This document shows positions 1 to 64,000 of a DNA stretch of 64,000 nt, in pieces. Below the pieces are notes generated by a model. The model saw nothing but the letters and a program-made list of their open reading frames with translations, was not told the DNA's origin and did no database searches. The stretch comes from a virus. The stretch lies in the UHGV virus genome UHGV-1370141, one strand, 5' to 3'. Positions within the stretch are counted from its first letter, which is position 1; each line of letters starts with the position of its first letter. A program made the translations under genes and the position numbers.

Positions 1-501
1 TGCTGCCCGAGACTTGCTTTTAATCCTGGCGTGTGCACCGCTTTCACCCCAGTGATAAGCCAATGCAATTTCTGCAATAGTGGGCTTGCGTTTGAGTCGT
101 TTAGTCAACCCCTTTTCTAAATGTTTAACGTAGACGGAAGCCAATAGCACCGCATTACGAGGATTGTACAAATCCGCGTTACGACTAAGTCCGATTTCGT
201 TGCCGTAGAGTTTTAGTAAATTACGCTTTGTGCTCGGTAGCATCTGAACCAGACTGTGCGCTTTAGACGTTCGATTATACGCCTTCGGATTAAACCGCGA
301 TTCCCGATAGATTAGCGTGGTCATCAACTTAGGATCGACGCCCTGCTTTCGGGAGATTTCCACAATCAACGGTTTTACCCGTTCGAAACGGTCTTGAATC
401 ATTTCGAATTCACGATGGTGTTTGGCACTGGGTGCGGATTTGGATGCGTATGCGTTAAACGCGAAAAGTGTTACCAGTAAAAGAAAGAAAATACGAAACA
501 T
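1..501 (-). CDS. Secreted lytic transglycosylase (SLT domain); partial, C-terminus beyond window start
   Basis: Minus-strand ORF with ATG at 501-499, absent from ORF track because it runs off the window; signal peptide MFRIFFLLLVTLFAFNAYA; SLT motif ESRFNPKAY...SKAHSLVQMLPST. Confidence 0.75.
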   Translation of the reverse strand, partial: MFRIFFLLLVTLFAFNAYASKSAPSAKHHREFEMIQDRFERVKPLIVEISRKQGVDPKLMTTLIYRESRFNPKAYNRTSKAHSLVQMLPSTKRNLLKLYGNEIGLSRNADLYNPRNAVLLASVYVKHLEKGLTKRLKRKPTIAEIALAYHWGESGAHARIKSKSRAA

Positions 502-601
502 ACTAGTTCTCCAGTTGGATTTATACATTTCCGTGTTCCGTAGAACGAAATCACGGCGCGGACAGCTGGAACTCCTTTGTTGTGTGCCCTAATGATAATA
601 T

Positions 602-1126
602 CTATTTAAAAAGGTTTGGAATTAAAGGTTTTGCTTCTTGGTAAAGCGTATCGGGTAAATAGAAACGGTAATGTTGTCTCCTCGGTACGAGTTTCTTTTC
701 GATAAACAAAAAGATTTGTTGACGTTCAGCTTTTGTCAACCAACCGTTAGCCATCCCTAACGGCGGTAAAGCCACCCCACCCTCTAAGTTTTCTGCGGCA
801 TCTGCCAACGCGGTGATACCCGCGATAACATAAGAAACCTGGGATTTCAGTTTCCAATGTGTTTTAGTTGGTAAGAGAATGCAGTTTTCCTCGGGATAAA
901 CATACACATTCCCTATTCGTATTTCGTTAGCGAAGCAACGTTCTCGGTAGTCCTGATAAAGCCCAGGATAGCGTTCTCTGCACGCTAAAGCGATACCCCG
1001 ACCCATTGCCCCTACACAATTTATCGTAACGACCTTGAAGCGCTCAGGGGCGTTAAACAGGTCGTTGTCAATATCCGATTCTGGAAGTATCGTTAGCATA
1101 ACGGTCTTACCGAGTGAGGTAAGCAT
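602..1126 (-). CDS. Macro-domain (ADP-ribose binding/processing) protein, putative
   Basis: VVTINCVGAMGRGIALA resembles macro VNAAN..GGGGVDGAI; later CILLPT and ALPPLGMANGW resemble HTVGP and FPAISTGVYG segments. Confidence 0.5.
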   Translation of the reverse strand: MLTSLGKTVMLTILPESDIDNDLFNAPERFKVVTINCVGAMGRGIALACRERYPGLYQDYRERCFANEIRIGNVYVYPEENCILLPTKTHWKLKSQVSYVIAGITALADAAENLEGGVALPPLGMANGWLTKAERQQIFLFIEKKLVPRRQHYRFYLPDTLYQEAKPLIPNLFK

Positions 1127-1199
1127 AATTGATGCACAGGGATAAACCGCGTTCCACCAATCGCCAACTCAACCAAAATCGCTATATACGTTTTAGACA

Positions 1200-1574
1200 T
1201 TAACGATTCCTTTTCACCCATTGACTGATAACGGACTCCAGTCCTTCGTGTTCGAGACCGAGGCGTTTCATGGCAAGGTGTAATTCCAGCGTGTGAGTAA
1301 TCTGTTCTCGGGTTTGGGCGTCGTTCATCTTCTCCCAGACCTTCTCCAGATTAATGTTAAATTTTGACAGCATATACGCTTCGCGACACGCACCACGACG
1401 CCACAAACTCGGTTTAACGAACGGTAATTCGATTTCTGGAATCAGCCACAGCAGTTTATTAACCCGCGTAAGTTCACTACCACCGATTTCGTGACACTGA
1501 TAACAGATTTGTAAGATGTCGCTGTTATCCAGTGGTTCACTAAATAGATACGGGGTTTGGGTTCCTGGTAACAT
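1200..1574 (-). CDS. Hypothetical protein
   Basis: 124-aa ORF; AAGGAG 7 nt upstream of ATG. Confidence 0.55.
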   Translation of the reverse strand: MLPGTQTPYLFSEPLDNSDILQICYQCHEIGGSELTRVNKLLWLIPEIELPFVKPSLWRRGACREAYMLSKFNINLEKVWEKMNDAQTREQITHTLELHLAMKRLGLEHEGLESVISQWVKRNR

Positions 1575-1776
1575 CTGGATTCTCCTTAGGCTCGAAAGGT
1601 GATTCAGGTGGCAGCGTTCCTAACGCACCTTGAATACAGGCTGTCAGTGCAGGTTTACCAAAACACACCTGACCGATCTTACCCATGTTGGGATGCTGGA
1701 GAAATGCTTTTGCGCGTTCGTATTCTTTCCAGCAAATGCTTGTATCCATTCCACCTACACCGAAACTGTTTAACAT
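1540..1776 (-). CDS. Hypothetical small protein
   Basis: 78-aa ORF; AGGAGA RBS; 35-nt overlap with downstream gene. Confidence 0.45.
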   Translation of the reverse strand: MLNSFGVGGMDTSICWKEYERAKAFLQHPNMGKIGQVCFGKPALTACIQGALGTLPPESPFEPKENPDVTRNPNPVSI

Positions 1777-1842
1777 AAGTAGCTCTCCTGACGTAAAATT
1801 CTCACACTCATAGTGAGGAACGTCAAGAGAGCCTTTATTGTT

Positions 1843-2286
1843 TTAGAAAGTTTTGCTGAAATCCACCCATTCTTTATCGTGAGAATAGGTTGCTTTGTAG
1901 CCACGACGAATGAAATACTCTTTCGCTTCTTTGCACTTCGTGTACATCCCAATGGCAATTTCACCGAATGCTTCATCAGCGGCTATCGCTTTGAAGATTT
2001 CTTTCATTACCCCACGCTGACGGTAATCAGGCAGCACGTATAACGAACGAATTTTGAGTACCCCGTTGCGATTACGGTAACTGCAATAACCCACCGCAAC
2101 ATCGTCGATATAAATCAGAACAACACAGTTGCCTTCGATCAGTTGACGCACGTTTAATTTCGGTACAGCGGTTTTGATTTTCAGCATCGTTGCTTGGTGA
2201 TCTAAGTAACGGTAATGAAGTGCGAGTAAATCTTTCGCTTGTTCTTCACCGATTTTAGAAAGTGCGTTCAACAAATAAATTTCCAT
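1843..2286 (-). CDS. GNAT-family N-acetyltransferase
   Basis: 147 aa; acetyl-CoA motif A-like LYVLPDYRQRGV(MKEIFKA). Confidence 0.6.
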   Translation of the reverse strand: MEIYLLNALSKIGEEQAKDLLALHYRYLDHQATMLKIKTAVPKLNVRQLIEGNCVVLIYIDDVAVGYCSYRNRNGVLKIRSLYVLPDYRQRGVMKEIFKAIAADEAFGEIAIGMYTKCKEAKEYFIRRGYKATYSHDKEWVDFSKTF

Positions 2287-2318
2287 TTATCAGACCTTAC
2301 AGACGCAAAAAGATGAAA

Positions 2319-2447
2319 TTAAAACCAACGTCCAATGATAAAAGCGGCAGCGGCGAGAAGCAGTACGGTAATAAAACCCGCACCCCATGTTAGTTCCGCG
2401 TTATATAAAGCGCCGATTGCAGCATTGGTAGTATTGACAACAGTCAT
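2319..2447 (-). CDS. Small hydrophobic peptide (42 aa, one TM helix), putative
   Basis: Own translation MTVVNTTNAAIGALYNAELTWGAGFITVLLLAAAAFIIGRWF; GAGGGAAG RBS before ATG; below ORF-track size cutoff. Confidence 0.3.
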   Translation of the reverse strand: MTVVNTTNAAIGALYNAELTWGAGFITVLLLAAAAFIIGRWF

Positions 2448-2461
2448 AGTTCTTCCCTCGT

Positions 2462-2492
2462 AAAACACCCTCCCAGTTACCCAGGAGGGGGT
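2462..2492 (-). terminator. Possible intrinsic terminator hairpin
   Basis: Inverted repeat CCCTCC...GGAGGG followed by T-run on minus strand. Confidence 0.3.
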
Positions 2493-2498
2493 TCTAAC

Positions 2499-2609
2499 TT
2501 AACTGTGCGTAGAGCCTTTGAAAGCCCATCCGTACTTATTAATCAGCCAGTTGAGAGATTTCCCAATAATCCACAACGACCCAAGTGTTAACAGAATACC
2601 CTCAATCAT
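2499..2609 (-). CDS. Small hydrophobic peptide (36 aa), putative
   Basis: Own translation MIEGILLTLGSLWIIGKSLNWLINKYGWAFKGSTHS; ATGA start/stop overlap with upstream ORF; GGAGGGAAG RBS. Confidence 0.3.
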   Translation of the reverse strand: MIEGILLTLGSLWIIGKSLNWLINKYGWAFKGSTHS

Positions 2610-2806
2610 GACTTCCCTCCAACACACCGCCACTCACATTCGCGTTGGTGCCAAATTGAACCCCAGGTGAGCCTAATCGCGTACGCTAAGACCACCCATA
2701 AAATCGCCGTTATACAAAATAGCACGTACAGAATGGCAACCAGCACCATGACGCTAAACCCTAAAACGCTTAGTAACTGACGCCACCAATCAGTTTGCGT
2801 AGACAA
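2606..2806 (-). CDS. Small membrane protein (66 aa, hydrophobic core)
   Basis: TTG start preceded by AAGGAG; start overlaps ATPase stop by 17 nt; hydrophobic stretch LLSVLGFSVMVLVAILYVLFCITAILWVVLAYAI. Confidence 0.4.
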   Translation of the reverse strand: MSTQTDWWRQLLSVLGFSVMVLVAILYVLFCITAILWVVLAYAIRLTWGSIWHQRECEWRCVGGKS

Positions 2807-5312
2807 TTTTTACTCCTTCGTTGTAAACCGCAGGCAGTGTTACGCCTTCAGGTTCAATAACACAGTATGCGGCTTCGTTAAGTTTTGAATGAATTTCTGC
2901 TTCGTGAGATACCACCAGTAACTGAGAGAACTCACCGGAATTCGCCAGGGTTTTAATAAACCCAACGAGGTTATTTCGGTGTTCTTCATCCATCCCTTCT
3001 GACGGCTCATCCAACAGTAGCGGATACTGATGAAGTTTCAGGGCTTTGTAAGCGGTTAAACGAAACATCAAATTAAAGATGGCTCGCTGCGCTTTCGACC
3101 CTTTCCGCACGTCAGGTACCGGTTCAGGATGGGTTTTTAACTGCACTGGGAACGTGTAGTCTAAGTCACCGTCGGTTAAGTCACACGGCATGACCCGCAT
3201 AGGGTAGGTCCAGACTTGTTCGATATATCGCGTCATCAATTCCGTGATTCTCACGATAGCGTTGTAGAAGTATTTGCGTAGTACCCCTTTCTCGGGCGAG
3301 AACGCTTGAATCATCAGTTTGTTATTGAATTGCTGTGCCTGTAAATCCGATAACTCCTTTTCTAACGCAGTAAGTTGGTTGAGCTCGTTTTCCATCTGAC
3401 GGTACCGTTCCCGTGCTGTGGTGAACGCATCCAACTTGTTTTCTCGGGCGTTTAATAACGTTTCGACCACCGTGTTGGTTAATGTTACCTTAACATCGTT
3501 CTCTAAACGCTCAAAAACCGCATTAAAATTGTCTACAGTGGCTTTAAGTTCGTTTAGATAACAAAAGGTATCATTAGCAACTGCGTGCTCTCTACGGCGC
3601 TCTGAGAGCGTTTCTGTCGCCTTACCCAAACGCTCCTGCTGGAAGGCAATTTTCTGCTGTAGAGCACCATCAACGTTACCTACCGCTGCAACTGCGTTTG
3701 CCCACTCTTTTTCCGCTTTAGCAAAACGGTGTTTCGTTTCGTGGTATTCAATTGCGGAATAAAGTTCACGATCGAACTCTGCACACAAACTGCCAAACTG
3801 ACTGCGGTTATCCGTAAAGACATTCCGCTCCTGGAGACGTTTAAAGAACAAACTCAATACCGGGTCTTTCGAGTATGTTAAAACGATTTCCCGCACTTGG
3901 CGCATGTAATTAACGTCCGACTCTAATTCCGTACGGTCTCGCAACACGGAATCAAGCTGAGTCTGTAACGTATTACGTTGCTCCATTTGTCCACGAATGG
4001 CTTCTTCCAATTCAGGCAAAGAACGACGCACGCCCGGACGGAATTTAAATTGACACTGCGGACAATCAACCTCTGCGGTTTCCAAATAGTGATTCCGTTC
4101 GTGGTTGAGGTTCTGCAATACGTTTTCAACGCGTTGTAGTCGGTCACGCAACCCAGATGAGTTCTGGTCTAAGGTCAACAGTTTCTCTTCCAGTACGTTC
4201 AACCGTTCCGTTGATTTAATAGCATCCAGCGTTGTTCCTAAACGTTGTCCCCAGACACGCGCATCCGTCGCTGCTTTAAGCTGGTCAATGTTAACGGTCT
4301 CCGCAAACAGTTCAGGGAAAAGATGTTCGGTGTCCCACTGCTTTAATAACTCACGCAGTTTTGCAACCGTGTTCTTTAACCCTTCGTGATTCCGCATCAG
4401 GTAATCTTGGCGGGTAGACTCGTCCATCAACAGAGACAAATCTTTGTTTAGCATAGACAGCTCTGTTTCAGCAGAGACCACCGCTTCACGGGCAGTGGCT
4501 TCAACGCGTCGTGCTTCCTCTACCTGTTCTTCCGTAGGTAATCCACCACGGTGTTCCAAGATAGCATTAATCGGTGCTTCGATTTTAAGCAATAGCGATT
4601 GAATCGTTGCCACCGTAACGTCACGATTCAGGCCCGGCAGTTGTTCAATCTGTTTGTTGAGTTCACGTAAATCTGCTTCTAATGCTTTTAACCGTGTTGC
4701 TAACTGCTGACGTTCTTCCTCGTTATCAATCACGCGGGTACGCAACTCTGCAATCTTGCGGCTGGTGATTTCAATACCGCCGTTTAACATCGTCAGGTTT
4801 TTTCGTAAACGTTGATAAAAACCTAACGCGTAAGTTAAGTCTGACGTACTTAAACGGTAGAACCACTTACGACGCAGTTCCGTTCCTGCATCCGTTAAAA
4901 GCACTTCTCCGTTCAGTAACTCTTTAATCTCTTTTGTAATGCCCGTGATTTCTTCTACACGAGAGTTATACACTTTCGCATTACCTTGTTCGACGATTTT
5001 GGTACCCGTCGTCAGGTTCTCGATATCGCAAACCAGTGAGTTGCCTTTACGTGCAACCTTAAATTTGTAACGATGGTCGTTAACCAAACAGATGTTGGTG
5101 TAAGAACCCCCGTCACGGAATTCGGATTTCGAAGGTGCGATAGGTAGAAACACGGACAGTAAGCTGGTCTTACCGCAGCCGTTACCACCGAGGATAATAG
5201 TGGTTGGGGAATGGATAGTAAAATCGAAGGTTTCGATTTCGTGTAGTCCCATCCCGGTAAACCCTTTAAGTACAATACGTTCAACTTTTAACATGTCCAC
5301 CTCCATATTCAC
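2790..5312 (-). CDS. SbcC/Rad50-like ATPase (Walker A, coiled coil with CxxC zinc-hook-like motif, Walker B)
   Basis: N-terminal GGNGCGKTS; long coiled-coil region with central CPQC; C-terminal LLLDEPSEGMD and VVSHEAE. Confidence 0.65.
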   Translation of the reverse strand: MNMEVDMLKVERIVLKGFTGMGLHEIETFDFTIHSPTTIILGGNGCGKTSLLSVFLPIAPSKSEFRDGGSYTNICLVNDHRYKFKVARKGNSLVCDIENLTTGTKIVEQGNAKVYNSRVEEITGITKEIKELLNGEVLLTDAGTELRRKWFYRLSTSDLTYALGFYQRLRKNLTMLNGGIEITSRKIAELRTRVIDNEEERQQLATRLKALEADLRELNKQIEQLPGLNRDVTVATIQSLLLKIEAPINAILEHRGGLPTEEQVEEARRVEATAREAVVSAETELSMLNKDLSLLMDESTRQDYLMRNHEGLKNTVAKLRELLKQWDTEHLFPELFAETVNIDQLKAATDARVWGQRLGTTLDAIKSTERLNVLEEKLLTLDQNSSGLRDRLQRVENVLQNLNHERNHYLETAEVDCPQCQFKFRPGVRRSLPELEEAIRGQMEQRNTLQTQLDSVLRDRTELESDVNYMRQVREIVLTYSKDPVLSLFFKRLQERNVFTDNRSQFGSLCAEFDRELYSAIEYHETKHRFAKAEKEWANAVAAVGNVDGALQQKIAFQQERLGKATETLSERRREHAVANDTFCYLNELKATVDNFNAVFERLENDVKVTLTNTVVETLLNARENKLDAFTTARERYRQMENELNQLTALEKELSDLQAQQFNNKLMIQAFSPEKGVLRKYFYNAIVRITELMTRYIEQVWTYPMRVMPCDLTDGDLDYTFPVQLKTHPEPVPDVRKGSKAQRAIFNLMFRLTAYKALKLHQYPLLLDEPSEGMDEEHRNNLVGFIKTLANSGEFSQLLVVSHEAEIHSKLNEAAYCVIEPEGVTLPAVYNEGVKIVYAN

Positions 5313-5378
5313 GGAGCGTGGTGTAAAAAGAAAAAAAATAAAAGAGAAGGGAGAGAACCCGAAGGTTCTCTCGTGGTA

Positions 5379-5987
5379 TTACGGCTGGTAGAGTTTGTAA
5401 CCCATCTCCTGCCAGTTTTGGATATTTTTCGATTGCTCAACCCAAGCCTGGCCTGCGTCGGACGCAACAACTTCCATCGTCAGTAAACAAATCAGATTGG
5501 TAACGGGAACACATTTGCCTGGTGTAACGTCATCCAAATACACCGGATACAGATAAGGTGATTTGATGCTTTGATACGGATAGGAATAATGCGTTCCTAC
5601 AACCCAACCTTCTTCCACCGGGCAGAGGTTAAAGGTACGCGTTTCTGGGATTTCCCCTTCAGAGATCCAATTTACAACGTCGGCCTTAATACGGCCGTTG
5701 TCGATGTAGTAGAACACAACACGTTGCGGGATACCTGCACCCCCGGTAGGGTCTATTGCTTCCAGCGCTTTAAACGGTGTATTATTTAGCGTAGTACGGT
5801 TATCTAACGCGTACATCAGCTTTTCGTAAGCGGTTGGCGTTTTACGTTCGAAATACGCTTTCAAACGCGGGTACGCTAAGAACCCTTCGACTTCTTCCTC
5901 CATTAAATCGATGAATAACGGAGAATGTGGATTAGCTTCGTTTAGTCGCATCGCTTCGATAAAACGAACCAAAGTAATTTCGTTCAT
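5379..5987 (-). CDS. Hypothetical protein
   Basis: 202-aa ORF, ATG start. Confidence 0.55.
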   Translation of the reverse strand: MNEITLVRFIEAMRLNEANPHSPLFIDLMEEEVEGFLAYPRLKAYFERKTPTAYEKLMYALDNRTTLNNTPFKALEAIDPTGGAGIPQRVVFYYIDNGRIKADVVNWISEGEIPETRTFNLCPVEEGWVVGTHYSYPYQSIKSPYLYPVYLDDVTPGKCVPVTNLICLLTMEVVASDAGQAWVEQSKNIQNWQEMGYKLYQP

Positions 5988-6003
5988 GTTTCAGTTTCCT
6001 TTG

Positions 6004-6034
6004 GCAAAAAAGAAGCCCCGTACACAGCGGGGCC
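6004..6034 (-). terminator. Intrinsic terminator
   Basis: Hairpin GCCCCG-tacacag-CGGGGC then T-run on minus strand, just downstream of 6042..6518. Confidence 0.6.
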
Positions 6035-6041
6035 GGGCTAA

Positions 6042-6518
6042 TCACAGCCCTAAGTGCGTGAGTGATAAGATAGGCTGTGAGACACCCTGGATAGTAGCGT
6101 GGGAACGATACATTTCGGCGTTGGTTGAGAATACCTCGTTAGCGATAATGCATTCACCCGTCTCTAAAGATAGGAGATAAATGTAATCGCTCCATACGCT
6201 TTGTACCAAGACCCACTCTAAGGATGGACCACAGTCTGATGTTGCTTGCAAATAGTGGAAATAAGGACGTATCGCATCCACCGCCGCATTAAAGCGACGA
6301 TGATAAATTCGAGTTAAGTCAAACGACCAAATTGTTTCCAGGTCAATAGGGCGTAAAGTACGCACGGTTTTGATAATAGTTTCCTGGTCGTTGTGTCGTG
6401 CAGCATCAGCAATCAATAGCAGTTTCCAAGCTACCGTTAAGTTGTGGCGAATATACTCAGGCTTAGCCGTCAGTTCGTGATGGAATTGGGCTGCTTGATA
6501 AACATTAGATAAACGCAT
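6042..6518 (-). CDS. Hypothetical protein
   Basis: 158-aa ORF. Confidence 0.55.
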   Translation of the reverse strand: MRLSNVYQAAQFHHELTAKPEYIRHNLTVAWKLLLIADAARHNDQETIIKTVRTLRPIDLETIWSFDLTRIYHRRFNAAVDAIRPYFHYLQATSDCGPSLEWVLVQSVWSDYIYLLSLETGECIIANEVFSTNAEMYRSHATIQGVSQPILSLTHLGL

Positions 6519-6545
6519 TTTAATTCTCCTTTAGGTAAAACAAGT

Positions 6546-6586
6546 CGTAAAAAGGACCCCGGACGAATCGGAACGTACCGGGGCCA
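6546..6586 (-). terminator. Intrinsic terminator
   Basis: GC-rich hairpin CCCCGGACG...CGTACCGGGG then TTTTT on minus strand, downstream of 6597..6986. Confidence 0.55.
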
Positions 6587-6596
6587 AGACTACACA

Positions 6597-6986
6597 TCAG
6601 TAATCTAATTCGATAGCACCTAACATCTCACCGCGTTCTTCGATGACGATAAGATGGCGGTCACGTGATTTGCTTTTCGCAAGCGTTAGTACAACTGTGG
6701 GGTCACACGTTTTGGTCGTTACAGGAAGCACCTCTTTTGCTACAGAGTCGAGTACGAAATAATAACCCGCAGGGCAGGTTGTCCCACCATCTGCTTTTAC
6801 GAGTATATAGCGTCCATCTGCGCCAACTTCTTGGCACTCGCCTGCATCGCCTTCGCAGACTTCAAAACCCGGTGGGTTGTAGTGATAGTCTGTGTTCGTT
6901 GCCGGGGTAAGTAATAAATCGTCGATGTGTGTAGAAGCCATAACTCCGATTGAGAAAAACGCCAACAAAGCGCAGATAAGACGCAT
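6597..6986 (-). CDS. Small secreted protein (signal peptide)
   Basis: MRLICALLAFFSIGVMAST N-terminus; 6 Cys in mature part. Confidence 0.55.
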   Translation of the reverse strand: MRLICALLAFFSIGVMASTHIDDLLLTPATNTDYHYNPPGFEVCEGDAGECQEVGADGRYILVKADGGTTCPAGYYFVLDSVAKEVLPVTTKTCDPTVVLTLAKSKSRDRHLIVIEERGEMLGAIELDY

Positions 6987-6996
6987 GGTTTACTCC

Positions 6997-7407
6997 TTAG
7001 ATTTTAAGTTTGTCCTGTGCTACAACGATTGGTGCTCCAGAGGTGTCGATAACACCTACAGTCGGCACACCATTTTTGATTTTGAAGAACGGTTTGTTTT
7101 CGCCTGAACACAATTGGTTGTCTTTGTATTCGATTTTCTGTGCTTTCCAAGTTTCCAGGTTGAGTACCGACATAGGGCTGTCGTAGCACCAGGCACCACC
7201 TTGCTCAACAACGAAAACATATCTGTTACCTTTGTATTCAAACAAATTCTTTGTCTGGCAATACAGACCGTCAATTTCTGTGCAGTAGAATTCATCGGTA
7301 CTGTTGACGTATTTGATACCCGCCGGTAGCTTTATTGTTTTTGCTGCTACGTTAAGAGAGAACAGAACAGTTACAGCAACGAGTAAAGTTTTGATAAACG
7401 TTTTCAT
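6997..7407 (-). CDS. Small secreted protein (signal peptide)
   Basis: MKTFIKTLLVAVTVLFSLNVAA then KT; Cys-containing mature region. Confidence 0.55.
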   Translation of the reverse strand: MKTFIKTLLVAVTVLFSLNVAAKTIKLPAGIKYVNSTDEFYCTEIDGLYCQTKNLFEYKGNRYVFVVEQGGAWCYDSPMSVLNLETWKAQKIEYKDNQLCSGENKPFFKIKNGVPTVGVIDTSGAPIVVAQDKLKI

Positions 7408-7422
7408 GACAGACTCCTTAAA

Positions 7423-7905
7423 TTAATTAACCGTAGCTACGTATTTCTTAACCAGATAGGCGAATTCATTAACGCCGATATCGCCAAACCAAACCAGGTA
7501 ACCTGGGTCGACGTTGTAATAGTAACCTACCACGACATGGGTCTGCGGGTTATAAAGCGTCGTGATGTATTCCCAACCACAAGCATTGCTTTTGCAAGCG
7601 GTAGATTCAAGCCAGATTTTGCCGTTGATTTGCACGGGAATAACATCGCCGCCAGGACCATCCATCACGCCATCTTTACCGAATAACCCGTCTAGTCCGA
7701 CAGGTTTCAACGCTTTATCGATTGCGGCTTTATAAGTCGCATCGTCGGTATAGAGTGTGTTGATATCAGGACATGCACTGGGTTGTTCAGCCCAGGCTTC
7801 CGGGTTACAACTAAGTGCTTGTTTTACACTAGCCGCTTCTGCGTTAAAGGTAAAGCCCGTGAACAGAACCGCCACGAAGAACATCAGGGTATGTAAACGT
7901 TTCAT
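7423..7905 (-). CDS. Small secreted protein (signal peptide)
   Basis: MKRLHTLMFFVAVLFTGFTFNAEA signal; contains ACKSNACG loop. Confidence 0.55.
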   Translation of the reverse strand: MKRLHTLMFFVAVLFTGFTFNAEAASVKQALSCNPEAWAEQPSACPDINTLYTDDATYKAAIDKALKPVGLDGLFGKDGVMDGPGGDVIPVQINGKIWLESTACKSNACGWEYITTLYNPQTHVVVGYYYNVDPGYLVWFGDIGVNEFAYLVKKYVATVN

Positions 7906-7923
7906 TGTAAATTCTCCATTAAA

Positions 7924-8310
7924 TTATTCAGCGCTACGATTTAAAGTAATACGACCGATCAGTTCTGCATTATGGAAGAAGTCCACAGCAGTATAGTTAC
8001 CGACCTCTAACGGATGAATACTGACTGACATGACTTTTGGTTGTTCGCAGGCGATATCCGTCAGACGTTGGTAGACTTGTGCACGAGTGTCAGCAATGAG
8101 TAATCCGGTACACGATTCACCACGCACTAAACGATAAACTTGCAGTTTACCGAAACTGCGCATTAACGTAGGCGACTCATCCGGGTTGATAATGGGTGAA
8201 TCAGGAGCCGGTTCGTAATGGCGGACGTCCGAATCGCCGAAAGCATAAGTGGCCGTAATACCGACTGCACAGAAAATAATGATGGTATAAAGTATAGTTC
8301 TGATATTCAT
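7924..8310 (-). CDS. Small secreted protein (signal peptide)
   Basis: ATG at 8310 (ORF track uses GTG at 8316); MNIRTILYTIIIFCAVGITATYAFG signal. Confidence 0.5.
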   Translation of the reverse strand: MNIRTILYTIIIFCAVGITATYAFGDSDVRHYEPAPDSPIINPDESPTLMRSFGKLQVYRLVRGESCTGLLIADTRAQVYQRLTDIACEQPKVMSVSIHPLEVGNYTAVDFFHNAELIGRITLNRSAE

Positions 8311-8338
8311 TTTCACGCACTCTAAAAAAGATTAATAC

Positions 8339-8800
8339 TTATTTGTTAGGACGGGTGTGTCCACAGTTCTGGAAGAAAGTTTCAGACAGACGTTCGCCTT
8401 CTACGGTAAAGTTAGCGGCTTCGTTTCCGTTGATATTCACACTGAAAGTTTTGGCATTGCCGATAGCATTAACGAAAGCCACCCAAGCGAGTTCTGCTTT
8501 GTCACTACCATCCACCGTAGGGATGTTGTAAGTTTTGCCATTTACGACAATATCCAGCGTGTTGTCTTCAGCGTTAGTTGCACCTACAGGTTCCCCGTAA
8601 TACCAAACCATGCGACCGTAAAATTTGCGATTCGCGGTTTCAGTGTCACAGTTGATAGACAGTCCGTTTCCGGTGGTGTCTTCGATTTCGTAAACAGCTT
8701 GACCTGGGTTCTGTAGTTGTTCCCAACTATTGATTGCAGCGTGTGCAGTATTGAATCCGATTGCGAAAAGGCCGATTAAAAAGGAAGTGAAGATTTTCAT
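8339..8800 (-). CDS. Small secreted protein (signal peptide)
   Basis: MKIFTSFLIGLFAIGFNTAHA signal; GAGGAG RBS. Confidence 0.55.
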   Translation of the reverse strand: MKIFTSFLIGLFAIGFNTAHAAINSWEQLQNPGQAVYEIEDTTGNGLSINCDTETANRKFYGRMVWYYGEPVGATNAEDNTLDIVVNGKTYNIPTVDGSDKAELAWVAFVNAIGNAKTFSVNINGNEAANFTVEGERLSETFFQNCGHTRPNK

Positions 8801-8845
8801 TGTTTTGCTCCTCGTGGGGTTAACAAGTAAAAGAGTTAATCTTAA

Positions 8846-8871
8846 CTCTCACCTAAGTAATATATATCTGA
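8846..8871 (-). promoter_or_regulatory. Conserved 26-bp promoter-like motif, copy 1 of 4
   Basis: Minus-strand TCAGATATATATTACTTAGGTGAGAG about 45 nt upstream of 8339..8800 start. Confidence 0.4.
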
Positions 8872-8892
8872 GATTATTTTTAATGTTAGATA

Positions 8893-8927
8893 ACAAAAAA
8901 TAAAAGGTGGGGTTTACACCCCACCGT
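8893..8927 (-). terminator. Intrinsic terminator
   Basis: Hairpin GGTGGGG-tttaca-CCCCACC then T-run on minus strand after 8930..9508. Confidence 0.6.
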
Positions 8928-8929
8928 TG

Positions 8930-9508
8930 TTAAACGTCGAATCGATACTGACGAGAATTGATTAAGAATTCTGTATTCAGTTCAATCCATTCGAGCAGGT
9001 CACCCAGTTGTAAACGACTTGGGTTTTCTAACTCGATAGTGGCAACCGGATAAGAGTTTACTAATTCCGTAATTGCCTCAATACCTTCTTGCGTTCCATC
9101 GTCTTCTAAGGTAATTATAAACGGCATATCGGTACGCTCTGCGTTCGGGTTATACAGACTGACTTTCGTTGCCTGTACAAACGCCGAGTAATCGTCACGC
9201 ATGATTCTAATGTCAGGCGCTAACGTTACCCAGAGGTGTTGTCCCGGTTGGAGTTTACGTTTTGCGTAGTTTAAGAACGGATTAGCCGGTAAGTTTTCCA
9301 AACCACTGCAAATGTTCCGTAAATGAATTCCTCGCGGGTCTTTATAGTCCACAGTGAAAATTCCTACCGGTTCACGGTCTGCCTGTTTTACCAGAAAGGC
9401 CAATACCGTGTCCGCTCTCTCTGGTAAGGAAAGCTCTATTCCCTCAAGCTCCCCGTCGACGAGGTTTTCCAACCAAACGTCTTTTCTCATTTCTATTAAT
9501 CGGTACAC
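8930..9508 (-). CDS. Hypothetical protein
   Basis: 192 aa; GTG start with AGAGGTGG RBS. Confidence 0.5.
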   Translation of the reverse strand: MYRLIEMRKDVWLENLVDGELEGIELSLPERADTVLAFLVKQADREPVGIFTVDYKDPRGIHLRNICSGLENLPANPFLNYAKRKLQPGQHLWVTLAPDIRIMRDDYSAFVQATKVSLYNPNAERTDMPFIITLEDDGTQEGIEAITELVNSYPVATIELENPSRLQLGDLLEWIELNTEFLINSRQYRFDV

Positions 9509-9520
9509 GGTACCACCTCT

Positions 9521-10294
9521 TTAGTTATTGAGATTTACATCTGCGATAAACAACAATTGTTTGCCGTGTTGCTGTACTTCTTTCCAACCTAATTTCATAG
9601 CAGTATCAACAACATCAACCATGCTGTAACGGGACATCAAAGATTCTGATTTTGTTCCTGACATTAAGTAAAGTGGCTCATTAGGGCTACGGTCACGTGC
9701 GTCAGGAAGTTCACGTACGACTGCCGAGCCTTCGGGTACGGTAACAAGATGAATCACGGTAAATGGCCTCTTGTGCGTTAAATAGATACGAAATCCAACG
9801 TGTTCAGATTCATGAAAGATTTTCCTCACAACCACATCTTTCAGTGTTGTTTGAACATCAGCCCCAGGCAATATCATGGATTCGCGTGAAACGAAACAAC
9901 GACTATTTTCAATTGTGGAGAAATAATTACGTAGCGGTAAACTGGCGTTATTATCGCGCAGTCTTTTGCTTAAACGGTCGTAATCCATTTCTTTAACTTC
10001 TTCTAACCATGCGTAGGCACGTTCAACGTAGTACAGACCAACAGCGCGATAAGTTAATACTTTGCCTGTGGCCACTTGCCAGAGCTTAACGGTTAGCGTA
10101 TCAGGTTTATATCGCCGATATTCTCCGCGTGTATAAGTGATACGTTGATAAAGACCCACGTCTTCTGTTGGCGCGGATTCGACCGATTGTAATTGCAGCG
10201 TTCGATGAAATCTATCGTCTAGCAACAATGAAGCCAGCGAACCTTTAACCATATACGGTTCAGATTTAAAGAGGTCGTCTAAATGAATTTTCAT
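9521..10294 (-). CDS. Hypothetical protein, paralog family with conserved C-terminal GW..V...G.QLLF.A motif
   Basis: 257 aa; C-terminus LGWKEVQQHGKQLLFIADV. Confidence 0.55.
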   Translation of the reverse strand: MKIHLDDLFKSEPYMVKGSLASLLLDDRFHRTLQLQSVESAPTEDVGLYQRITYTRGEYRRYKPDTLTVKLWQVATGKVLTYRAVGLYYVERAYAWLEEVKEMDYDRLSKRLRDNNASLPLRNYFSTIENSRCFVSRESMILPGADVQTTLKDVVVRKIFHESEHVGFRIYLTHKRPFTVIHLVTVPEGSAVVRELPDARDRSPNEPLYLMSGTKSESLMSRYSMVDVVDTAMKLGWKEVQQHGKQLLFIADVNLNN

Positions 10295-10361
10295 TTCTAT
10301 TTCCTTCTTAACAAAAGCCGCGACTAAAGCGCGGCAGTTAGAGAAAGTGTATTTTCACTTA

Positions 10362-11513
10362 TTAAAGGTCAGCAACAAACAGCAGCTGATTGCCGTACGG
10401 TTCGACAGATTTCCAACCGTAATCTTTACCGATCGTCGTTAGATGACCGGTATTTAACTTTTTGTCAACCATTCGCAGACGCATCATTAGCGTATTGGAT
10501 TCTGCCGCATCGAGTAATAACGCAGGTTCTTTTTCAGTGCGGTCATCTGCTTTCGGGAAGAAACTGTAATATTGACTTTTGGGCAGATCGATTGACAACG
10601 TATAATTTTTCTTTGTAACGAATAACGCCATCCCTTCGAAATTGCAATCGAAGCGATATTCCCAACCCGCTTCTGCTAAAACGTCCTTTAGCATCTCCAT
10701 GACTTTAAGCTGGTTAACGCTAGGCAGTCGGTAGATTGCAAGACCACTTGGGAAAATGCGTATACCGTCGACGACACTATCGGTGGTTTCGTCAATAAGT
10801 TCAGGATAGCGTTGTGAGAAAATGTGATCGCTCTTGCTTTTCTCTTCGACGTCACGAATGAATTGGGCTAATTCGTCTTTTAAGGCAGACATTTGATTTT
10901 CTCCTTTGTCTTCAATAATCAGGTGGGGTTCGCCGCTAACTAAAATGTGGTAAACAATGTCGTCGGTAGAACGGTAAGTGAGCTTGATAGCTTTATCACT
11001 TAACATTTCGTAGCGGAAGAAGCTTTCGTACCAGCTTGAGCCGAAATCGTTTTGTGTGAGTTCCTGCTCAACTTTGATGGTTTTTGCTTCAAAGCCAATT
11101 AACCCGCTTAATAACGCGAGTTCTGGTTTAGTTAAAATAGCTGCGCCGTGAAAGGACACTTGTTCAAGCTGAAAACATAAATTACTGACTTTACCACTTG
11201 GGAAGACTTTAAACATAATCTTCCGGTTGCTACTCTTTTCTCTAACAACGAGTTTACGGTAATTTAGTCCAGAATTTGTGTAAGCCGTGAACTGGTAACC
11301 TTCAATTTCTTCGTCGTAAGTACAGACATCGACAGGCGCGATAATCTCATCGTATTCACTCAGTACACAGCAGCCCAAGTTATAACCAAACAACTCGCGT
11401 TGTAATGAAGACTCGATGGTTAAGCTTGGCAGTGGCCATGTCCGATTATAGCATCTGTCCATCAGTTCTTTTAGGATCTTGACATGCCCTGGTTTAGAAA
11501 TAATATTTCGCAT
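10362..11513 (-). CDS. Hypothetical protein, same paralog family
   Basis: 383 aa; C-terminus YGWKSVEPYGNQLLFVADL. Confidence 0.55.
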   Translation of the reverse strand: MRNIISKPGHVKILKELMDRCYNRTWPLPSLTIESSLQRELFGYNLGCCVLSEYDEIIAPVDVCTYDEEIEGYQFTAYTNSGLNYRKLVVREKSSNRKIMFKVFPSGKVSNLCFQLEQVSFHGAAILTKPELALLSGLIGFEAKTIKVEQELTQNDFGSSWYESFFRYEMLSDKAIKLTYRSTDDIVYHILVSGEPHLIIEDKGENQMSALKDELAQFIRDVEEKSKSDHIFSQRYPELIDETTDSVVDGIRIFPSGLAIYRLPSVNQLKVMEMLKDVLAEAGWEYRFDCNFEGMALFVTKKNYTLSIDLPKSQYYSFFPKADDRTEKEPALLLDAAESNTLMMRLRMVDKKLNTGHLTTIGKDYGWKSVEPYGNQLLFVADL

Positions 11514-11541
11514 TTTTACTCTCCTTTAGGGTTTTCGTTAC

Positions 11542-12081
11542 TTAAACATCAAAAGCTAAGAACAACAGTTGCTGACCGAGTTTGCGCACAGTATGCCAGC
11601 CGTGCGCTTTTGCTGTTTCTACTAACGTTTCCCAATCGTCAACGTTACAACCGTCTTTTTTCAGTTTTGTAAGTAGTGTCTCTGCTTCTTTATCTGTCAA
11701 CAATAATCCTGGGTTACTTAACGTAGACGTAAGTGGGTTAGGGAAATATGCGTAGCGTCTTGCGAAAGTAAAGTTCACGAGATAACGTGCTTTCCCCGTG
11801 TCTAGAAGCGTAACAACATCCACGCCGCCGTCGTAGGACGCGCTCGTCACTTTCCATCCTGTACCGGAAAACAGTTGACTGAATAATTTGGTAAAGATAT
11901 CCCCGGAACCGCGATGATAAAGCACAGCATCTTCGTTGATTTTTTCTATTTCAATACCAGTGATCGTTGTACCCGGTTGAATAACGTTAGACAATATACT
12001 GTACGGGCTTTCAAAACGATGTTTACCCACACCCAGGTTAACAAACTTAATAGCTTGTTGTTTCATTTCGATACTAACCAT
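11542..12081 (-). CDS. Hypothetical protein, same paralog family
   Basis: 179 aa; C-terminus HGWHTVRKLGQQLLFLAFDV. Confidence 0.55.
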   Translation of the reverse strand: MVSIEMKQQAIKFVNLGVGKHRFESPYSILSNVIQPGTTITGIEIEKINEDAVLYHRGSGDIFTKLFSQLFSGTGWKVTSASYDGGVDVVTLLDTGKARYLVNFTFARRYAYFPNPLTSTLSNPGLLLTDKEAETLLTKLKKDGCNVDDWETLVETAKAHGWHTVRKLGQQLLFLAFDV

Positions 12082-12108
12082 GATATTTTCTCCTTTAGGT
12101 TTTTTTAC

Positions 12109-12948
12109 TTACGCGGTTTTAATTAACAGCAGATAGTCCTTCGTAATCTCAGCACAACCCCACCCTCTCATCGCGGCGATTTTACGAAGATCAATTTTCT
12201 CGTGATATTTCAATAAGGGATCGTCCGGGTTAATTTCAACCAGGTGTGTGGCTTTAGAAATCGTTTCCACATCTGGTATTTGTTTTGCTAAGTCCGATGC
12301 AATTAGTTCAATAACGCGGTATCCGTTTAACACAGAAACATAAATGCGTAAACCATATAGCGTGCCCTCGTCTTCTAATGGACAAAGATCGATGCCGGGT
12401 CCAAGCAGTGATAACTCGACGTTATCGGGAAGGTTTTCTGCATTTCGGAGTAACCCTATCCCATTTCTAAACAGAGGGAAGTAAGAGAATAGTGGTGGTA
12501 AAGCCCAACCATTCCCAATAAGCACATCAGCGATACTCGTAGGTGTGTTCGCAAGAAGACGAATGTGGTCAGCCACAACTTCAAGTTCGGCATCACTGAT
12601 CAACTTATAGATTAACATGACACTGGTTTCGGTATTAATAACAAAGAAGACGCGGTTGGCGTAACTGCCTATCACGTATTCGTCAATCATACAGTCGATA
12701 ACGTCACTGTCTGGATAATCTTCAGGTTTAATTGTTCCAGCATCGATTAACTTAGCAGGTTGCGATTGTTTTAATAGTTCTTTAACCACCGTAGAAGAAA
12801 GTTCTAAACTGGTGTTGGTAAAGATATCGTCTAACAATTCTCTCATGGGGTTTATTCTCCTAAAAAGGGATAAGGAAGTCACTACGTTCCTCTGGGAAGA
12901 GTATGTCGGTATACTACGTATACCTCCGCTATTTATATCCGTATACAT
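12109..12948 (-). CDS. Hypothetical protein, possible distant member of same family
   Basis: 279 aa; C-terminus MRGWGCAEITKDYLLLIKTA. Confidence 0.5.
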   Translation of the reverse strand: MYTDINSGGIRSIPTYSSQRNVVTSLSLFRRINPMRELLDDIFTNTSLELSSTVVKELLKQSQPAKLIDAGTIKPEDYPDSDVIDCMIDEYVIGSYANRVFFVINTETSVMLIYKLISDAELEVVADHIRLLANTPTSIADVLIGNGWALPPLFSYFPLFRNGIGLLRNAENLPDNVELSLLGPGIDLCPLEDEGTLYGLRIYVSVLNGYRVIELIASDLAKQIPDVETISKATHLVEINPDDPLLKYHEKIDLRKIAAMRGWGCAEITKDYLLLIKTA

Positions 12949-13024
12949 AATGCCCCCTACCCCCTACCGGTATCCCGAGTAGCAGAATAAAGGGACAATC
13001 TGTAAATTTTAAGTAATACTATGA

Positions 13025-13102
13025 TTACCGTGGTAGATAAGGTGAATAGTGACGGAAGAGTCTCACTACCTCTTCGATACCGTCTTTCTGTTCAGCGAAC
13101 AT
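13025..13102 (-). CDS. Possible 25-aa micro-ORF
   Basis: Own translation MFAEQKDGIEEVVRLFRHYSPYLPR; GGAGG 5 nt before ATG; lies between promoter-like motif and 12109..12948. Confidence 0.2.
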   Translation of the reverse strand: MFAEQKDGIEEVVRLFRHYSPYLPR

Positions 13103-13180
13103 GGTAGCCTCCACTATTGTTAGTATCCGTTTCGAAAAGAAACGTGCCCATAGGGGTTGAAGTGCGAGTTCAACCCCTAT

Positions 13181-13203
13181 TCACTTAAGTAAAATATATC
13201 TGA
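13181..13203 (-). promoter_or_regulatory. Conserved promoter-like motif, copy 2 of 4 (diverged)
   Basis: Minus strand TCAGATATATTTTACTTAAGTGA in the divergent intergenic region; a 10-bp hairpin (13151-13180) lies adjacent. Confidence 0.35.
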
Positions 13204-13231
13204 ATCTATTTCCGATCTAAGGAACGACCTA

Positions 13232-14197
13232 ATGGAGAAATCCAGCGTTGATTTTTTCTCAATTGGTATCGTCGCGGAAGACAAACCCCGTGGTACAGAT
13301 CGGGTAAAAGTGATACCAATTGAAACCAACTTTGCGAACCCTACCGTTGTACAATCGGTTTCCTCAACCGCTGAAAAGGTACACGATACTGGGGGTGCTA
13401 CTGACAACCTAACGATTAAAACAGGTAACACGATTACCGCAAAGTGGTGGAAGTTTAATTCCAACCGAATTAATTCCCCAGACGTTAAGCGAGAAGATTA
13501 CGTTATCTTGCTACGTCTAGGGCAAACCGATATTTATTTTTGGATTGATCTGAATTTTGCTAACGTTAAGCGATTAGAAGATGCGGTTTACGCGTGGTCT
13601 GCTGACCCTGAAAACCAGATGGCGGATGACTTGTCGAATGCGTATGTGTTAAACGTCTCAACGATTGACAAACACGTTACCCTAAGAACAAGTATGGTGA
13701 ACGGGGAGAAAGCGGCGTGGTTATTCCAATTCGATAACGCTAACGGGTCGTGGCAGTGCGTTGACCATAAAGGGAATAAGTATTACATTAACTCGGTGGA
13801 AGACGATTTAGGTTTTGAGAACGCGATGCTTTCGAAAGTGAACATCAACAAAGAAGATGCATTCATTTACGCAAAACGTTCGATTAACCTGGAAACGAAA
13901 ACGATTAATGAGAAATGCGAAGTTCGGAATACCGAAGCGTCGAAATCGGTTACCTTTAAAACAGAAACCTGGCTAACTGAAGCTTCTGGTTCAACAACGT
14001 ATAAAACGCCGAACTTCAAGCAAGAAGGTAATGAAGCGATGTTCACCGGTAATTTGGAAGTTGCTAAGAACTTCAAATACGGTGGTACGGGCGAAGGCGT
14101 GGGTATCTTTACGGTTAAGGATGCGGTTATTTCCGGTATTACCTTCAGCGTACACATCCATGACGGCGTCCATGGCCCAACTTCAGGCCCACGCTGA
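13232..14197 (+). CDS. Hypothetical protein (first gene of the rightward block)
   Basis: 321 aa; AAGGA RBS 8 nt before ATG. Confidence 0.6.
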   Translation: MEKSSVDFFSIGIVAEDKPRGTDRVKVIPIETNFANPTVVQSVSSTAEKVHDTGGATDNLTIKTGNTITAKWWKFNSNRINSPDVKREDYVILLRLGQTDIYFWIDLNFANVKRLEDAVYAWSADPENQMADDLSNAYVLNVSTIDKHVTLRTSMVNGEKAAWLFQFDNANGSWQCVDHKGNKYYINSVEDDLGFENAMLSKVNINKEDAFIYAKRSINLETKTINEKCEVRNTEASKSVTFKTETWLTEASGSTTYKTPNFKQEGNEAMFTGNLEVAKNFKYGGTGEGVGIFTVKDAVISGITFSVHIHDGVHGPTSGPR

Positions 14198-14315
14198 TTT
14201 CCCCTTTTTCTTACGTTGGTATTATATATTGTGACCTGACGTTGGTAAGCTTCTTATCAACACTTTTCTTAAACCTCATCGTTTAGTTAAGCAGGCCACT
14301 TTTTTCGCGCACTCA

Positions 14316-14335
14316 CTCCTCCCTTCGGGGAGGAG
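14316..14335 (+). promoter_or_regulatory. Stable UUCG-tetraloop RNA hairpin in 5' leader
   Basis: CTCCTCCC-ttcg-GGGAGGAG perfect 8-bp stem, no trailing T-run, 60 nt before 14397 start. Confidence 0.3.
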
Positions 14336-14396
14336 CTATCTTATGCTTTGGTTGTAACACGATACAGTCCTTCCTTTCTTTAACTGGAGAGTAGCT

Positions 14397-14606
14397 ATGG
14401 CTATTAAAGAATTCTCTTCTGCTGAACACATTCCTGAAGAGTTCAAGAAAATTGGTAACGTAAGCGCTTTCGGTGATACCGTAGACGACGTTACTGCTAA
14501 GCTGGCTGTCGAAGCTGAAAAGATCGGCGGTGAAGCGTTTAAAGTTATCGGTATTTCCGGTAACAACAAACTGCACGGTAACGCGATTGTCTACAAAAAA
14601 GACTAA
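14397..14606 (+). CDS. DUF1471 (YdgH/BhsA/McbA-like) domain protein lacking a signal peptide
   Basis: KKIGNVSAFGDTVDDVTAKLAVEAEKIGGEAFKVIGISGNNKLHGNAIVYKK matches the BhsA-type pattern ending ...HGTAVIYK; GGAGA RBS. Confidence 0.55.
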   Translation: MAIKEFSSAEHIPEEFKKIGNVSAFGDTVDDVTAKLAVEAEKIGGEAFKVIGISGNNKLHGNAIVYKKD

Positions 14607-14607
14607 G

Positions 14608-14664
14608 TGAAAAAAAAACGTGCTACTCCTACCCTCTAAGAGGGTAGGAGGTTACTTATTTTTT
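14608..14664. terminator. Bidirectional intrinsic terminator between convergent genes
   Basis: A9 run, 10-bp perfect hairpin CTCCTACCCT-ctaag-AGGGTAGGAG, then T7 run. Confidence 0.7.
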
Positions 14665-15918
14665 TCTTGCACGGAAACGATGCATTTCCAAATAGACTTT
14701 TTCCCAGGGACCGAAAGGCCCTACGATTGCCTGTGCATCGTTAATTTTCTTCTGGTTATACCAACGGGCCTCACGGAACACGTAGTTTTGACTGTCGAAT
14801 TCCGTGGTGTTAAATACCCATTCCCCTTCTTCCCACGTCGGCCAGTAACCAACGGTTTTACCGAAGCGGTTTAACAGATAACCCAGTTGTTTTTCCCCAT
14901 CAGGGTCATTAGGATCTTTAAGGTATAAACGTCCCCAGATAGCGTTGTGAGAAACCCCCACAACTTCTTCTTCCAGATACGGATTATCCACCGTAAAGAT
15001 AAACGACGACTCGTGGGTTAAAAGCGCCTTTAACGTTTCTGGGTTGCGGATACGCTGTACGCTGGTCGGGGATGACAGATCGCCAACGCCGATGCTATCC
15101 CAGTCGTAATAACGTCGGGTTTCTAGCACAGTACGCGCAACGTCAAAGTTCGGTAACGAGACCATAATGGCTTTGTCGGAGAAGTACCCAGTAACCGGTA
15201 ACCAGTGTATCAGACCCCCGATAACAAACCCCACGGTTTTACCCGTAATAGATTCCGGTAAAGAAATCATTAACGTGGAATAATAGTCACGGGTGGTGTC
15301 GAGTTTGTTTAAGGTCAAGTTAGCAATGGGGTACGTTTTAACATTCCCCAACTTACTAAAGACCATGCACCCGATATCCGGTGTCCCTGCACGACGTACT
15401 ATCTTACCCGCACCCGGTAAACGTACACCAACAGTATCCGACTGATGTGGTACCCATTGACCGTTGATGTTGTACAACACCCCGTTACGGTATTTGTCTT
15501 TCCATTTATCTTCGCAAACAATCACAACGTCGTCAGCATCGTCTATACTGAAATTTTGACTGTAGTGATAACCGGGAGGACACAGATAAGTTTCTACTGG
15601 AACATCAGCATTAATCGATTGGTAGTGTGCCCAATCAAACTCTAACGTCGGTAAACCGTCTTTCAACGCAGAGATAACCACACCGGCTTTTTCATTCAGC
15701 CAGTCTTGTAACGTATCGGTACGGTTTTGTAAGTCAGCGAGGTGATATTGGCTAATTAACGTATAGTCTTTACCAAGCGCACTCAGACCGACTTCGAAAA
15801 TATGGTAATCAGAACACAAGGTTTCTAAGGGTTGCGTGACGTCGATGGCTCCCCAGGTACGGGTCTCTCGAGAGAAGCCAAAAGCGCTGTCAGGCCGTAC
15901 TTGATAAGCAGTAGTCAC
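14656..15918 (-). CDS. Hypothetical protein
   Basis: ORF track gives 14656..16134, but that N-terminus overlaps the RBS-supported start of the divergent gene at 15986; proposed GTG start at 15918 preceded by GAGGAAAAGA. Confidence 0.5.
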   Translation of the reverse strand: MTTAYQVRPDSAFGFSRETRTWGAIDVTQPLETLCSDYHIFEVGLSALGKDYTLISQYHLADLQNRTDTLQDWLNEKAGVVISALKDGLPTLEFDWAHYQSINADVPVETYLCPPGYHYSQNFSIDDADDVVIVCEDKWKDKYRNGVLYNINGQWVPHQSDTVGVRLPGAGKIVRRAGTPDIGCMVFSKLGNVKTYPIANLTLNKLDTTRDYYSTLMISLPESITGKTVGFVIGGLIHWLPVTGYFSDKAIMVSLPNFDVARTVLETRRYYDWDSIGVGDLSSPTSVQRIRNPETLKALLTHESSFIFTVDNPYLEEEVVGVSHNAIWGRLYLKDPNDPDGEKQLGYLLNRFGKTVGYWPTWEEGEWVFNTTEFDSQNYVFREARWYNQKKINDAQAIVGPFGPWEKVYLEMHRFRARKK

Positions 15919-15985
15919 AGCTCTTTTCCTCAATAGATTCAAGTCATAGTATGAACTCGACGCCCACGGACTATAGGAGTAGATA

Positions 15986-18900
15986 ATGGCTGTCGTCCTA
16001 GACCCACACTTCAAAGAACCGGGGAATAAAATAACCGGTGAAGCGGTCGCCGTCATTGGTACGAAGTACCGAATGTTGGTACCTGCCCACGCCCCTTTTT
16101 TCACCACATCCCTGGTGGTCAAGAGCGGCGGCAAAATACTGACCTTAGGCGACGATTACGTTATTACACACCCGTACGAGACCGGTATGTTGCGCACAGC
16201 CTATCTCGTGCACGGGATGATTTGGATTGTTAACGACAAATACAAATCGAATTTCACGGTAGATTACCACGCCGTAGGTTGCGGTGAGGCAACCCAAGAA
16301 CAGATTACCGCAGAACGCGAACTCAATAAAGATAAATACCCGTCTGCGTGTCAATGGGATACCGTTATCGGCGACGTTTACTTTCCACCGGTCGACATTC
16401 AGTTCGACTGGGAAAACTGGAAAGGTGAACTGGAATTAATGCAGACCATTGCAGGCTTAGGTGATTCGTTAGGTAACGTGGTGAATCGGGTAGACCCGAT
16501 TGCACGTAACACGTTAGATATCGAGCATCGCGCTAATGGTACGGTTAGCACGTCTGAACAGTACGCAACGTACGACAACAAAGGTGGGTATACTTACAAT
16601 ACCGCTAAACGTCGTTTCTCCGTTACGTACAAAACCACCACGTTAAATGAATATTCCCTGTCGATGAAATACCGTATTCCGGCTATTTTTCCGAATATGG
16701 GGAGTATTAATCCGAACGAACAAATCGATTGGATGTTGTGCTATGCGAATGGTGGCGCAAGTATCCTTCGTCTCCAATTAAAACAACGTAAAATCAGCCT
16801 ACGACTGACGGTCGCGTTAGGCAGTGGTTCGACCGATTATGATTATACGTTAATCAACGGTTTGACCGATGACGAATTAAAAGGCGAATTAACGTTTAGC
16901 GTTGTCCGTCAACCGGGTAACGGTGTATACGTTATCGAGGTGACGACTAACAAACAGTCCATGGACTATACGTTTAACGTCGACACACCGCCAGACGAAT
17001 TCTCAGCAGGTTACAGCAAAACGGATGTTGCGAAGTGGCTGAAATACAAAACCAACGTTAACTTAAACTGGTGGGCGGCTGAAAACGATTACGCTCAATT
17101 CCTTGCGTTACCTGGTGCGCCAGAAGCAGACGTAAGTAACGACGTTTATCAGTTAATCGTTAAGTACCATCAGTTAGTAGAGCAACTCTATCGCAACGCA
17201 CCTGCACACGAACACGTTACACGTAAGGACAACCCGCACAGCGACACGTGGGGACCGATTCGTGCGTTAGAATTAAACGGCATTGCGTCCGACGCAGCGT
17301 TAACCTACGGGAAAACCAAGCGACAGTTAACGGACTACGTTAACGCTAAATACCCAACACAGGCAACGCTAACCACCCAGAGAAAACTGCTTCGAGAATC
17401 GGCGAGCAAGAACGTTAACGGCACGATTACAGCGCTCCCTGGCTTTACGTCATTTACTACTGAAGTCGACCCAGTGTCGATGTCGAAATACGTTAGTCGG
17501 CAATTTAGCGAATATTACGTTTCGAACGGAATTGGATACCACGGAGCACTTCGCTACGCTGGAACTAAAAACGGGTTCTCATGTTATTTTAACGGTGTTC
17601 CCGCTGATTTACAAGACATCGACTTTATTGTAACGGGTACAAGAGTTGCAGGCGATAATTCAGCGATCGGCGTGGCTCAGATGCGATTCTACGAGAATCC
17701 GGGTACCGAGTCCGGTAAGTATGTTGAGCTGGAAGGTTCGCTCTCCGGAGATCGCCTTTCCATCCAAGTATCGCTTGGCGGATATGGTGTCGGTACAGAC
17801 CCACAAGTCCGTTATATCTCCAAAGCACCTGATCCGGTGGTGCCTGCTGGCGATTTCACATTACGTTTCCAGATGAAACGAACCGGTAATCTTTTTGACG
17901 TTATCGTTACGGTGAACGGGAAAACCTACAGTGCGCGTGTCAATTTCGTCAATATGGATGCCGAGTTAGAAGCGCTGGAAAACCGTTATCACTTCAAGAG
18001 CTTTATTAATAACGTTGCAGATAGGGTCAGTATCCAATCTGCTCACAACAGAAACTACGTTACCATCAAAAAGGCTCCTGACGTTGTTGACGAAAGACGT
18101 TTAGGCGCTCAATTCGTTGTTGATCCGAAGTCCATTAAGTTTATCGGTCAAGGTTCTACCGATGTTCATGCGGGTAACAACCCTGTTACGTTACAGGCAG
18201 GCGATAACCAGCTTGTGCTATACCCCGATGACCGTGGACTGTTGTGGCGTGGTAAGAAACTCTTAGACCCCACTACGGTAGCGCCGTATTTGCCGGGTAA
18301 TACCGCAGGCGGTACAGGTCTGTTCTACGGTGCATCTACAGCTACAGTGGAACTTACTGGTAGCGGGATTAAAGCATCGCCGTTTGTCGCAACGTTTATC
18401 CTTCCGGTTGCCGAAGACGTCACGACGTTAGCCTGCTGGCAGTTAACGGATGAATTCGGTACGGCTGAAAACCTTGCAGCTACACCCGCGTTAATTGAAA
18501 AACTGGACGCAGAGTTTACCGGTAAGTTAGTTGCTGCCAAGTCGTACATCAACGACATGCAGCTTACCAGTTCGATTACTATCGACAAAATTACCTTTGG
18601 TTTAGGTAACGTTGCGAATACCCCGGACCTCGATTTGCCGATTTCTGTTGCACAACAGACTGAGTTAGACAAATACTCACCGAAGGTTCACCAACACCCG
18701 TCTTCTGTGTTCGGTGTTGAAAACGCAGACACCACGAAACGGGGTCTGATTAAATTCGGTCTGGAAGTGGATGATACCACTTTAGCACTCGATGGTAGTG
18801 TGGTGATGGCGCAGACTTCCCAGATTGAAAATTTGGAGAATACCGTCGGCGGGGTTGACTCGGGTGCGCGCGTTGACATTATTCGCTTTGGTAAGTCCGG

Positions 18901-20311
18901 TAACGACTTAATTGACGTTACGGTTAAAGACAATATCCTGGTGTCACTTCCTGCTTCCACGTATTTCGTTGGCGGCGAAACGTACGACGTGCCGTTGATG
19001 ACGGTTAACGTTACCGAACGTTTCCCGAACCCGAAAACAGTAATTTACGCAGGGATTTTTGTTGATATCGTTGACAACAAAGCGAAGTACATTATCCACG
19101 ACAGCTATAACCAAGCTGAGACGGATACCATGACGCGTGTGGGAAGACTCGTTGTTAATGATCTTTCCGAAGTGGATGTAGTGGAGTTGCGTAACGTGAC
19201 ACGGTTAGGCGATTTCCGTGAGCTGAAAGACCACGTCGCCAATGACAACGCACACATTCACCGCTCCGCGTCACGTGCAGTGCTGGGGTTAAGCAATTTA
19301 ACAGTAGGTGCGCCCTGCTGGGCTTCTGGACTTCAAGCGGTTGTGCGTGGCGAGGCAGATTGGCGCTATGTGGTTGGTGGTGGATATAAAGCACTCGATG
19401 GTGTGAAATACGACCAGCTTGCGTCGAAGTGGGTGTTTGATGCGAAAGGGGTAAGTGATAATGTTCACGGGTTTATCCACAACCTGTTCCCAGTATTTAA
19501 CAATGCGGGGATGCGAGTCAGTTGGGAAACCGAAAGCAACGCAAAAACCGGTACGGTGCTAGAAACCATCCTGGGTTGCTGGAAAAACACCGATGGCGAG
19601 TTTATGCGGTTGTCGTTACTTATCACCCGTGGTTACCGGTTAACTGACAGTAACGGTGAATATTGTTACGCGGGGTTCGGTTTGAACTTCAGTAACGGGA
19701 AATCGGTAGTGTTAGGTTTCACGCCAACGAAACGTGTTACAGCTGCACCATGGAGCACATTACAACCTGACGTAACGTTTAGTCACACCCGTGGTGCAAA
19801 CAACGCAATAACGTTTAATGCAACACTGACCTTAGCTGGTACTGCGTATACCATTGTGGTGTATTTGTCTGCGACGGATAAATACGTAAGCTGTACAGCA
19901 GCAGGGGGAACTACGCAGAAAATCTCACTGAGTGACCGTTTAACCGGGTTCAACCTCGCACCTATCGTTAACGATCCGTATACCCCTATTTACTACGGAT
20001 TAGGGGGACTTTATGAGGACGAAGTGCGTGCTAATATCCGTTCTACGGCAGACAGCATAATCGGGAACAAACTCTACGGTACGCTGTTGGATTATATCAG
20101 CAACTACTCCTCGTTAAATCGTGTACGCGTCGTGGAATTGGCCGGGACAAGCTCAGACCCTGAAACGCTTAATGCGCTAGTGGCGACTGAGTTTAATAAC
20201 AACCTGGCGGATTACGCTGCGTTACCGATACCTCCTTATCTTAACAAGGAGCGCGTAATGTCGTTTATCGACACCAACAATTTAGTGCAGGCGGTAATCA
20301 TTCGCGATTAA
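15986..20311 (+). CDS. Giant tail fiber / baseplate-associated fiber protein (1441 aa)
   Basis: TAGGAG RBS; internal phage-fiber-type repeat ...FGLGNVANTPDLDLPISVAQQTELDK...; size and context. Confidence 0.6.
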   Translation: MAVVLDPHFKEPGNKITGEAVAVIGTKYRMLVPAHAPFFTTSLVVKSGGKILTLGDDYVITHPYETGMLRTAYLVHGMIWIVNDKYKSNFTVDYHAVGCGEATQEQITAERELNKDKYPSACQWDTVIGDVYFPPVDIQFDWENWKGELELMQTIAGLGDSLGNVVNRVDPIARNTLDIEHRANGTVSTSEQYATYDNKGGYTYNTAKRRFSVTYKTTTLNEYSLSMKYRIPAIFPNMGSINPNEQIDWMLCYANGGASILRLQLKQRKISLRLTVALGSGSTDYDYTLINGLTDDELKGELTFSVVRQPGNGVYVIEVTTNKQSMDYTFNVDTPPDEFSAGYSKTDVAKWLKYKTNVNLNWWAAENDYAQFLALPGAPEADVSNDVYQLIVKYHQLVEQLYRNAPAHEHVTRKDNPHSDTWGPIRALELNGIASDAALTYGKTKRQLTDYVNAKYPTQATLTTQRKLLRESASKNVNGTITALPGFTSFTTEVDPVSMSKYVSRQFSEYYVSNGIGYHGALRYAGTKNGFSCYFNGVPADLQDIDFIVTGTRVAGDNSAIGVAQMRFYENPGTESGKYVELEGSLSGDRLSIQVSLGGYGVGTDPQVRYISKAPDPVVPAGDFTLRFQMKRTGNLFDVIVTVNGKTYSARVNFVNMDAELEALENRYHFKSFINNVADRVSIQSAHNRNYVTIKKAPDVVDERRLGAQFVVDPKSIKFIGQGSTDVHAGNNPVTLQAGDNQLVLYPDDRGLLWRGKKLLDPTTVAPYLPGNTAGGTGLFYGASTATVELTGSGIKASPFVATFILPVAEDVTTLACWQLTDEFGTAENLAATPALIEKLDAEFTGKLVAAKSYINDMQLTSSITIDKITFGLGNVANTPDLDLPISVAQQTELDKYSPKVHQHPSSVFGVENADTTKRGLIKFGLEVDDTTLALDGSVVMAQTSQIENLENTVGGVDSGARVDIIRFGKSGNDLIDVTVKDNILVSLPASTYFVGGETYDVPLMTVNVTERFPNPKTVIYAGIFVDIVDNKAKYIIHDSYNQAETDTMTRVGRLVVNDLSEVDVVELRNVTRLGDFRELKDHVANDNAHIHRSASRAVLGLSNLTVGAPCWASGLQAVVRGEADWRYVVGGGYKALDGVKYDQLASKWVFDAKGVSDNVHGFIHNLFPVFNNAGMRVSWETESNAKTGTVLETILGCWKNTDGEFMRLSLLITRGYRLTDSNGEYCYAGFGLNFSNGKSVVLGFTPTKRVTAAPWSTLQPDVTFSHTRGANNAITFNATLTLAGTAYTIVVYLSATDKYVSCTAAGGTTQKISLSDRLTGFNLAPIVNDPYTPIYYGLGGLYEDEVRANIRSTADSIIGNKLYGTLLDYISNYSSLNRVRVVELAGTSSDPETLNALVATEFNNNLADYAALPIPPYLNKERVMSFIDTNNLVQAVIIRD

Positions 20312-20324
20312 GGAGAATTTTTTG

Positions 20325-23300
20325 ATGAAAGCGTATCCTTACGATCCTCGGGGGACGAAAACCGAGAATCACTTCTTAGAGGAGCGTATCATCGGGTCAG
20401 AAAACAACAACGACCGGGTGGTGATTTTAGACCATCGCCCGTTCTTTGAAGACTTAGTCGTCAGACAACCAGGTTCAACCACCCCACTGAGCCGTGGGGT
20501 GGACTACGAACTGCAATATCAGCTGACGGAACTGGATGACTCGGTAGCAGCCAACGTGTATTGTGGGGTACACCTTATCAACCCATCCATTAAAGGTATT
20601 GTAACCTTTGAAGGACAAATGCTCGGCGGTACGTTCTACGACCCGTTCGTTGACATGCTCGACGAGTTGGTGAAATATTTGAATAACCCAGTCAGTGCAG
20701 ACTGGCTGTTGTTAGACGGTAGACCGTCATTATACCCAGCTACGCCTGCGGCAACGTCCTGGGCGGATTTGCTGAACAAAAAATACTTAGCGTCAGCGAT
20801 TCACGATATTGAGTTGAAAACCGATGACGCTAACCAGCTAATTAAAGATAAATTAGCCGAAGTTAAAGCGCTAGTGACTGCGTTGGGGAAAGAAATTGAA
20901 GCGTTTAACTACCCAGCACATATCGCCGCGACGAACCCGCACGAAACCACGAGCGCACAAATTAACGCCCATCCCGTTAACCTGAAAACACCTGACACCT
21001 TTATGGCGTACGGGTTAAAGTTGAAAGCGTTAACGGATGAACTGAAAGCGTTTCGTTTACCACAGTCAGTTATTGACACGTATATCTCCCACTGGATTTC
21101 TTCGGAAGTACGGGGCGTGTTTAACTGTACGGTGTCTGGAAACCGCGCACAATTCCGTTCGAAAAACGGTGAGTCAGAAATCATTTTTGCGAATGATGGC
21201 TTTACGTTAAAATCCAACGGTTCTGTGGTATTAGCGGTAGGGCATCTGGAAGGCACAGGTGCGGGGCGTTACATTAACTGGCGTGCGGGTAAAAACACGT
21301 TACGCATCGAGTCAACCGGTGACGCTTTAGGGATGAACAAACTCACCCTGAACGGTAACCCGTTGTTGACCACCACAGCGCTGATGGAGTATCAGCAAGA
21401 CCCTGATGCTGGCGGGAGTGGCGGTAGCGATCCTGATGACTCCAAAGTGTATATCGAAGGCCGTAACGGGATTAGTTTTACCGGTAAAGGTTCTCGTGCC
21501 GATCCCATCGTGGGGACTATCGACCCGACGAAAGCGACCACCGCTGAAAAAGGTGTTGTTAAGCTTAAAACCGGTAAAGGCACAGAAACGGTTGGGGTTG
21601 CTGCAACACCTGCGTCATTAACGCCGTATTCAACCGACTTATCAGGGTACGTGACTAAAACGACCATGATTAACGGTAAGCCGATGAACGACGGTTCCAG
21701 GACAATCACGAAAGCTGACCTGGGATTAGGGCAAGCGGATAACACCGCAGACCTTGACAAACCGTTGTCTACTGCACTGAATGCTTCGGTTAGTGGTTTA
21801 GCAGATGTTGGCCACCATCACGACTGGTCAGAGTTAGGCATTTATAAAGCCTCGCAGACGGTTTACGGTATCGGTCGTTACGCAACTAACCAGAATGGCT
21901 TAGTTGAAAACCGTGCAGTGGTACCGAACATCCTAAAAGAGCTTTCAGCACGTTTAGATGTGGTTGCTGCCGCAATTGCGAATGCGAAAGAAGGTACGGT
22001 AACTGATTTTGCTGCTGTGAAAGGTGCAGACTGGCGTTTTAATAGCCAGGGTACGGCAATCTCCGTTCAGGATTTGAAATATTTCTATTTGCTAAATGGT
22101 GAAAAGGCCGACGGTGTCGTTACCGGCGCGATTGACCTGCAAACCACCCCGATGTTTAACTGGTTCTCACCGAACAACCAGCTTGAGCTGACTTGGCCTA
22201 CGGGGAAAGTTAGTAGGGGTACTGGGATTAGTTGGGATGGAATTGTTGATCCTCCAACAATGGGGTTTCAGTCAGTTCCGGTAGGTAAAACCGCTATACA
22301 GATGGGTGACCAGTCAGTTGTTACGGTGCTGGCAAAAACACGGGTCAAAGCTTATCAGAATAGGCTGTTTGTTTACGCCGCTGGCGGTGGAATGATAACC
22401 GTTTATGTAAATGGTGTTGTGGCTGCTACCGGTGAATCTCCGTTGTTAATGAACTACACAACGTCGTCAGATGTTGAAAATTACACAATCGCTGTTAAAG
22501 CAGAATGTAGCGATACGGCTAAGTCCGCAGCGGTACAGTTTGAAGTTTACGATGGCGATTACCCTGTTTACTTCAGTGGCCCTGAAACACACGTAGAGCT
22601 TCTCCAGGAGTTTGTTACCACGCACGTAGGGATTCGTCACTATTTGTACGTTAACATGCTCACAGGCTCTCTATATTCGCGTGCTGAACCGATTCAGAGC
22701 ATCGCAGTTGATCCTGAACGTGGTTATATCGGTTACGTTGATATTGTTGCTGGTGAGAATTACGCGAATAAAACGGTAGGGTTCGAAACCACGTTTGATT
22801 TCGGGAAAAGTGCCGAGGTTAGTGAACACATCGACACGCGTAAAGCGCACGGACTCAGTTCTGTGGACTGGGCGTTAACGGATAACCCACGTTTGCCGTT
22901 ATTAAACCGTGCTATTGCCGAACCGAGAGCGTGTATCTTTAGGAAAGCGTTAGCAACCGGTACAGGCGATGTTTTCCATCTTGTCAGTCGTGGTCTTTAT
23001 ACTTACGCACACAACCAAAACGTGAAGTCCAGTCTTCAGTACGTTGTGATTCCTGAAGGTGCTACACCGTATTGCTGGTTTACACCGTTTAACCCGAAAG
23101 AAAACAACGCACCGACTTTCGAAGGTTCGTTTGCGTTTGACGTTGACGACGTCGGTGGGACGCAAGCCCTTGCTGCTGCGCCGGATTTGGTTCTATGCTC
23201 GTCAACGCAAGGGAGTAGCGTTAAACGTCGCTATCTGCGCATTGACCTAACTGCCAAAGCGTGTAAGCTGGGGATTGGTTCCCGTTCAGATTCTGCCGTT

Positions 23301-24506
23301 ACTGACATTCCGTTGGTAATGGAGGAGTCTGGGGAAACAGCGGTGAATGCAACGTTTAAGGACGTTTTGTTCAACGGTGAAGAAACGAATGCTGCGATTC
23401 TCGATTTGATTGGCTGGGGTGCCGCCCGAGATAAAATCTCTGCAAACCATGCACCTCGTGGGATGATTCGTTACCGTTATAACGTAAGTACGCGTGTGTT
23501 ACGTTTAGCGTTGTCGTTCTCGCAGTTTGGGACGACGACAGTTAAACAACGTCAGTTGGAAATTCAATTCCCGTTCGACTTAGTGGATTATTTCACCGGT
23601 GACGGAATAGGATTATCGTTTAAAGAACTGAGCGCGAAATGCCGAGTAACGATTAGCCATGCGTTGATTGATCCGGTTACGAACAACATCGACATTGATA
23701 AGTATCATTACTTACGTTCGTTGTTTGAGTCGTATTTGGATTCATCCGTTGGGTATTTGGCTGATAACAAAGACGCTGATTATAGTCAGTCTGTGATTGA
23801 CCCTGCGACTTATGAGATTAGTCAAAAATACCGTGCCACGGAGAGCATTGCCTTGCCAACTGGTCAGGGAAGTGTTGCGGTTTCTCACGATGGGCAGTTA
23901 CCTGCGCAGTTCTTTGACCGTAAACTGTCTCGTGGTGCGTTGATGGCGAAGAACAACGAACTGCACACTTCCTGGAACAATGTGTGGAGTACGACTAAGG
24001 TTGCTGCAAGTCGTTATCGTCACAAACTCATTCTCCGTTTTGCACAAGGTGTTGATAAACAGCAATACCGAGTTGCAAAAGTGACGGGAACGATAAAAAG
24101 TAACTGGCCAGGTAAAGTGATTATCGGCGACGCTGGGAAAGACCCATTCTTAGCGTCTACCGATAGCGCAGAGTTTGCTCTGTCAACCAGTTCTGATGCT
24201 GGTAAAGCGATTAGTATCACTGCCACTGACTTACGCGTGGGTCAGGACATCTATATTGTCTTAGACCCGCCAGGTAATAATCCAGAAGGTTATGAACTTA
24301 ACTTTACCTGTTCGTTAGACGTGACTGATGAGCAAAGCACTCGTCAGGATCAGCTTAATGCGCAGAGCTTCGAACTGCGTAGCGGTGAAAAGCAGTTCTT
24401 AATGGAGAAACGCAATCCGTACCATATCACGAGTAAAGCGTGGAAATGGATACTTTCTGTACTGAAACGAGAACTTAACGGGAAGCAGTTAGGGGATCGT
24501 ACTTAG
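20325..24506 (+). CDS. Tail fiber protein (1393 aa)
   Basis: ATG at 20325 with AAGGAG (track uses TTG at 20322); fiber motifs TAEKGVVKLKTGKGTETVGVAATPASL and DLGLGQADNTADLDKPLSTA. Confidence 0.65.
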   Translation: MKAYPYDPRGTKTENHFLEERIIGSENNNDRVVILDHRPFFEDLVVRQPGSTTPLSRGVDYELQYQLTELDDSVAANVYCGVHLINPSIKGIVTFEGQMLGGTFYDPFVDMLDELVKYLNNPVSADWLLLDGRPSLYPATPAATSWADLLNKKYLASAIHDIELKTDDANQLIKDKLAEVKALVTALGKEIEAFNYPAHIAATNPHETTSAQINAHPVNLKTPDTFMAYGLKLKALTDELKAFRLPQSVIDTYISHWISSEVRGVFNCTVSGNRAQFRSKNGESEIIFANDGFTLKSNGSVVLAVGHLEGTGAGRYINWRAGKNTLRIESTGDALGMNKLTLNGNPLLTTTALMEYQQDPDAGGSGGSDPDDSKVYIEGRNGISFTGKGSRADPIVGTIDPTKATTAEKGVVKLKTGKGTETVGVAATPASLTPYSTDLSGYVTKTTMINGKPMNDGSRTITKADLGLGQADNTADLDKPLSTALNASVSGLADVGHHHDWSELGIYKASQTVYGIGRYATNQNGLVENRAVVPNILKELSARLDVVAAAIANAKEGTVTDFAAVKGADWRFNSQGTAISVQDLKYFYLLNGEKADGVVTGAIDLQTTPMFNWFSPNNQLELTWPTGKVSRGTGISWDGIVDPPTMGFQSVPVGKTAIQMGDQSVVTVLAKTRVKAYQNRLFVYAAGGGMITVYVNGVVAATGESPLLMNYTTSSDVENYTIAVKAECSDTAKSAAVQFEVYDGDYPVYFSGPETHVELLQEFVTTHVGIRHYLYVNMLTGSLYSRAEPIQSIAVDPERGYIGYVDIVAGENYANKTVGFETTFDFGKSAEVSEHIDTRKAHGLSSVDWALTDNPRLPLLNRAIAEPRACIFRKALATGTGDVFHLVSRGLYTYAHNQNVKSSLQYVVIPEGATPYCWFTPFNPKENNAPTFEGSFAFDVDDVGGTQALAAAPDLVLCSSTQGSSVKRRYLRIDLTAKACKLGIGSRSDSAVTDIPLVMEESGETAVNATFKDVLFNGEETNAAILDLIGWGAARDKISANHAPRGMIRYRYNVSTRVLRLALSFSQFGTTTVKQRQLEIQFPFDLVDYFTGDGIGLSFKELSAKCRVTISHALIDPVTNNIDIDKYHYLRSLFESYLDSSVGYLADNKDADYSQSVIDPATYEISQKYRATESIALPTGQGSVAVSHDGQLPAQFFDRKLSRGALMAKNNELHTSWNNVWSTTKVAASRYRHKLILRFAQGVDKQQYRVAKVTGTIKSNWPGKVIIGDAGKDPFLASTDSAEFALSTSSDAGKAISITATDLRVGQDIYIVLDPPGNNPEGYELNFTCSLDVTDEQSTRQDQLNAQSFELRSGEKQFLMEKRNPYHITSKAWKWILSVLKRELNGKQLGDRT

Positions 24507-24542
24507 GACAGGCTGCCTGCGGGCAGTTGTGTGTCCGTAGGT

Positions 24543-24581
24543 AACCCCTCCCTGTAATGGGGAGGGGTATCCATTTTATTT
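24543..24581 (+). terminator. Intrinsic terminator/attenuator between fiber genes
   Basis: Hairpin ACCCCTCCC-tgtaat-GGGGAGGGGT followed by TTTTATTT. Confidence 0.55.
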
Positions 24582-24601
24582 AAAAAGTAGGAGTCTTTAC
24601 G

Positions 24602-27600
24602 ATGCCGAGAGAAGACGCGGCGCAGTTTAACGGTACGCTAAGCACAGCAACGTACCCTAACCGATTTAATGTGGTCATTCCACCTGAAGGACCTTTTTAT
24701 CGTATCGGATTAAAACTCACAGTAGCCGACGATACCGCGCCTAACGGACGTCGTACTCTGATTGAGGGGTTGGACTACTATTTAGGCTATTACTTTAAAG
24801 AACTCGCAGAAGCTGAACAAGATCAGATTTATGGCGGGTTTATGTTGCTTACTGCAACAGAAATCGAATATGAGATTTTAGGGGTAGCACGTCAATACCG
24901 TGTGCCGCAATCTGAAATCGGGAAGTTCTTAGTTCGTACTGACCTGAAAGACCCACGTAACGTGGACTGGTCTGAACTAATGGCGTATGCGCCGGTTATT
25001 CAGCCTATCGACCCGCCTGCTAACTTAGAAGAAGCGATTCTGAGGGATGAGGTTGTTAAGGCGTTAGAAGACATTCGCAAGAAAATCATTAAGCGTTCTA
25101 CGGAATTAGATGCTGCGTTCAGTGAAGTCACTAACCTGATTTACGAGAACGGGAAAAAGGTTTTCGACGAAGAATTATACCAGCATCACCGTAACCCTAA
25201 CGCGCATCATTACACCACCGATGACATTGCCGCTCTCCCCGTATTAGGACGTGCTGTTGACGCTACAAAAGCGTTTGGGTTGACGATTGACGAGTTGGCT
25301 ACGCTGATGGGTTCAGCGGGTATTGAGCAATCGGACGTTGACCAGTTAATGGGTGAAGCCCTCGGCACCGTTTACGGTCGATGGGGCACCACGAACGGTA
25401 ATGAATTAACGTTTAAAACGTCAGGTGGCCACATCATCAGTATTCGTGGTGATAAGTGGTTAATTACCTCGCCACAACCGTTGGTGATTAAAGCAGACCA
25501 GGACAACAACGAATCGGGTTTAGCGGTTGAATTCAGTGCGGGTCTGAATACGCTTTGGGTTCACTCGGGGTCAGAACAGGATGTATTAGCGCCAGTTTAT
25601 AACTCCGTGTATCTGGTTACGCCAGAAATGGTGAACATGTACCTGACGTCAGTAACGTTGCTCGAAGCAAACGCATATTTCAAAGCGTCAGACACTGTAA
25701 AACCGCACGGTACCGCAAAACAGACTAACCCGGTTACGTTAAACGCGAATATTCCTACAGCGACCGAATCAGTTTATGGGTTGTTCTCGATTACGAATAT
25801 CTCCACGTCTGCGGCGTTAGGTACTGCTATCTCCCAGAAAGCCGTAACCGAACTAAAAGACCGTTTGGACCTGTACGTTGACGATGACTATACCGTTAAC
25901 GGTAAAGGGTTTGTTAAAACAGGTGACAATATGGTGTTAACCTTAACGAAAACCGATTTCGGTATCGATAGGATGGATAACACCACGCCAAGTGCTAAGC
26001 CGGTGACGAAAGCGTTAGCGAACGTGTTGAAAAACAAGAGTTTGAAGACGCACACCCACACTACTGCTGATTTGGATAACGTTCCAATTGGTAGTGCAAC
26101 GGTTGACGGTATCTTACAGCTGTGGGATGCGATTGACACCACTAACGATAAAGCTGTCACGTCACGTCAAGGCTGGTTGTTCGCAAAAGAGATTAAGAAA
26201 GTCTCTGATAAACTCAATACCATCTTACCGGCATGGACGGTAGGTGGTGCGAAGTTCGGTAACAAGAACTTCTTACCTATTCCAGCGTTAGGCAACTACG
26301 CAGGCTACACCAAAAACCAGTCCTACCAGAAAGGGATCGTTGGGTATCAGCAGGGTAAGGTTTATTCACTCCGTAACGGTTCTAACGGCGTTCCAGGTAC
26401 GGAAGCTATCTATTACGGCTATGCTGACATTAACACGTCAAACGCGTTTGTAAATCCGCAGCAAACCTCAGTGAAATATCACCCTGCCGGGATGAGTAAA
26501 TATCCTGGCGTGACCCTAAAAGCGATATTGATTGGTGGGCAGGAAGCGATTATTTGTCTGGGTTCTGACAATAACCGATATTTGGTGCTGTTCAATGGTT
26601 CGATGGACCACACTAAGCACACGGTGGTATGTCGTGTTACGATGCCTATGTACCGTAACGACAACCCCGGCGGTACTACGGAACAGACCTGGAATCCCCG
26701 GCCAGAAGCTGACGATGTTGTGTTAGTTGACGATCACGTTTATCTTCTCCGTTCTTCGGTAAGTAACATTGCTTATGGCGTGGCAGCATGGCGTTTACGT
26801 AAAGCCGATTTGACTACTAATACTGAGTTAGAGTTTGAACGCGTAACCCTAACCGGTGAAATGGGGCAATTCGGAGATAACCTCTGGTTACGATTTGGTC
26901 AGAAGACCGAAGAGTCGCAAACGGGTCAATTCTTTACATTTCTCACGCCGGAGGGTCGTGCTAAATGGACGATCGGACGTAGCTTTGTTCACGGTCCAGA
27001 ATGTAACCACGCCTGTGCTGTACGCGAAAGCGTGATTCGTGTGAACCATATGCCTACTGTGTGGTTTGCAGCGGCCGACGGTACGACGATTAATTTCCGT
27101 CAATGGGCAACAAGTTTTACAATCGATACGTTAACGGGAAAAGTTACGTTAGAAGGAGGCGAACGCTTCCCCATCAAGGCTGATGCTACTACACTCTCGT
27201 TCGCGGATGGTTCAACTGTAGAAACCAGTCGTAAGTGGGGTGGTGGTCTGGCAAACAACCGTTGTTTCGCGACATATGCTAAACCCAACGGTACAGGAAT
27301 GATGCTTTCCTGTTGGCAGATTAACGATGCGGACCAAATGCCTAATGTTTCTATTAAAGGAACACAAGGCAAAGAGCTTTTCGATTATCTGCGTTATGAT
27401 AACCCAAACAACACCTCGGGCGAAGGAACGTTTACCTGGGATAAAGGTCGCGGTTCTATTTATACCATCGGTCTTTCCCATCCGGTCGGCATTGGCGGTT
27501 CGAATAAGGTGTGGTTGTCTAATCCACGTAACCGTTACACCATCGAAGTAGAAGTTGATCCGAACAAACCTTACGATGTTCCAGGTTATGGCGGATACGG

Positions 27601-29785
27601 TCCGAACAACAACCGTCGTGAAGTCGATGCGACGCTTTACGAGCAGCTTAGCTGTATGGCTGCGTGCATGACTCCTGAGGAGCGTCACGGACAGTTAAAC
27701 GGTTGGTATTTGACCAAAGCAGAAACGTTCCCGTATCGCAACATCTACGGTAACTTCGCGTTGTCTTCCGAACGCTTAACGCTAGAAGAAGCCGATCGCC
27801 AGAAAATGATTCGGATGATCGTTGACGGTGCGCCATCTGGTCAAGCAAATGGTTACGCGAACGAACGTATTAGTGCTGCCCATCAAACCGGTAATGCATT
27901 GTTTGCTCTTTGGATGTTGGGTATCAACACCGTGTGCGAATTTGACTTGTTGCAAGTTTCGTGCATGAAAACCTCAAGTAACGGACGTCGAATTCTTGAC
28001 ATCTATTACTTCATGGTGAGTCCATCTAAAGAGAACGGCTACTTACGGTTCAACTCAGCCACCTTTAAGTTGGTGGACTGGTTCTTAGACCTCGATTATG
28101 GTTTAAGTTATCAGTCTCTGAGGGAAGAAGCGGGTAATAAAACGCGACGTGTAGGCCAGCCAATTTTTGCTTCTGCCGACGGTGTAAACTTCGGTCTATG
28201 GCTACCTTATACGCTGACAATACGGAATATCGGGGACCTAAATGCTTTGGGTTACGCTGCGAAGTACACCTTCGACCCTGGGTCGGGTTGGACTCGCGTT
28301 CCTGGTAAGTCACAGTTGCGTCAGATGGCCCCTGCTCATAATCCCGAATCAGGTTGCTACATGGGTGCGGGTAATTGGGACAAGATGGCGTTGATTTTCT
28401 CTAAAGCTGACCGTGTTTTCTGTTCAGGTAACGCGTATACAGCCGCAGAGTTCGTTAACGACACGACGTTCTCAACGGGAGGTCAGGCTGTTATTATTGC
28501 TGGTGTGGAAACAGCGGAAGGTTGGATTCTGTATTTGACAGAAGAAGTCAAATTAGATTTCGGTAGCAGCAGTTACACACTCCCAACGTGGTCTGTGGAT
28601 TTAAGCAGCGAGTTCCCGTCCAATCACGCTAACCAGACGTTCTACGTACACGCTGAGGTGTCGGGTTCTACCGCACAATACCGCATCGGTTTGGAGCAGT
28701 TAGCCGATACTTCAACAAGACTGTTCGTCGGGACAGTAACCACCGATTCCAGCCGTATTACTGATATCAGTATCGACAAAGTAAAACGCTTGGGTCGTGT
28801 AAAAGAGCTGGAAGACCACGCAGCAATTATCGACCAACACGATGTTGCAGCAGCGTTTGACAGAAAGACGGGTCCTCTATTAACGCTGGTTAACAAGCCC
28901 GTTAAAGCACCTACGGCGTCTGCGTCGAAAGGCGAAGGGTATGTTGACGGTCAGAAATGGGGTTCACTGTCTGGCATCACGACGCGTCCTAAGTTACCAA
29001 TTCAGGAAACGTATTCGGGTTATAAGAGTGTGGCCAGAGTAGCGTATGAGAACTGCGCCGACCAATTCTGGCAGAAAGCGGTAGCTGCTAACATTACGAC
29101 AGCCACTGCTTCTGAGAACTCGCAGGCAGCGTCTGCGAACATGAAATGGATAGGTGCGTATACGAAACCGACTACCGGAACGTATGCTTACTTAGCATTG
29201 AGTTTGCGCGTTCAAGTGCCAGGTAATCCAGGAACGGCGAATCGTGCTCTGAAGCTGAGACTTGCTGCACCAACCGGTATTGTTGAAGCTCGGTATGCAA
29301 TAAACCAGGCCGGTGGTACGATGAAAGAGCAGGACGTCACGTTAACCGCCAACCAGTACCTGGAAAAAGAGCACAGTGGGTTTAAACCTGCCGAGGAGGT
29401 TCGTGTTCATGTCACGTTCGTTATTCCGAAGAACGAATATGAAAGTTATCGTACGAAGTTTGGGGCGGTACAGTTGATTGACGTCGAGTCTGGTACTACA
29501 ATCAAACAGGCAGATATTGATACGCCGTTCTTTGTCTTTACGGACACTGAACTGTCTGCACAATCCGGTTTGGTGTATAAAGCGGTCAAGGGTCAGTTTG
29601 ACAATCTCCCGAGTGAACCTACACTCATTGTGCGAGATGGTCAGACCGGAACTAACCCACCGGTGAAATCGTCTTACGCTGACGGTACGCTAACGGTTTA
29701 CGTAGCGACCGCGTACGATGGTGTGAATCCGGCAGAAACTCGCGATATCGACAAACTCCAGTTCAATCTTATGTTTACATCTTAA
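24602..29785 (+). CDS. Giant tail fiber protein (1727 aa)
   Basis: AGGAG RBS; fiber-type motifs TESVYGLFSITNISTSAALGTAISQKAV and HTHTTADLDNVPIGSATVDG. Confidence 0.6.
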   Translation: MPREDAAQFNGTLSTATYPNRFNVVIPPEGPFYRIGLKLTVADDTAPNGRRTLIEGLDYYLGYYFKELAEAEQDQIYGGFMLLTATEIEYEILGVARQYRVPQSEIGKFLVRTDLKDPRNVDWSELMAYAPVIQPIDPPANLEEAILRDEVVKALEDIRKKIIKRSTELDAAFSEVTNLIYENGKKVFDEELYQHHRNPNAHHYTTDDIAALPVLGRAVDATKAFGLTIDELATLMGSAGIEQSDVDQLMGEALGTVYGRWGTTNGNELTFKTSGGHIISIRGDKWLITSPQPLVIKADQDNNESGLAVEFSAGLNTLWVHSGSEQDVLAPVYNSVYLVTPEMVNMYLTSVTLLEANAYFKASDTVKPHGTAKQTNPVTLNANIPTATESVYGLFSITNISTSAALGTAISQKAVTELKDRLDLYVDDDYTVNGKGFVKTGDNMVLTLTKTDFGIDRMDNTTPSAKPVTKALANVLKNKSLKTHTHTTADLDNVPIGSATVDGILQLWDAIDTTNDKAVTSRQGWLFAKEIKKVSDKLNTILPAWTVGGAKFGNKNFLPIPALGNYAGYTKNQSYQKGIVGYQQGKVYSLRNGSNGVPGTEAIYYGYADINTSNAFVNPQQTSVKYHPAGMSKYPGVTLKAILIGGQEAIICLGSDNNRYLVLFNGSMDHTKHTVVCRVTMPMYRNDNPGGTTEQTWNPRPEADDVVLVDDHVYLLRSSVSNIAYGVAAWRLRKADLTTNTELEFERVTLTGEMGQFGDNLWLRFGQKTEESQTGQFFTFLTPEGRAKWTIGRSFVHGPECNHACAVRESVIRVNHMPTVWFAAADGTTINFRQWATSFTIDTLTGKVTLEGGERFPIKADATTLSFADGSTVETSRKWGGGLANNRCFATYAKPNGTGMMLSCWQINDADQMPNVSIKGTQGKELFDYLRYDNPNNTSGEGTFTWDKGRGSIYTIGLSHPVGIGGSNKVWLSNPRNRYTIEVEVDPNKPYDVPGYGGYGPNNNRREVDATLYEQLSCMAACMTPEERHGQLNGWYLTKAETFPYRNIYGNFALSSERLTLEEADRQKMIRMIVDGAPSGQANGYANERISAAHQTGNALFALWMLGINTVCEFDLLQVSCMKTSSNGRRILDIYYFMVSPSKENGYLRFNSATFKLVDWFLDLDYGLSYQSLREEAGNKTRRVGQPIFASADGVNFGLWLPYTLTIRNIGDLNALGYAAKYTFDPGSGWTRVPGKSQLRQMAPAHNPESGCYMGAGNWDKMALIFSKADRVFCSGNAYTAAEFVNDTTFSTGGQAVIIAGVETAEGWILYLTEEVKLDFGSSSYTLPTWSVDLSSEFPSNHANQTFYVHAEVSGSTAQYRIGLEQLADTSTRLFVGTVTTDSSRITDISIDKVKRLGRVKELEDHAAIIDQHDVAAAFDRKTGPLLTLVNKPVKAPTASASKGEGYVDGQKWGSLSGITTRPKLPIQETYSGYKSVARVAYENCADQFWQKAVAANITTATASENSQAASANMKWIGAYTKPTTGTYAYLALSLRVQVPGNPGTANRALKLRLAAPTGIVEARYAINQAGGTMKEQDVTLTANQYLEKEHSGFKPAEEVRVHVTFVIPKNEYESYRTKFGAVQLIDVESGTTIKQADIDTPFFVFTDTELSAQSGLVYKAVKGQFDNLPSEPTLIVRDGQTGTNPPVKSSYADGTLTVYVATAYDGVNPAETRDIDKLQFNLMFTS

Positions 29786-29825
29786 TGACTCGGGACAAGG
29801 ATGTCTCGAATAAAGGAGAGTGGCC

Positions 29826-31025
29826 ATGGCCTCCATTGTTTATCAATATCCTTTAGATTTAACGGGCTCGCTAACGTCTAACGCTGTGGAGCGTCAGATT
29901 ACGTTAGGTACAGGTAAAGTAAACCGTGCTTTTGCTTTTCCTGACGGCCCGTTCTTTGCGGACACGTTCCGTTTACGTGTTGCTAACCGACCGGATGCAA
30001 CCTACGAACGTGGTACCGATTATGAGTTGATTTTTGCACACCCGACTTATGAAAAGCTGACTAAAAACCGCGAGATTGTTATGGCGGTGGTGGTCACTAA
30101 CACAGCGATTCCAACAGATATTACGGTATCTGCGCAGGTCGTTGGTGGACCACAGTCTGCGAACATCGTGGCTATCGAACAGGCGATTGCTGAATTAAAC
30201 CTCGATAACCGTACGGTTGCGTTTAAAGACCTGCGTAACGTACCAGATACATTCCCTTCTGCACCGACGTATAAAGACGTAGGTGACATCTACGGTTTTG
30301 AATATATCATTACCGTATTGGCGGGTATTAAAGATGCGATCAGTTCCGGTGACGCAGTACAGTTAGAGAACATTAAAGCGATTTTAGAAAGCCTGAAAAA
30401 TGACTTCTTAGACGCTTTAAATGCACACATTAACGCAACCGGTAACGTTCACCATCTTGATATTCATCAGGTTAACGGGTTAACAGAAACTGAAATCCGT
30501 GCGCTTATTCGTGACGTCCAGTCTGCCATCGACGCAACGATTACGGAAATCAATGCACTGAAGAAAGCGGACGAAGCTTTAGGTAAACGTATTGACGCTG
30601 TTGTCAACTCTCTGGAAGCGTGGAACGACCAACTTAACGTGGTTGCTCAAAACTACCAGAAAATGGCCTTAGCGTTGGCGAACCTGAACTCGTTAGTGTT
30701 ACAGCTGCAAAAGAGCATTAACGATCTGAACACGAAACTGAATCAGGTTATTCAGCGTGTTGATGCGTTAGAGCAACAGGGTCAAGAAACCGATCAGAAA
30801 ATCGATCAGCTACAACAAAACCTGGATGCGCTTAAACAGCAGGTTAACAATAACACGAACGCAATCAGTCAAGCGAACCAGAACCTACAAAACCACATTG
30901 CGGCAGATGACCCGCACACCGGTTATCTCCACAAGAGATACGGTGGTGTGGTTCAGGCCCCAGTACACGTTAACGCTAACCTGACGTCTCGTGATGACGT
31001 ACAGGCGGAAGCGGGTACGAAATAA
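29826..31025 (+). CDS. Coiled-coil fiber-like protein (399 aa)
   Basis: ATG at 29826 with AAGGAG at correct spacing (track GTG at 29820 is too close); Q/L/N-rich heptad coiled coil in C-terminal half. Confidence 0.55.
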   Translation: MASIVYQYPLDLTGSLTSNAVERQITLGTGKVNRAFAFPDGPFFADTFRLRVANRPDATYERGTDYELIFAHPTYEKLTKNREIVMAVVVTNTAIPTDITVSAQVVGGPQSANIVAIEQAIAELNLDNRTVAFKDLRNVPDTFPSAPTYKDVGDIYGFEYIITVLAGIKDAISSGDAVQLENIKAILESLKNDFLDALNAHINATGNVHHLDIHQVNGLTETEIRALIRDVQSAIDATITEINALKKADEALGKRIDAVVNSLEAWNDQLNVVAQNYQKMALALANLNSLVLQLQKSINDLNTKLNQVIQRVDALEQQGQETDQKIDQLQQNLDALKQQVNNNTNAISQANQNLQNHIAADDPHTGYLHKRYGGVVQAPVHVNANLTSRDDVQAEAGTK

Positions 31026-31034
31026 TTTAATTAC

Positions 31035-31080
31035 AGGAGGAACTATGCTTATGGGCGTAGTCCTCCTCTTTTTTATTTTA
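31035..31080 (+). terminator. Possible terminator before peptide cluster
   Basis: AGGAGGA...TCCTCCT inverted repeat with large loop followed by TTTTTTATTTT. Confidence 0.4.
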
Positions 31081-31090
31081 AGGATACGGA

Positions 31091-31483
31091 ATGGCGATTA
31101 GTGTTAAAAACGTACGCGACCGAATCACCAACGTAGAGAATCAGATGGCGACTGGGCCACGCATAGATCCTCAGGTTGCGTCAAAGGCGCACAATGCCGC
31201 AGACTCTTTTTCAGGTTGGACGCCAGGTCGTCTAGACTGTGGCGGTAGCTGTAGCTGGACGTGCTCGAACGGCTGCACACATGGTTGTACGAGTTGTTCA
31301 GGTACGTGTACATCTGTGTGTGTAGGAAGTTGTTCGTCTGCTTGCGGTAATCAGTGTACCGGATGTTCCGCTACATGCTCTGGTGGGTGCACTGGTTGTA
31401 GCGCTACATGCAGCGGTAGATGTTCCGGGCGTTGTAGCTCGGGTTGTAGTGGCGCGTGTGCGTCTTGTTCAGGGCCGACTTAA
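31091..31483 (+). CDS. Cys-rich precursor-like peptide 1 (130 aa; about 21 Cys in C-terminal 80 aa)
   Basis: Leader-like N-terminus then DCGGSCSWTCS... core of C/S/G/T with regular CxxxC or CxxC spacing; directly upstream of radical-SAM gene. Confidence 0.6.
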   Translation: MAISVKNVRDRITNVENQMATGPRIDPQVASKAHNAADSFSGWTPGRLDCGGSCSWTCSNGCTHGCTSCSGTCTSVCVGSCSSACGNQCTGCSATCSGGCTGCSATCSGRCSGRCSSGCSGACASCSGPT

Positions 31484-31507
31484 TTTAACAGATAGGTATT
31501 ATCTCTG

Positions 31508-32419
31508 ATGATAGAATTAACCACACCGACAGTATCCGATCAATTGTATTCTGAAGCAAGAACGTTAAATGTTATTACTACATCCAAATGTAATCTGGAC
31601 TGTAGTTTCTGCGGCGGAGCCTATTACATGCATAGAGAGGATACAACCGCAGAAGTACAAAAGAAAAGTATTATCGAGGCGCTGGAAAATAACCCAACCA
31701 TTACAAACATTCAATGGTCAGGGGGTGAACCATTACTCGCTTCGCGTAAAATTGATACCCTTATAGAAGAGATAAGGGAGAAGTATCCTCGTTGCGATCA
31801 TTACCTCTATACCAACGGTTTAAAGATGCGTAAAACGCATCTCCCGTTGTTAAAGGGTTTCGATAGTATCTTTTTTAGCATGGACGGATTCAAAGAATCA
31901 GAGCGCCCATTCATGCGGATTATCGAAGAAAAACAATACGAGGTTTTGGAGACAATTTACGAGTTGAAAAATATTCGTACTTGGGCAGTCTTGACGCGAG
32001 AACGTATTGGTGATAAACGCTGGTATGAGGATATAATTGCGTTACATAATCACATCTACCATTACGGTTTTCGCGAGATGTCGCTAGTTTTGGACAAAAA
32101 CATGCCAAAACCGTTATCTCCCGATCACGTTATGAACTTTATTTACGGGTATTTTAGAATTCAGGAAAATATAGAAAGACTGAACTCGTCCAATCGAAGC
32201 GAGTGCGCGTTTACGCTAAACGCGTTATTTGATGAACCCTGTAATACATGTAGTCGTTGTTTTCGTATCGAGTCTGACGGTGCCCAGAACCAAGTAAAAA
32301 ATGTTGAAATCGTAACGCAGCATGGCTGTAGTGACTTGGCCAGAAAGGTTGGCTTAGAAGCTTACGATTATATACGACGAGTGGTAGGGGCTAAGAATAG
32401 GATTCCAGCAAAATTGTGA
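31508..32419 (+). CDS. Radical SAM enzyme (paralog A)
   Basis: CNLDCSFCGG (CxxxCxxC with aromatic) and GGEPLL SAM motif; C-terminal extra Cys (CNTCSRC). Confidence 0.75.
   Translation: MIELTTPTVSDQLYSEARTLNVITTSKCNLDCSFCGGAYYMHREDTTAEVQKKSIIEALENNPTITNIQWSGGEPLLASRKIDTLIEEIREKYPRCDHYLYTNGLKMRKTHLPLLKGFDSIFFSMDGFKESERPFMRIIEEKQYEVLETIYELKNIRTWAVLTRERIGDKRWYEDIIALHNHIYHYGFREMSLVLDKNMPKPLSPDHVMNFIYGYFRIQENIERLNSSNRSECAFTLNALFDEPCNTCSRCFRIESDGAQNQVKNVEIVTQHGCSDLARKVGLEAYDYIRRVVGAKNRIPAKL
32102..32184 (+). repeat. 83-nt tract identical to 34620..34702 (gene-conversion tract between radical-SAM paralogs)
   Basis: Identical DNA read by eye; further identical tracts 31572-31630 = 34090-34148 and 31811-31854 = 34329-34372. 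Confidence 0.7.
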
Positions 32420-32480
32420 TATTTTTACAGAGAATGAATTATAATGTGCCTTAGCTGGCACTGAACCAGTAGGTGTTAAA

Positions 32481-32879
32481 ATGGCGATTGGTTTATCTTC
32501 TTTAAAAGCGCGTTTGGATAATATAGATTCTTCCGCGCTAAAAAACACTGGAGCAGTACAGAACTATATTCGTGGAAAGGCTACGAATAATGTCGATCTA
32601 TTTGGCGGCCAACCTAAAAACCATTACGACTGTGGCGGTAGCTGTAGCTGGACGTGCTCTAGTTGTTCTGGTGGTTGTACCGGTAATGCTTCAGGAGGTT
32701 GTGGTTCCTCATGTTCAGCAAACTGTGTTTCTGGTTGTAGTTCTGGATGTTCAGGTTGCTCTAGTTCATGTTCTGGAGGCTGCACGGGGACATGTATAGG
32801 CCAATGTACGACTACATGTACAGGTACATGTAGTCGTACCTGTCATGGTGGCTGTTCACAATCGTGTACGGGAAGATAA
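32481..32879 (+). CDS. Cys-rich precursor-like peptide 2 (132 aa; about 20 Cys)
   Basis: Shares DCGGSCSWTCS junction (32 nt DNA identical to 31234-31265) then Cys/Ser/Gly/Thr core. Confidence 0.6.
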   Translation: MAIGLSSLKARLDNIDSSALKNTGAVQNYIRGKATNNVDLFGGQPKNHYDCGGSCSWTCSSCSGGCTGNASGGCGSSCSANCVSGCSSGCSGCSSSCSGGCTGTCIGQCTTTCTGTCSRTCHGGCSQSCTGR

Positions 32880-32882
32880 GAA

Positions 32883-33092
32883 ATGATAAGTCTTAAAAAC
32901 ATACGCGACAGATTAGTAACGGCAGAAGGGTACATTACCACAGCAGGAGCAAACAACTATATTGCAAACCAAGGTACAGTGTCATCTACTAATAACCTTT
33001 CTGGTTTACCGTTGAGTCACTATAACTGTAACGGTGGGTGTAGCTGGTCCTGTAGCGGTAGTTGTAGCCGTGGTGCTGGCGGTAGTAAGTAG
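32883..33092 (+). CDS. Short Cys-rich precursor-like peptide 3 (69 aa; 4 Cys)
   Basis: Leader similar to peptides 1 and 2 (KNIRDRL; NNYIANQGT), core NCNGGCSWSCSGSCS. Confidence 0.5.
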   Translation: MISLKNIRDRLVTAEGYITTAGANNYIANQGTVSSTNNLSGLPLSHYNCNGGCSWSCSGSCSRGAGGSK

Positions 33093-33115
33093 TAGAAACG
33101 TGTCAGAGGTATTCA

Positions 33116-34003
33116 ATGAAAAACGATTTACATTTAGCATATAACACTACATTTAACCATCCTTTGCAAATCTCTTCTCCAGATTCTGTACGTTATCATT
33201 TAAGTGATGACGTTCGTTTAATTACCATGCTACCTGGCGAATGGCCGAAATTACGGGGCCGTGATATCGTCAACCGTGATAATATCTCCGTAGAAAATAC
33301 TTTTACAATTCGTGATCTGCCGGTCGAACGTGTGATTGTTTTTACAGGAGATGATGAACTTTATGGAATGATTGTTGATGGTAAATACTTCTTCAGTGAC
33401 GGGGTTTTAAATGCTGGTAGCGATTTAGAACTTTTTTTTACACCGTTTGCTGAGCTTGACGCTAAGCCTATGGTTCGCAGATGGTGGAGTCCAGATTACA
33501 TGGGGGCTTTTCCGTATTACTATACTCTTGTTGGTAAGGATGTTGAAGAGTATTCCGATAGTGAACCATACACCAACATTGAAGGTTATCAGGACCTCGG
33601 AATTGCACATTTAGCTGATTTAATGGCTTATAGCTATAAGTTCGAATGGATTCGTGAACGTTCTGTTTGGAAAGCCATTACTGACGACCATGTTATTACG
33701 AAACGTATTCGTAAACCATGGATGCAACATCTTGTTCAAATACGATTTGGCCAAAGTCCAGTAACCGAGGCTGATATTTCTAAACTTGTTAGTTTTTTAT
33801 TGTCTAAGGTTGAATTGACTGATGAAGAAGCCGAAGCTGTTAAGCCGATGCTTGATCGTATTGTGACCTTAGAAGACCTCAAAAGAATGAATAGTCGTTA
33901 TAACGATCTTAATCGGTTGCTAGAGGCGTATAATTCGACAAAGGTTTTAAAACCTGGAGTCAATTTCGACGAAGATCCGTTGTTCGCTATCGACTATAAT
34001 TAA
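33116..34003 (+). CDS. Hypothetical protein within the radical-SAM cluster
   Basis: 295 aa; GAGGT RBS; no recognised motif. Confidence 0.55.
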   Translation: MKNDLHLAYNTTFNHPLQISSPDSVRYHLSDDVRLITMLPGEWPKLRGRDIVNRDNISVENTFTIRDLPVERVIVFTGDDELYGMIVDGKYFFSDGVLNAGSDLELFFTPFAELDAKPMVRRWWSPDYMGAFPYYYTLVGKDVEEYSDSEPYTNIEGYQDLGIAHLADLMAYSYKFEWIRERSVWKAITDDHVITKRIRKPWMQHLVQIRFGQSPVTEADISKLVSFLLSKVELTDEEAEAVKPMLDRIVTLEDLKRMNSRYNDLNRLLEAYNSTKVLKPGVNFDEDPLFAIDYN

Positions 34004-34025
34004 ATAATTAATGGAGTCACCTGCA

Positions 34026-34949
34026 ATGGCGACCAATGCGGAACCAAAATTATCAGATCAGTTATTTGACAATCCAACAATATTAGCCGTTATTACTACA
34101 TCCAAATGTAATCTGGACTGTAGTTTCTGCGGCGGAGCCTATTACATGAATCGTGAAGATTCTTCTCGAGAGTTTCAACGTGACCGAATTATGGAGGCGT
34201 TAGAAGCTAACCCAACAATCACCGAGATTCAATGGACGGGTGGTGAGCCTTTGTTAGCCACTCGTAAAATTGAGGCGTTTGTTGACGAGTTAAAAGTAAT
34301 TCGTCCAGAGCTCAAACATCAGTTATATACCAACGGTTTAAAGATGCGTAAAACGCATCTCCCGTTGTTAAAACAATTTGATAATGTGTATGTTAGCATC
34401 GACGGGTTTGAGTTGTCTGAACGCCCTTTTAAGCGTTTTATTAACGATGGTTGCTACGAAGCTTTAGAAGTAATGCATGAGCTTGAAAATGTTCATACAT
34501 GGGCCGTTTTAACTCGAGAACAGTTGGGTAACAAACGGTGGCATGAAGACATTATTGAGCTTCATAATGCGATCTATCACTACGGTTATCGTACCATGAC
34601 GTTGCTGTTAGACGCGAATATGCCAAAACCGTTATCTCCCGATCACGTTATGAACTTTATTTACGGGTATTTTAGAATTCAGGAAAATATAGAAAGACTG
34701 AATGTTTCCAACTCGAAAAGGTGTGACTATGTCGTAAGCAAAGTTTTTGATGGTGGGTGTAACGTATGCAGCAATAGTTTATGGTTAAGAGCAGATGGAA
34801 CCGAATATCAGTTGCAAAATGCCCCGAGATTATTAGAATCGGGATGTAACCAATTAGCTTGTTCCATCGGGTTAGAAGCCTACGAGTATATTCGACGAGT
34901 GGTTATGGCCAACCGTAATAGTGGAGTATTAAATGAACCAAGAAAATAA
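34026..34949 (+). CDS. Radical SAM enzyme (paralog B)
   Basis: ATG at 34026 has GGAG RBS (track ATG 34011 has none); CNLDCSFCGG, GGEPLL; identical DNA tracts shared with paralog A. Confidence 0.75.
   Translation: MATNAEPKLSDQLFDNPTILAVITTSKCNLDCSFCGGAYYMNREDSSREFQRDRIMEALEANPTITEIQWTGGEPLLATRKIEAFVDELKVIRPELKHQLYTNGLKMRKTHLPLLKQFDNVYVSIDGFELSERPFKRFINDGCYEALEVMHELENVHTWAVLTREQLGNKRWHEDIIELHNAIYHYGYRTMTLLLDANMPKPLSPDHVMNFIYGYFRIQENIERLNVSNSKRCDYVVSKVFDGGCNVCSNSLWLRADGTEYQLQNAPRLLESGCNQLACSIGLEAYEYIRRVVMANRNSGVLNEPRK
34620..34702 (+). repeat. 83-nt tract identical to 32102..32184
   Basis: See paired repeat. Confidence 0.7.
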
Positions 34950-36255
34950 TTACCCGAAACAGTTGACTTACCAGATTGTTACAAACTTGTCGTGTAATTT
35001 GGACTGTGAGTATTGTTACGAGCGTAAATATCCCCGCAATAACAAAGCAGCAGATATTGTAGATTTTCTTCATGCCTGTTTCGAGCGTGATAAAGATTTA
35101 CCAAACGTAGAAGTCGTCATTGACATTATCGGCGGCGAGCCGTTTATGCAGCCTAAGCTTCTAATGGCCGCTTTCGAAACAGCCGAGCAGTTGTGTGAAG
35201 AACATAAACGCCCGTTTATGTTTAGTATCTCTACTAATGGGACATTATTAGATAGGCCGTTGAACAGGGAAATTATTGAACGTTGGAAGGACAGACTTTC
35301 TATCGGGGTGTCTATTGATGGGTTACCTGAGTCGCACGATAAGTACCGTATTTTTACAACGAGTCGCGAAGGTTCTTACGAGGCCGCTGTACGTGGTTAC
35401 AATTATCTAAAAGAAGTAGGTATCGCGGAGCTTGGGGTTAAAGCGACATTTACTTTGGAAACGCTCCCACATTATGCGGCGGGTATGAAATCCCTAATCG
35501 ATTTGGCTGGAGGTGGAACCATTTCTGGTAACGTAACCTTCGAAGACATTATGCCACGGAGTATGGCTACGTCGATAGCGCTACAAATGATGGATGTAGT
35601 CGATTATTGGGTTGAAAAGGGTTTACACACCAACCCACGTAATACCCTATCACATATCATCCCGGAAGGGTTAGATTTCGACACTATCTGGGAACCGAAC
35701 TGGCGGGATCAGCTACTTTACAACGATACTGTACGTTTAAACCCGGAACGCTTGCGTCCGTTCTGCGGGACATTAACTCACATGACTTGTTTAGGGTTTG
35801 ACAGGAAGATTTTCGGTTGTAACCGTTTCATGTCGACTGTAACGTCACGTTCTGCGGTATTTGAGTTAGTCGGTCGTGAGTTTGTTAGCTTAGACGGTGG
35901 GAAACTGCTGGAAGAGATTCAGACGCAATACACCAACTATCCTGAGACGTGCTTAGGTTGTCCGATGAAACACGCTTGTGGTAGCTGTGCAGCAGCTTCC
36001 TACGAGAATGGGGAAGGGACGTTAGAAGACCGTAAAGCGTATCACGCTGAACGTCGTCAATGTGGTTGGACAACTGCAAAATTAATGGTCGCGGAATACT
36101 GGAAACAGAAGATGGGTACAACATCTGTGAAGGATTTCCACGATAATAGCATGTGTTACTGCCCTCGCTGTGTACGTGAACGTGCCCAAAAAGAAAAACA
36201 ATTGAGAGAAGCCAAAGATGAAGCCAATTCTGATCCACAATATTACGAAGCGTAA
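34933..36255 (+). CDS. Radical SAM enzyme with C-terminal SPASM-like Cys cluster
   Basis: CNLDCEYC, GGEPFM; C-terminal FCGTLTHMTC...CLGCPMKHACGSC...CYCPRC; start overlaps upstream stop by 17 nt. Confidence 0.75.
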   Translation: MNQENNYPKQLTYQIVTNLSCNLDCEYCYERKYPRNNKAADIVDFLHACFERDKDLPNVEVVIDIIGGEPFMQPKLLMAAFETAEQLCEEHKRPFMFSISTNGTLLDRPLNREIIERWKDRLSIGVSIDGLPESHDKYRIFTTSREGSYEAAVRGYNYLKEVGIAELGVKATFTLETLPHYAAGMKSLIDLAGGGTISGNVTFEDIMPRSMATSIALQMMDVVDYWVEKGLHTNPRNTLSHIIPEGLDFDTIWEPNWRDQLLYNDTVRLNPERLRPFCGTLTHMTCLGFDRKIFGCNRFMSTVTSRSAVFELVGREFVSLDGGKLLEEIQTQYTNYPETCLGCPMKHACGSCAAASYENGEGTLEDRKAYHAERRQCGWTTAKLMVAEYWKQKMGTTSVKDFHDNSMCYCPRCVRERAQKEKQLREAKDEANSDPQYYEA

Positions 36256-36790
36256 ATTCCGTTTTCTGGAAAAGTTTTTAGAAACTACGAAACTGTTTGG
36301 CTGTTATGTGCAGATTAACGGCGAAGATTTCAATGACGATGTTAAGCGTTTATTAATTCGTCACGGAATCACCGTTGTTATCCCGATGTATTGTACAGAA
36401 CTTACCGAACTTTCTGTGGCCGAAATCGAGAAACAAAATCCAGGCTTTGAACAGCGCGTGCTGGAATTTCCTAAACATAAAATCGTTCTTTTACGCCGCG
36501 CTTTGCAAGAGCCGAGCGTTGAATCTGTTGCTGCTCTAGGTTTATCGTTTCCTGGTGTGACAATTTATGTCACACGAAACCCAGAGTCCACCATCGATGG
36601 TTTTTACGATGAAAGGGAAACTTTTCATAGTTTAGTTTATCCCGAGCTTACAGAAGACGAACGTCAAGGACTACATATTGACTGGGACTCAAATTTTGAT
36701 AGTAAGTTTCGTAAAATCGATTTTGATCTTCTGATCGAGCTGGGTTTAATTAAAGGAGAAGACGAATGCCTGCTCTTGACAAAAGCTTAA
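36218..36790 (+). CDS. Hypothetical protein (cluster-associated)
   Basis: 190 aa; overlaps upstream gene end, translationally coupled. Confidence 0.5.
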   Translation: MKPILIHNITKRKFRFLEKFLETTKLFGCYVQINGEDFNDDVKRLLIRHGITVVIPMYCTELTELSVAEIEKQNPGFEQRVLEFPKHKIVLLRRALQEPSVESVAALGLSFPGVTIYVTRNPESTIDGFYDERETFHSLVYPELTEDERQGLHIDWDSNFDSKFRKIDFDLLIELGLIKGEDECLLLTKA

Positions 36791-37440
36791 TAAACGAAGA
36801 TATTCGCGCCAGATTTTTTAGCCGACTTTCCCCAATTGATCGCCACGGAAACTTTTTGGGTCATATAGGTACTGAAGATCGCGGCAGAACGGGTTTTTGT
36901 ACAATGCTTCATTACAAACTACTCGATGGCATGTCCGATGAAGACGCGTTAGATCAAATGCGTAGTTACAATATGTCAGATATTGAAGCAAATTTCACCC
37001 TGAAAAAAGCAAAAGAGTTCATTTCAGATGTATTGGAGATAGATCTGGATGAAATTCGAAGTAACGTTCGTTCAACAGCACGATATATTTATTTAGATGT
37101 TCAAAAGATCATGAAGGCGTTGGAGTCGCGTTACGAAGCAGAACGTTACGAACCAATTCAGCTGAATGATCGTCATTTTCAGGCTGATGCAATCTCCCGA
37201 CAAATGTTAGGGCAATATATCCAATCTGAAACTGCGCCAGAATATTGGTTGGATACCGCCAATACGCGTTTAGAACCCTTTACATTAGAAGAATGTAAGG
37301 AACTATTGTCCGAGATCGTAAAACGTGATCAGAAACTGCATGGACAAATGACCGCGCAGAAAAAAGAGCTTCGCCTCTTAGCTGAACAGCGTGACTACGA
37401 CACTATCCGTGCACTTGCACTGGAAATGGGATTAGAATAA
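36766..37440 (+). CDS. Hypothetical protein (cluster-associated)
   Basis: 224 aa; AAGGAG RBS; followed by terminator. Confidence 0.55.
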   Translation: MPALDKSLINEDIRARFFSRLSPIDRHGNFLGHIGTEDRGRTGFCTMLHYKLLDGMSDEDALDQMRSYNMSDIEANFTLKKAKEFISDVLEIDLDEIRSNVRSTARYIYLDVQKIMKALESRYEAERYEPIQLNDRHFQADAISRQMLGQYIQSETAPEYWLDTANTRLEPFTLEECKELLSEIVKRDQKLHGQMTAQKKELRLLAEQRDYDTIRALALEMGLE

Positions 37441-37444
37441 AAAA

Positions 37445-37488
37445 TACCTACCTCCGTAAAGGAGGTAGGTAAACTTATTATTTTTTTG
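37445..37488. terminator. Intrinsic terminator between convergent blocks
   Basis: Hairpin CCTACCTCC-gtaaa-GGAGGTAGG then T-rich run ending TTTTTTT. Confidence 0.6.
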
Positions 37489-37509
37489 TTATAGTAGTTG
37501 ACTTAGCGG

Positions 37510-38040
37510 TTAAGCAGTAAAACCGTCCAATTCACCGTTGGTGGTGGCCAGGTCAATACGATTATCGACAACCTTCGGTGTAATTACGAAAGTTGCCATT
37601 ACACCCGGTTTATAACGGAGGTTCTGTTCAGTAACGGTGCACGTCACGGTACGCAGAGTGACGTTTTCATGTTCGTCTTTCTGGTCTTCGGTGCTGTACA
37701 CAACGTCACCTGGCGCGATAGCGTCGTCAGGTTTTACTTTGTTGATGTAATATTGTAACCAAGCGCGGAGTTCGTTTTCTTGAACCCAGCGAGACAGATC
37801 ATCAGTTAGTTCAATCCGTCCTACAACACCTGGCTCCAGACGATCGTAATGCAGTTCGATTGCACCTTTGAAATTCTCAGAACCTGGTAGTGCAGTCATG
37901 GTAACTTTGGTATTCTTACTTTCGCCTTCCAGCGCAGTAGGGAGACCAAAGGACACTTCTTTATCAGTAATCTGATGTGGTAGCTCAGTGTTAGCAGCAT
38001 TATAAAGCGCGACCAACATCATCTGGTTAGTAGCGGCCAT
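37510..38040 (-). CDS. Hypothetical protein, paralog of 38112..38648 (C-terminal GELDGFTA)
   Basis: 176 aa; shared NTK(V/I)T(M/L)TA...NFKG...HY.RL and C-terminal GELDGFTA. Confidence 0.55.
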   Translation of the reverse strand: MAATNQMMLVALYNAANTELPHQITDKEVSFGLPTALEGESKNTKVTMTALPGSENFKGAIELHYDRLEPGVVGRIELTDDLSRWVQENELRAWLQYYINKVKPDDAIAPGDVVYSTEDQKDEHENVTLRTVTCTVTEQNLRYKPGVMATFVITPKVVDNRIDLATTNGELDGFTA

Positions 38041-38089
38041 TATCTTAGGTCCTTAATAGAACAAGTTAGAGAAATATCGGGGGAGGTCA

Positions 38090-38099
38090 CCCCCCCCCC
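38090..38099. repeat. C10 homopolymer in conserved intergenic context TCA-C(n)-GATT
   Basis: Read directly; preceded by GGGGGAGG giving a G/C hairpin; about 50 nt upstream of 37510..38040 start. Confidence 0.8.
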
Positions 38100-38111
38100 G
38101 ATTTAACTTAC

Positions 38112-38648
38112 TTAGCCACCGACACCCGGCGCAGTGAAGCCATCAAGTTCACCTTCCAGACCGCCCAGTGCTACCTTCTCAGGAGCTGGGTTGGAATAAG
38201 TGAAAGTAGCAATAGTACCCGCCAGGAATTTAATGTGGCCATCGTTTACTTTGACAGTGTAAACTTTAGCACCGCTGTCGCCTTCGGATTTAACGATAGT
38301 GAGTTCGCTCTCTGCAAACGCGTCATCGACATAACCTTTAGTAACCATTTCTTTGTTCAGTTTGGTTACAATGGCAGAGTTTTCCAGATCGAGACTACCA
38401 GCTTGTTCGTAAGCTTTAGCACCGATCAGGTCTTGGGATGCCAGACGGATATAATGGAATTCTTTCTCGCCTTTGAAGTTCTGGCTTTCTGCCTTGGCGG
38501 TCAGTGTAATTTTGGTGTTACGACCAGCGTCTCCGCTGTGCGCTTCGACAGCACCAAAATCGACATCACCAACCGTCAGATTAGAAGCGGTTGCAGAGTT
38601 TTTAGCAATTACAGCTTCGATGAGCTGTTGTTTGAAGGCTTTAGCCAT
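38112..38648 (-). CDS. Hypothetical protein, paralog of 37510..38040
   Basis: ATG at 38648 has GAGG RBS (track start 38684 lacks one); C-terminal GELDGFTA. Confidence 0.55.
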   Translation of the reverse strand: MAKAFKQQLIEAVIAKNSATASNLTVGDVDFGAVEAHSGDAGRNTKITLTAKAESQNFKGEKEFHYIRLASQDLIGAKAYEQAGSLDLENSAIVTKLNKEMVTKGYVDDAFAESELTIVKSEGDSGAKVYTVKVNDGHIKFLAGTIATFTYSNPAPEKVALGGLEGELDGFTAPGVGG

Positions 38649-38786
38649 CTTTTTTACCTCGTAAGTGGTAGGGGTGGATTGCATAAGAAAGTTATTTTAG
38701 ACATTTCCTAAAATATAGATATGACGGTTGGCAGTAGGCGCTAACCTGAAAAAATAATTTTTCTTAATTTTAATAAGGGTGAGTTT

Positions 38787-39266
38787 ATGCTAAAACGCAT
38801 TCTCGTGGTCGTTGCTTTTGTAATGACGTTGGCAGGTTGTGCTATTCAGCCGAACGCAGAAGGTCAGTTCTCCACCGTACCTGTTGACCAACATGATATG
38901 GTCATTTACACCTGTACAGGTGCTTCTCAAGAATTCGTCGATTTTAAACCGGTACCGTCTAGCCTAAAACTGATGCCCCTTTCGGTGTTAGTCATGGATA
39001 CAGGGGCGAATTGGGTCGCTACATGGGACGAAGGTAAAATCGAATCTCCGCAACTTTATAAAGACCTGTTAGGTAAGGTGGACGGTAACTTAAACGTTGT
39101 TACCGGTGAGCGCTATTACCGTGTAAACGGGTTACTGTCAAAAACTCCAACGTTTGCGTATTCTACCATCAACTACAAAACAGGTGAAGGTAAAGGTGTA
39201 ACGTTCTTCAGATGTCACGAAGGTAGCATTCCGGATACCGGCACTATGCTGCACCCGGTAGAATAA
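38787..39266 (+). CDS. Lipoprotein (lipobox LAGC), isolated on opposite strand
   Basis: MLKRILVVVAFVMTLAGCA signal with lipobox; own terminator downstream. Confidence 0.6.
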   Translation: MLKRILVVVAFVMTLAGCAIQPNAEGQFSTVPVDQHDMVIYTCTGASQEFVDFKPVPSSLKLMPLSVLVMDTGANWVATWDEGKIESPQLYKDLLGKVDGNLNVVTGERYYRVNGLLSKTPTFAYSTINYKTGEGKGVTFFRCHEGSIPDTGTMLHPVE

Positions 39267-39269
39267 TAA

Positions 39270-39307
39270 ATACCCTCCTGCTTAGCAGGAGGGTAGGTTT
39301 ATTTTGT
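39270..39307. terminator. Bidirectional intrinsic terminator
   Basis: Hairpin ACCCTCCTGC-tta-GCAGGAGGGT then TTTATTTT; A/T-rich on both sides. Confidence 0.65.
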
Positions 39308-39386
39308 CCGTAGAACGCGCTAGAACGCGTTCTAAGACGGTTTATACAAAATAAGGTACAATCATCCTAAGTTTCGGTTTACGCGC

Positions 39387-39902
39387 TTAGATTTTAACTA
39401 AGGCGCTCCAATCGATAGGGCTTTGTTTCACGACTTTCGCAGTACCGCGATTCGGTGACCAGAACGTGATATTCGGTTGGTTACGAACGTCGATATGCAA
39501 CCAACTGATGTCGCATTCGATAAAGTGAATAAACGGAAACTCATCAGGATTAGCGGCAATATAATCGTGGACTTGTTTTACCGTTGAATCTAACAGTGTC
39601 GCGTCGAACGCATTACCGAACTTGTGCTGACTCCCTGAATCGGAATAGAGTTGTAACGCACGTTGTTTATAGTTACCGCCCTTAGGCTTTTCTTGATTGA
39701 TGAAAAAGTCTAAGGTTCTTAGGCCACGCTGTTGCGCAGCAGACGAGTTAATCACCATTCTGCCGAAACGGTTACGAATCTGTTGCAGCGAAATCATTAA
39801 CAACGGGTTCATAAACCGAATTGCAGAATCACCGTATTTGGCGATGTACGATTGCGGTACTAACTCTTTGAGTTTAAAGTTACTCGGATTTGGATGAAAC
39901 AT
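39387..39902 (-). CDS. Peptidase M15 (VanY / L-Ala-D-Glu peptidase-like) cell-wall hydrolase, putative endolysin
   Basis: SQHKFGNAFDATL matches M15 S.H..G.A.D zinc-binding motif; C-terminal WLHIDV. Confidence 0.55.
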   Translation of the reverse strand: MFHPNPSNFKLKELVPQSYIAKYGDSAIRFMNPLLMISLQQIRNRFGRMVINSSAAQQRGLRTLDFFINQEKPKGGNYKQRALQLYSDSGSQHKFGNAFDATLLDSTVKQVHDYIAANPDEFPFIHFIECDISWLHIDVRNQPNITFWSPNRGTAKVVKQSPIDWSALVKI

Positions 39903-40545
39903 CTTCCCTCCCAGACAGAAAAGCCCGTTTGATGTTCAGGTATTTGACATTAACGGGACAACCTGTGGTGATATCAACACGTTCGTGGTCAGGAATAGCA
40001 GGCTCCTTAAACTCACGAACGAACAAATAGTTTCGATTGTAATCTAACGTACGGTAATCGTTAGTGGTATAAGACGGCTTCGCGTTAGGGTCTACGTAAG
40101 CATCCCAACCGAACCCCGCCACGGCTTTATAAAACGTTTGGCAGATATACGGTGAGATTTCCAACGACTGCATAATACGCAGGAATGTTAAGTCAGAGAA
40201 CTCTTTATCGATAATACGCGAAACGTTACCACCCGGTGTCATGGGATAGCTACGCTCCGTGTTACATTTTTGATAGAGTAAGTCGTGAATGCAGGCCGCA
40301 GGTGCCCACGGTCCGTCAGGATGGAAAATTCCCTGGAGGTGTTCAGGAATTGACGCTAAATCGGTAACGAACCCTTTCGGTGCTGTTAACCACAGTTGCG
40401 TGTCAGGCAATACACCCGTTAAATAAACCGCACGGTCTAAGTGTACGTGGTCGTGATAAATCTCACGTAACGTAAACGGATAATGGTAATCCTCCGTTAA
40501 TACAAACCACTTATTGTCTAAACGTTTATATTGAAGCTTCTCCAT
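39880..40545 (-). CDS. Hypothetical protein
   Basis: ATG at 40545 with AAGGTG RBS (track GTG 40554). Confidence 0.5.
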   Translation of the reverse strand: MEKLQYKRLDNKWFVLTEDYHYPFTLREIYHDHVHLDRAVYLTGVLPDTQLWLTAPKGFVTDLASIPEHLQGIFHPDGPWAPAACIHDLLYQKCNTERSYPMTPGGNVSRIIDKEFSDLTFLRIMQSLEISPYICQTFYKAVAGFGWDAYVDPNAKPSYTTNDYRTLDYNRNYLFVREFKEPAIPDHERVDITTGCPVNVKYLNIKRAFLSGREDVSSKSE

Positions 40546-40661
40546 TACCCACACCTTTCCTTACAAAAACCAGAAGAACTCTTGCCCACGCTTTTCGTCT
40601 TTACGTTTTCGACCAGACGTTAACGCTTTCCACAATAACGCTAAGAGTTTAGCAAACCAGT

Positions 40662-41252
40662 TCATTTTACTAACCCCGCTTTTACCGCATAATCTGCCAT
40701 TTCTCTGAAGACGCGGCCGTACCAACCGTAGGTGTATTTCTCGTTTCTCTTACGTTTTTCGGAGATTTCCGTGTAGTAAGTTACTTGGTGCGAGATTAAC
40801 GCAAAGATTAAAATGCTCAACCCTTCATCTTTACGATATTTCAGGTAGGCGTTCAACGCACCCAGTGTCTTAGGACCCATACCGCCGTCGGTGTCAATAT
40901 CTGCGTAAAGTTTCCCTTCGTTATTTAAAACGTTGAGAATACGTTGTAACGATTTCACACAGTTAGCACGCCCTGCGTTAATACCAAAATCAAACATCCG
41001 GTCTGCGAGTAACGGTGAGATAGCGAAAATCTCATCAAGTTTGAGCTTCTTCCACCAACCGCGATCGTAAATATCAAACGCTTGTGCACGGGTGAGGTCT
41101 TTCATTTTCCCTGTGTAGCCGTATTCGCGTGCAGTAGTTAAAGTTACACCGTGACAGGTTTCTCCACCTTTGTCGTCAGGGTCGTTGACGTACCCGCCTT
41201 CTAAATCCGTTTTGGATTCAATAATACCTTCTTTAGTCCAACGTTCAGCCAT
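40662..41252 (-). CDS. Glycoside hydrolase family 108-like lysozyme with C-terminal peptidoglycan-binding domain
   Basis: N-terminal EGGYVNDPDDKGGETCHGVT typical of GH108; C-terminal DTDGGMGPKTLGALNAYL typical of PG_binding_3. Confidence 0.7.
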   Translation of the reverse strand: MAERWTKEGIIESKTDLEGGYVNDPDDKGGETCHGVTLTTAREYGYTGKMKDLTRAQAFDIYDRGWWKKLKLDEIFAISPLLADRMFDFGINAGRANCVKSLQRILNVLNNEGKLYADIDTDGGMGPKTLGALNAYLKYRKDEGLSILIFALISHQVTYYTEISEKRKRNEKYTYGWYGRVFREMADYAVKAGLVK

Positions 41253-41261
41253 TTTCGTTCA

Positions 41262-41312
41262 ACTCCTCTTTTACACAAAAAAGAAAAGAGGGTGGGGATT
41301 ACCCCCACCCTG
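41262..41312 (-). terminator. Intrinsic terminator
   Basis: Hairpin AGGGTGGGG-attac-CCCCACCCT then T-run on minus strand. Confidence 0.5.
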
Positions 41313-41315
41313 TAA

Positions 41316-41795
41316 TTATTTTTTCTTCTTAGCGCGTGATGGCTTAGCTGGCGGTGTTTCAACAGCCGGTTTACGTGCAACACGCACTGTAAAACCACCA
41401 ACCCAGGTCAGACACTCAGGACGGAAGAAAATACCGTGTTCGATTGCGCTACCGTCCAACGGTAACTCACCAACCTGTTCTACCCATACATCGTCTTCTG
41501 TAAGGGTTAGGCTATACTGTTCGTTAATTACGGGCAGTAGGTCAGCGGTAGTCGTTGCAGACTCCACTAACAGTTTCGGTAATACGTTCAGGAAATACAA
41601 ACCTGCGTCAATGCGGTTATACTGGAACGTTTGTTCGTTAGTGTAACCGAGATTCTTAATTGACGCAACTGTGATTTCGGTATTGTACGTACCGGTGGTT
41701 ACGACCGGGTCACCCAGCGTGACTTTGGTGGTGTCGAACTCAGCGTCTGGGTTAGCCTTTTTAATAAGGTCGAAGATAGTTTCTTGATTGGTCAT
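41316..41795 (-). CDS. Hypothetical protein (Lys-rich C-terminus)
   Basis: 159 aa; AGAGGA RBS; C-terminal PAKPSRAKKKK. Confidence 0.55.
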   Translation of the reverse strand: MTNQETIFDLIKKANPDAEFDTTKVTLGDPVVTTGTYNTEITVASIKNLGYTNEQTFQYNRIDAGLYFLNVLPKLLVESATTTADLLPVINEQYSLTLTEDDVWVEQVGELPLDGSAIEHGIFFRPECLTWVGGFTVRVARKPAVETPPAKPSRAKKKK

Positions 41796-41808
41796 TACTG
41801 TAATCCTC

Positions 41809-42657
41809 TTAATCTAAGAATCCCGGTAAGACCGGATTAGTCTGCGCTAATTCAATCTTCGACTTCGGACGATCGGTGCCGTTAAAGTGGATTAACAGAT
41901 TACCGGTCAGGTTAGAACACAGCGGGCTGAGCGTCAGCACCAACACACGCGTGAACTTCGTATTTGCGCCTTCGTAACCTGCGGTTGGACCATCGTAAAT
42001 AATCTTCGCACCATACAGGTTGTTAGCCGCGTTCTTAGGTACACTTACCCATTTCTCATCAACGACGTTAGCCAGTTTAGTGGCTAACTCAGCCAGGTCG
42101 ACGGTGTCGTTGATAGTAATCGGGTCAAGGTAATCTTTTTCTGCGGTGAAATCAATCGGGTGAGAATAAACCGCAGCGTTACCTTTCTTAGTAGACGGAT
42201 ACTCTACCAGATTCTCTAATTGAGTAACTGGTAACAGTTCAGTCAGGTCAATAGGATCACGCAGCGTAAGTGTTACTACACCGCACCACTCGTAAGATTT
42301 CTCGTTAGCGGTAAGCTGATGGGTTTCACCTTCAACTTTTGCGTCAACGATATCCGAGGGTAAAATATTTAGGTTGTATTTTGCGTTAATCGCATTAAGC
42401 AAATCCGATGCGGTTACCACACTGTCGTTACCGAACACCAACTCACCGGTTAGGTAGTCAGGTAAATTACGACGGTGGTAAGTCACGGTTAAAGTAGTAG
42501 ACTCATCGCCTTTGAGTTTAGAGGTCAGAACCACCTGGGTATCAACCCCAGTACCGGTAGGTTCTCCGATATCAACATCACTGAAAGTCAACGGTGGACT
42601 AATATTGTTTTCAGTGTTGATGAGTTTTAGCAGTTTCTGTTTTGACGTAAGAGACAT
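41809..42657 (-). CDS. Hypothetical protein
   Basis: 282-aa ORF. Confidence 0.55.
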   Translation of the reverse strand: MSLTSKQKLLKLINTENNISPPLTFSDVDIGEPTGTGVDTQVVLTSKLKGDESTTLTVTYHRRNLPDYLTGELVFGNDSVVTASDLLNAINAKYNLNILPSDIVDAKVEGETHQLTANEKSYEWCGVVTLTLRDPIDLTELLPVTQLENLVEYPSTKKGNAAVYSHPIDFTAEKDYLDPITINDTVDLAELATKLANVVDEKWVSVPKNAANNLYGAKIIYDGPTAGYEGANTKFTRVLVLTLSPLCSNLTGNLLIHFNGTDRPKSKIELAQTNPVLPGFLD

Positions 42658-42769
42658 CGCGTTAACTCACAGTAAGTAAAAAGGTTTAAGAGGTCGTTTT
42701 ACATCCCTCAGCCAGCATAGGAATAGTCGGGTAGGGTGTAAGTAAAGCGGTGTCAAAATAACAAAAAAG

Positions 42770-42816
42770 AAAAGGGAAAGAAAATTAATTCCGCTATAGA
42801 CCGAAGCCTATAGCGG
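42770..42816 (-). terminator. Intrinsic terminator
   Basis: Perfect 9-bp hairpin CCGCTATAG-accgaagc-CTATAGCGG next to stop of 42824..43255, T-rich downstream on minus strand. Confidence 0.5.
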
Positions 42817-42823
42817 AGAGTGG

Positions 42824-43255
42824 TTAGCGAACGTTGTGTGCTAAGTACATTAGCGTACGGGTGTCGATATCACGAGAAGTTTGTGACATTTGGTTCAGTA
42901 GAGTGCTGGCAGTAGGGTCGTTGTAAACACGACTTAACCACTCGTCAACCATTTCTGGTACAGTGTCGACTAAAAGCGGATAGTTAAGATTTTCCAGTGT
43001 GTATTCAACGAATTCGTGCATCAGATTCTGGTCACGATGCATAGTGTCACCTAACTCACCTACAGGGTACTCTTCACGAGGACGTTTACCCCAGCTACAG
43101 ATGTGCATGTAGTTAGTATTCACAATTTCTTGATATTCTTCTAACTTAACTAAATCGAAGTCAGTATTTGGACGACAGAAACCTGCTAAAACGCCTAAAG
43201 CAATCGGATTGTTACGAATGTAGTTACGGATATCATCTTTTAATAGGAAAAACAT
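42824..43255 (-). CDS. Hypothetical protein, paralog of 44521..44952
   Basis: LKDDIRNYIRNNPIALGVLAGF vs LKLELRDYIRKYPASIPVLASL. Confidence 0.55.
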   Translation of the reverse strand: MFFLLKDDIRNYIRNNPIALGVLAGFCRPNTDFDLVKLEEYQEIVNTNYMHICSWGKRPREEYPVGELGDTMHRDQNLMHEFVEYTLENLNYPLLVDTVPEMVDEWLSRVYNDPTASTLLNQMSQTSRDIDTRTLMYLAHNVR

Positions 43256-43271
43256 TTTAATGCTCCTTTAG

Positions 43272-43308
43272 GTAAATACAATAATAGAGGGGTGGATTAC
43301 CACCCCTT
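43272..43308 (-). terminator. Intrinsic terminator
   Basis: Hairpin AGGGGTGG-atta-CCACCCCT then T-rich on minus strand. Confidence 0.5.
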
Positions 43309-43331
43309 GGTTGAATTTAGAACGTCGTTAA

Positions 43332-44498
43332 TTAACGACGTTTTTGACAATTAGGGCAGTTGCAACCTACGCCAGAAGATATTTCTCTAAAGTACGCGTC
43401 GAGTAAGTGCTCGTTATTATTAAGAAAACGAACTGACCACAAGTCACGCAGATGAGTTTTTAACTTTCCAATAATACCGGGTTCATAGTTGAGTAGAATG
43501 GTAAGTGCGTTGTCTGTGTAAGTCCACTGACGGACTTTCTCAGGAAACCAACGAGTGATATCACGCATAAACGTATCGGCATCTTCTTTCCCAATAGCAG
43601 TGATTGTCAGAAGACGTAGACGGTTGTTAACAAACTCATCAATGAGACTATGAATTTCTTCTTCAAAAGCAATGTTCCACCATTTCCATTTAAAGGTGAG
43701 TTTTTCGCCCTCGAGTTTGGTCTCTACCTTGGTAGAATAGAATGCTGTCAAAGTGTCATTAATCGCTTCGGCATCTGGACCAGTGTATGTAAAGGCTTTC
43801 AACACATCGGACTCTTCACGCGGTTGCTCCCCTTCTTCGAGTTGGTTAAGAAAAATTTTCTTTGTTAACTTACGCATACAGATGTTCAATTGATTAATAA
43901 CAACAGGGTCATTATCAACAATCACTGTTAAAGTATCGCCAACATAATTAGACTGGCGAATTTTCTCCTTGTGTTCGTGAACAACTATACGCATGAATTC
44001 GTCCGCTTCACCTTTTCCGATACCTTGAAACGAAATAAGACGAACGGTGTCGTTATCGATCATCTCAGCGACAGAACGTACTTCTTCCATGAGGTTACGA
44101 TCGTCTTTCTTCAATCGAACGACGAGTTTGCTGTTATCCCAGTAAATGCCTAAATCGTCGGGATAGAAGGTCTCTAACGCCTCTTTAATATCCTTAATCT
44201 TTTCGCCTTCGTACCAGAGGACGTGCGGTTCGTCTTTCTGCTGCTCTTCGACTTTCGGTTGTTCAGTCTCGGCCGTTTCTACCGGGTTGAGCAACTCACC
44301 GATTTCCACCGCGATAGTGTCGCAAAGATAATCGTTGCAGTGAGTCCAGTAGAACACGATGCTTTCATCATTGACCTGCTCTACGCGGAAATGTACACCT
44401 TTATCCAGGAATATACGATAAAGTTGATCGAGTAACTGTGCTTCAGGAACCGGACGGATTTCGGTTTTAACGAGCGGTGTAATCTCGATATTATACAT
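43332..44498 (-). CDS. Hypothetical protein with internally repeated domain and C-terminal CxCPxC
   Basis: Two similar segments (...GKGEADEFMR... / ...GKEDADTFMR...) also related to 48200..49042; ends GVGCNCPNCQKRR. Confidence 0.55.
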   Translation of the reverse strand: MYNIEITPLVKTEIRPVPEAQLLDQLYRIFLDKGVHFRVEQVNDESIVFYWTHCNDYLCDTIAVEIGELLNPVETAETEQPKVEEQQKDEPHVLWYEGEKIKDIKEALETFYPDDLGIYWDNSKLVVRLKKDDRNLMEEVRSVAEMIDNDTVRLISFQGIGKGEADEFMRIVVHEHKEKIRQSNYVGDTLTVIVDNDPVVINQLNICMRKLTKKIFLNQLEEGEQPREESDVLKAFTYTGPDAEAINDTLTAFYSTKVETKLEGEKLTFKWKWWNIAFEEEIHSLIDEFVNNRLRLLTITAIGKEDADTFMRDITRWFPEKVRQWTYTDNALTILLNYEPGIIGKLKTHLRDLWSVRFLNNNEHLLDAYFREISSGVGCNCPNCQKRR

Positions 44499-44520
44499 GT
44501 CAATTTTCCTTTTTGGTAAA

Positions 44521-44952
44521 TTATTCGTAGTTGTGCTTAAGGAACTCTAAAGCACGTTGGTCATTGGTTAATGCTACTGCCGACATTTTCTTTAAGGCTT
44601 GACGACAGTAAGCGTCACTCACAATACGTTGTTGCCAAGCATTGACAATTTCCGTAACGGTTTCTCCTTCTACAGCCGTATTGAGTTTATCGATAAAGTG
44701 ACGTCCCATCAGATACGCAACTGCGTAGTCCGTGAACATCTCTGTACCGAAATCACCGTCTGGGTAGTCAGCACGTTTCCGCACTGACATATCGGTAACG
44801 ATTTGATACGACGACTTCACCACTTCGTGGAATTTTTCTACCGTTAAGGTGTTAAGGTCCATACCCGATAAAGAGAGTGAAGCCAGTACCGGAATACTGG
44901 CTGGGTATTTACGAATGTAATCACGCAACTCTAATTTCAGTTCTTTGCTCAT
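44521..44952 (-). CDS. Hypothetical protein, paralog of 42824..43255
   Basis: ATG at 44952 with GGTGAG RBS (track GTG 44964). Confidence 0.5.
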   Translation of the reverse strand: MSKELKLELRDYIRKYPASIPVLASLSLSGMDLNTLTVEKFHEVVKSSYQIVTDMSVRKRADYPDGDFGTEMFTDYAVAYLMGRHFIDKLNTAVEGETVTEIVNAWQQRIVSDAYCRQALKKMSAVALTNDQRALEFLKHNYE

Positions 44953-44957
44953 TGAAC

Positions 44958-45431
44958 TCACCACTTATATTCAAACAAATAGCTGGAGAAAACATCGGCG
45001 AAATTTTCTAAATCATCGGTGTCAATCAAATCCAATCCTTTATTCAGAGATCCTAGCCATGTACCGTCGTAGCAAACTGCCATTACAGAATGGCGAACTT
45101 TTAGTTTACCGTCATTAGTAAATGAACGTTCACCGTTCTCGCCCGCCTCGTAGCGTTCCCCATTGTCAGCCAAGATAACCAGTTTGTCTAACGGGATGAA
45201 AGCGTCCATTACAACAAAGTCATAACGTGCAGTGACATGATTGTCGGTTACAGTTAAACGTTCAATAATGTAAAGGTTTGAATCACGTTTCAGCTCTTTG
45301 CTTTTTCTCCATCCATTCTTAATCAGCGAAAAAGCATCGCTTCTGCCAGTAAACAGATCTTTAATTTTATAGGTTTTTTCTACTGAATGGAAAGCGGCAT
45401 GAACGTTGCTGTTGATTTCTAAGCTAAACAT
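44958..45431 (-). CDS. Hypothetical protein
   Basis: 157-aa ORF. Confidence 0.55.
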   Translation of the reverse strand: MFSLEINSNVHAAFHSVEKTYKIKDLFTGRSDAFSLIKNGWRKSKELKRDSNLYIIERLTVTDNHVTARYDFVVMDAFIPLDKLVILADNGERYEAGENGERSFTNDGKLKVRHSVMAVCYDGTWLGSLNKGLDLIDTDDLENFADVFSSYLFEYKW

Positions 45432-45479
45432 ATTCTATTCCTTATATACAAGTCGAAGAGTTAATGTGTTAATTTTCGT

Positions 45480-45974
45480 TTAGAGATGTTTTTCGATAAC
45501 TTCCGAAACTAATTCGTAAAGGTCATCGTCGCTGCACACTTCTACACTAATTCCGATATCGATACTACGACTACGGAACCCAACTTTGAGCGATTTACCG
45601 AACTCGGTTTGAAAGGCTTTATAGAGGATGTTCTTATCTTCTTCTGTGAGGCGAACAGGTAGTCTAACGGTGAACTTGTAATGTTCTTTCGAAACAAGTT
45701 CGTTGGAATAATTGAGTCGTTTGGCTCCACGCGTTCCGACAATCTGTGTTACCAGCTTAAACATTTCCTCGTCGGTATACGCTGTTGCGCTATAACCGAT
45801 ATCGATAGTGTTTCTGCGGAAACCTGCGCAGAACAAAGCACCGAACTGTTCACGGAATTCTTTGTACAGGACGTCTTTTTCTACGTCCAGTAATCCGTAA
45901 CCCAAGTCAACAGTAAATTTGTATTTTTCTTTGTCAACCAATTCATTAGTGTAATCAAGTCTAGTGAAGTTCAT
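45480..45974 (-). CDS. Hypothetical protein made of two tandem ~80-aa repeats
   Basis: LDYTNELVDKEKYKFTVDL...FRRNTIDIGYS vs LNYSNELVSKEHYKFTVRL...FRSRSIDIGIS. Confidence 0.55.
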   Translation of the reverse strand: MNFTRLDYTNELVDKEKYKFTVDLGYGLLDVEKDVLYKEFREQFGALFCAGFRRNTIDIGYSATAYTDEEMFKLVTQIVGTRGAKRLNYSNELVSKEHYKFTVRLPVRLTEEDKNILYKAFQTEFGKSLKVGFRSRSIDIGISVEVCSDDDLYELVSEVIEKHL

Positions 45975-46019
45975 GGTATATGCTCCTAAAATGGTTTTAG
46001 TTAAGTGAGAGCTTTCGTA

Positions 46020-46045
46020 CTCTCACCTAAGTAATATATATCTGA
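46020..46045 (-). promoter_or_regulatory. Conserved 26-bp promoter-like motif, copy 3 of 4
   Basis: Minus strand TCAGATATATATTACTTAGGTGAGAG about 50 nt upstream of 45480..45974. Confidence 0.4.
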
Positions 46046-46056
46046 AAATATTTTAA

Positions 46057-46338
46057 TTAAAACCCAGCAATAAAACTGCCTAATGAAAGACGCTGTAAGT
46101 ATTTTGGCTTACGTGCCAGGTAACAGTTCTTAGGATTACCTATCGCCATCTGTGCAACCGCACGTTCTAAACGCGGTGCTTCTAAGATAGCACGATAGTT
46201 CCCTTCGTAATGCATTAACCATGCACACTCTTCAACAAAACGTTTTGCTTCTCGGTATTCTAACGTACGAATACGTTTCTTACCACGATACAAAACCACA
46301 TCACCATTACTACGAAATACAACCGTTTCACGATTCAT
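46057..46338 (-). CDS. Hypothetical protein
   Basis: Track gives GTG at 46395; internal ATG at 46338 reduces overlap; start uncertain. Confidence 0.4.
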   Translation of the reverse strand: MNRETVVFRSNGDVVLYRGKKRIRTLEYREAKRFVEECAWLMHYEGNYRAILEAPRLERAVAQMAIGNPKNCYLARKPKYLQRLSLGSFIAGF

Positions 46339-46624
46339 TGATTTTACCCCATAATTCTCGCCGTAAAACTTGTTTATACATATCGACCTGAGCACGACAA
46401 TCTTTTGTGGCCTTCTCTAGTATTAAAAAACCAGCTTCTTTTGGCAATTTCTCCTCGCAAATGTACTCGGTAATAGCACAAAGCTTGTAATAAAGCTCTA
46501 GCTGTTCCCTGAGCGATTTTTCCTGCACTTTAATTAATTCATCTTGCTTAGCAATAACCTTTTCATTAACTTCGCAGACAGGACATTTCTTACGTTTAAA
46601 TAGCCGAATTAGTTTAAAAACCAT
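46328..46624 (-). CDS. Hypothetical protein (CPVC motif)
   Basis: ATG at 46624 with GGTGG RBS (track TTG 46642). Confidence 0.45.
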   Translation of the reverse strand: MVFKLIRLFKRKKCPVCEVNEKVIAKQDELIKVQEKSLREQLELYYKLCAITEYICEEKLPKEAGFLILEKATKDCRAQVDMYKQVLRRELWGKINES

Positions 46625-46922
46625 TATCGCCACCGTTTGCAATCCAGGTTGCTACACGAACGTGTGCACTGTGAAAGTTAGAGACTAAGAGTATTACACC
46701 ACCTAACGTACGTGGAACGCGTAAGGCTTCGAAACGACGACAGTAAGAACGTACACAATACTCAGAACCTAAGATAACGATTTCGCAGTATTCTGAACGA
46801 ATCGGCAGTAGTTGAGAAACGAGTTTATCACACGTTTCTTTGTTGTCTTCTAATAACCCGCCACTGAGAATATAGTTGACGATGTTCTCAGGTGCCGATG
46901 TGTTTGCGATTTTATTTTCCAT
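46614..46922 (-). CDS. Hypothetical protein
   Basis: 102 aa; AGGAG RBS. Confidence 0.5.
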   Translation of the reverse strand: MENKIANTSAPENIVNYILSGGLLEDNKETCDKLVSQLLPIRSEYCEIVILGSEYCVRSYCRRFEALRVPRTLGGVILLVSNFHSAHVRVATWIANGGDNGF

Positions 46923-46924
46923 CG

Positions 46925-47314
46925 TTAAACTCCTATAGTGATCTCCGTGATGTGCATTCTTCGCATCTCACGAGTCATTCTGTCTATTGCCCGTTGACAT
47001 TCGAATAAATTGTCGTAGTATTTCTGGGCAGTAACGTTGAATATAATCCGACCTTCTTTCAATTGTTTAGCAACGACTTTTGTAGTTTCCGATTCAAACA
47101 GCAGACCACCTTCCCTGCCAATCTTAACTAAAACGTCACGAATAGCAACGTTTATAAGCTCGCCATTTGGGGAAACCACGATTTCCGTATACCAGTCGCC
47201 CTCACTAACGATACGTTGTACCCTTTCACCGCATAGCCAGTTTTTGACTTTCCCATTGACGAATAATTGGGCCTTTAGTAACAAACGTCTTTTTAAGTAA
47301 GATAAACGCATCAT
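46925..47314 (-). CDS. Hypothetical protein
   Basis: ATG at 47314 with AAGGTG RBS (track GTG 47323). Confidence 0.5.
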   Translation of the reverse strand: MMRLSYLKRRLLLKAQLFVNGKVKNWLCGERVQRIVSEGDWYTEIVVSPNGELINVAIRDVLVKIGREGGLLFESETTKVVAKQLKEGRIIFNVTAQKYYDNLFECQRAIDRMTREMRRMHITEITIGV

Positions 47315-47357
47315 GCAAATCACCTTATCTCCCTCGGGAAAACCGAGGGAGTGCTAA

Positions 47358-47639
47358 TCACAGTTTCTCTTCTATTGTATCGATTCGAACTAACGCATCG
47401 TGACTGACTTTACGTGCGTGTCCAATCGTACTACCTAAAGCTTTTGTTGTTGGGTCTAAGGTATTCAGACGGTGATACTGATAATCGATATCTCGTATAC
47501 AACGCGCCTGTTGTTTTACCATCCGAATTAATTGTCGTTTGGTCTGACGATTGTTACTAAGTTCCTGTCGTAATCGCGTGTTTTCTTTATAAAGCTCCTG
47601 TTGACGTGTGTTAATTAAACCCAACAACCAATCTAACAT
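47358..47639 (-). CDS. Hypothetical coiled-coil protein
   Basis: 93 aa; GGGGGT RBS. Confidence 0.5.
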   Translation of the reverse strand: MLDWLLGLINTRQQELYKENTRLRQELSNNRQTKRQLIRMVKQQARCIRDIDYQYHRLNTLDPTTKALGSTIGHARKVSHDALVRIDTIEEKL

Positions 47640-47641
47640 TT

Positions 47642-48157
47642 TTACCCCCTGTGCAAGAAAATGCGGTTAGTGTTTTCGAATTTCGGTTCTGTCCACTCTA
47701 GTTCCCAGTAAGCCTGGTTAATATCGCGAGACGTGAGTTTCAAATTCGAAACACCGGGGATATCGATCTGTTGCAGTAAATTAATAATCGTCACCAGCTC
47801 TTTACGAGGACGGTTCCAGATAACTTCAAGATACTCTTTCAGACGTTCTGGGTAAGCAACGGGGCGAATATAGACTAGCCCAGAAGGATACTCAATTGCT
47901 GAGGGTGTTCTTGGCACTAACCAAACCCAGTCTTTTAATAGCGGTCCTGGGTGATAATTCGAGAGTTGGGTAAGCGCGTTCGCGACGGAACAACAGCGAA
48001 AATACATGATGTCCCAGTCTTTTTCGAAACAATTACGTGCGACCAGGACCTTTAGCTTATCGATAGGTTTACCGTCAATCGTAGTAACACCTGGCTGATT
48101 AGCCAAGATTTGACGTTCACGTTTGGTATAAAGATTCATGTTGATTGTTACAGACAT
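47642..48157 (-). CDS. Hypothetical protein
   Basis: 171 aa; AAGGAG RBS. Confidence 0.55.
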   Translation of the reverse strand: MSVTINMNLYTKRERQILANQPGVTTIDGKPIDKLKVLVARNCFEKDWDIMYFRCCSVANALTQLSNYHPGPLLKDWVWLVPRTPSAIEYPSGLVYIRPVAYPERLKEYLEVIWNRPRKELVTIINLLQQIDIPGVSNLKLTSRDINQAYWELEWTEPKFENTNRIFLHRG

Positions 48158-48199
48158 TTAATGCTCCTTTAGGTAAATAGTGGGGTAATTAAGCCTTCG

Positions 48200-49042
48200 T
48201 TATTTAAGATTCCGAACTTCTCTCATCTCGTTACAAAATCTATCAAACAGCTGGGCGTATTCGCCAACGTGAGCTTCTAGCTGTCCAAAAAAGTGGCGTG
48301 AAAGTCGTTCGCTGATTTCTTTTTCGTATTTCTTGAGAACGTGTTTAAAATATTCACCGTCTCTCTTAATTTTCTGCGCAAGGGGTTCCAGAACTTTAAG
48401 AACCCATGGTTTGTTTGGGATCAAGAGATTCAGGTTACCTTCAAGATATTTGCTTTGATAAATTATAAATAGATGGTGTTCGTGTTCATCTTTCACTGCG
48501 CGAATAAACTCGGCAGCATCGGCCTCGCTAATATCCTCAACTGTAAATAGCAGAATATTTTCTTTCTCTATGTCATTCAATAGGTTATTTAAAAAAGCGC
48601 GATAAGTAGCACCTTCATAGTTCACTTTAAGCACGTTGTTTTCAACCAGATAAGTGAATTTGTCGTTGTAAAAAAGGTATAATATCGAACCGATTTTACC
48701 TGCCTGTTTGGGGGTAAGTGGAATCTCGTCTGTGAAGTAAGCGACGTCTTTCGCAGTTGGCTTGTCTTTTAGCCTACAAGTCATTTGATCCGGAATTTCT
48801 GGATCTTTAGGCGTCTCAACAGCCCGTACTAAAATATCCATAACCGCACTAATGAGCTTGTTAGGGAAATCGACCTCGCCTTCTACCCAGAAAATGTTAA
48901 ACGCTTCTGATTTAACTTTATAGTAAAACGTGTATGTGTTTTGTAGCTCAGTGATTTCTTTAATTTGATCCTCAGTAGGGATAGGGGAAATTTTAAACTT
49001 GTTGATAACCTTTTCTTCTTCGGTGAGTTCGAACTGAAACAT
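48200..49042 (-). CDS. Hypothetical protein (domain shared with 43332..44498)
   Basis: 280 aa; AAGGAGG RBS; EADAAEFIRAVKDEHEHHL segment. Confidence 0.55.
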   Translation of the reverse strand: MFQFELTEEEKVINKFKISPIPTEDQIKEITELQNTYTFYYKVKSEAFNIFWVEGEVDFPNKLISAVMDILVRAVETPKDPEIPDQMTCRLKDKPTAKDVAYFTDEIPLTPKQAGKIGSILYLFYNDKFTYLVENNVLKVNYEGATYRAFLNNLLNDIEKENILLFTVEDISEADAAEFIRAVKDEHEHHLFIIYQSKYLEGNLNLLIPNKPWVLKVLEPLAQKIKRDGEYFKHVLKKYEKEISERLSRHFFGQLEAHVGEYAQLFDRFCNEMREVRNLK

Positions 49043-49053
49043 GCTACTCCTCC

Positions 49054-49497
49054 TTAAATCATTGCTGGGAATTCGAAATCAATCTTATTTACGATCCCGT
49101 AATCTTCTTTTAGTTGAATGTTTAATGTTCCCTGAAATAACTCAAGAGAACCGATGAAGAACGCTGTGTAGCAGTTTCCACGAACAGAAAAGGCAAGATC
49201 CAATCCCCTTAAACAGCGTTTTAAGGTATCGTGTTCTTCTTTACTACCGAACAACTGGAAATTGATAACGGTAATCTGTTTGTTAATGATTGCCATTAAC
49301 CAATTTTTAATTCTTTTCGTGGTTATACTCTCTTTAAAATCGTTAGCTTCTGGTAGCCAACTAACGTGAACAAACGGAGCGGCATAATCCACGCGAACCT
49401 TTTGCTGCCAACGTACTTGCATCAAACCACGAATACGATTTGCTAACGTTTCAGAATCACAAAGTAGCATAATGCCATTAGTAGTATTTGGTTTCAT
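49054..49497 (-). CDS. Hypothetical protein
   Basis: 147 aa; AAGGAAGGA RBS. Confidence 0.55.
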   Translation of the reverse strand: MKPNTTNGIMLLCDSETLANRIRGLMQVRWQQKVRVDYAAPFVHVSWLPEANDFKESITTKRIKNWLMAIINKQITVINFQLFGSKEEHDTLKRCLRGLDLAFSVRGNCYTAFFIGSLELFQGTLNIQLKEDYGIVNKIDFEFPAMI

Positions 49498-49563
49498 AAT
49501 TGTCCTTCCTTCTTAATGTACTCTTCAACTCAGCTATAACTAGTGGAGTGAACGTAATTTTCA

Positions 49564-49589
49564 CTCTCCCCTAGGTAATATATATCTGA
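49564..49589 (-). promoter_or_regulatory. Conserved 26-bp promoter-like motif, copy 4 of 4
   Basis: Minus strand TCAGATATATATTACCTAGGGGAGAG about 65 nt upstream of 49054..49497. Confidence 0.4.
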
Positions 49590-49636
49590 GAAAAAATAAA
49601 AAAGGTAGTAGGGGCTAAGCCCCTACTACCTAAAAT

Positions 49637-50257
49637 TTATTTCATTCCGTTCTGAGAAAGTGTTGTCCCTGCAAGATGCTTAATAACGATCTTGACAGGC
49701 AAATTACTATTCTCGTACTGTACTTCGGTTTCAGACAAATCGGTGATATCGACAACTTTAGAAGGTACTTTCGCTAAGACAACCCGAATGGTGTGGGTTA
49801 TCGTACTGGCTGTGGTCTTTGTATTACTAATGTAGAAGTACGCATCAATAATACCGCCGTCTTCTGCCAGATAAACCAATTTATTTTCCAACAGACACTG
49901 GGTATAAATTGACACTCCAGATAATTGCGAAATCCCCAGTCTATTATTAACGTCAACTGTTGTTTTGCAGATTACCGCACCACCTGTCAACGTTTTTTCT
50001 ACCACCATATTTCCCGATAAGGTTTTTGCATCCATTTTTGGTACAATCGGATGAGTGCCGTCAACAAACAACCCATCGCTGTTAGACTTAAGGATGTTAT
50101 TCGCCGACGGACTCACTGTAACCTCGCCACCCCCTAATTTCTCAATCGGGAGTTGGTATTCAGTTTGTTCCTTAGACGCTAAGACTACTACACCCGTGAT
50201 GTCTTCTGAAAGTGTCTCCAGTTCATGAATGCGCACCTTTCCTACCAGTTCAGCCAT
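49637..50257 (-). CDS. Short receptor-binding / fiber protein with conserved N-terminal anchor domain
   Basis: N-terminus MAELVGKVRIHELETLSEDITGVVVLASKEQTEYQLPIEKL matches N-termini of 52032..56513 and 59597..60058. Confidence 0.55.
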   Translation of the reverse strand: MAELVGKVRIHELETLSEDITGVVVLASKEQTEYQLPIEKLGGGEVTVSPSANNILKSNSDGLFVDGTHPIVPKMDAKTLSGNMVVEKTLTGGAVICKTTVDVNNRLGISQLSGVSIYTQCLLENKLVYLAEDGGIIDAYFYISNTKTTASTITHTIRVVLAKVPSKVVDITDLSETEVQYENSNLPVKIVIKHLAGTTLSQNGMK

Positions 50258-50772
50258 TAGTGGCCTCCGAATGTTAAGACACGGTTATCTGCGGTAACGA
50301 TTAAATCGTTGTCTTTTACTACAGCGGCTTCTTCATCGTTACCGAAAACCAGAACGGAGAATTGGCCTTTATAACCTAACGAGTTGGGTGAAACCTGTAA
50401 CGTTACAGCGTCTTTCCCTACGGTAAATGATTCGTCGGTAAGATCGTCGGGTTGTAAATTACAACCACAAGCCGCGTTAATTCCGTCGATTAGATCGTGT
50501 GCGGTAAAGCCATTACCGGAAACCTTTACCAGAATAGGTTGCTGGTTTAACCACCGCTCTGCGGTTAAACGGTTGTAATAAATCTGTAACGTTCTGTTGT
50601 CCGGACGTTTTATCTTTACAACAGCAGTGGTGTCACGATCCATTTCGTTACTGGTCTTTACGTCGCTGACTTCAACCTCGTTCTCTTGCAGGTCGAGCTG
50701 GAGGTCATGGTTAACCAGTGAAATAACCATGTTAAGTGAAGTTAACGACAAATCTGGCGTGAATTGTTCCAC
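50257..50772 (-). CDS. Hypothetical protein, paralog of 60024..60587
   Basis: GTG start with GGAGGT RBS; N-terminus FTPDLSLTSLNMVISLVNHD vs YVPDLSLTSAELVVALINHD; TAATG overlap with downstream gene. Confidence 0.55.
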   Translation of the reverse strand: MEQFTPDLSLTSLNMVISLVNHDLQLDLQENEVEVSDVKTSNEMDRDTTAVVKIKRPDNRTLQIYYNRLTAERWLNQQPILVKVSGNGFTAHDLIDGINAACGCNLQPDDLTDESFTVGKDAVTLQVSPNSLGYKGQFSVLVFGNDEEAAVVKDNDLIVTADNRVLTFGGH

Positions 50773-50827
50773 GTATGGTTACCTCCTATGATTGGGGAGA
50801 CGTAAAATGTTGGCTAAAAACATTTCA

Positions 50828-50836
50828 CCCCCCCCC
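50828..50836. repeat. C9 homopolymer in conserved intergenic context TCA-C(n)-GATT
   Basis: Read directly; about 55 nt upstream of 50257..50772 start. Confidence 0.8.
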
Positions 50837-50870
50837 GATTACGTTTTCAAGCACACTCGCTTGAAAATTA

Positions 50871-51377
50871 TTAACTGATTTTGAAATCTCTTAACGTACC
50901 AGTTGATCTCATCACGTTTTGAAAAGCAGTGCTGATGTTATTAGTCCAGTAGTAATGCTGTCCGTTAATAACCTGCTGATAGGTCAGTGCGCAAGTGTTA
51001 CCGCCTAGATTTACAGTGATGTTAGAGGCCCTGCCGCCTTGTAAGTAAACCGCTAAACTAGGCCTTGCGTTGCCAACTACCGTCGTTAACTGTAATTCGA
51101 TACCTACTAAAGTTCCCACCCCGCAGTTACCCGCGTTTTGAATGGTCCCCTGATTTTTCTGGTTTAACGGCCAATTTGGTCCTACTGCGCCCCATTTCTT
51201 ACCTAAAGAATCTCTATATGCGGCAGTTGCAATTTTACAGCCCATAGATCTTCCCACCATTTGACTCATCATAAAAGGTCTACTCAATCCTAATTTACTA
51301 CCCGCAGCGCTCATCCACTGTTCGCCCGTTTCATTCCTAGCTGAAGATCCGACCCATCCTGACGCTACCCCCCCCAT
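50871..51377 (-). CDS. Putative fiber-tip adhesin-like protein (paralog of 51394..52032 N-terminus)
   Basis: AAGGAGGG RBS; N-terminal GWVGSSARNETGEQWMSAA shared with neighbour; G8 run spans the start codon (ATGGGGGGGG). Confidence 0.5.
   Translation of the reverse strand: MGGVASGWVGSSARNETGEQWMSAAGSKLGLSRPFMMSQMVGRSMGCKIATAAYRDSLGKKWGAVGPNWPLNQKNQGTIQNAGNCGVGTLVGIELQLTTVVGNARPSLAVYLQGGRASNITVNLGGNTCALTYQQVINGQHYYWTNNISTAFQNVMRSTGTLRDFKIS
51368..51375. repeat. G8/C8 homopolymer overlapping the start codon of 50871..51377
   Basis: Plus strand C8 at 51368-51375 = minus-strand ATG-GGG-GGG-G. Confidence 0.8.
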
Positions 51378-51393
51378 CTACCCTCCTTTTTAA

Positions 51394-52032
51394 TTAAACA
51401 CGTGAACCGTATATTGCACCTACTGCGTCCCATCTTGGCGCATTACCAGTAACAGCTTTACCAGCTGCTCCGCCGTTATATTCTGTACCGTTACCATGAG
51501 TATTACATCTTCCTCCAGCAGCACCGACATTACCACCCGAACCGCCTGTATATGCACTAAGAGACCCCTCACCAACAGATCCTCTACCAGGAGCGGAAAT
51601 AGTACCAGCAGCTGCACCGGAACTCATATGAGAGGAAGACCCACCAGCACCGCCTGGCGAGTTAGAACCACCGTTGCCTCCTCTGCCGTATACTGTAACC
51701 CCAGGATTGATGATGAGTGTAATATACGAATTTGGAAGATTGCTAGGGAATTCTAAACAAGGAACCCCGCTACTATAAGACACTAAATCCCCTGTAATGG
51801 TCACAACGACAGCAGTAGAGCCTAAAGAACGTAAATAGTTAATAAGAGTATCCTTATTATAGCTATGGTTAGCACCAATAGAATAATGGACCTCTTTTGA
51901 TTTTCCCGCCAATTGCGACATCCAGCCTGGAACCGGCACACCAAGTGTGCGCATCGCGCCAGACATCCATTCGTTACCAGCTTCAGCTTTTGCTGAAGAA
52001 CCAATCCAACCACCTACGCCGACAACTGCCAC
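51394..52032 (-). CDS. Glycine-rich adhesin-like protein (gp38-type architecture), putative
   Basis: GTG start coupled to fiber stop; conserved N-terminal domain then Gly-rich tracts (GRGGNGGSNSPGGAGG..., TGGSGGNVGAAGG). Confidence 0.5.
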   Translation of the reverse strand: MAVVGVGGWIGSSAKAEAGNEWMSGAMRTLGVPVPGWMSQLAGKSKEVHYSIGANHSYNKDTLINYLRSLGSTAVVVTITGDLVSYSSGVPCLEFPSNLPNSYITLIINPGVTVYGRGGNGGSNSPGGAGGSSSHMSSGAAAGTISAPGRGSVGEGSLSAYTGGSGGNVGAAGGRCNTHGNGTEYNGGAAGKAVTGNAPRWDAVGAIYGSRV

Positions 52033-55000
52033 TAGGATCTCCCTTTGATTTCGTTAACCTCTTGACGCAACGCTTTCATACCCTCTACTAACAGCGCAAT
52101 AACGCCATTGTAGTTTAGACGTAAACGTTTTTCGCCTGAAATGGCATCATCATCCTCAGACACAAGTTCAGGTAACGCTTCTAATGCGTCTTGAGCAATT
52201 AGACCTACAGAAGTTTGCCAACCGTCATCCGGATGCTGAATTTCGTACAAATAACCAGTTAGTAACTCTAACCGATCCAAAGCCTTATCCAGCTTCACCA
52301 GATTACGTTTGTTACGACGGTCAGAACGAATCTGTACGTCGTTAAACGAACCGTTACCGCTGCCAGTAACGTTATGACCAAAGGTTACTTGGCCATTAGC
52401 GTTATTAAAATACAACGGACGTAGTCCGTTCCAGGAACCCGTTGCAGCTTGTCCGGCGTCGGTTACTAAGAAATAGGTATTGGCACCATCGTTACGTAAC
52501 ATAAAGCCGTAGTTGCCGTAAGCGATTCGAAAATCAGGGTACTTAGTGACCAATTTACCGTTAACGGTTAAATCGCCACCTATAGTACCGCCCCCTGACG
52601 GTAACGCACCGATGTCACCAGCGTTAGGTTTGTTGTGTGTGCTGTAAATCAGATAGACGGTACCGTCTGTTAGTCCTGCGGGTTTATTAGCCGTATAGCT
52701 TGGCGATGTGTGAATCGTTACGTTGGCATTACTAGTGTAGTCCCACTGAATATTAACACCGGTGGCGTAATTACCTATTTCAACATAAATATCGTAAGTG
52801 TCACCAGATGTATTCACCCATGCAAAATTAGTGAAGCCGACTGAGGTCAGTCGCCATAACGCACCAGTAATACCTTTTGGATTCCCATTTCCTGCACGCA
52901 GAACCAGCTCAGAGATACCTGCTTGATGCGGGGAACCAACGTTAAACCCTGCACCACCAATCAGGCTTATGTAAACCACGGAACTGGCTTGTGGCATCGT
53001 TACAGTTGCTAGTTTGAACCATCCGGCACCACCATTAAAAGACACAGTTGTTGTGTTCGCGGCACCAACATTTCGTAAGAATTTTCTCTTATCTGGAATA
53101 TCGGCACCGTTCTGTTTCTTCTGCAATGACCCACCGGCCAATTCTACAGTTTGGCCAAGATTTAAACTTTCAGCCGTTATTTCGATGTTTTTAGTGCCGT
53201 CAAACGCAATACCGTTGATGGTTCTTGCAGTTTGCAACTTTGTTGCAGTGGCCGCGTTTCCGGTGGTCGACTGATTACCCGTTTGGTTTACTCCAGGAAG
53301 ATTAACGTCTTTCGTCCCATCGAAAACCACACCACCGATCCTACGTCCTGTTTGTAACTTGGTAGCGGTTGCTGCATTACCTGTCGTATTCTGGTTGCCT
53401 TGCTGGTTAACCCCCGGTAAATTGATATCCCCAGTACCGTCAAAGGTAACGCCGCCGATTCTGCGAGCGGTTTTCAGTTTCGTCGCGGTAGCGGCGTTGC
53501 CGGTAGTATCTTGATTACCTGTGGTATTTACGCCAGGAATACTGTCACGGGCAGTATAAACTTGTGCCCAATCTGACCACGGCGCATCTGCCGTATCACG
53601 TCGACTACGAATATAAACTGGCGCGTGCGCACCACTCGTGCCCGACCAACCAATTAACAACTCGCCTTCGCCTAGCGCAGCAGAACCACCCAAATGCAGT
53701 AAGTTACCATAAGCGGTCGGATAACCGTTATTGTAAACTTCGTACATCTGAATACCAGGCGTACCTTTGTTTGAACCAGTCAGTGCAGTAACACGTCCAC
53801 GTCCTACCAACGTGTTGATATTGATGTCTCTAGACCCATCAAATTTCACACCGTTGATGTTTCGAGCCGTTTGTAATTTGGTTGCGGTTCCCGCGTTCCC
53901 AGAGGTGTTTTGATTACCTTGTTGGTTAACACCTGGGAGGTTAACGTCGCCGCTACCGTCGAAGGCGACCCCACCAATTCTACGTGCCGTCTTTAATTTA
54001 GTGGCGGTTGAAGCATTGCCTGTTAACTCACCTGCTAACCCTTTTGCAAAGGTCTGTTTTTCTGCCCAGGTGTGCGCTGCGTTCAATACAGGCATCTGGC
54101 GTGGCGTAATTGTTCGACTACCTTTCTCACCAGCGATACGAACAGCAAAGAAGCGATAGTTGGCAGTAGACACCGTACTACGCCAAACCAACATGCTCCG
54201 ACCGGTGCCGGTGTCATCAGACGGCCCTACAAGGATGTTAACTAAGTTACCGTCAATCACACCCCAATCCATTCCCGCAGGAATATTTTTCATGGTGTTC
54301 AACGGTGACGTTAACATCTGACCGGGAACGAAGTCGTAGGTTTGCCAGTCTAACGGGTCAACCTTAGCAGCTACACCACCAATGCCTAAAACTAACGGAA
54401 GTGAATACGAGGTGAAAACCTCTCGCCACCCACTCCAAATGTTACCCGTACGGATACGTTGGAATTTACGACCTTTAGTTTCTCTACCCGTGCCGTATGT
54501 GGTATAATTCTGTTCGACCCCTGTACCGTCTAAGCGTAAGGTAACTTCACAAACGCCTACCACGGTTTCGCTAGAAGAACCGATAAGTGGACCGTTAGTT
54601 GCCTCACCAGTGACACTGAAACGACCCGGTTTAACGAGATCGTTAAAATTGGCTTTAAAGAAAGCACCGTCAGTCTGATAACCAACCTGAATCCAATCTT
54701 CCCATTGTGGGTTTGATGAATCCCACGTTGCAGTCAAACCACGGACATACATTGTGCCACGACGCGTAGTGTATCGCTGCAACCGTCCGAAAAGACCACC
54801 TTCCATTACTTCTAGTACGCCTTGCGCGTTACCGCCTTCTTCAGGGTAATGCCGGTCGAACACCGCTAACGAACTGGACGAGTTCCGCCAGTTACCCATA
54901 TGCTCAGCGCCACCCAGAGAGTTCAAGTCTATAGAGGTAGACAGTGGGCGAACACCAGTGGTTACCATTCTCCACGGTGACCAGGGTCCATTAGTTCCGT

Positions 55001-56513
55001 TCCACACACCTGACAACATACGGTTGTACACGTTACCATTACGACAGGTAAAACGTTGCGCGCCACTGTAGTTGCCCGCTTTATACACTTCCAGATAACC
55101 GACTGCACCGTCTTCTGGGAAGTGTTTTGCCATCGACGCATTGGTTGATGTCGACTTAGACCACGTTCCTGTGTAATTAGCATCTGGAGCAAATGTGTTA
55201 ATATCAGCATCTACAGGCATTTCGCCACGGAAACGCAGGTAGGTATCAGGAGATAGGCCGATGTTGCGAGCAAAAGTTTCTTTATCTGGGATATCAGCGC
55301 CGTTAGAGTTTTTCTGTAACGCACCATTCGCTTTATCGACGGTAGTTTTCAAACCCAGGAAGTTAATGATATCCGCCGTCGACCCTTTCGCTAACAAATC
55401 GCGCGCAGTCGAGGTGAAATCCGCTAATCCCACCCGATTACTACCGGTAAAGTAAGGGAGTTTGTTTGCAGCGGTGGTGACTGCGGCAATCGCTGTCAGT
55501 AACGGACTTAACGGCTGTTTACCCGCGAGTTGGTTCGTTATCGTTGTCGCAAAGTTAGGATCGTTTCCTAACGCGGCTGCAATTTCTGATAACGTATCTA
55601 ACGTCTCGGGTGAAGAGTCCACTAATTCAGCAATCGCTTGCCGTACCCATGCCGTCGTTGAGACTGTCGTGTCGTTAGAATCCGCAGCAGGAGTCGGAGC
55701 TTTTACTACGCCAGTAAACGTCGGCGAGTGACGGTTTGCTTTTAACTGCAAATCATCATTTAACTGCTTAACCGTTGACGGTGTAGCCGCTTCCGTAACC
55801 GAGTCACTGGTTAAGGTATTATTAAGTTTAACGATACCTTTACTGGACGTTGTTGCATCAACGTTACCTTTTGCAGCGATTTCCTCTGCACGCTTAGCGG
55901 CTGCCTCAGAACGCGTTGCCGCATTCTCTGCGGTTTCTTTGTCTGAGGTAACTTGCGTTGCTGTAGCCTCTACAGAGGCTTTTGACGACTCTACTGACGC
56001 GACAGCTTCGTTAACTGCCGTAAGCGACTGTTCTACTTGACCGGCTTGTGTGGCAACAGTTTCTGCTTTCTTCGTAACGGTAGTCACCGCTTGTGTGACG
56101 TTGGCCTCGCTTGCCGCTACCGCTTGTGCTTTCTCATTAACGGACACAACCTGGGTATCTACCGCCGTTTTCGCGGCTAACACTTCAGTGTGTTTTGTAC
56201 CGACCTCAGTTGCTTTTTCGGTTACAGTTTGCGCTTGTTGAGCAACCGTAGCCGCAACGGTGTCAGTTTGTTGTTTTGCTGTTTCTGCTAAATTCTTTGC
56301 TTGTGTAGCCTGAGTTGCAGCTTCTTGTGATTGTGTTGCTGCTGCTTGTGCATCAGACACCGCATTACGCACGGTGTCAATATCTGCAACGATCTCACGG
56401 ACTGGTAACTTATAATCTTTCTCATCTTTGGAGAAAAGTAAAACACCTTCACCGATATCCCCGGTGTATGGACGTAAGTCGTGTAAACGAATTTTCTTTA
56501 CCGCTTTAGCCAT
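52032..56513 (-). CDS. Long tail fiber (1493 aa) with N-terminal anchor, coiled-coil stalk, 40-aa repeats and C-terminal intramolecular chaperone (S74-like) domain
   Basis: Anchor MAKAVKKIRLHDLRPYTGDIGEGVLLFSKDEKDYKLPV; fiber motifs ATPSTVKQLNDDL and PTFTGVVKAP; repeats TGNAATATKL.TARRIGGV.FDGT.D.NLPGVNQ; C-terminal SDRRNKRNLVKLD...GLIAQDALEALPELV chaperone-like. Confidence 0.75.
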   Translation of the reverse strand: MAKAVKKIRLHDLRPYTGDIGEGVLLFSKDEKDYKLPVREIVADIDTVRNAVSDAQAAATQSQEAATQATQAKNLAETAKQQTDTVAATVAQQAQTVTEKATEVGTKHTEVLAAKTAVDTQVVSVNEKAQAVAASEANVTQAVTTVTKKAETVATQAGQVEQSLTAVNEAVASVESSKASVEATATQVTSDKETAENAATRSEAAAKRAEEIAAKGNVDATTSSKGIVKLNNTLTSDSVTEAATPSTVKQLNDDLQLKANRHSPTFTGVVKAPTPAADSNDTTVSTTAWVRQAIAELVDSSPETLDTLSEIAAALGNDPNFATTITNQLAGKQPLSPLLTAIAAVTTAANKLPYFTGSNRVGLADFTSTARDLLAKGSTADIINFLGLKTTVDKANGALQKNSNGADIPDKETFARNIGLSPDTYLRFRGEMPVDADINTFAPDANYTGTWSKSTSTNASMAKHFPEDGAVGYLEVYKAGNYSGAQRFTCRNGNVYNRMLSGVWNGTNGPWSPWRMVTTGVRPLSTSIDLNSLGGAEHMGNWRNSSSSLAVFDRHYPEEGGNAQGVLEVMEGGLFGRLQRYTTRRGTMYVRGLTATWDSSNPQWEDWIQVGYQTDGAFFKANFNDLVKPGRFSVTGEATNGPLIGSSSETVVGVCEVTLRLDGTGVEQNYTTYGTGRETKGRKFQRIRTGNIWSGWREVFTSYSLPLVLGIGGVAAKVDPLDWQTYDFVPGQMLTSPLNTMKNIPAGMDWGVIDGNLVNILVGPSDDTGTGRSMLVWRSTVSTANYRFFAVRIAGEKGSRTITPRQMPVLNAAHTWAEKQTFAKGLAGELTGNASTATKLKTARRIGGVAFDGSGDVNLPGVNQQGNQNTSGNAGTATKLQTARNINGVKFDGSRDININTLVGRGRVTALTGSNKGTPGIQMYEVYNNGYPTAYGNLLHLGGSAALGEGELLIGWSGTSGAHAPVYIRSRRDTADAPWSDWAQVYTARDSIPGVNTTGNQDTTGNAATATKLKTARRIGGVTFDGTGDINLPGVNQQGNQNTTGNAATATKLQTGRRIGGVVFDGTKDVNLPGVNQTGNQSTTGNAATATKLQTARTINGIAFDGTKNIEITAESLNLGQTVELAGGSLQKKQNGADIPDKRKFLRNVGAANTTTVSFNGGAGWFKLATVTMPQASSVVYISLIGGAGFNVGSPHQAGISELVLRAGNGNPKGITGALWRLTSVGFTNFAWVNTSGDTYDIYVEIGNYATGVNIQWDYTSNANVTIHTSPSYTANKPAGLTDGTVYLIYSTHNKPNAGDIGALPSGGGTIGGDLTVNGKLVTKYPDFRIAYGNYGFMLRNDGANTYFLVTDAGQAATGSWNGLRPLYFNNANGQVTFGHNVTGSGNGSFNDVQIRSDRRNKRNLVKLDKALDRLELLTGYLYEIQHPDDGWQTSVGLIAQDALEALPELVSEDDDAISGEKRLRLNYNGVIALLVEGMKALRQEVNEIKGRS
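53165..53560 (-). repeat. Three or more tandem 120-nt (40-aa) repeats inside the tail fiber gene
   Basis: Period 120 nt seen at 53211, 53331, 53451; diverged at DNA level. Confidence 0.6.
53810..54045 (-). repeat. Two further copies of the 40-aa fiber repeat
   Basis: Protein repeats ...GNASTATKLKTARRIGGVAFDGSGDVNLPGVNQQGNQ / ...GNAGTATKLQTARNINGVKFDGSRDININ. Confidence 0.5.
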
Positions 56514-56542
56514 GATATTTAATTCTCTATCGGGAGCTAAAA

Positions 56543-56576
56543 GATCTGGGGGAGGTAAGCACCTCCCCCAACATTT
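56543..56576 (-). terminator. Intrinsic terminator / attenuator upstream of the long fiber gene
   Basis: Perfect hairpin TGGGGGAGGT-aagc-ACCTCCCCCA flanked by short T-runs. Confidence 0.5.
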
Positions 56577-56590
56577 TTATAAGCGGGTTA

Positions 56591-59500
56591 TTATTGCTCC
56601 GGTTTTAATGGAACATCTTCTACCGTTAACGTAACGTCTAAGGCCGCTTGACTGTGGTCAGTAATCGCTAAGTCACGATAAATATTAGCATTGGCTCCGT
56701 AGGTTTTATAAGTAACGTAGAGACCTAACGCACGTAGCACTTCCCCAGTGTAGAACCCATAAGCCATTCCGTTATCAGAAGACTCTCGAGCGGCTGGAGA
56801 CCACGCTCCATTAATCGGCTTATTCGGAATTGAGGTAATCGTAAACCCTTCACCTAACTCCTTAATTGCCGCATTAACCACTTTATCGTAGTTCGGATTC
56901 GTTGCACCGGCGAGTAATGCCCAGCAACACCCTGCTAACCACAACCCACACATATGTGCGGTGAAGTCGTTTTCCACCCAAACAGCTTTATCCGGTGCTG
57001 TAGGGAACTCGTTAGGAGTGTGGCCATTAAACCGATCCACAAACCCACCTAGCCAATTCACCCAGTTGTCAATATAGCTTGTTAACGCCTCGGGAACGTC
57101 TTTACCTCGCAGTTTCAGTTCGTACCAACAGCGACATGCGGCATGAAACGCACGAGGCTGATACCCTGCCCAAGGATGGTCATCACCCCAATGGAACGTC
57201 GTCCAGGTATCCGCTTCTCCGTAGCTGTAGTTGTCCCAACGGTTCCAGATATAAGCTGCACAACCAGGTCCTAATTCCCCAATTTGCTGTTGGTAAGCCA
57301 ACTGCGAATCGTACAGGAATTGAATCTGGTTATCTAACCACAGCTTATACCGGTCGTCTTTGTGGATACTGTACATAAACGGATACTGATAACCCGGATA
57401 AGGCATCCCGTGCCAAGCACCTAACTGTTCCGAACCTTCTAAGTAGCTGTTCGTGAACGGTATCGTACCCGGACAGTACGCTAACGAATCCAATCGGTAA
57501 TCTACAATCGTACAATCACCCACTTTTGCATCAAACTCTGCACCACCGCGTAAGGCAATACGGAAGGTTAAAATATAACCATCGTCTTTATTAAAGACCG
57601 GTGGAACATCGTTAACACAATAGTAAGCAAAGTGCGCATGGTCAACCGTAGAGTCAGGAAGAATCGTGACCTGATCCACCTTATCGAAATTCGGTGCTGA
57701 AGGTTTAGGGTCAGCGTCTGTGTGGTCTGGCTGATAACCGGAAAGTGTGGCTTCATCTGGATTCAACGTTACCTGACGCCATTCGTTGTTTGTGTTGGGT
57801 AACATCCACCACCAACGCCAGTTATCACTGTCGACTAAACGCAAGTTAAAATCTGCGTCTGCACGGTAAACAATAGAAACGGGTTTTACCTTCTCTTCAG
57901 CGGTTAACCAAAACCCGATAATAAACCCGGCACTGTCATCAGGAAATTCAGCTTCTACCACGGTACCCGCGCGACCATCGTAAATGCTATCCTCAAAACG
58001 TTCTTCCCATGTACAACCACCATAGTCCGAACACGCACGGGCTTCAGCTATCAGGTAGTCTCCCCCTTCTGGGGTGGTAATACGGGAAAGTTGGCCTAAG
58101 TCAATATCGTACTGTTTAACGGTATTTACCGTAGACCGAGGTAAGGTTAAACCGTACCAGTTTACTTCCTCGGTATCAGCTTTCGCAGGGTTAATGTTCA
58201 CCATCGCTTTACAGTAGACAGGATCGCCATTCTTACAAACTCCACCGTACGTGACACGAAGTTTGGAGTCTTTGTTAATCCTGAATCGAACCGCTTGCTG
58301 CTCCATAAAGTGTTGTACCGCTTCAGGCGCATGGATGGTAATGTCTCCATTCTCATCACGGCCGTAGGTAACACTTACGGTGTCCGGGTAATTGAAGTCG
58401 TACGAAATGCCATCCGTAAACGGTGTTTCCGCAGCGGTAGAACGACGGAAGAATTTATCTACCGCATCAATATACGTGTACTCGTGTGCTGTGTAGAAAG
58501 CACAGTCTAACGCTTGTTTGTATTTCTCTTCACCTGTTATACGCCACAGCAAATAACAGGCGTCGATAAACCACAGTTCAGCATCAGCGGCGTTACCGTA
58601 TTGGTTTTTCGACCCTAAGAACGGTGTGTGGACCGGACGGTTGTGCCACGGCTCATTACGTTTAAATTCGTAACCGCCGTGTTCGACGGGAAGTTTTACC
58701 GCGTAGTTAATTAAATAGACACCGTTTAACTGTGTGTCTTTTAACTGTACGGTACCTTTATCAGCGTCTGCTAATCCCGTCTCAATAATTTCACTATCCT
58801 GGATTTTGTTACCCGTCCAGGCAATTATCCAGTCAACGTCGTATTTAGGAGCTTTTGTTGCAGACCCGCCCCAAAGCGGGGTGTAACCTGTAGCATTATT
58901 TAGCAGTGTTGGCCAATCGACCCAAGCGATGCTTTCGTAAGGCTTATCAGGATTAGTAATAACGTGAGTTAAAACGTCTTCCCAATTAATCGACCCTTCT
59001 TTGTCTTCCTTGATAATCTGTACATCTGCGTTAATCGCGGCCCAGGCAGGGTGGCCACGATGTGCAAACGTACAGATATCCAAATACTCTCCCCAGAAAG
59101 GTGCACCGTGCGGTATCTTACATTGGCCATTTGTAAACCTTACAGGAACACATTTATACCCGCCGTTGGTAGGTTCCGTAGGGTGAATAGGATAGTGTGC
59201 TAATACCGGTTCTTTCCCGTTTACTAACCAGTTACAAATCCGACGCTGGGGTGTTGTCGGAATAGGCTGTCCGGCGTAGAAGTACGTGTTGTACGCATCC
59301 CAGGCGTGTTTCGCAGCATCTAACCATCTTTCGTCTTTTGTTGCGATATACATGTGGCAATAACCGATAATGTGTAACGACTGACCCTCGGTCGTTGCGT
59401 CACCATTCGGTTGGTATTCCGCCATGGTATCAGCGATGAAATGACGGTTATTCGACAGAACACCTTCTTCGTTTTGAATATAGTGTTCGTTGTGCGCGTC

Positions 59501-59596
59501 GTGAGTCGTTCCCGTATTCCGGGTAACGAAGGATTGGTGTCCGTAAGCTAACGATAACGCGTAGCTAATCGCGTGACGCTGAAAATGTTTTCTCAT
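56591..59596 (-). CDS. Large Trp/Tyr-rich protein (1001 aa), candidate enzymatic (glycan-degrading?) receptor-binding module; in frame with upstream anchor ORF
   Basis: ATG immediately follows the TAA of 59597..60058 in the same frame; no RBS upstream; no recognised catalytic motif by eye. Confidence 0.5.
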   Translation of the reverse strand: MRKHFQRHAISYALSLAYGHQSFVTRNTGTTHDAHNEHYIQNEEGVLSNNRHFIADTMAEYQPNGDATTEGQSLHIIGYCHMYIATKDERWLDAAKHAWDAYNTYFYAGQPIPTTPQRRICNWLVNGKEPVLAHYPIHPTEPTNGGYKCVPVRFTNGQCKIPHGAPFWGEYLDICTFAHRGHPAWAAINADVQIIKEDKEGSINWEDVLTHVITNPDKPYESIAWVDWPTLLNNATGYTPLWGGSATKAPKYDVDWIIAWTGNKIQDSEIIETGLADADKGTVQLKDTQLNGVYLINYAVKLPVEHGGYEFKRNEPWHNRPVHTPFLGSKNQYGNAADAELWFIDACYLLWRITGEEKYKQALDCAFYTAHEYTYIDAVDKFFRRSTAAETPFTDGISYDFNYPDTVSVTYGRDENGDITIHAPEAVQHFMEQQAVRFRINKDSKLRVTYGGVCKNGDPVYCKAMVNINPAKADTEEVNWYGLTLPRSTVNTVKQYDIDLGQLSRITTPEGGDYLIAEARACSDYGGCTWEERFEDSIYDGRAGTVVEAEFPDDSAGFIIGFWLTAEEKVKPVSIVYRADADFNLRLVDSDNWRWWWMLPNTNNEWRQVTLNPDEATLSGYQPDHTDADPKPSAPNFDKVDQVTILPDSTVDHAHFAYYCVNDVPPVFNKDDGYILTFRIALRGGAEFDAKVGDCTIVDYRLDSLAYCPGTIPFTNSYLEGSEQLGAWHGMPYPGYQYPFMYSIHKDDRYKLWLDNQIQFLYDSQLAYQQQIGELGPGCAAYIWNRWDNYSYGEADTWTTFHWGDDHPWAGYQPRAFHAACRCWYELKLRGKDVPEALTSYIDNWVNWLGGFVDRFNGHTPNEFPTAPDKAVWVENDFTAHMCGLWLAGCCWALLAGATNPNYDKVVNAAIKELGEGFTITSIPNKPINGAWSPAARESSDNGMAYGFYTGEVLRALGLYVTYKTYGANANIYRDLAITDHSQAALDVTLTVEDVPLKPEQ

Positions 59597-60058
59597 TTAG
59601 TAACCCGCTGCAAGAAGAGAACCTTTCCAGGTGGCACCCCCATCAAGGGTATAAAGCGACAGAGTGTCTTCCGCATTTGCCGCGTAGGATAAAACCGGTT
59701 GTGCACCGTGAGGCCATTTAACGTTTTCAGGCCAGGTTACTTTATTCGCCCCTGTTCCTTGCTTAATCGTTAGCATTACTTCGAAACGGGTATTTTCTGC
59801 AACGTTGGTAAGGGCTGCGAACGTCACTGTAGTGTTAGGATCGTTTAACACCAGAATAATGTCAGTGCTGGTATTGAAATCCAACGTGGCGGCATTATTC
59901 GAACCGTTAACCGTGGTGACTGTCGCAACCGGGGCTAACTTATCAACATCAATTTTATATTCTTTATTGTCTTTGCTATACAGCAGTACCCCGCCTTGGG
60001 GTGTGCCTGCGTAGCTTTCGAGCTCATGGAGTCTCGTCTTCTTCAGTGCTGTCGCCAT
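59597..60058 (-). CDS. Anchor-domain protein (154 aa) with conserved receptor-binding-protein N-terminus
   Basis: ATG at 60058 with GAGG RBS (track start 60109); N-terminus MATALKKTRLHELESYAGTPQGGVLLYSKDNKEYKIDV. Confidence 0.55.
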   Translation of the reverse strand: MATALKKTRLHELESYAGTPQGGVLLYSKDNKEYKIDVDKLAPVATVTTVNGSNNAATLDFNTSTDIILVLNDPNTTVTFAALTNVAENTRFEVMLTIKQGTGANKVTWPENVKWPHGAQPVLSYAANAEDTLSLYTLDGGATWKGSLLAAGY

Positions 60059-60587
60059 CTGGAACCTCAAATGTAAGAACGGCATCGTCACCAATACAGA
60101 AGATTGCATCTTCTTCGTTTGCTAATGCCCGTTCGGTTGTATCAAACAACGTCACCATAAACGCGTTCATCCACGCAGGAGAATCGTCGGCAACGTTAAC
60201 GGAAATGGGATCGTTACCTAAAGTGATATCTGAAGCACGTAAATCCTCGGGTTGTAAGTTCGTTCCGCAGAATTCATTTACAACACTAAGAATGTCACGA
60301 ACGTTGTCTTCAGTACCGTCTAACGAAATCAGAATGGGTTCATACGTTAATACTTCATCTGCGTCGAGTCTGTCGTAGTAAACCACAACAGACGCGCCAT
60401 CCGGTTTTCTGATTTTACTGATTTCGGTAATGGTGTTACGACGCGAAGTTGTTGGGGATGGGTTTGTTACAGTTCCGCTAATACGGATTTCGTTTAGTGT
60501 AAGCTGTAACCCGTTATCATGATTGATTAAAGCGACCACTAGCTCTGCTGAGGTCAGACTCAAATCAGGTACGTATGGTGTGGCCAC
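60024..60587 (-). CDS. Hypothetical protein, paralog of 50257..50772
   Basis: GTG start with GGAGGG RBS; shared PDLSLTS N-terminus; acidic C-terminus. Confidence 0.55.
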   Translation of the reverse strand: MATPYVPDLSLTSAELVVALINHDNGLQLTLNEIRISGTVTNPSPTTSRRNTITEISKIRKPDGASVVVYYDRLDADEVLTYEPILISLDGTEDNVRDILSVVNEFCGTNLQPEDLRASDITLGNDPISVNVADDSPAWMNAFMVTLFDTTERALANEEDAIFCIGDDAVLTFEVPDGDSTEEDETP

Positions 60588-60713
60588 TTAACCCTCCGAG
60601 ATCAAAAAAAATAAAACACCTACCGCCCATAGAATCGGGCGGTAGGAGACTATTCTGTAGTTAAAAATCAAGAACGATTAGTGATTTTTTTCGGAAGATT
60701 TCGATAGAATTTT

Positions 60714-61088
60714 TTATTCGGTTAATTCTCCACACAACACAACGTCGATACCAAACATCATTCCCACTTCTTGAAGTTTGTTCGCCAGTAAGTGACGATG
60801 ACAAAACTTACCTGCGGGACAATAACACATCAAAACCAAATCATCGTGTCTGAGTAATGACACTAAAACTTCGGCGTTGGTATCTAACAGTCGTTCGAGC
60901 TTATATAAATACTTTATCGTGTACTCACGTTCAGCGACAGTGTCCTTGGCAGAGTTTTTATACGCCATTAAGAAATCCCAGTCTGGGGCGAGTTCCTTTC
61001 TCCCCGATTTGACTGTAATATCCACTGCGTGAAATCCTTTCTGCTTAGCTAACCGCCACTTAGCGAGTTGTAACGTCCAGATACGCAT
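60714..61088 (-). CDS. Hypothetical protein with C-terminal CYCPxGxxCHRH motif
   Basis: 124-aa ORF; possible metal-binding Cys/His cluster. Confidence 0.5.
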   Translation of the reverse strand: MRIWTLQLAKWRLAKQKGFHAVDITVKSGRKELAPDWDFLMAYKNSAKDTVAEREYTIKYLYKLERLLDTNAEVLVSLLRHDDLVLMCYCPAGKFCHRHLLANKLQEVGMMFGIDVVLCGELTE

Positions 61089-61285
61089 TAGGAACGGGTC
61101 TGCGATTCAGCCATCAGCGCACAACTTTTCACAGCCTGTGCATGAAGTTCTGTACCCGGTGTGTAATCCTTTATACAATCCTGATACAATTCGCTTTTCT
61201 TTTCTAAAACACGATTGTCACACTCGGCACTTGCTAGTGCCCCTGCGATAAGGATAAAAACTAGAATCGGCAACCAAATTTTCAT
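61088..61285 (-). CDS. Small secreted protein (signal peptide, 4 Cys)
   Basis: MKIWLPILVFILIAGALASA signal. Confidence 0.45.
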   Translation of the reverse strand: MKIWLPILVFILIAGALASAECDNRVLEKKSELYQDCIKDYTPGTELHAQAVKSCALMAESQTRS

Positions 61286-61494
61286 TGCCCACCTCCCATT
61301 CGTTTAGCGTATTCCGTACATGCCATTACTAATTCAGCATAACGTGGGTTATCGACAGTGGTACCTGACATACATTCACGATAAAGGGACTCTTTACGCG
61401 ATTCGTCAGACGTCTTAACGTAGAACATCAGCATCGTTACAATCAGCGCAGTTGAAACAATTGCTGAGATGATATATCCGTCATTTATTTTCAT
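61282..61494 (-). CDS. Small membrane-anchored protein
   Basis: N-terminal TM ISAIVSTALIVTMLMFYV; ATGA overlap with downstream gene. Confidence 0.45.
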   Translation of the reverse strand: MKINDGYIISAIVSTALIVTMLMFYVKTSDESRKESLYRECMSGTTVDNPRYAELVMACTEYAKRMGGGQ

Positions 61495-62011
61495 CTATAA
61501 AGCACCAAGGTTCTGGATAAAACTCTGTAAGTAAATCAACGTAAAAGCAGTTTAGGTGGGTTAATTTTATAACACAACCCAACAGATCGTGTTCCCTCCA
61601 ATGGTAGATTACCACGGACGTTTCTGATAATCGCTTAACGTTCGTATATCCCGCATCTTTAATCGTACGATAAAATTGACCGAAATCGATTTGACCAGTA
61701 ACGTCCTTGTCGTCTGCGGTGAGATAACGTATTCGTGGAGCCTCGTTATTTACTAACGAAAGAAATTTCTCCACACTTTCAGCATGGATTCGTTCCATAA
61801 GGGATAAATGTGGGAACACTTCTTTACGTAATGCACCACTTGAAATCTTAGCAAAAACCTGACGTTCCGTTAAGCGCATTAACTCGCCTAATCTTTTCAA
61901 GTCTTTGTTATATCCCAAAAAAAGAGCCACTTTCTCGTCATGCGTAATAGGCGGCCATTCGACCGCCTTTGCCCGACGTTGCTTAAACCAACTCGCAAGT
62001 CGCGCTATCAC
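61481..62011 (-). CDS. Hypothetical protein
   Basis: 176 aa; GTG start with AGGAAGAGGA RBS. Confidence 0.5.
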   Translation of the reverse strand: MIARLASWFKQRRAKAVEWPPITHDEKVALFLGYNKDLKRLGELMRLTERQVFAKISSGALRKEVFPHLSLMERIHAESVEKFLSLVNNEAPRIRYLTADDKDVTGQIDFGQFYRTIKDAGYTNVKRLSETSVVIYHWREHDLLGCVIKLTHLNCFYVDLLTEFYPEPWCFIDENK

Positions 62012-62013
62012 GT

Positions 62014-62706
62014 TTAGTAATCCTCTTCCTGATTGACTACCGATTGGATACGGGTTGCGACTTCGCTGGTGTCCAGGTCAGTTTCGTCTACCTTATCCAC
62101 GAGTTTCTGTACTTTACGTACATGAGATTCGGTAATATCAAAACGACCACGATCGGCTAACAACAACGTTACCATATCCTTACGCGTAACCATCAGTTCT
62201 TCTTCAGGTAAGTGTAAGGATTTGTCTAACAGACCCGAATGCATGAAGTTTTCCAGTAAGCGTTCTTCTCCCTGGTCGAAATCATAACGTTCGTTAGGTG
62301 CAGCAACGAAAGCGTAACCGAAGTAGTTTTCTTCCGTCTCACGTAGCGACTTGATGATTTTATCACCATGCTGACAGAAATCACTTAACGTGTAGTCGTC
62401 AAGCGTTGCAACGATGGTTTCTGCTTGTACACCATTATCTGTTTCGTACAGATGTGCAACCCAAAGTTTCCAGTTACGCGGTTCGTCAAACAAACCACCG
62501 ATTAACATGTCGGTGGCTGCCATGCGCATACGCGGTGACGTTGTAAACTGGAAACCACGACCTGCATACGGACCGATAGGACGAATAGAGCTACCGACGA
62601 AAGTAATGCGGTTTAGCGCATTTTCAGCAATGGTGTGTGCAGTACGGTTAGCAGCCGCTTTCGGGTTATACTTTTTGTTACGAGGTTTCTTTTGTTTGGT
62701 AGCCAT
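62014..62706 (-). CDS. Hypothetical protein (basic N-terminus)
   Basis: 230 aa; N-terminal KQKKPRNKKYNPK. Confidence 0.55.
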   Translation of the reverse strand: MATKQKKPRNKKYNPKAAANRTAHTIAENALNRITFVGSSIRPIGPYAGRGFQFTTSPRMRMAATDMLIGGLFDEPRNWKLWVAHLYETDNGVQAETIVATLDDYTLSDFCQHGDKIIKSLRETEENYFGYAFVAAPNERYDFDQGEERLLENFMHSGLLDKSLHLPEEELMVTRKDMVTLLLADRGRFDITESHVRKVQKLVDKVDETDLDTSEVATRIQSVVNQEEDY

Positions 62707-63188
62707 TATTTATTCTCAACTAATACTGTGTGAAATGCTTTATAAAGAGCTTGACGTGTCTCAATTAACACAGGGCGATTAATCAAGCACATATATCCGA
62801 TTTTCCAAGACCAGTAAGACGTGTCGTCGGTATTTAACCCGTAATCGGGTTCAAGATATACCAAATCCGTGTATGAATCTGGTATATAAAGACGACACAA
62901 ACTAAGATTCCAAAAATTAGGTAAATCCGATTTTGCAAGTTCGGACATAACCTGCATTGGAAGCCAGCTTCCAATGGCATCTGTTGCAAAAACAATGTGC
63001 AGATTTCCAGGCGACTTAGAATACATACCGTGACCTTCACAGCTCCACATTGTCGCCAAGTGCGGATGGTCGTTGATTAGTTTACAAGTATCACGAACAC
63101 CTTTCTCAATGTAACCGTTTTTGATTGCAGACTGAGCACGCTCTTTAAACGACGCCAATCTTTCTGCGTCAACAGAAAATTGAATCAT
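62706..63188 (-). CDS. Hypothetical protein
   Basis: 160 aa; TAATG overlap with downstream gene. Confidence 0.55.
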   Translation of the reverse strand: MIQFSVDAERLASFKERAQSAIKNGYIEKGVRDTCKLINDHPHLATMWSCEGHGMYSKSPGNLHIVFATDAIGSWLPMQVMSELAKSDLPNFWNLSLCRLYIPDSYTDLVYLEPDYGLNTDDTSYWSWKIGYMCLINRPVLIETRQALYKAFHTVLVENK

Positions 63189-63649
63189 GACGGATTCTTC
63201 CCTAAAATTATCTCGCGCATTTCCAGGTAGGTGTCAAACGGCACCACGGTGTCTTTGTAACGCAACGTTACGTAGGTTACGAAATGCTGGGGTGCCAGGA
63301 AAGCACGTTTTGGCGACCCGTCGTGGTTGTAATACTGTTTCGGACGATAGTTGTTGAAAATGTCTTCACGCGGGAACAACGATTTCTGAATAACCACTTC
63401 CCAGCGATGCGGCGTTTCCAAAAGCGCGATACGGTTCAGTATGTCATCTACCCAACGTTCCTTATTTTCAGTTAACACGAAACTCACGTGATGGTGTTGG
63501 ACTTCTGCTAATGCGATTTCGGGTTCTTTATCCAGTTTCAACAATACCGCAAACAGAGGACGATAATCAGAATCGTACAGGTCACGGAAAGCGGTTTTCT
63601 CACGCTGTTTAAACAACTCAACAATTTCTTTAGATTCGAAGCAATTCAT
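63185..63649 (-). CDS. Hypothetical protein
   Basis: ATG at 63649 with GGGGA RBS and ATGA overlap (track GTG 63691). Confidence 0.5.
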   Translation of the reverse strand: MNCFESKEIVELFKQREKTAFRDLYDSDYRPLFAVLLKLDKEPEIALAEVQHHHVSFVLTENKERWVDDILNRIALLETPHRWEVVIQKSLFPREDIFNNYRPKQYYNHDGSPKRAFLAPQHFVTYVTLRYKDTVVPFDTYLEMREIILGKNPS

Positions 63650-64000
63650 TTTGAAATCCCCAATTCGTAAGTAACCAAATCGAACAAACACATTTCCAGC
63701 ATCGCTTGATACAACGTGTGTTCCCCATTACCCACAAAACCGTTGGTCAACATTTTATACGTATCTGCCCCAAACATCGTCTTTATGTCTATAGGACGTT
63801 TTTCGATAATACGTAATAGCGATATTTCCATTACAATCCAATAAGCAGGCTCAACCCTAATTCTAAATAACGGATTGATTTTACTTATTGTTTTATCCCA
63901 AATCCTAAACCAGCGAACCCATTCTGTGCTATTCTGGGGTTTACGCAATCTAAGACGCGTATACGGTGAGTTGTTATATTGGTCAATAAATGTCTCAATG
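63646..64000 (-). CDS. Hypothetical protein, partial (N-terminus beyond window end)
   Basis: Reading frame stays open to position 64000; track TTG start at 63948 is probably internal. Confidence 0.45.
   Translation of the reverse strand, partial: IETFIDQYNNSPYTRLRLRKPQNSTEWVRWFRIWDKTISKINPLFRIRVEPAYWIVMEISLLRIIEKRPIDIKTMFGADTYKMLTNGFVGNGEHTLYQAMLEMCLFDLVTYELGISK

What the first reader, a model, noticed from the sequence alone, without database searches (positions are those of the whole stretch)
8846..49589. Conserved 26-bp promoter-like motif repeated four times upstream of leftward genes
The minus-strand sequence TCAGATATATATTAC(T/C)TAGG(T/G)GAGAG occurs at 8846-8871, 46020-46045 and 49564-49589, with a diverged copy at 13181-13203, always in an intergenic gap 40-75 nt upstream of a minus-strand start. 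Length, conservation and placement suggest a phage-specific promoter class (phage-encoded sigma factor, modified host RNA polymerase or phage RNA polymerase) rather than a sigma-70 site.
Basis: seen in the sequence. Interest (0 to 1): 0.55.

Follow-up and report, generated by a model that had tools for sequence, protein, structure and literature searches.

The report
Giant-phage early promoters with 5' hairpins
The repeated 26-bp motif is the known type of early promoter that phiKZ/SPN3US-like giant phages use with the RNA polymerase they inject, found here in an uncultured human-gut phage and followed each time by a small hairpin at the predicted transcript start: a correct reading, but of an ordinary, already described kind of element.

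Summary
Three near-identical 26-mers and one diverged copy lie on the minus strand. They are the only four sites in 64 kb that match the motif, all intergenic and co-oriented with the genes downstream. The window is a piece of a ~225-kb SPN3US-like jumbo phage from a human-gut metagenome. The motif, AGATATATATTAC-(6 nt)-G, fits the published early-promoter consensus of phiKZ-related phages: AR9 AAATATATATTAT-(6N)-G+1, phiKZ TATATTAC, plus 201phi2-1, OBP and N1M2. These promoters are read by the injected virion multisubunit RNA polymerase. The same 19-mer occurs in SPN3US, phiEaH2 and about ten metagenomic jumbo-phage contigs, always on one strand per genome and upstream of small hypothetical genes. 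No sigma-70-like site overlaps any copy. One addition: each copy is followed by a hairpin that starts at the predicted +1. Compensatory changes and G-U pairs support it as an RNA structure. It is absent from most phiKZ early promoters checked, and most likely stabilises the 5' end of the mRNA. Verdict: a new member of a known kind, of modest interest.

The parts
8844..8900 (-). Early promoter copy 1. The extended element includes an A/T-rich upstream part. The 26-mer core is at 8846-8871 and TATATTAC at 8857-8864. The predicted +1 is the G at 8850.
   Evidence: Exact match; PWM score 74.4; sequence read; +1 placed by the rule 'element-(6N)-G+1' from PMC5312081.
8831..8850 (-). Hairpin at the predicted 5' end of transcript 1 (GAGAGTTA-agat-TAACTCTT).
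   Evidence: Folds; family-wide statistics.
8896..8925 (-). Intrinsic-terminator-like hairpin plus T run, ending the upstream operon just before promoter 1.
   Evidence: stem 8925-8906, tail TTTTATTTTT.
8339..8800 (-). First gene downstream of copy 1: 153 aa, signal-peptide-like N-terminus, unknown function. The predicted leader is 50 nt.
   Evidence: PHROG of unknown function.
13176..13232 (-). Diverged promoter copy 4 (CAGATATATTTTACTTAAGTGA at 13181-13202). The predicted +1 is the G at 13182. It lies in the divergent gap next to the plus-strand baseplate gene 13232-14197.
   Evidence: (score 11.0). The site is conserved at the same position in four relatives.
13150..13180 (-). 12-bp hairpin after copy 4 (ATAGGGGTTGAA-ctcgcac-TTCAACCCCTAT).
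   Evidence: Across 5 orthologous sequences, 3 of 12 pairs show compensatory double changes and 96.7% of cells are paired; slid controls pair at 20-45%.
13025..13102 (-). 25-codon ORF, the first reading frame after copy 4, with a GGAGG ribosome-binding site.
   Evidence: The peptide is conserved (MFAEQKDGIEEVVRLFRHYSPYLPR vs MSTEKKSGLDEVIELFKRYNPAIPR) despite many nucleotide differences.
46018..46074 (-). Early promoter copy 2. The core is at 46020-46045 and the predicted +1 is the G at 46024. The upstream A/T-rich part overlaps the stop of gene 46057-46395, and there is no terminator in front.
   Evidence: score 73.4.
46005..46026 (-). Hairpin at the predicted 5' end of transcript 2 (GTGAGAGT-acgaaa-GCTCTCAC). 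The part from +1 spans 46007-46024.
   Evidence: In orthologues the U-G pair becomes U-A (L019, L025).
45480..45974 (-). First gene downstream of copy 2: 164 aa, no family match. The predicted leader is 50 nt.
42791..42816 (-). Terminator-like hairpin (CCGCTATAG...CTATAGCGG plus a T-rich tail). It closes the block of small genes that starts at copy 2, just before the virion structural genes.
   Evidence: Sequence read.
49562..49618 (-). Early promoter copy 3. The core is at 49564-49589 and the predicted +1 is the G at 49568. The upstream element is replaced by the T run of the preceding terminator.
   Evidence: score 40.5.
49545..49568 (-). Hairpin at the predicted 5' end of transcript 3 (GAGAGTGAA...TTCACTCC).
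49593..49631 (-). Strong intrinsic-terminator-like hairpin (13 bp) plus T run, immediately upstream of copy 3.
49054..49497 (-). First gene downstream of copy 3: 147 aa, unknown function. The predicted leader is 71 nt.

Best explanation
The four sites are early promoters of an SPN3US-like (phiKZ-related, probably nucleus-forming) jumbo phage. They are most likely recognised by the multisubunit virion RNA polymerase that is injected with the DNA. The recognition element is about 45 bp long: an A/T-rich stretch around -35 to -22, the near-invariant AGATATATATTAC at about -19 to -7, a 6-nt spacer YTAGGT, and an initiating G. Transcription would start at the G of GAGAG (window positions 8850, 46024, 49568 and 13182, minus strand) and run leftward into operons of small genes of unknown function, presumably host-takeover genes. 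Terminators directly upstream of copies 1 and 3 insulate these units from the preceding genes. The first 18-31 nt of each predicted transcript fold into a hairpin that begins at or next to +1. I infer that this is a 5'-terminal stem-loop that protects the early mRNAs from 5'-end-dependent decay. SHOWN here: the sequence, statistics, orientation and conservation of the motif; its match to the published consensus; and selection on the hairpin as a structure. INFERRED: which polymerase reads it, the start site, the early timing, and the role of the hairpin.
For: (1) Phage identity. The giant virion-protein paralogues, baseplate, radical-SAM and SbcC-like genes are syntenic with SPN3US at about 105-172 kb. 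The window is 99.99% identical to a 224,874-bp human-gut metagenome contig.
(2) Polymerase. A contig 96% identical to the window encodes a 77%-identical homologue of an SPN3US 'RNA polymerase beta subunit', which matches PHROG 3148 with E=0.
(3) Motif match. AR9 has AAATATATATTAT-(6N)-G+1, and the TSS lies 6 nt downstream of the element in phiKZ and phiR1-37 (PMC5312081). phiKZ has TATATTAC, 201phi2-1 TTTRARR_BTATATTACDWHDGTG, and N1M2 TTTCARRYAKATATTATYWAAGTGWA (PMC7058600). A review states that such motifs, centred near -10, are the early promoters of every RNAP-encoding jumbo phage examined (PMC7598289).
(4) Specificity. There are only 4 sites in the window, all on the minus strand and all intergenic. 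SPN3US has 9 sites, all on one strand, all upstream of genes, and one lies ahead of an RNAP-beta gene. IMG/VR holds 62 matches in 19 contigs, and each of the 14 contigs with two or more matches carries them all on one strand. In 57 of 59 unique instances a Shine-Dalgarno site and start codon follow, with the median start at +53.
(5) No sigma-70 pattern overlaps any copy.
(6) Hairpin. The mean z-score is -2.4, and 39 of 59 hairpins start exactly at the predicted +1. Pairing falls to about chance at -1 to -6. Native arms fold to -7.3 kcal/mol against -3.6 for chimeric arms. The copy-4 orthologues show compensatory changes. 56 of 362 pairs are G-U, and the sense strand is more stable than the antisense.
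Against: No transcript data exist for this phage or, in the library searched, for any SPN3US-like phage, so the start site, timing and polymerase all rest on analogy. The window itself carries no RNA polymerase gene. Copy 4 departs from the core consensus at several positions, and in AR9 a single deviation can inactivate a predicted early promoter (PMC5312081), so copy 4 may be weak or silent. Copy 3 lacks the upstream A/T-rich element and has G instead of T at -1. The instances used for the hairpin statistics are partly orthologous and so not independent. The stabiliser role of the hairpin is untested.
Confidence: 0.85

Rival explanations
1. These are host sigma-70 RNA polymerase early promoters. 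On this reading the A/T-rich TATATT acts as a -10 box and the upstream A-tract as an UP element, as in T4 or T5 early promoters.
For: The core contains TATATT/TATTAC, which resembles a -10 hexamer, and an A/T-rich stretch lies upstream. Wicke et al. describe the phiKZ motif as an 'extended -10 box' in shape (PMC8244752).
Against: The consensus scan finds no -35/-10 pair at any of the four sites, and sigma-70-like matches in these regions occur at chance level. The invariant positions (CAGATA, YTAGGTGAGAG) are not sigma-70 determinants. In phiKZ-related phages, early transcription has been shown to be independent of host RNAP (PMC7598289, PMC5312081).
Confidence: 0.04
2. These are promoters of a different phage class: middle or late promoters read by the non-virion RNAP, or sites that need an additional phage factor.
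For: Temporal class was not measured. Some downstream blocks run on towards structural genes, for example beyond 42,800.
Against: Published nvRNAP motifs are quite different: phiKZ middle has a TACT/A-rich element near -22, phiKZ late has TATG at the TSS, and AR9 late has AACA-(6N)-TA/G (PMC7598289, PMC8244752). The motif here matches the early class at 13 of 13 core positions, counting the purine at position 2 and the pyrimidine at position 13 as matches, and has the same 6-nt spacing to G. The genes immediately downstream are small and of unknown function, and a terminator separates them from the structural genes.
Confidence: 0.06
3. The hairpin is the functional core. Either it acts as a DNA hairpin promoter element, as in N4 virion RNAP promoters, or it is a leader attenuator/terminator that produces short RNAs. 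On this reading the A/T-rich box matters less.
For: The inverted repeat is nearly universal. The SPN3US site orthologous to copy 1 is followed by a second hairpin plus T run inside its leader. Premature termination in the 5' UTR occurs in phiKZ and 201phi2-1 (PMC10914365, PMC11512511).
Against: The hairpin lies downstream of the predicted +1, whereas the N4 hairpin lies upstream. Loops vary from 3 to 11 nt and stems from 5 to 12 bp. 15% of pairs are G-U, and the sense strand is favoured over the antisense, which points to RNA and not to a DNA cruciform. Only 9 of 43 hairpins are followed by a T-rich tail. Among phiKZ TATATTAC sites, which match the published early-promoter core, 6 of 7 lack a hairpin.
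Confidence: 0.05

Closest known systems
Virion-RNAP early promoters of phiKZ-related jumbo phages (phiKZ, 201phi2-1, OBP, N1M2, AR9, phiR1-37)
   Same: Both share the core A(A/G)ATATATATTA(C/T), the 6-nt spacer to a conserved G, and a T/A-rich element further upstream. Placement is also the same: intergenic, co-oriented with the genes, ahead of small genes of unknown function, and often just after a terminator (PMC5312081, PMC7058600, PMC8244752, PMC11512511).
   Different: The flanks are lineage-specific (CAG at the 5' side, YTAGGTGAGAG at the 3' side). A 5' hairpin follows almost every copy here but only 1 of 7 phiKZ sites checked. There are fewer sites per genome than the ~32 reported for phiKZ: the position weight matrix finds 9 in SPN3US, and the relaxed 21-mer finds 3-8 per contig in the contigs with three or more matches.
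The same sites in Salmonella phage SPN3US (Seoulvirus) and Erwinia phage phiEaH2
   Same: The 19-mer CAGATATATATTACYTAGG is identical and is followed by the same kind of hairpin. Some sites are syntenic: SPN3US 165,686 corresponds to copy 1 and 113,985 to the copy 2/3 region.
   Different: The flanking genes are only about 40-70% identical. Copy 4 is a diverged variant that is consensus-like in other relatives. The window comes from an uncultured human-gut phage.
5'-terminal stabilising stem-loops of mRNAs (E. coli ompA leader, T7 gene 10 leader); recalled from my own knowledge, not tested here
   Same: A stem begins within 0-2 nt of the 5' end of the transcript. The sequence is free to vary as long as pairing is kept.
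   Different: No half-life data exist here, and the hairpin is tied to one promoter class of a phage RNA polymerase.
Coliphage N4 virion RNAP hairpin promoters (PMC4496689 was listed but not read; the features given are from my own knowledge)
   Same: An injected virion RNA polymerase reads early promoters that are associated with an inverted repeat.
   Different: N4 uses a single-subunit enzyme and a DNA hairpin upstream of +1 with a 3-nt loop. Here the enzyme is multisubunit, and the repeat lies downstream of the predicted +1 and behaves like RNA.
PeSL cassettes of T4-type phages (PMC2839356, PMC4122927)
   Same: Both are repeated composite units of terminator and early promoter, sitting in regions where small genes of unknown function come and go.
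   Different: PeSLs use host sigma-70 promoters, and their role in recombination is documented. Here I saw only gene gain or loss next to one copy, with no repeat at the other end of the indel.

Membership tests
phiKZ-related jumbo-phage vRNAP early promoter | Extended, highly conserved A/T-rich element of about 10-13 nt (TATATTAC / AAATATATATTAT) | tested here: met
   AGATATATATTAC is present in copies 1-3; copy 4 has AGATATATTTTAC, one change. Consensus sequences are from PMC5312081 and PMC7058600.
phiKZ-related jumbo-phage vRNAP early promoter | Conserved initiating purine (G) 6 nt downstream of the element | tested here: met
   G occupies that position in 4 of 4 window copies and in 59 of 59 unique instances from relatives, as asserted in the script.
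phiKZ-related jumbo-phage vRNAP early promoter | Primary transcript 5' ends map there early in infection, independently of host RNAP and of new protein synthesis | not testable with these tools
   No RNA data are available. Supplements giving TSS coordinates are not held.
phiKZ-related jumbo-phage vRNAP early promoter | The phage encodes a virion multisubunit RNA polymerase | tested here: met
   The window does not contain one. A contig 96% identical to the window (IMGVR 3300014543_000002) and two further relatives encode a 76-77% identical homologue of the SPN3US 1401-aa RNAP beta-like protein; the copy from the 96%-identical contig (L049) matches PHROG 3148 at E=0. Pfam finds nothing.
phiKZ-related jumbo-phage vRNAP early promoter | Intergenic, co-oriented with downstream operons, absent from late structural blocks | tested here: met
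   There is no site in the plus-strand structural block 13,232-37,440.
Sigma-70 promoter | TTGACA-like and TATAAT-like hexamers 16-18 bp apart | tested here: not met
   No listed match overlaps any of the four sites.
N4-type virion RNAP hairpin promoter | Short DNA hairpin (5-7 bp stem, 3-nt loop) upstream of +1, within the recognition element | tested here: not met
   The hairpin starts at the predicted +1, loops are 3-11 nt, and G-U pairs and strand asymmetry are present. The N4 features themselves are recalled from my own knowledge.
T7-like single-subunit RNAP promoter | A conserved 23-bp element from -17 to +6, read by a phage single-subunit RNAP | tested here: inconclusive
   The length is similar and the 3' end is GGNGAGAG-like. 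However, no single-subunit RNAP is annotated in SPN3US, and the A/T-rich core matches the jumbo-phage consensus instead. The whole parent genome was not available to scan.
T4-type PeSL recombination cassette | Repeated promoter/stem-loop units that flank the endpoints of gene insertions, deletions or replacements | tested here: inconclusive
   One 828-nt indel begins right after the copy-3 leader when compared with L019, but no repeat lies at its other end.

The most novel reading that the evidence does not exclude
The hairpin at +1 may be an obligatory, lineage-specific part of a composite promoter-leader cassette in SPN3US-like phages, and not just a stabiliser. It could be needed for promoter escape by the virion RNA polymerase. 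Alternatively it could be an RNA tag that marks early transcripts for handling, such as export from the early-infection vesicle, binding by a phage factor, or timed shut-off. On this reading the cassette as a whole moves early genes around, as PeSLs do.
Probability: 0.12. Interest if true: 0.55.

Novelty: new member of a known kind. Interest (0 to 1): 0.3.

Why it matters
The result gives a ready operon map for the early genes of an uncultured human-gut jumbo phage and its relatives. The four predicted start sites define candidate host-takeover operons made of small proteins of unknown function. It also shows that the early-promoter grammar (A/T-rich 13-mer, 6-nt spacer, G) is shared from Bacillus AR9 through Pseudomonas phiKZ to enterobacterial SPN3US-like phages, which is useful for annotation and for engineering. 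The conserved 5' hairpin is a small, testable addition: SPN3US can be cultured and carries the identical element.

Tried and rejected
- Rfam scan of the whole window: no family reaches the gathering score.
- tRNA scan: none found.
- Near-identity DNA search of 44,000-52,000 against GenBank phages: only a 260-bp gp38-adhesin segment matches, so the phage is not in that collection.
- Pfam on the RNAP homologue: no hit. PHROGs was needed instead.
- Papers: Ceyssens 2014 (the phiKZ transcription study) and the OBP genome paper are not held, at least under the PMC ids I tried. Supplements with TSS tables are not held. No paper in the library describes the SPN3US-type motif or its hairpin.
- Bare TATATTAC is not enriched in the window (4 found against 2.7 expected). 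Only the extended motif is specific.
- A CGACYAT element seen in many SPN3US-type leaders is not enriched genome-wide and is absent from the four window leaders, so I dropped it.
- Terminator or attenuator reading of the hairpin: only 9 of 43 have a T-rich tail.
- Pairing that extends upstream of +1: close to chance, so I found no support for an earlier start site or a DNA cruciform.
Full report
OBSERVATION. The 26-mer TCAGATATATATTACYTAGGKGAGAG occurs exactly at 8846-8871, 46020-46045 and 49564-49589 on the minus strand; no shuffle gave a match. The repeat finder groups these three with a fourth, diverged copy at 13177-13212 (family D5). A relaxed IUPAC pattern recovers exactly these four sites against 0.05 expected. 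A position weight matrix built only from instances in other phages scores these four sites at 74, 73, 40 and 11. The next best window position scores -18, and the best of 20 shuffles -1.4. All four sites are on the minus strand and none lies inside a gene. The bare octamer TATATTAC is not enriched by itself, so it is the extended element that is specific. The gaps to the next start codon are 45, 45 and 66 nt for copies 1-3. For copy 4 the gap is 78 nt, to a 25-codon ORF.

WHAT THE WINDOW IS. The three giant plus-strand ORFs (15986-29785) are paralogous virion proteins of the SPN3US/phiKZ type. Their best relatives are Erwinia and Salmonella jumbo phages at 41-50% amino-acid identity. Gene order runs tail protein, small genes, virion paralogues, endolysin, radical-SAM, giant proteins, baseplate, SbcC-like. 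This mirrors SPN3US from about 105 to 172 kb in reverse. The window is 99.99% identical to a 224,874-bp human-gut metagenome contig and 96% identical to an IMG/VR contig. That IMG/VR contig and two other relatives encode a 76-77% identical homologue of an SPN3US RNA polymerase beta-like protein; the copy from the 96%-identical contig was scanned and matches PHROG 3148 at E=0. No close DNA relative exists among GenBank phages.

WHAT THE MOTIF IS. In phiKZ-related jumbo phages, early genes are transcribed by a multisubunit RNA polymerase carried in the virion. Every such phage examined has a conserved A/T-rich motif centred near -10 upstream of its early operons (PMC7598289). Published consensus sequences are:
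- AR9: AAATATATATTAT-(6N)-G+1. In phiKZ and phiR1-37 the start site likewise lies 6 nt after the element (PMC5312081).
- phiKZ: TATATTAC.
- 201phi2-1: TTTRARR_BTATATTACDWHDGTG.
- N1M2: TTTCARRYAKATATTATYWAAGTGWA (the last three from PMC7058600, Table 2).

The window motif, ATTT-CAGATATATATTAC-YTAGGT-GAGAG, lines up with all of these without gaps. In the first 50 kb of phiKZ, the seven TATATTAC sites have the same TTT-N6-TATATTAC spacing and the same placement. By the 6N-G rule, the predicted start sites are the G residues at 8850, 46024, 49568 and 13182.

DISTRIBUTION ELSEWHERE. The exact 19-mer CAGATATATATTACYTAGG occurs in 33 IMG/VR loci from at least 12 jumbo-phage contigs, including SPN3US (240,413 bp) and phiEaH2 (243,050 bp). 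A slightly relaxed 21-mer gives 62 matches in 19 contigs. In each of the 14 contigs with two or more matches, all matches lie on one strand. In the complete SPN3US genome the matrix finds 9 sites, all on the plus strand and all upstream of annotated genes. Most of those genes are hypothetical; one is an HTH protein, and one site lies ahead of the gene pair that includes an RNAP beta gene. Of 59 unique instances, 57 are followed by a Shine-Dalgarno site and a start codon, with the median start at +53. In the window, the downstream genes are small and have no known function. Terminator-like hairpins with T runs sit directly upstream of copies 1 and 3, and another closes the copy-2 gene block before the structural genes. 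No sigma-70-type match overlaps any copy.

THE HAIRPIN. Every window copy, and most copies elsewhere, is followed at once by an inverted repeat whose inner sequence differs from site to site.
- Over 59 unique instances, the first 34 nt of the predicted transcript fold with a mean z-score of -2.4. In 49 of them z is below -1, and in 39 the helix begins exactly at the predicted +1.
- Pairing of the bases just upstream (-1 to -6) with the bases beyond the 3' arm is near chance. The helix boundary therefore coincides with the predicted start of the RNA.
- Joining the 5' arm of one site to the 3' arm of another halves the stability, from -7.3 to -3.6 kcal/mol. Each 3' arm is thus matched to its own 5' arm.
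- At copy 4, five orthologous sequences keep 96.7% of cells paired. Three of the 12 pairs change on both sides (GC to AU, CG to UA) while the loop drifts freely; slid controls pair at only 20-45%.
- G-U pairs make up 15% of pairs, and the sense strand folds better than the antisense. This fits an RNA structure better than a DNA cruciform.
- Only 9 of 43 hairpins have a T-rich tail, so as a class they are not terminators.
- In phiKZ, 6 of 7 early-type sites lack a hairpin. The hairpin is therefore a feature of the SPN3US-like lineage and not of the whole promoter family.

MECHANISM. Best-supported reading: the injected virion RNA polymerase binds the ~45-bp element, initiates at the G six bases after the A/T-rich core, and transcribes leftward operons of early genes. 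This step is inferred from homology and context. The nascent 5' end then folds into a stem-loop. By analogy with the 5' stem-loops of ompA and T7 gene 10 mRNAs (my own knowledge, untested here), this would shield the transcript from 5'-end-dependent decay. Copy 4 is diverged in the core but is conserved, with its hairpin, at the same position in four relatives, and one of them has the canonical TATATTAC. It may be a weaker promoter, since AR9 data show that single deviations can abolish activity (PMC5312081).

RIVALS. The simple hexamer scan does not support a host sigma-70 promoter, and such a promoter would conflict with the host-independent transcription documented for this phage group. A middle or late (nvRNAP) promoter is unlikely because the published motifs of those classes are entirely different. 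An N4-like DNA hairpin promoter or a leader attenuator is not favoured, given the position of the hairpin, its variable geometry, its G-U content and the usual lack of a T tail.

NOVELTY AND VERDICT. The element belongs to a promoter class known since the phiKZ and AR9 studies, and reported to be predictable bioinformatically in every RNAP-encoding jumbo phage. This is a new member of that class, in an uncultured gut phage. The associated 5' hairpin is not described in any paper I could search. It is a modest, testable refinement and not a new kind of system.

Noticed in passing
window 6511-6539, 11509-11530, 43248-43276, 48149-48177 (minus strand): There is a second repeat family, TTTACCTAAAGGAGnnTTAAAATG. 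It is a conserved ribosome-binding site plus start-codon context at the starts of four leftward genes (families D6 and D8). Similar CTAAAGGAG contexts precede early genes in SPN3US-type leaders.
   Followed up: no
window 13025-13102 (minus strand): A 25-codon ORF directly after promoter copy 4 is conserved at the peptide level in relatives despite many nucleotide changes, and it is deleted in one relative (L055). It is probably a real micro-protein gene.
   Followed up: partly
window about 12949-13020 (minus strand): The roughly 70 nt just upstream of the 279-aa gene (…TCCCTTTATTCTGCTACTCGGGATACCGGTAGGGGGTAGGGGGCATTATG) are almost invariant across five phages whose neighbouring sequence differs by 4-20%. 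This could be a regulatory element or a second promoter.
   Followed up: no
window 51392-51652 (gene 51394-52032, minus strand): A gp38-type tail-fibre adhesin segment is 82-96% identical at the DNA level to RB49/JSE/phi1-type T-even phages (Krischvirus), while the rest of the region has no close DNA relative. This points to recent exchange of a host-range module between a jumbo phage and T4-like phages.
   Followed up: no
window 31525-32394 vs 34043-34912; also 31235-31266 vs 32628-32659: A diverged tandem duplication (73-82% identity) joins the paralogous genes 31508-32419 and 34011-34949. In addition, a perfect 32-nt repeat is shared by two small plus-strand genes (families D2-D4, D7, D12).
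   Followed up: no
window 49529/49530 and 48200-49042, compared with L019: A relative at 89% identity carries an extra 828-nt gene inserted immediately after the copy-3 leader and lacks the 280-aa gene 48200-49042. The early operon is therefore a hot spot of gene gain and loss.
   Followed up: partly
L031 8431-8520 / SPN3US 165,686-165,780: The SPN3US site orthologous to copy 1 has a second, GC-rich hairpin with a T run inside its leader (GGCTACCTTCGGGTAGCC-TATTCTTTTTT). It could give a short RNA of roughly 65 nt or attenuate the operon. The window copy lacks it.
   Followed up: no
L064 (phiKZ 1-50,000): Seven TATATTAC sites, all on the plus strand and all intergenic, share the upstream TTT-N6 spacing. 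Only the one ahead of the nuclear-shell gene PHIKZ054 is followed by a stable hairpin.
   Followed up: partly
L004, L021, L022, L012, L015, L036 and others (leaders of SPN3US-type early transcripts): A conserved (T/C)GAC(T/C)AT(T/C)AA… element lies about 10 nt upstream of the Shine-Dalgarno site in many early leaders. It is not enriched genome-wide and is absent from the four window leaders.
   Followed up: partly

Follow-up and report, generated by a model that had tools for sequence, protein, structure and literature searches.

The window analysed here, a 64,000-nucleotide stretch of the virus genome UHGV-1370141, belongs to a jumbo phage of the SPN3US group, and its best DNA identity to deposited phages is about 77%. 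In this window a short open reading frame encoding a protein with a DUF1471 domain is flanked by a baseplate assembly gene and by a convergent gene homologous to SPN3US gp171, with hairpins in the intergenic DNA on both sides and short conserved motifs on the upstream side (Table 1). The start of the gp171-like gene was set at about 15918 from the length of its relatives (420 aa). The stop codon of this gene occupies positions 14656–14658, and its DNA is 74–77% identical to that of the relatives.

Table 1. Features identified around the DUF1471 gene (positions are those of the window).
Feature	Position	Strand	Remarks
Baseplate assembly protein, SPN3US gp173 homolog	13232..14197	+	PHROG 3216, E=1e-112
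Conserved TTAC-N15-TGTGAC block	14211..14235	+	Just after the baseplate gene stop
Second terminator-like hairpin with T-rich tail (ACTTTTCTTA)	14241..14261		Upstream of the UUCG hairpin
Conserved intergenic block GCCACTTTTTTC	14295..14306	+	One exact copy in the 64-kb window
Perfect 8-bp cUUCGg hairpin, terminator-type	14316..14335	+	In the spacer separating the baseplate and DUF1471 genes; U-run absent
TATG, candidate phiKZ-type late promoter/start	14342..14345	+	G14345 = putative +1; 52-nt leader
Shine-Dalgarno-like GGAGAG	14386..14391	+	7 nt before ATG; read from sequence
DUF1471 CDS	14397..14606	+	69 aa, 7.4 kDa, pI 5.6; single domain, no signal peptide; SPN3US gp172 ortholog (PHROG 8068)
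GC-rich 11-bp hairpin, likely bidirectional terminator	14626..14650	.	Between convergent genes; A9 at 14610-14618, T7 at 14659-14665
SPN3US gp171 homolog, convergent	14656..15918	-	PHROG 3337, E=2.5e-144 over residues 77-489 of the longest ORF

The DUF1471 reading frame begins with an ATG, 7 nt downstream of a GGAG at 14386–14389, and GGAG or GAGG is found at the equivalent place in the relatives. Upstream of the reading frame there is an in-frame stop at 14355–14357 with no start codon between it and the ATG, which rules out a longer N-terminus. The encoded protein, MAIKEFSSAEHIPEEFKKIGNVSAFGDTVDDVTAKLAVEAEKIGGEAFKVIGISGNNKLHGNAIVYKKD, contains no cysteines and ends in ...HGNAIVYKKD, so that the C-terminal end HGNAIVYKK given in the initial annotation has to be corrected. 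The GC content of the gene is 42%, compared with 45% for the window. Two antisense reading frames (14313–14576 and 14336–14569) gave no family matches. The peptide IGNVSAFGDTVDDVTAK of the DUF1471 protein is cited as suitable for targeted mass spectrometry (MS).

To place the protein, we compared it with family profiles and with solved structures. The HMM search supported the DUF1471 assignment made in the initial annotation: the Pfam family PF07338 (YdgH_BhsA-like, DUF1471) matched residues 17–67 over profile positions 2–55 of 55, with E=3.4e-10 and 40.3 bits against a gathering cut-off of 27 bits. The SPN3US, CR5 and Kwan orthologs also score above this threshold. The AF2 model of the 69-aa protein (pLDDT 86) agrees with the assignment and consists of four main strands and one helix in the order E-E-H-E-E (E4–6, E16–26, H29–43, E47–54, E59–68). 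With this predicted structure as the query, the best Foldseek matches in the PDB were the solved DUF1471 domains of YdgH/SssB, SrfN and YahO, with entries 4evu, 2m2j, 2jna, 2ma8 and 2noc giving TMq values of 0.72–0.78 and rmsd values of 2.4–3.2 Å, and a profile search of PDB sequences matched YahO (2ma4) with E=8e-5. The protein is thus predicted to have the fold of the solved DUF1471 structures. Foldseek also matched the periplasmic domain of RcsF, which has a similar small alpha/beta fold (TMq 0.84); however, the identity in the structural alignment is 11–12% and the phage protein has neither a lipobox nor cysteines, so the resemblance is one of fold only. A likeness to RcsF has already been reported for DUF1471 domains (PMC4092069).

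The family assignment does not extend to a specific bacterial protein. The best NCBIfam equivalog score, that of BhsA (NF047859), was 47.4 bits against a cut-off of 90 and covered model positions 30–85 only, and the phage protein falls below every NCBIfam equivalog cut-off. It is a DUF1471-domain protein and not a BhsA equivalog, and on this score it is over-annotated when called “multiple stress resistance protein BhsA”. The exact 69-aa sequence is already present in NCBI as “DUF1471 domain-containing protein” or “BhsA”, so the domain call is not new; these copies are deposited with assemblies assigned to isolates of Salmonella enterica and E. coli. Several phage records likewise already label the orthologs as DUF1471 domain-containing or as multiple stress resistance protein BhsA.

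Enterobacterial single-domain DUF1471 proteins such as BhsA/YcfR, YbiJ, YahO, McbA, YhcN and SrfN have in common with the phage protein the domain, the fold and the C-terminal G-N-N-x-x-H-G-x-A-x-x-Y-K region. Most DUF1471 proteins carry a Sec signal of about 20 residues that directs them to the periplasm, and cleavage of the signal has been demonstrated for SrfN and YahO (PMC4092069). The signal is characteristic of the family but does not enter into the definition of the domain. We examined the N-terminus of the phage protein by a Kyte-Doolittle hydropathy heuristic in 10-residue windows. The highest value in the first 35 residues was 0.4, on the first β-strand, whereas most bacterial homologs of 80–91 aa reach 1.9–3.1 at residues 3–10, followed by an AxA-type site; the few bacterial matches that score lower are truncated or atypical. 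Together with the lack of an upstream in-frame start, this result bears out the earlier statement that the protein has no signal peptide. In contrast to most of its enterobacterial relatives it would therefore not reach the periplasm by the normal route, and its gene belongs to a structural module of a phage.

The same division was seen in database searches. A word-index protein search reached only four close relatives, and an exhaustive search with a profile, which covered 1.84 billion representative proteins and was needed to find the bacterial homologs, returned 40 matches. The top matches were proteins of 68–78 aa that start with MSIKE..., MKEF... or MQQF... and have a non-hydrophobic N-terminus, whereas most of the remaining matches were 80–91 aa long and began with an MKxx-hydrophobic-AxA leader of the classical type. 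When aligned with the bacterial DUF1471 proteins, the phage proteins cover nearly exactly what is left of these after removal of the signal. A scan of the GTDB representative genomes with the 69-aa protein found no relatives.

Among phages, synteny identifies the gene as the ortholog of SPN3US gp172 (SPN3US_0172 / ACQ60_gp094), and the protein matches PHROG 8068 over its whole length (residues 1–69 on profile positions 1–70 of 70, E=1.1e-31). It is only 43% identical to SPN3US gp172, and its best match in the phage database is SPAsTU (78%). A tblastn search found the protein in 60 phage records at 38–78% identity. All of them are Enterobacterales phages with Erwinia, Salmonella, Escherichia, Cronobacter or Proteus hosts, and phiKZ-type phages outside the SPN3US-like clade gave no match in the same search. 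Of 14 IMG/VR loci, 13 sit on contigs of 107–248 kb. The order baseplate assembly protein (+), DUF1471 protein (+), convergent gp171-like protein of about 420 aa (-) and giant virion protein (+) is kept in SPN3US, SPAsTU, Asesino, Phobos, CR5 and metagenome contigs, and also in Kwan, where one DUF1471 paralog is inserted. The gp172 orthologs in Seoulvirus, Erskinevirus, Machinavirus, Wellingtonvirus and Derbicusvirus are 67–73 aa long, carry the DUF1471 domain without a signal peptide and have, as in the window, the baseplate assembly gene on one side and the convergent gp171-like gene on the other. Synteny spans five phage genera over the full range of identities. The dN/dS values of the gene against its relatives (0.04–0.15) indicate purifying selection. 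The locus thus encodes a real, conserved, signal-less DUF1471 protein that is fixed in the baseplate/fibre block of SPN3US-like jumbo phages.

The neighbouring genes belong to the tail/baseplate module. In SPN3US, gp167–171 and gp173 were all scored as “Tail” by MS (PMC10052503, Table S2, 2023), and gp171 is an essential, tail-associated, probable baseplate/fibre protein and a homolog of phiKZ ORF130 (PMC5105663). For gp172 itself the picture is less uniform. It was detected in CsCl-purified SPN3US virions with 4 unique peptides, 6 spectra and 81% coverage, and was described as the smallest virion protein (7 kDa), of low abundance and unknown function (PMC5694885, Ali et al. 2017). However, it was missing from 47(am1) particles in that study, and it is not listed in the 2023 comparison of triplicate virions with tailless heads, in which proteins with 2–3 spectra are listed (PMC10052503). 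These two absences make stable membership of the virion doubtful, and the virion status of gp172 rests on one dataset. The putative link of the phage DUF1471 family to the tail is one of gene neighbourhood only, and a search for literature joining DUF1471 or BhsA with phage, jumbo or virion found nothing relevant. The word “cytoplasmic” in the initial annotation agrees with the lack of a signal peptide; nevertheless, given the one detection in purified virions and the position of the gene in a tail/baseplate module, it is an incomplete description.

We also analyzed the DNA flanking the gene. The upstream spacer (14198–14396 in the window) was compared across 15 lineages, between which the intergenic region is poorly alignable. 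The UUCG hairpin, CTCCTCCC-TTCG-GGGAGGAG, has a stem of 8 bp without a mismatch, as had been noted from the sequence, with a centroid energy of -16.3 kcal/mol and a z of -3.0 on the + strand. In a relative with 91% identity the loop is UACG instead of UUCG and the stem is unchanged. Judged as an intrinsic terminator, the hairpin has the required stem and lacks the U-run, its tail being CTATCTTATG; the tail CTATCTTATGC of the window and its 91% relative contains no U-run. A relaxed terminator scan still flags the site. A GC-rich hairpin occurs at the analogous place, 75–126 nt before the ATG, in SNUABM29, Asesino, ChrisDB, SNUABM6, Huxley, Kwan and SNUABM11. The stem sequences of these seven hairpins differ while all pairs are kept, and 6 of the 8 pairs show changes on both sides when counted on a manual register, which was used because MAFFT misaligned the short hairpins; since the hairpins were chosen as hairpins, the pairing percentage is not independent evidence, and what carries weight is that a hairpin recurs at this place and that the loop is UUCG. 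This loop is present in five of the seven lineages, and Kwan and SNUABM11 have UUAC or UCAC. In Phobos the analogous place is occupied by a hairpin that is longer and imperfect, and SPN3US itself has no hairpin there.

In all eight lineages with such a hairpin, it is followed by a U-run ending in TTTAC, then by 15–17 nt (8 nt in Phobos), and then by TATG(C) at 36–66 nt before the ATG. In the window and its 91% relative, unlike in these eight lineages, the U-run and the TTTAC spacer are absent and only 6 nt separate the hairpin from the TATG. The TATG, mostly as TATGC, is located 36–66 nt 5′ of the ATG in 14 of the 15 lineages, and at 78 nt, as extracted, in Derbicus. The late promoter consensus of phiKZ is TATG, with transcription starting at the G, and is necessary but not sufficient; the middle promoter element is AAanTTACc near -24 (PMC4666361). 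In the relatives, the layout (hairpin, U-run ending in TTTAC, N15–17, TATGC) is reminiscent of a terminator with a promoter of the phiKZ kind behind it. The window keeps the TATG, which as a 4-mer is too short to be diagnostic, and differs from the phiKZ late and middle promoters in having no TTTAC (-24) element. The arrangement TTTAC-N10–18-TATG is not enriched in the window, where 7 copies were found and 8.7 expected. Three of the 7 copies fall in the intergenic 9% of the window, an observation that is suggestive only. We found no published start-site map for the SPN3US-like phage group.

Other parts of the spacer are also conserved. The sequence CCACTTTTTT was found 100–180 nt upstream of the ATG in 9 of the 15 lineages, and the TTAC-N15-TGTGAC block, which may be a second promoter-like site, is kept in the window and in L008, L009, SPAsTU, SPN3US, Kwan and SNUABM11. 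The only reading frame of at least 20 aa lying wholly inside the spacer encodes 22 aa on the minus strand (14211–14279), and the conserved blocks of the + strand are not covered by one. A sigma-70-like site on the - strand (14248–14221) was rejected as a chance match, 5 such sites having been found in total and 6.7 expected. An Rfam search of 13900–14900 at E<=1 gave sub-threshold chance matches only (a PyrG leader at 30 bits against 65, and sroD), which indicates that no known RNA family is present in this region.

On the downstream side, the hairpin between the convergent genes is strong on both strands (z = -6.0 on the + strand and -6.3 on the - strand). In an RNAalifold analysis it was kept in 12 of 12 sequences, and 9 of 12 pairs had compensatory changes on both sides. 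The long T and A runs begin 8–9 nt from the stem, and the relaxed terminator scan flags the site. The hairpin is a likely bidirectional terminator, as initially proposed, with the reservation that the A and T runs do not directly adjoin the stem. The window as a whole contains 34 perfect hairpins with a stem of at least 8 bp, mostly intergenic, where about 5 are expected from Markov simulations (about seven times the expectation). The two hairpins flanking the DUF1471 gene therefore belong to a general intergenic set of this genome.

The proposal that the gene forms a small transcription unit of its own is thus favored by the layout in most relatives, with hairpin, U-run and TTTAC-N15–17-TATG, and is weakened by the loss of the U-run from the upstream hairpin of the window. 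Because this hairpin has no U-run and stands 6 nt from the TATG, the insulation of the DUF1471 gene from the baseplate gene in the window is uncertain. We infer that the upstream hairpin of the window is a weakened terminator. Alternatively, it could be a transcript-end or processing/stability element and no terminator at all, for instance a protective hairpin at the 3′ end of the baseplate mRNA or a 5′-proximal barrier, with the DUF1471 gene mainly co-transcribed with the baseplate gene. This possibility deserves attention, although we consider it unlikely. It would account for the missing U-run in both the window and its 91% relative and for the retention of an extra-stable UNCG loop through the change from UUCG to UACG, and a terminator-like hairpin with a T-rich tail is already present farther upstream, at 14241–14261. 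However, the equivalent hairpin has a canonical U-run in eight other lineages, the site is flagged by the relaxed scan, and phage RNA polymerases may follow other rules of termination.

The suggestion that the domain was derived from the host is plausible. DUF1471 has been reported from Enterobacteriaceae only (PMC4092069), and all 60 phage records belong to Enterobacterales phages. The phiKZ-type phages outside the clade are without a match, and a classical 83-aa form with a signal peptide is present on an unrelated 67-kb viral contig. These observations, together with the match to the mature part of the bacterial proteins, make a capture of the domain from the host by the ancestor of the SPN3US-like clade plausible, the capture event itself being inferred from them. 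The capture would be old, since the GC content of the gene matches that of the phage. In a neighbor-joining tree of the 54-residue domain the phage sequences lie near each other but do not form one clean clade; this domain is too short for a tree to separate a single acquisition from multiple acquisitions.

The explanation that we consider the best, although it could equally well prove wrong as right, is that the protein is a late-expressed accessory of the tail or baseplate that is made in the cytoplasm and acts as a minor virion component or an assembly factor. According to this explanation, the ancestor of the clade would have taken a DUF1471 domain from its enterobacterial host, and without a signal peptide the protein would remain in the cytoplasm, the site where tails are built. 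The phage's own RNA polymerase would transcribe the gene late, beginning at a TATG-type site near 14345 and stopping at the hairpin at 14626–14650, and the low-copy product would serve as a minor component of the virion or as a helper in tail or baseplate assembly. The small DUF1471 fold could act as a module for binding, perhaps of a protein partner or a carbohydrate; in the bacterial family, the SrfN dimer binds sulfated polysaccharides (PMC4092069).

Three other explanations have to be weighed against a tail accessory. The reading frame is very short and has no functional literature, which would agree with a host fragment in decay and without function, or with an artefact of annotation. This explanation has next to no probability left and is effectively refuted by the evidence of selection, by synteny at 38–78% identity, by the good ribosome-binding site, by the peptides of the ortholog seen by MS and by the antisense reading frames that match no family. 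We consider it improbable, though not to the same degree, that the protein is a non-structural effector directed at the host from within the cytoplasm, where it would act as a decoy or dominant-negative copy of host DUF1471 proteins or of their partners in envelope or oxidative stress signalling or in the control of biofilm or capsule. The link of bacterial DUF1471 proteins to stress response and biofilm (PMC4092069), the resemblance of the fold to RcsF, an envelope-stress sensor, and the absence of gp172 from the virion proteome of 2023 are in line with an effector. However, the host DUF1471 proteins and RcsF reside in the periplasm or outer membrane, where a cytoplasmic copy would miss its partners; the gene lies in the late structural block and not among early host-takeover genes; and gp172 was once found, with high coverage, in purified virions.

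That same detection (PMC5694885), together with the position of the gene inside a baseplate module, would suit a protein that is carried on the baseplate or tail tip and set free in the host periplasm at infection, acting there like its periplasmic relatives or mimicking RcsF, for example by attaching to a component of the envelope or by dampening the Rcs response. Members of the family are periplasmic by nature, and the fold of the phage protein is near that of RcsF. We nevertheless regard such a delivery as quite improbable, because the detection in virions is weak and was not reproduced, and nothing points to ejection. In addition, DUF1471 folds in general resemble RcsF (PMC4092069), and the phage protein has no cysteines, whereas the structure and function of RcsF have been attributed to a periplasmic disulfide network (reference cited in PMC4092069). 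A still bolder proposal combines capture and delivery: the clade would have captured a periplasmic DUF1471/RcsF-like domain of its host, stripped it of the signal for export and built it into the baseplate, so that the virion returns the domain to the host envelope, where it would bind a partner or a polysaccharide or blunt Rcs-type signalling. Taken as a whole, we consider this chain of events very improbable. If it were true, a structural protein would double as a delivered mimic of the host, a neat case of host-domain capture.

In its preferred form, as a cytoplasmically made accessory of the tail or baseplate, the finding is ordinary in kind, and the domain call, while correct, is already contained in the public annotation of the exact sequence and of SPN3US. 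What the analysis adds is, on the one hand, that the label “BhsA / multiple stress resistance” in several phage and Salmonella records is unsupported. On the other hand, the flanking hairpins and the TATG offer testable transcript boundaries for this phage group, and the gene represents a signal-less version of an otherwise exported protein family that has become fixed in the baseplate/fibre module of a phage clade.

Only two blocks of the spacer between the baseplate gene and the DUF1471 gene are conserved across phage genera, and the remainder of this spacer is not. The sequence GCCACTTTTTTC of the downstream block occurs exactly once in the window without mismatch. A search for a small ORF at the two blocks found none, and an Rfam search of the region that holds them returned no match. 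The blocks could bind a protein, act as another promoter-like site, or belong to a short, structured RNA that stops at the UUCG hairpin of the spacer. The spacer also carries a terminator-like hairpin about 45 nt past the stop codon of the baseplate gene, and in the lineage of the window the baseplate transcript may in fact end there.

Coordinates of the features discussed in the text
Feature	Location	Remark
TTAC-N15-TGTGAC block	window 14211-14235	conserved across phage genera
(TCGCTTG...)GCCACTTTTTTC block	window 14295-14306	conserved across phage genera
Terminator-like hairpin GTTGGTAAG-CTT-CTTATCAAC, then ACTTTTCTTA	window 14241-14261	second such hairpin in the spacer
TCAGATATATATTACTTAGGTGAGAG or close variant	window 8801-8929, 45975-46056, 49498-49636, 12949-13231	intergenic; read on - strand
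Perfect 15-bp inverted repeat GTACGACTACATGTA-CAGG-TACATGTAGTCGTAC	window 32806-32839	within coding region (gene 32481-32879)
gp171-like gene, longest ORF (492 aa)	window 14656-16134	- strand
Second DUF1471 gene, Erwinia phage Kwan gp190	L006 (Kwan locus) 4287-4847	same in Wellington and SNUABM11
Classical 83-aa DUF1471 protein	L037 1372-1623	IMGVR_UViG_3300011531_000019, 67 kb

Elsewhere in the window, the TCAGATATATATTACTTAGGTGAGAG motif recurs between genes, ahead of genes on the - strand and often directly 3' of a hairpin and T-run; it resembles the early promoter of phiKZ-like phages, which is AT-rich. The longest perfect hairpin of the window is the coding-region inverted repeat.

About 150 nt of the longest ORF of the gp171-like gene also lie within the divergent gene, whose start is at 15986. 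The PHROG match, which spans residues 77-489 of this ORF, and the relatives indicate that the protein is 420 aa long, with a start near 15918. The resulting 67-nt divergent spacer (15919-15985) contains TATG motifs in both orientations.

In Wellingtonvirus phages, a second DUF1471 gene lies in tandem, immediately 3' of the first, and encodes a 186-aa protein. The DUF1471 domain of this protein scores 29.7 bits in Pfam and is signal-less; behind it comes a long, acidic and apparently low-complexity tail. The 83-aa protein of the non-jumbo viral contig L037 has a signal-peptide-like N-terminus; its gene may be a prophage moron or part of a host flank. Since a viral contig encodes this classical protein, the exported form of DUF1471 also travels with mobile DNA.

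The public assembly collection records the identical 69-aa protein (window 14397-14606; loci L010-L013) in 1836 blocks, and at least 1000 contigs carry it, many of them about 221-249 kb long. The records include NCBI entries (EAA6445720.1, EBR8864001.1 and others) from isolate assemblies of Salmonella enterica and E. coli, and none of the deposited phage genomes exceeds about 77% DNA identity to the window. From these protein-record counts and this identity ceiling, the ~225-kb jumbo phage of the window, possibly as a carrier state or a contaminant, seems to be common in isolate and metagenome data, yet unrepresented among named phages.

Follow-up and report, generated by a model that had tools for sequence, protein, structure and literature searches.

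Why does a jumbo phage carry radical-SAM enzymes and Cys-rich ORFs directly behind its fibre genes, and what becomes of their product? The window, that is, the whole 64,000-nucleotide stretch analysed here, belongs to an SPN3US-like jumbo phage and contains, at 31091-37440, three paralogous Cys-rich ORFs, three radical-SAM enzymes and three ORFs without known function. A sequence-only reading had suggested that this locus could be a horizontally acquired moron encoding leader-bearing peptides and their candidate thioether-forming maturases.

Layout and conservation of the locus

All nine ORFs were present at the coordinates given by that reading. The gp168-like and gp167-like genes (24602..31025) lie directly upstream on the same strand, and hairpins flank the module on both sides:

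24602-29785, plus strand: gp168-like giant baseplate/fibre protein, by synteny with SPN3US_0168
29820-31025, plus strand: gp167-like 401-aa virion protein, coiled coil, by synteny with SPN3US_0167
31035-31079, plus strand: hairpin (AGGAGGAACTA...TAGTCCTCCT) then a T-run, read from the sequence
31091-31483, plus strand: pepA, 130 aa, 21 Cys, phrog_6085 match (4.9e-40)
31508-32419, plus strand: rSAM-S1, 303 aa, small radical-SAM enzyme, Pfam PF04055 (3.7e-13)
32481-32879, plus strand: pepB, 132 aa, 20 Cys, N-terminal segment ending ...KATNNVDLFGGQPKNHYDCGGSCSWTCS
32883-33092, plus strand: pepC, 69 aa, 4 Cys, phrog_6085 match (1.5e-24)
33116-34003, plus strand: unk295, 295-aa accessory protein, conserved, SPN3US gp165 homologue
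34011-34949, plus strand: rSAM-S2, 312 aa, small radical-SAM enzyme, orthologue of SPN3US gp164, PF04055 (7e-14)
34933-36255, plus strand: rSAM-L, 440 aa, radical-SAM/SPASM enzyme, orthologue of SPN3US gp163, PF04055 (6.9e-15)
36218-36790, plus strand: unk190, homologue of SPN3US gp162, phrog_7988 (9.4e-56)
36766-37440, plus strand: unk224, DUF4376-domain protein, homologue of SPN3US gp161, Pfam PF14301 (9.7e-7)
37445-37471, no strand assigned: bidirectional hairpin (TACCTACCTCC-GTAAA-GGAGGTAGGTA), from the terminator scan

The terminator-like hairpin proposed after the fibre genes was recovered, its inner stem (31042-31061) being picked up by the terminator scan, and an AAGGA ribosome-binding site follows 6 nt ahead of the pepA start. 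At the other end, the bidirectional hairpin closes the plus-strand unit, with converging minus-strand genes on its far side. Pfam matches of the gp167-like protein were limited to coiled coils.

The cluster had been described as more AT-rich than the flanking fibre genes. Its GC content of 42.4% is indeed below the 48% of the fibre genes, but it falls within the 38 to 50% range of the window (mean 45.0 +/- 2.9% in 1-kb windows) and is therefore no outlier. The module is moreover found in synteny across Seoulvirus, Derbicusvirus and Wellingtonvirus, in each case behind the gp168/gp167 fibre genes; in SPN3US, pEa_SNUABM_29, CR5, Wellington, EarlPhillipIV and Phobos it sits between these and tail-assembly genes. 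Such synteny across at least three SPN3US-like genera, together with the unexceptional GC content, indicates a conserved core module and speaks against a recently acquired moron.

Cys-rich ORFs and their enzymes

In pepA, about 49 N-terminal residues are followed by the junction CGGSCSWTCS and a core of CXXX/CXX units; pepC shares its N-terminal segment and junction with pepA and pepB but contains just 4 Cys, and a 4-Cys ORF of this type was found in 9/9 relatives checked for one. The shared junction motif that had been noticed proved invariant, as C-x-G-x-C-S-(W/F)-x-C, in 22 paralogues and orthologues. The described CxxxC/CxxC spacing was likewise recovered: across homologues, successive Cys are 4 residues apart in 270 cases and 3 in 47, in cores composed of 27% S, 27% C, 25% G and 11% T. 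Differences between pepA and three related phages are distributed over the codon positions as 34/26/76 (21/17/46 for the Cys core alone), and this concentration at third positions marks the Cys-rich frames as real genes. All 13 pepA orthologues examined have 21 Cys; that both the number of Cys and their spacing are conserved suggests a structure of set length. Within the 64-kb window, the repeat filter matched pepA and pepB only. Profile matches of pepB to TIGR04114 and TIGR04117 were weak (E 0.004), and its AF2 model was uninformative (pLDDT 42.5).

An HMM check placed all three enzymes above the Pfam Radical_SAM gathering cut-off of 29.5 bits (50.4, 52.8 and 56.0 bits). The two small enzymes are paralogues, as supposed, sharing 60% identity. 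rSAM-S1, with motifs CNLDCSFC, GGEP and a C-terminal CNxCS...GC, is an extra paralogue found in this phage only: its best match among 50,697 phage records has 55% identity, each record holds one copy, and in all relatives pepA adjoins pepB. rSAM-S2 conserves CX3CX2C, GGEP, C250 and G278-C279, and is homologous to the small enzyme of a Deferribacter prophage (1e-14).

The SPASM-like C-terminus ascribed to the third enzyme also held up, rSAM-L keeping CX3CX2C and seven C-terminal Cys, unchanged across 18 relatives, in a SPASM-type pattern. Because its CX3CX2C motif begins at residue 21, there is no space for an N-terminal RRE domain. Among NCBIfam models its best match was TIGR04115 (1.8e-34), the radical-SAM peptide maturase model for CXXX-repeat targets, followed by PapB (1.5e-32); the score of 119.8 bits on TIGR04115, against a cut-off of 350, makes it a distant relative whose chemistry could differ. 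It stays well under every curated family cut-off, including those of TIGR03906 (4.7e-16) and TIGR03942 (2.9e-15), which represent the QhpD and anSME families. Among solved structures, its profile matched CteB (5wgg, 5.9e-38, aligned from CteB residue 97 onward) and next the anaerobic sulfatase maturase 4k37 (5.4e-19). Judged by sequence, rSAM-L is thus closest to TIGR04115 and to the thioether-forming CteB and PapB, in line with the resemblance to thioether-peptide maturases first suggested.

For unk295, a candidate substrate-handling partner, a search for a PqqD-like fold gave no match. unk190 overlaps the neighbouring ORF (translationally coupled), had no match among Pfam, NCBIfam or PDB sequences and was confined to the SPN3US-like clade among the genomes compared. 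unk224 reached 29.7 bits on PF14301 (cut-off 25), matched phrog_8169 and gave weak matches to tail-fibre and virion PHROGs (E 0.005-0.008).

Recurrence and fusion to fibre-like proteins

Of 80 viral loci with an rSAM-L relative, 72 have a CXXX-repeat ORF next to it. Repeat matches in 1.07 Mb of related viral loci numbered 84, every one on the enzyme strand and 83 within 3 kb, a confinement that chance does not explain. The gene set is common to many unrelated phages, and loci picked by the peptide profile alone again contained the module's four genes, one of these loci (L096) having them downstream of capsid and adaptor genes. In a Faecalibacterium P2-like prophage, tape measure, X, U, J, I and a 427-aa ORF precede a CXXX protein (46 bits on TIGR04114, cut-off 20), which is followed by two small ORFs, a radical-SAM enzyme (313 bits on TIGR04115) and a fibre-like ORF.

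The association with fibres is not universal among loci, which counts against a fibre-linked role. Immediate upstream neighbours matched tail-fibre PHROGs in 5 of 10 cases, two of the five weakly, and in two loci (L025 and L092) the module stands beside replication or nucleotide-metabolism genes.

In several phages the Cys tail is part of a longer protein. In a Campylobacter P2-like prophage it forms the C-terminus of a recognised tail-fibre protein (PF12571, 1.8e-40; tail PHROGs, 1e-55); behind its gene come an unk295 homologue, rSAM-L and rSAM-S. Two further cases, a Deferribacter prophage and a phage contig of 213 kb, encode longer fibre-like proteins that end in a Cys tail with the window's junction motif. 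The Deferribacter protein (302 aa, 29 Cys in all) has fibre-type repeats and ends in ...KATNADQLGGQAGSYYRCSDCSWTCSS; its sole Pfam match, 'phage tail repeat like', is below cut-off, its junction and that of pepB share 56% identity over 36 aa, and its gene precedes an unk295 homologue and enzymes of the rSAM-L and rSAM-S types. In locus L023 a 568-aa protein carries the same junction, and in a 937-aa multidomain protein (L027) the repeat is internal, between two other domains. The N-terminal segment and junction of pepA/B/C have a homologous counterpart just ahead of the Cys tail in longer fibre-like proteins from other phages, a relation that makes their interpretation as leader peptides doubtful. 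Against a fibre-linked role, the N-terminal parts of most family members were not recognised by any tail-fibre profile.

Published proteomics of SPN3US detected both gp167 and gp168 in virions, gp168 being assigned to the tail by its absence from a tailless mutant and gp167 carrying no head label (PMC5694885 Supplementary Table 1; PMC5105663). The products gp161-gp165, enzymes included, are not among the 86 SPN3US virion proteins (PMC5694885 Supplementary Table 1), a distribution consistent with a structural product on which enzymes and chaperones act. The database searched for SPN3US did not contain the Cys-rich ORFs, since these either lack annotation or carry one in the wrong frame.

A proposed fibre-linked maturation module and its alternatives

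We favour, with a probability of roughly 55%, a tail-fibre-linked protein maturation module in which RiPP-like enzymes would place covalent cross-links in a structural protein associated with the fibres. Since the gene set recurs and the Cys tail is sometimes fused to a tail fibre, the module most likely hardens a fibre part of the virion rather than producing a secreted antibiotic-like peptide. pepA/B/C would be small fibre-type proteins, each with a short helical N-terminal segment, the invariant junction (G-x7-C-x-G-x-C-S-W/F-x-C) and a CXXX-repeat domain of fixed length. Late in infection, in the reducing cytoplasm, rSAM-L would use a 5'-deoxyadenosyl radical and auxiliary clusters to link Cys sulfur with carbon atoms of neighbouring residues, forming thioether bridges repeatedly along the repeat as CteB and PapB do. 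rSAM-S1 and rSAM-S2 might catalyse a second step or handle just some of the substrates, and unk295 may replace the missing RRE domain by presenting the substrate. With no leader cleaved, the cross-linked product would keep its N-terminal segment and be incorporated in, or attached to, the peripheral fibres (gp167-gp170 region), forming a rod or tip that is rigid, resists proteases and is insensitive to redox conditions. We found no published work linking radical-SAM maturation with these Cys-rich fibre proteins.

pepA/B/C are also short (69-132 aa) and free-standing, a format shared with RiPP precursors, and this counts against the maturation-module reading. With a conserved N-terminal part, a repetitive core and enzymes nearest to peptide maturases, they could instead be classical RiPPs, their leaders removed and the cross-linked cores freed at lysis to target the host, rival bacteria or rival phages; the 97-aa ORF of L025, which has a minimal 3-Cys C-terminus and lies outside a tail context beside the same two enzymes, would suit this. 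We nevertheless regard it as unlikely, since Pfam, NCBIfam and PHROG searches revealed no protease, exporter or immunity gene in or adjoining the module, as already noted for exporter and leader protease in the first reading, and no RRE domain was found, either as an extension of rSAM-L or as a PqqD-like fold in unk295. The supposed leader and junction recur ahead of the Cys tail in proteins of 250-570 aa, that tail ends a recognised fibre in Campylobacter, and the module keeps its place among the fibre genes from genus to genus. Of the two products originally envisaged, a hyper-stable virion component accordingly fits the evidence better than a peptide directed against host or competitors; the radical-SAM enzymes, one of them SPASM-type, beside Cys-rich substrates stand, while the moron idea fails and the leader is doubtful.

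The chemistry might also differ from thioether formation, with Cys converted to formylglycine or dehydro residues, epimerisation, methylation, or a metal- or Fe-S-binding rod like some fibre-tip motifs. Anaerobic sulfatase maturase, the second-best solved relative, oxidises Cys or Ser and makes no cross-links; rSAM-L is far under every curated cut-off, the C-terminal Cys set of the small enzymes is reduced and no characterised enzyme is closely related to them, and thiols at regular spacing make good metal ligands. This too seems improbable, however, as CteB, PapB and the CXXX-repeat families are the top matches by a wide margin, and the residues that separate the Cys in the core are nearly all Ser, Gly or Thr, of the type that serve as acceptors in known sacti- and ranthipeptides. 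A slimmer chance goes to the Cys-rich proteins being transient chaperones or scaffolds for the giant fibres gp168-gp170 and gp167, tuned by the enzymes and not kept in the virion. The module fills the slot of the fibre assembly chaperone in P2-like phages, tail-assembly-chaperone genes lie just downstream in relatives, unk224 combines DUF4376 with its weak tail-fibre matches, and three Cys-rich paralogues accompany three giant fibre paralogues. Yet the fused Campylobacter tail would remain with its fibre in the absence of cleavage, for which no domain is evident; the internal repeat of the 937-aa protein likewise fits poorly with a discarded factor.

Comparison with known systems

The proposed fibre-linked maturation module resembles the CXXX-repeat system (TIGR04115 with TIGR04114/TIGR04117 for the Cys-rich targets; Pfam PF27846), in which a SPASM-type enzyme adjoins a C-terminal run of Cys-Xaa-Xaa-Xaa. 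Gut-phage and prophage relatives score 296-313 bits on TIGR04115 and their targets pass TIGR04114. That family is defined by bioinformatics only, our literature search found nothing on its product or role, and its model names show no link to tail-fibre genes. The window's module adds one or two small radical-SAM enzymes and unk295, whereas loci of the gut-phage type have unrelated 200-aa and 95-aa accessory ORFs.

With CteB (SCIFF/thermocellin, 5wgg) and PapB (freyrasin) it shares the radical-SAM core, a SPASM domain with two auxiliary clusters and Cys-rich substrates, the Cys of freyrasin being regularly spaced. Unlike CteB, rSAM-L has no N-terminal RRE of about 95 residues; the phage substrates have at least 20 Cys with no CX3D or SCIFF motif and can reach protein size (250 to about 1800 aa), and leader protease and exporter are missing. 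Cyanophage Pam3, whose tail fibres are disulfide-anchored (PMC9942802), has no sequence relationship to the module but the same would-be goal, a fibre attachment or tip able to withstand mechanical and chemical stress; there, disulfides form spontaneously among a few Cys, whereas here radical enzymes would install irreversible bonds in the cytoplasm. QhpD, paired with the gamma subunit of quinohemoprotein amine dehydrogenase, and anSME are distantly similar, and their substrates are cellular enzymes with few specific Cys rather than virion parts with a long repeat. They too are SPASM enzymes that modify Cys in a protein kept within a larger assembly, and this logic, a modified protein that is retained and not a secreted peptide, is the one we propose for the phage module.

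Gene content and bounds of the module

All nine plus-strand ORFs named by the sequence-only reading were present in the window, arranged as follows.

Features of the module in the window
31035-31079, hairpin with a T-run upstream of pepA
31091-31483, plus strand, pepA, Cys-rich protein (130 aa, 21 Cys)
31508-32419, plus strand, rSAM-S1, small radical-SAM enzyme (303 aa)
32481-32879, plus strand, pepB, Cys-rich protein (132 aa, 20 Cys)
32883-33092, plus strand, pepC, Cys-rich protein (69 aa, 4 Cys)
33116-34003, plus strand, unk295, accessory ORF
34011-34949, plus strand, rSAM-S2, small radical-SAM enzyme (312 aa)
34933-36255, plus strand, rSAM-L, large SPASM-type enzyme (440 aa)
36218-36790, plus strand, unk190, accessory ORF
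36766-37440, plus strand, unk224, accessory ORF
37445-37471, bidirectional hairpin, end of the unit

The start of pepA is preceded at a distance of 6 nt by an AAGGA ribosome-binding site, and neighbours among the last four ORFs (rSAM-S2, rSAM-L, unk190 and unk224) overlap by 17-38 nt. Searches of PDB sequences and NCBIfam gave no match for unk190 or unk224, and Pfam placed unk224 in DUF4376, the sole family assignment for the pair.

The three Cys-rich proteins are paralogues that share an N-terminal segment (MAISLK..R...), followed by a junction motif (CGGSCSWTCS in pepA) with invariant positions G43, C51, G53, C55-S56, C59 and C62 in pepB numbering, and a core composed of 27% Ser, 27% Cys, 25% Gly and 11% Thr. 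Over homologues, Cys spacing was 4 in 270 cases and 3 in 47, and each pepA examined carried 21 Cys. Nucleotide differences from three related phages pile up at the third codon position, both over pepA (34/26/76 at positions one to three) and over its Cys core (21/17/46), indicating that these frames are real genes. pepA and pepB matched the TIGR04114 model weakly (17.6 bits, cut-off 20), and the only PHROG matched by the window's own 69-132-aa Cys-rich proteins was phrog_6085, annotated as of unknown function. An AF2 model of pepB from a 22-sequence alignment reached a pLDDT of 42.5, with weak N-terminal helices and the Cys core unmodelled, and no structural inference was drawn from it.

Upstream, the window holds three giant fibre/baseplate paralogues (15986-29785, homologues of SPN3US gp170, gp169 and gp168) besides the three Cys-rich paralogues (31091-33092); a one-to-one pairing between the two sets, or a heterotrimer, is conceivable. 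Downstream lie two adjacent minus-strand paralogues (37510-38040 and 38112-38684) with ELDGFTA at both C-termini. The first matches in position and size gp160 of SPN3US, a member of 'paralog family B' that is abundant in the head (PMC5694885); the window has two copies at this spot compared with one in SPN3US. They are separated by a terminator-like minus-strand hairpin with a run of ten G (38076-38102, ATCGGGGGGGGGGTGACCTCCCCCGAT), a homopolymer that could be slippage-prone.

Radical-SAM enzymes and their family relationships

All three enzymes exceeded the Pfam gathering score for Radical_SAM (PF04055; 50.4, 52.8 and 56.0 bits against 29.5), as the earlier assignment had anticipated, and carry the CX3CX2C cluster motif, as CNLDCSFC in two of them and CNLDCEYC in the third. 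In rSAM-L this motif occupies residues 21-28, and seven further cysteines (C278, C296, C340, C343, C349, C352 and C377) are invariant among 18 diverse relatives. Pfam SPASM was not listed for any window enzyme at E <= 0.1; the SPASM assignment proposed for rSAM-L was borne out by this seven-Cys pattern, the signature of two auxiliary 4Fe-4S clusters, together with alignment through the SPASM region of CteB. The rSAM-L family profile aligned with this solved thioether synthase (5wgg) over core and SPASM region at 5.9e-38, the next solved relative being an anaerobic sulfatase maturase (5.4e-19). No residue of CteB before 97 takes part in the alignment, so that rSAM-L lacks the N-terminal recognition domain of CteB.

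Among curated families, rSAM-L scored best on TIGR04115, 'radical SAM peptide maturase, CXXX-repeat target family' (1.8e-34), followed by the PapB ranthipeptide maturase (1.5e-32). Judged by sequence score, TIGR04115 is its best-match family, though rSAM-L is not a member by the curated equivalog rule (119.8 bits, cut-off 350); the relatives L008, P0203, P0221 and P0189 likewise stayed below 350 with 295-313 bits. On the ranthipeptide/SCIFF model TIGR03974 the score of 55.2 bits stayed under the cut-off of 425, and the NCBIfam search found no SCIFF precursor. rSAM-S1 and rSAM-S2 possess CX3CX2C and GGEP, with C250 (plus C253 in most sequences) and C279 as their only conserved C-terminal cysteines. 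Their PDB matches cover chiefly the core, and NCBIfam and PDB searches returned no close characterised relative.

An anti-phage defence function of the viperin type was considered and rejected: PADLOC gave only partial pVip matches of 31-47 bits in the N-terminal half to two-thirds of each enzyme, a similarity to the generic viperin core with no full-length model match. With tblastn we also retrieved radical-SAM genes from phages of Campylobacter and Vibrio, which aligned in the N-terminal core only (29% of the query) and were deemed unrelated. Separately, the C-terminus of rSAM-L (36160-36255) shows a feature of the SPN3US-like large enzymes, an extension of about 60 residues with an extra C-x-C-x-x-C (..SMCYCPRCVRE..) that is missing from more distant relatives in the alignment.

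Conservation in SPN3US-like phages and errors in their annotation

The window derives from an SPN3US-like jumbo phage, and the 224,831-bp contig IMGVR_UViG_3300045988_078609 was 100% identical over the entire rSAM-L protein. The same gene order (giant fibre protein, 400-aa virion protein, pepA, pepB, pepC, unk295, small and large radical-SAM enzyme, unk190, unk224) recurred in Salmonella phage SPN3US (genes 168 to 161), Erwinia pEa_SNUABM_29, Wellington, EarlPhillipIV, Phobos and Cronobacter CR5, placing the module within the fibre region of every SPN3US-like phage examined. By tblastn, the leader-like part of pepA was found in 60 phage records, and the large enzyme occurred at full length in 64. 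A second small enzyme between pepA and pepB was peculiar to the window phage; the best match of rSAM-S1 among 50,697 phage records was 55% identical, with one copy in each record. This conserved synteny, together with a cluster GC of 42.4% (48% in the fibre genes) that falls inside the spread of the window (45.0 +/- 2.9%, range 38-50%), rules out a recently acquired moron and speaks against the horizontal origin first suggested.

In GenBank, the Cys-rich genes are usually absent or mis-called. SPN3US gp166 (SPN3US_0166) is the +1 frame of pepB, with pepA and pepC unannotated, and opposite-strand low-complexity ORFs are annotated in their place in pEa_SNUABM_29 and Phobos.

Mis-called or unannotated Cys-rich regions
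L002/L003 4094-5123, absent or mis-called, SPN3US (NC_027402/JN641803)
L001 6098-7120, absent or mis-called, pEa_SNUABM_29
L007 4151-4948, absent or mis-called, Phobos
NC_027402 ~143828-144220, 143413-143817 and 143191-143397, complement, unannotated SPN3US ORFs

Published proteomics of SPN3US lists 86 virion proteins, which include gp167 and gp168 but not gp161, gp162, gp163, gp164 or gp165, none of which was detected; gp168 is assigned to the tail, and gp167 has no head label (PMC5694885 Supplementary Table 1; PMC5105663). Absence of gp161-gp165, the counterparts of the enzymes and accessory ORFs, is as expected of enzymes and helpers. The Cys-rich proteins themselves were undetectable in the published proteome because, unannotated or in the wrong frame, they lay outside the search database. 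Existing proteomic data can be re-searched for these three conserved genes; the N-terminal part of pepA would give, for example, the tryptic peptides VQIVEANMATGPR, IDAQVASK and FGGWTK, and that of pepB NTTNVQNYIR and ATNNADLFAGQGR.

Cys-rich tails on fibre and fibre-like proteins of prophages

Bacterial genomes also encode more distant relatives of rSAM-L, at 31-40% identity, and we inspected two such cases. That of Campylobacter pinnipediorum belongs to a P2-like prophage with the order baseplate W, J and I, Cys-tailed fibre, 250-aa ORF, large enzyme, small enzyme, sheath and tube. The fibre protein is recognised as such (PF12571, 1.8e-40; tail PHROGs down to 1e-55), and its final 40 residues read ...GCNGCSGSCSGSCSSGCTACSGCSGSCSGKSDGCGCRHS. 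In Deferribacter abyssi, a GpJ-like protein and two small ORFs precede a 302-aa protein, a 250-aa ORF, and the small and large enzymes; the 302-aa protein has fibre-type repeats, an end reading ...KATNADQLGGQAGSYYRCSDCSWTCSSSCTGSC... and 29 Cys overall, and its sole Pfam match, 'phage tail repeat like', fell below the cut-off.

Pairwise tests tied these loci to the window: unk295 is homologous to the 250-aa ORF (4e-10), rSAM-S2 matched the Deferribacter small enzyme (1e-14), and the pepB junction was 56% identical to that of the Deferribacter fibre-like protein over 36 residues (2e-5). The junction of the window proteins is also homologous to that of the fibre-like protein in L023, another compared locus. 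In longer fibre-like proteins, the segment ahead of the Cys tail is therefore the homologue of the supposed leader and junction, and the initial interpretation as a leader peptide is not supported. The N-terminal domains of ten family representatives gave no tail PHROG match at E <= 1e-5; since fibre profiles mostly do not recognise these domains, the fibre assignment is founded on genomic context and the Campylobacter fusion.

Breadth across viral loci

When the rSAM-L alignment was used to scan IMG/VR, 220 relatives were confirmed, and we retrieved 80 loci. A CXXX-repeat ORF was present in 72 of the 80; these ORFs (40-937 aa, up to 126 Cys) were all on the enzyme's strand (84/84) and nearly all within 3 kb of it (83/84). 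The window module shows the same arrangement, a CXXX-repeat target adjoining the enzyme, that marks the TIGR04115/TIGR04114 system. A gut-phage branch lies near the curated family, with enzymes at 296-313 bits on TIGR04115, a target in the prophage locus L093 at 46 bits on TIGR04114 (cut-off 20) and one cluster auto-named 'radical SAM peptide maturase, CXXX-repeat target family [Caudoviricetes sp.]'. Its Cys-rich gene often immediately follows a tail-fibre gene, the upstream tail-fibre PHROG matches being strong in L073, L090 and L029 and weak in L041 and L085. In L008 the module is flanked by baseplate and fibre-like ORFs, and in a P2-like prophage of a Faecalibacterium MAG it comes after baseplate J, I and a 427-aa ORF and ahead of another fibre-like ORF. 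Accessory ORFs of the gut phages gave no Pfam match and are not homologous to the unk295 family (profile comparison probability 0.2).

The pepA/B/C profile, run against 1.84 billion representatives, returned 659 proteins at E <= 1e-3 (98 at E <= 1e-10), 60 to about 1800 aa long; many are 250-310 aa, with the junction ...NA..L.G.....YYRC.N.CSWTCS... and then a CXXX tail. The four-gene set of Cys-tailed protein, 250-aa ORF, and small and large enzyme recurred in two of three contexts chosen through the peptide, once downstream of capsid and adaptor genes; in the third the contig stops at the gene. The repeat of L027 is internal to a protein of 937 aa, with an N-terminal domain on one side and a C-terminal repeat domain on the other. 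Two loci, where the enzymes lie away from recognisable tail genes, were exceptions to the fibre association: in L025 (5883-9074, 279-kb contig) the enzyme pair follows a helicase, and a 97-aa ORF ends in GCESCAMGCHGPQ, with only three Cys in that end; in L092 (7510-10305, 269-kb gut contig) the module sits beside the nucleotide-metabolism genes thymidylate synthase and DHFR.

Several further observations came from these loci. L089 (IMGVR_UViG_3300042922_000542, 246 kb) packs at least three radical-SAM genes and three Cys-rich ORFs into 1952-11260; the ORFs encode 140, 551 and 421 aa (13, 52 and 78 Cys), the shortest with a CxCxC-type pattern. This packing recalls the Aeromonas giant phage 332-Vera, whose eight radical-SAM genes within a structural/tail-fibre cluster were described as 'highly unusual' and left unexplained (PMC12390700). 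Giant proteins of 1582-1803 aa (P0292-P0298) have C-terminal CXXX-repeat regions that the pepA/B/C profile matches in 8-14 stretches; in P0292, the one member read, the repeat region spans about 600 residues. In L093, a Faecalibacterium MAG prophage, an RVT_1 reverse-transcriptase gene (12680-13801) lies directly 3' of the fibre-like ORF following the module and may belong to a diversity-generating retroelement targeting the same fibre region. Under code 11, the gut contigs L028, L062, L064 and L076 show short fragmented ORFs around the enzyme match and a split radical-SAM gene, which suggests stop-codon reassignment in these phages.

Interpretation and relation to known systems

We favour, with a probability of roughly 0.55, RiPP-type enzymology acting on a structural component. 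In this view a fibre-associated protein would have the Cys-rich domain as a rod or tip, cross-linked before assembly through covalent bonds that are most likely thioethers. The type of chemistry, the parts played by rSAM-S1, rSAM-S2 and unk295, and incorporation into the virion are each inferred. In favour of this reading, the constant 21 Cys of pepA suit an object of defined length, and the lack of a protease, an exporter and an RRE suits an unreleased product. A cytoplasmic radical route would make sense where disulfides cannot form. The observation made from sequence as a whole was confirmed and its enzymology was right; between the products it had offered, the evidence favours a hyper-stable virion component, and its moron and leader-peptide readings are unsupported.

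A released RiPP, for which the neighbourhood of precursor-like ORFs and peptide-maturase relatives might speak, seems improbable. Measured by its sequence features, the module would fall outside the general RiPP definition of a leader, an RRE or cognate domain and release by a protease: Pfam, NCBIfam and PHROGs gave neither a protease nor an RRE in the module, unk295 had no PqqD-like fold match, and an exporter is lacking, in agreement with the sequence-only reading, to which neither an exporter nor a leader protease was evident. We give similarly little weight to a different chemistry or to metal binding by the cysteines, a reading that would sit with small enzymes lacking a close characterised relative and has the CteB alignment of rSAM-L on its other side. 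A transient assembly factor, which the fibre-module position would also accommodate, is the least probable reading, set beside the Cys tail carried by the Campylobacter fibre itself.

Extending cross-linked fibre tips beyond the window, we tentatively propose, at somewhat less than even odds, that radical-SAM enzymes build a thioether ladder in the fibre rod or tip across jumbo phages, P2-/lambda-like prophages and abundant human-gut phages, and that TIGR04115/TIGR04114 largely denotes phage structural-protein maturation and not a natural-product pathway. If true, virion construction would be a second role of radical-SAM/SPASM 'peptide maturases', and phage fibres would have a new covalent reinforcement made in the reducing cytoplasm, which does not permit disulfides. 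A function would follow for a database family very abundant in gut metagenomes, where one gut-phage enzyme matched 771 protein clusters at E <= 1e-20, and puzzling radical-SAM genes in giant-phage structural clusters, such as those of 332-Vera (PMC12390700), would be explained. For RiPP genome mining, a Cys-rich ORF adjoining a SPASM enzyme would not have to mean a secreted natural product.

In literature that covered a minority of the subscription journals, we found no paper tying CXXX-repeat or SPASM enzymes to phage fibres, and prior work may exist. Systems pairing a CXXX-repeat target with a SPASM maturase are already known, on purely bioinformatic grounds, and that of the window is a variant of them; its biological setting, not remarked before, would be surprising for specialists.
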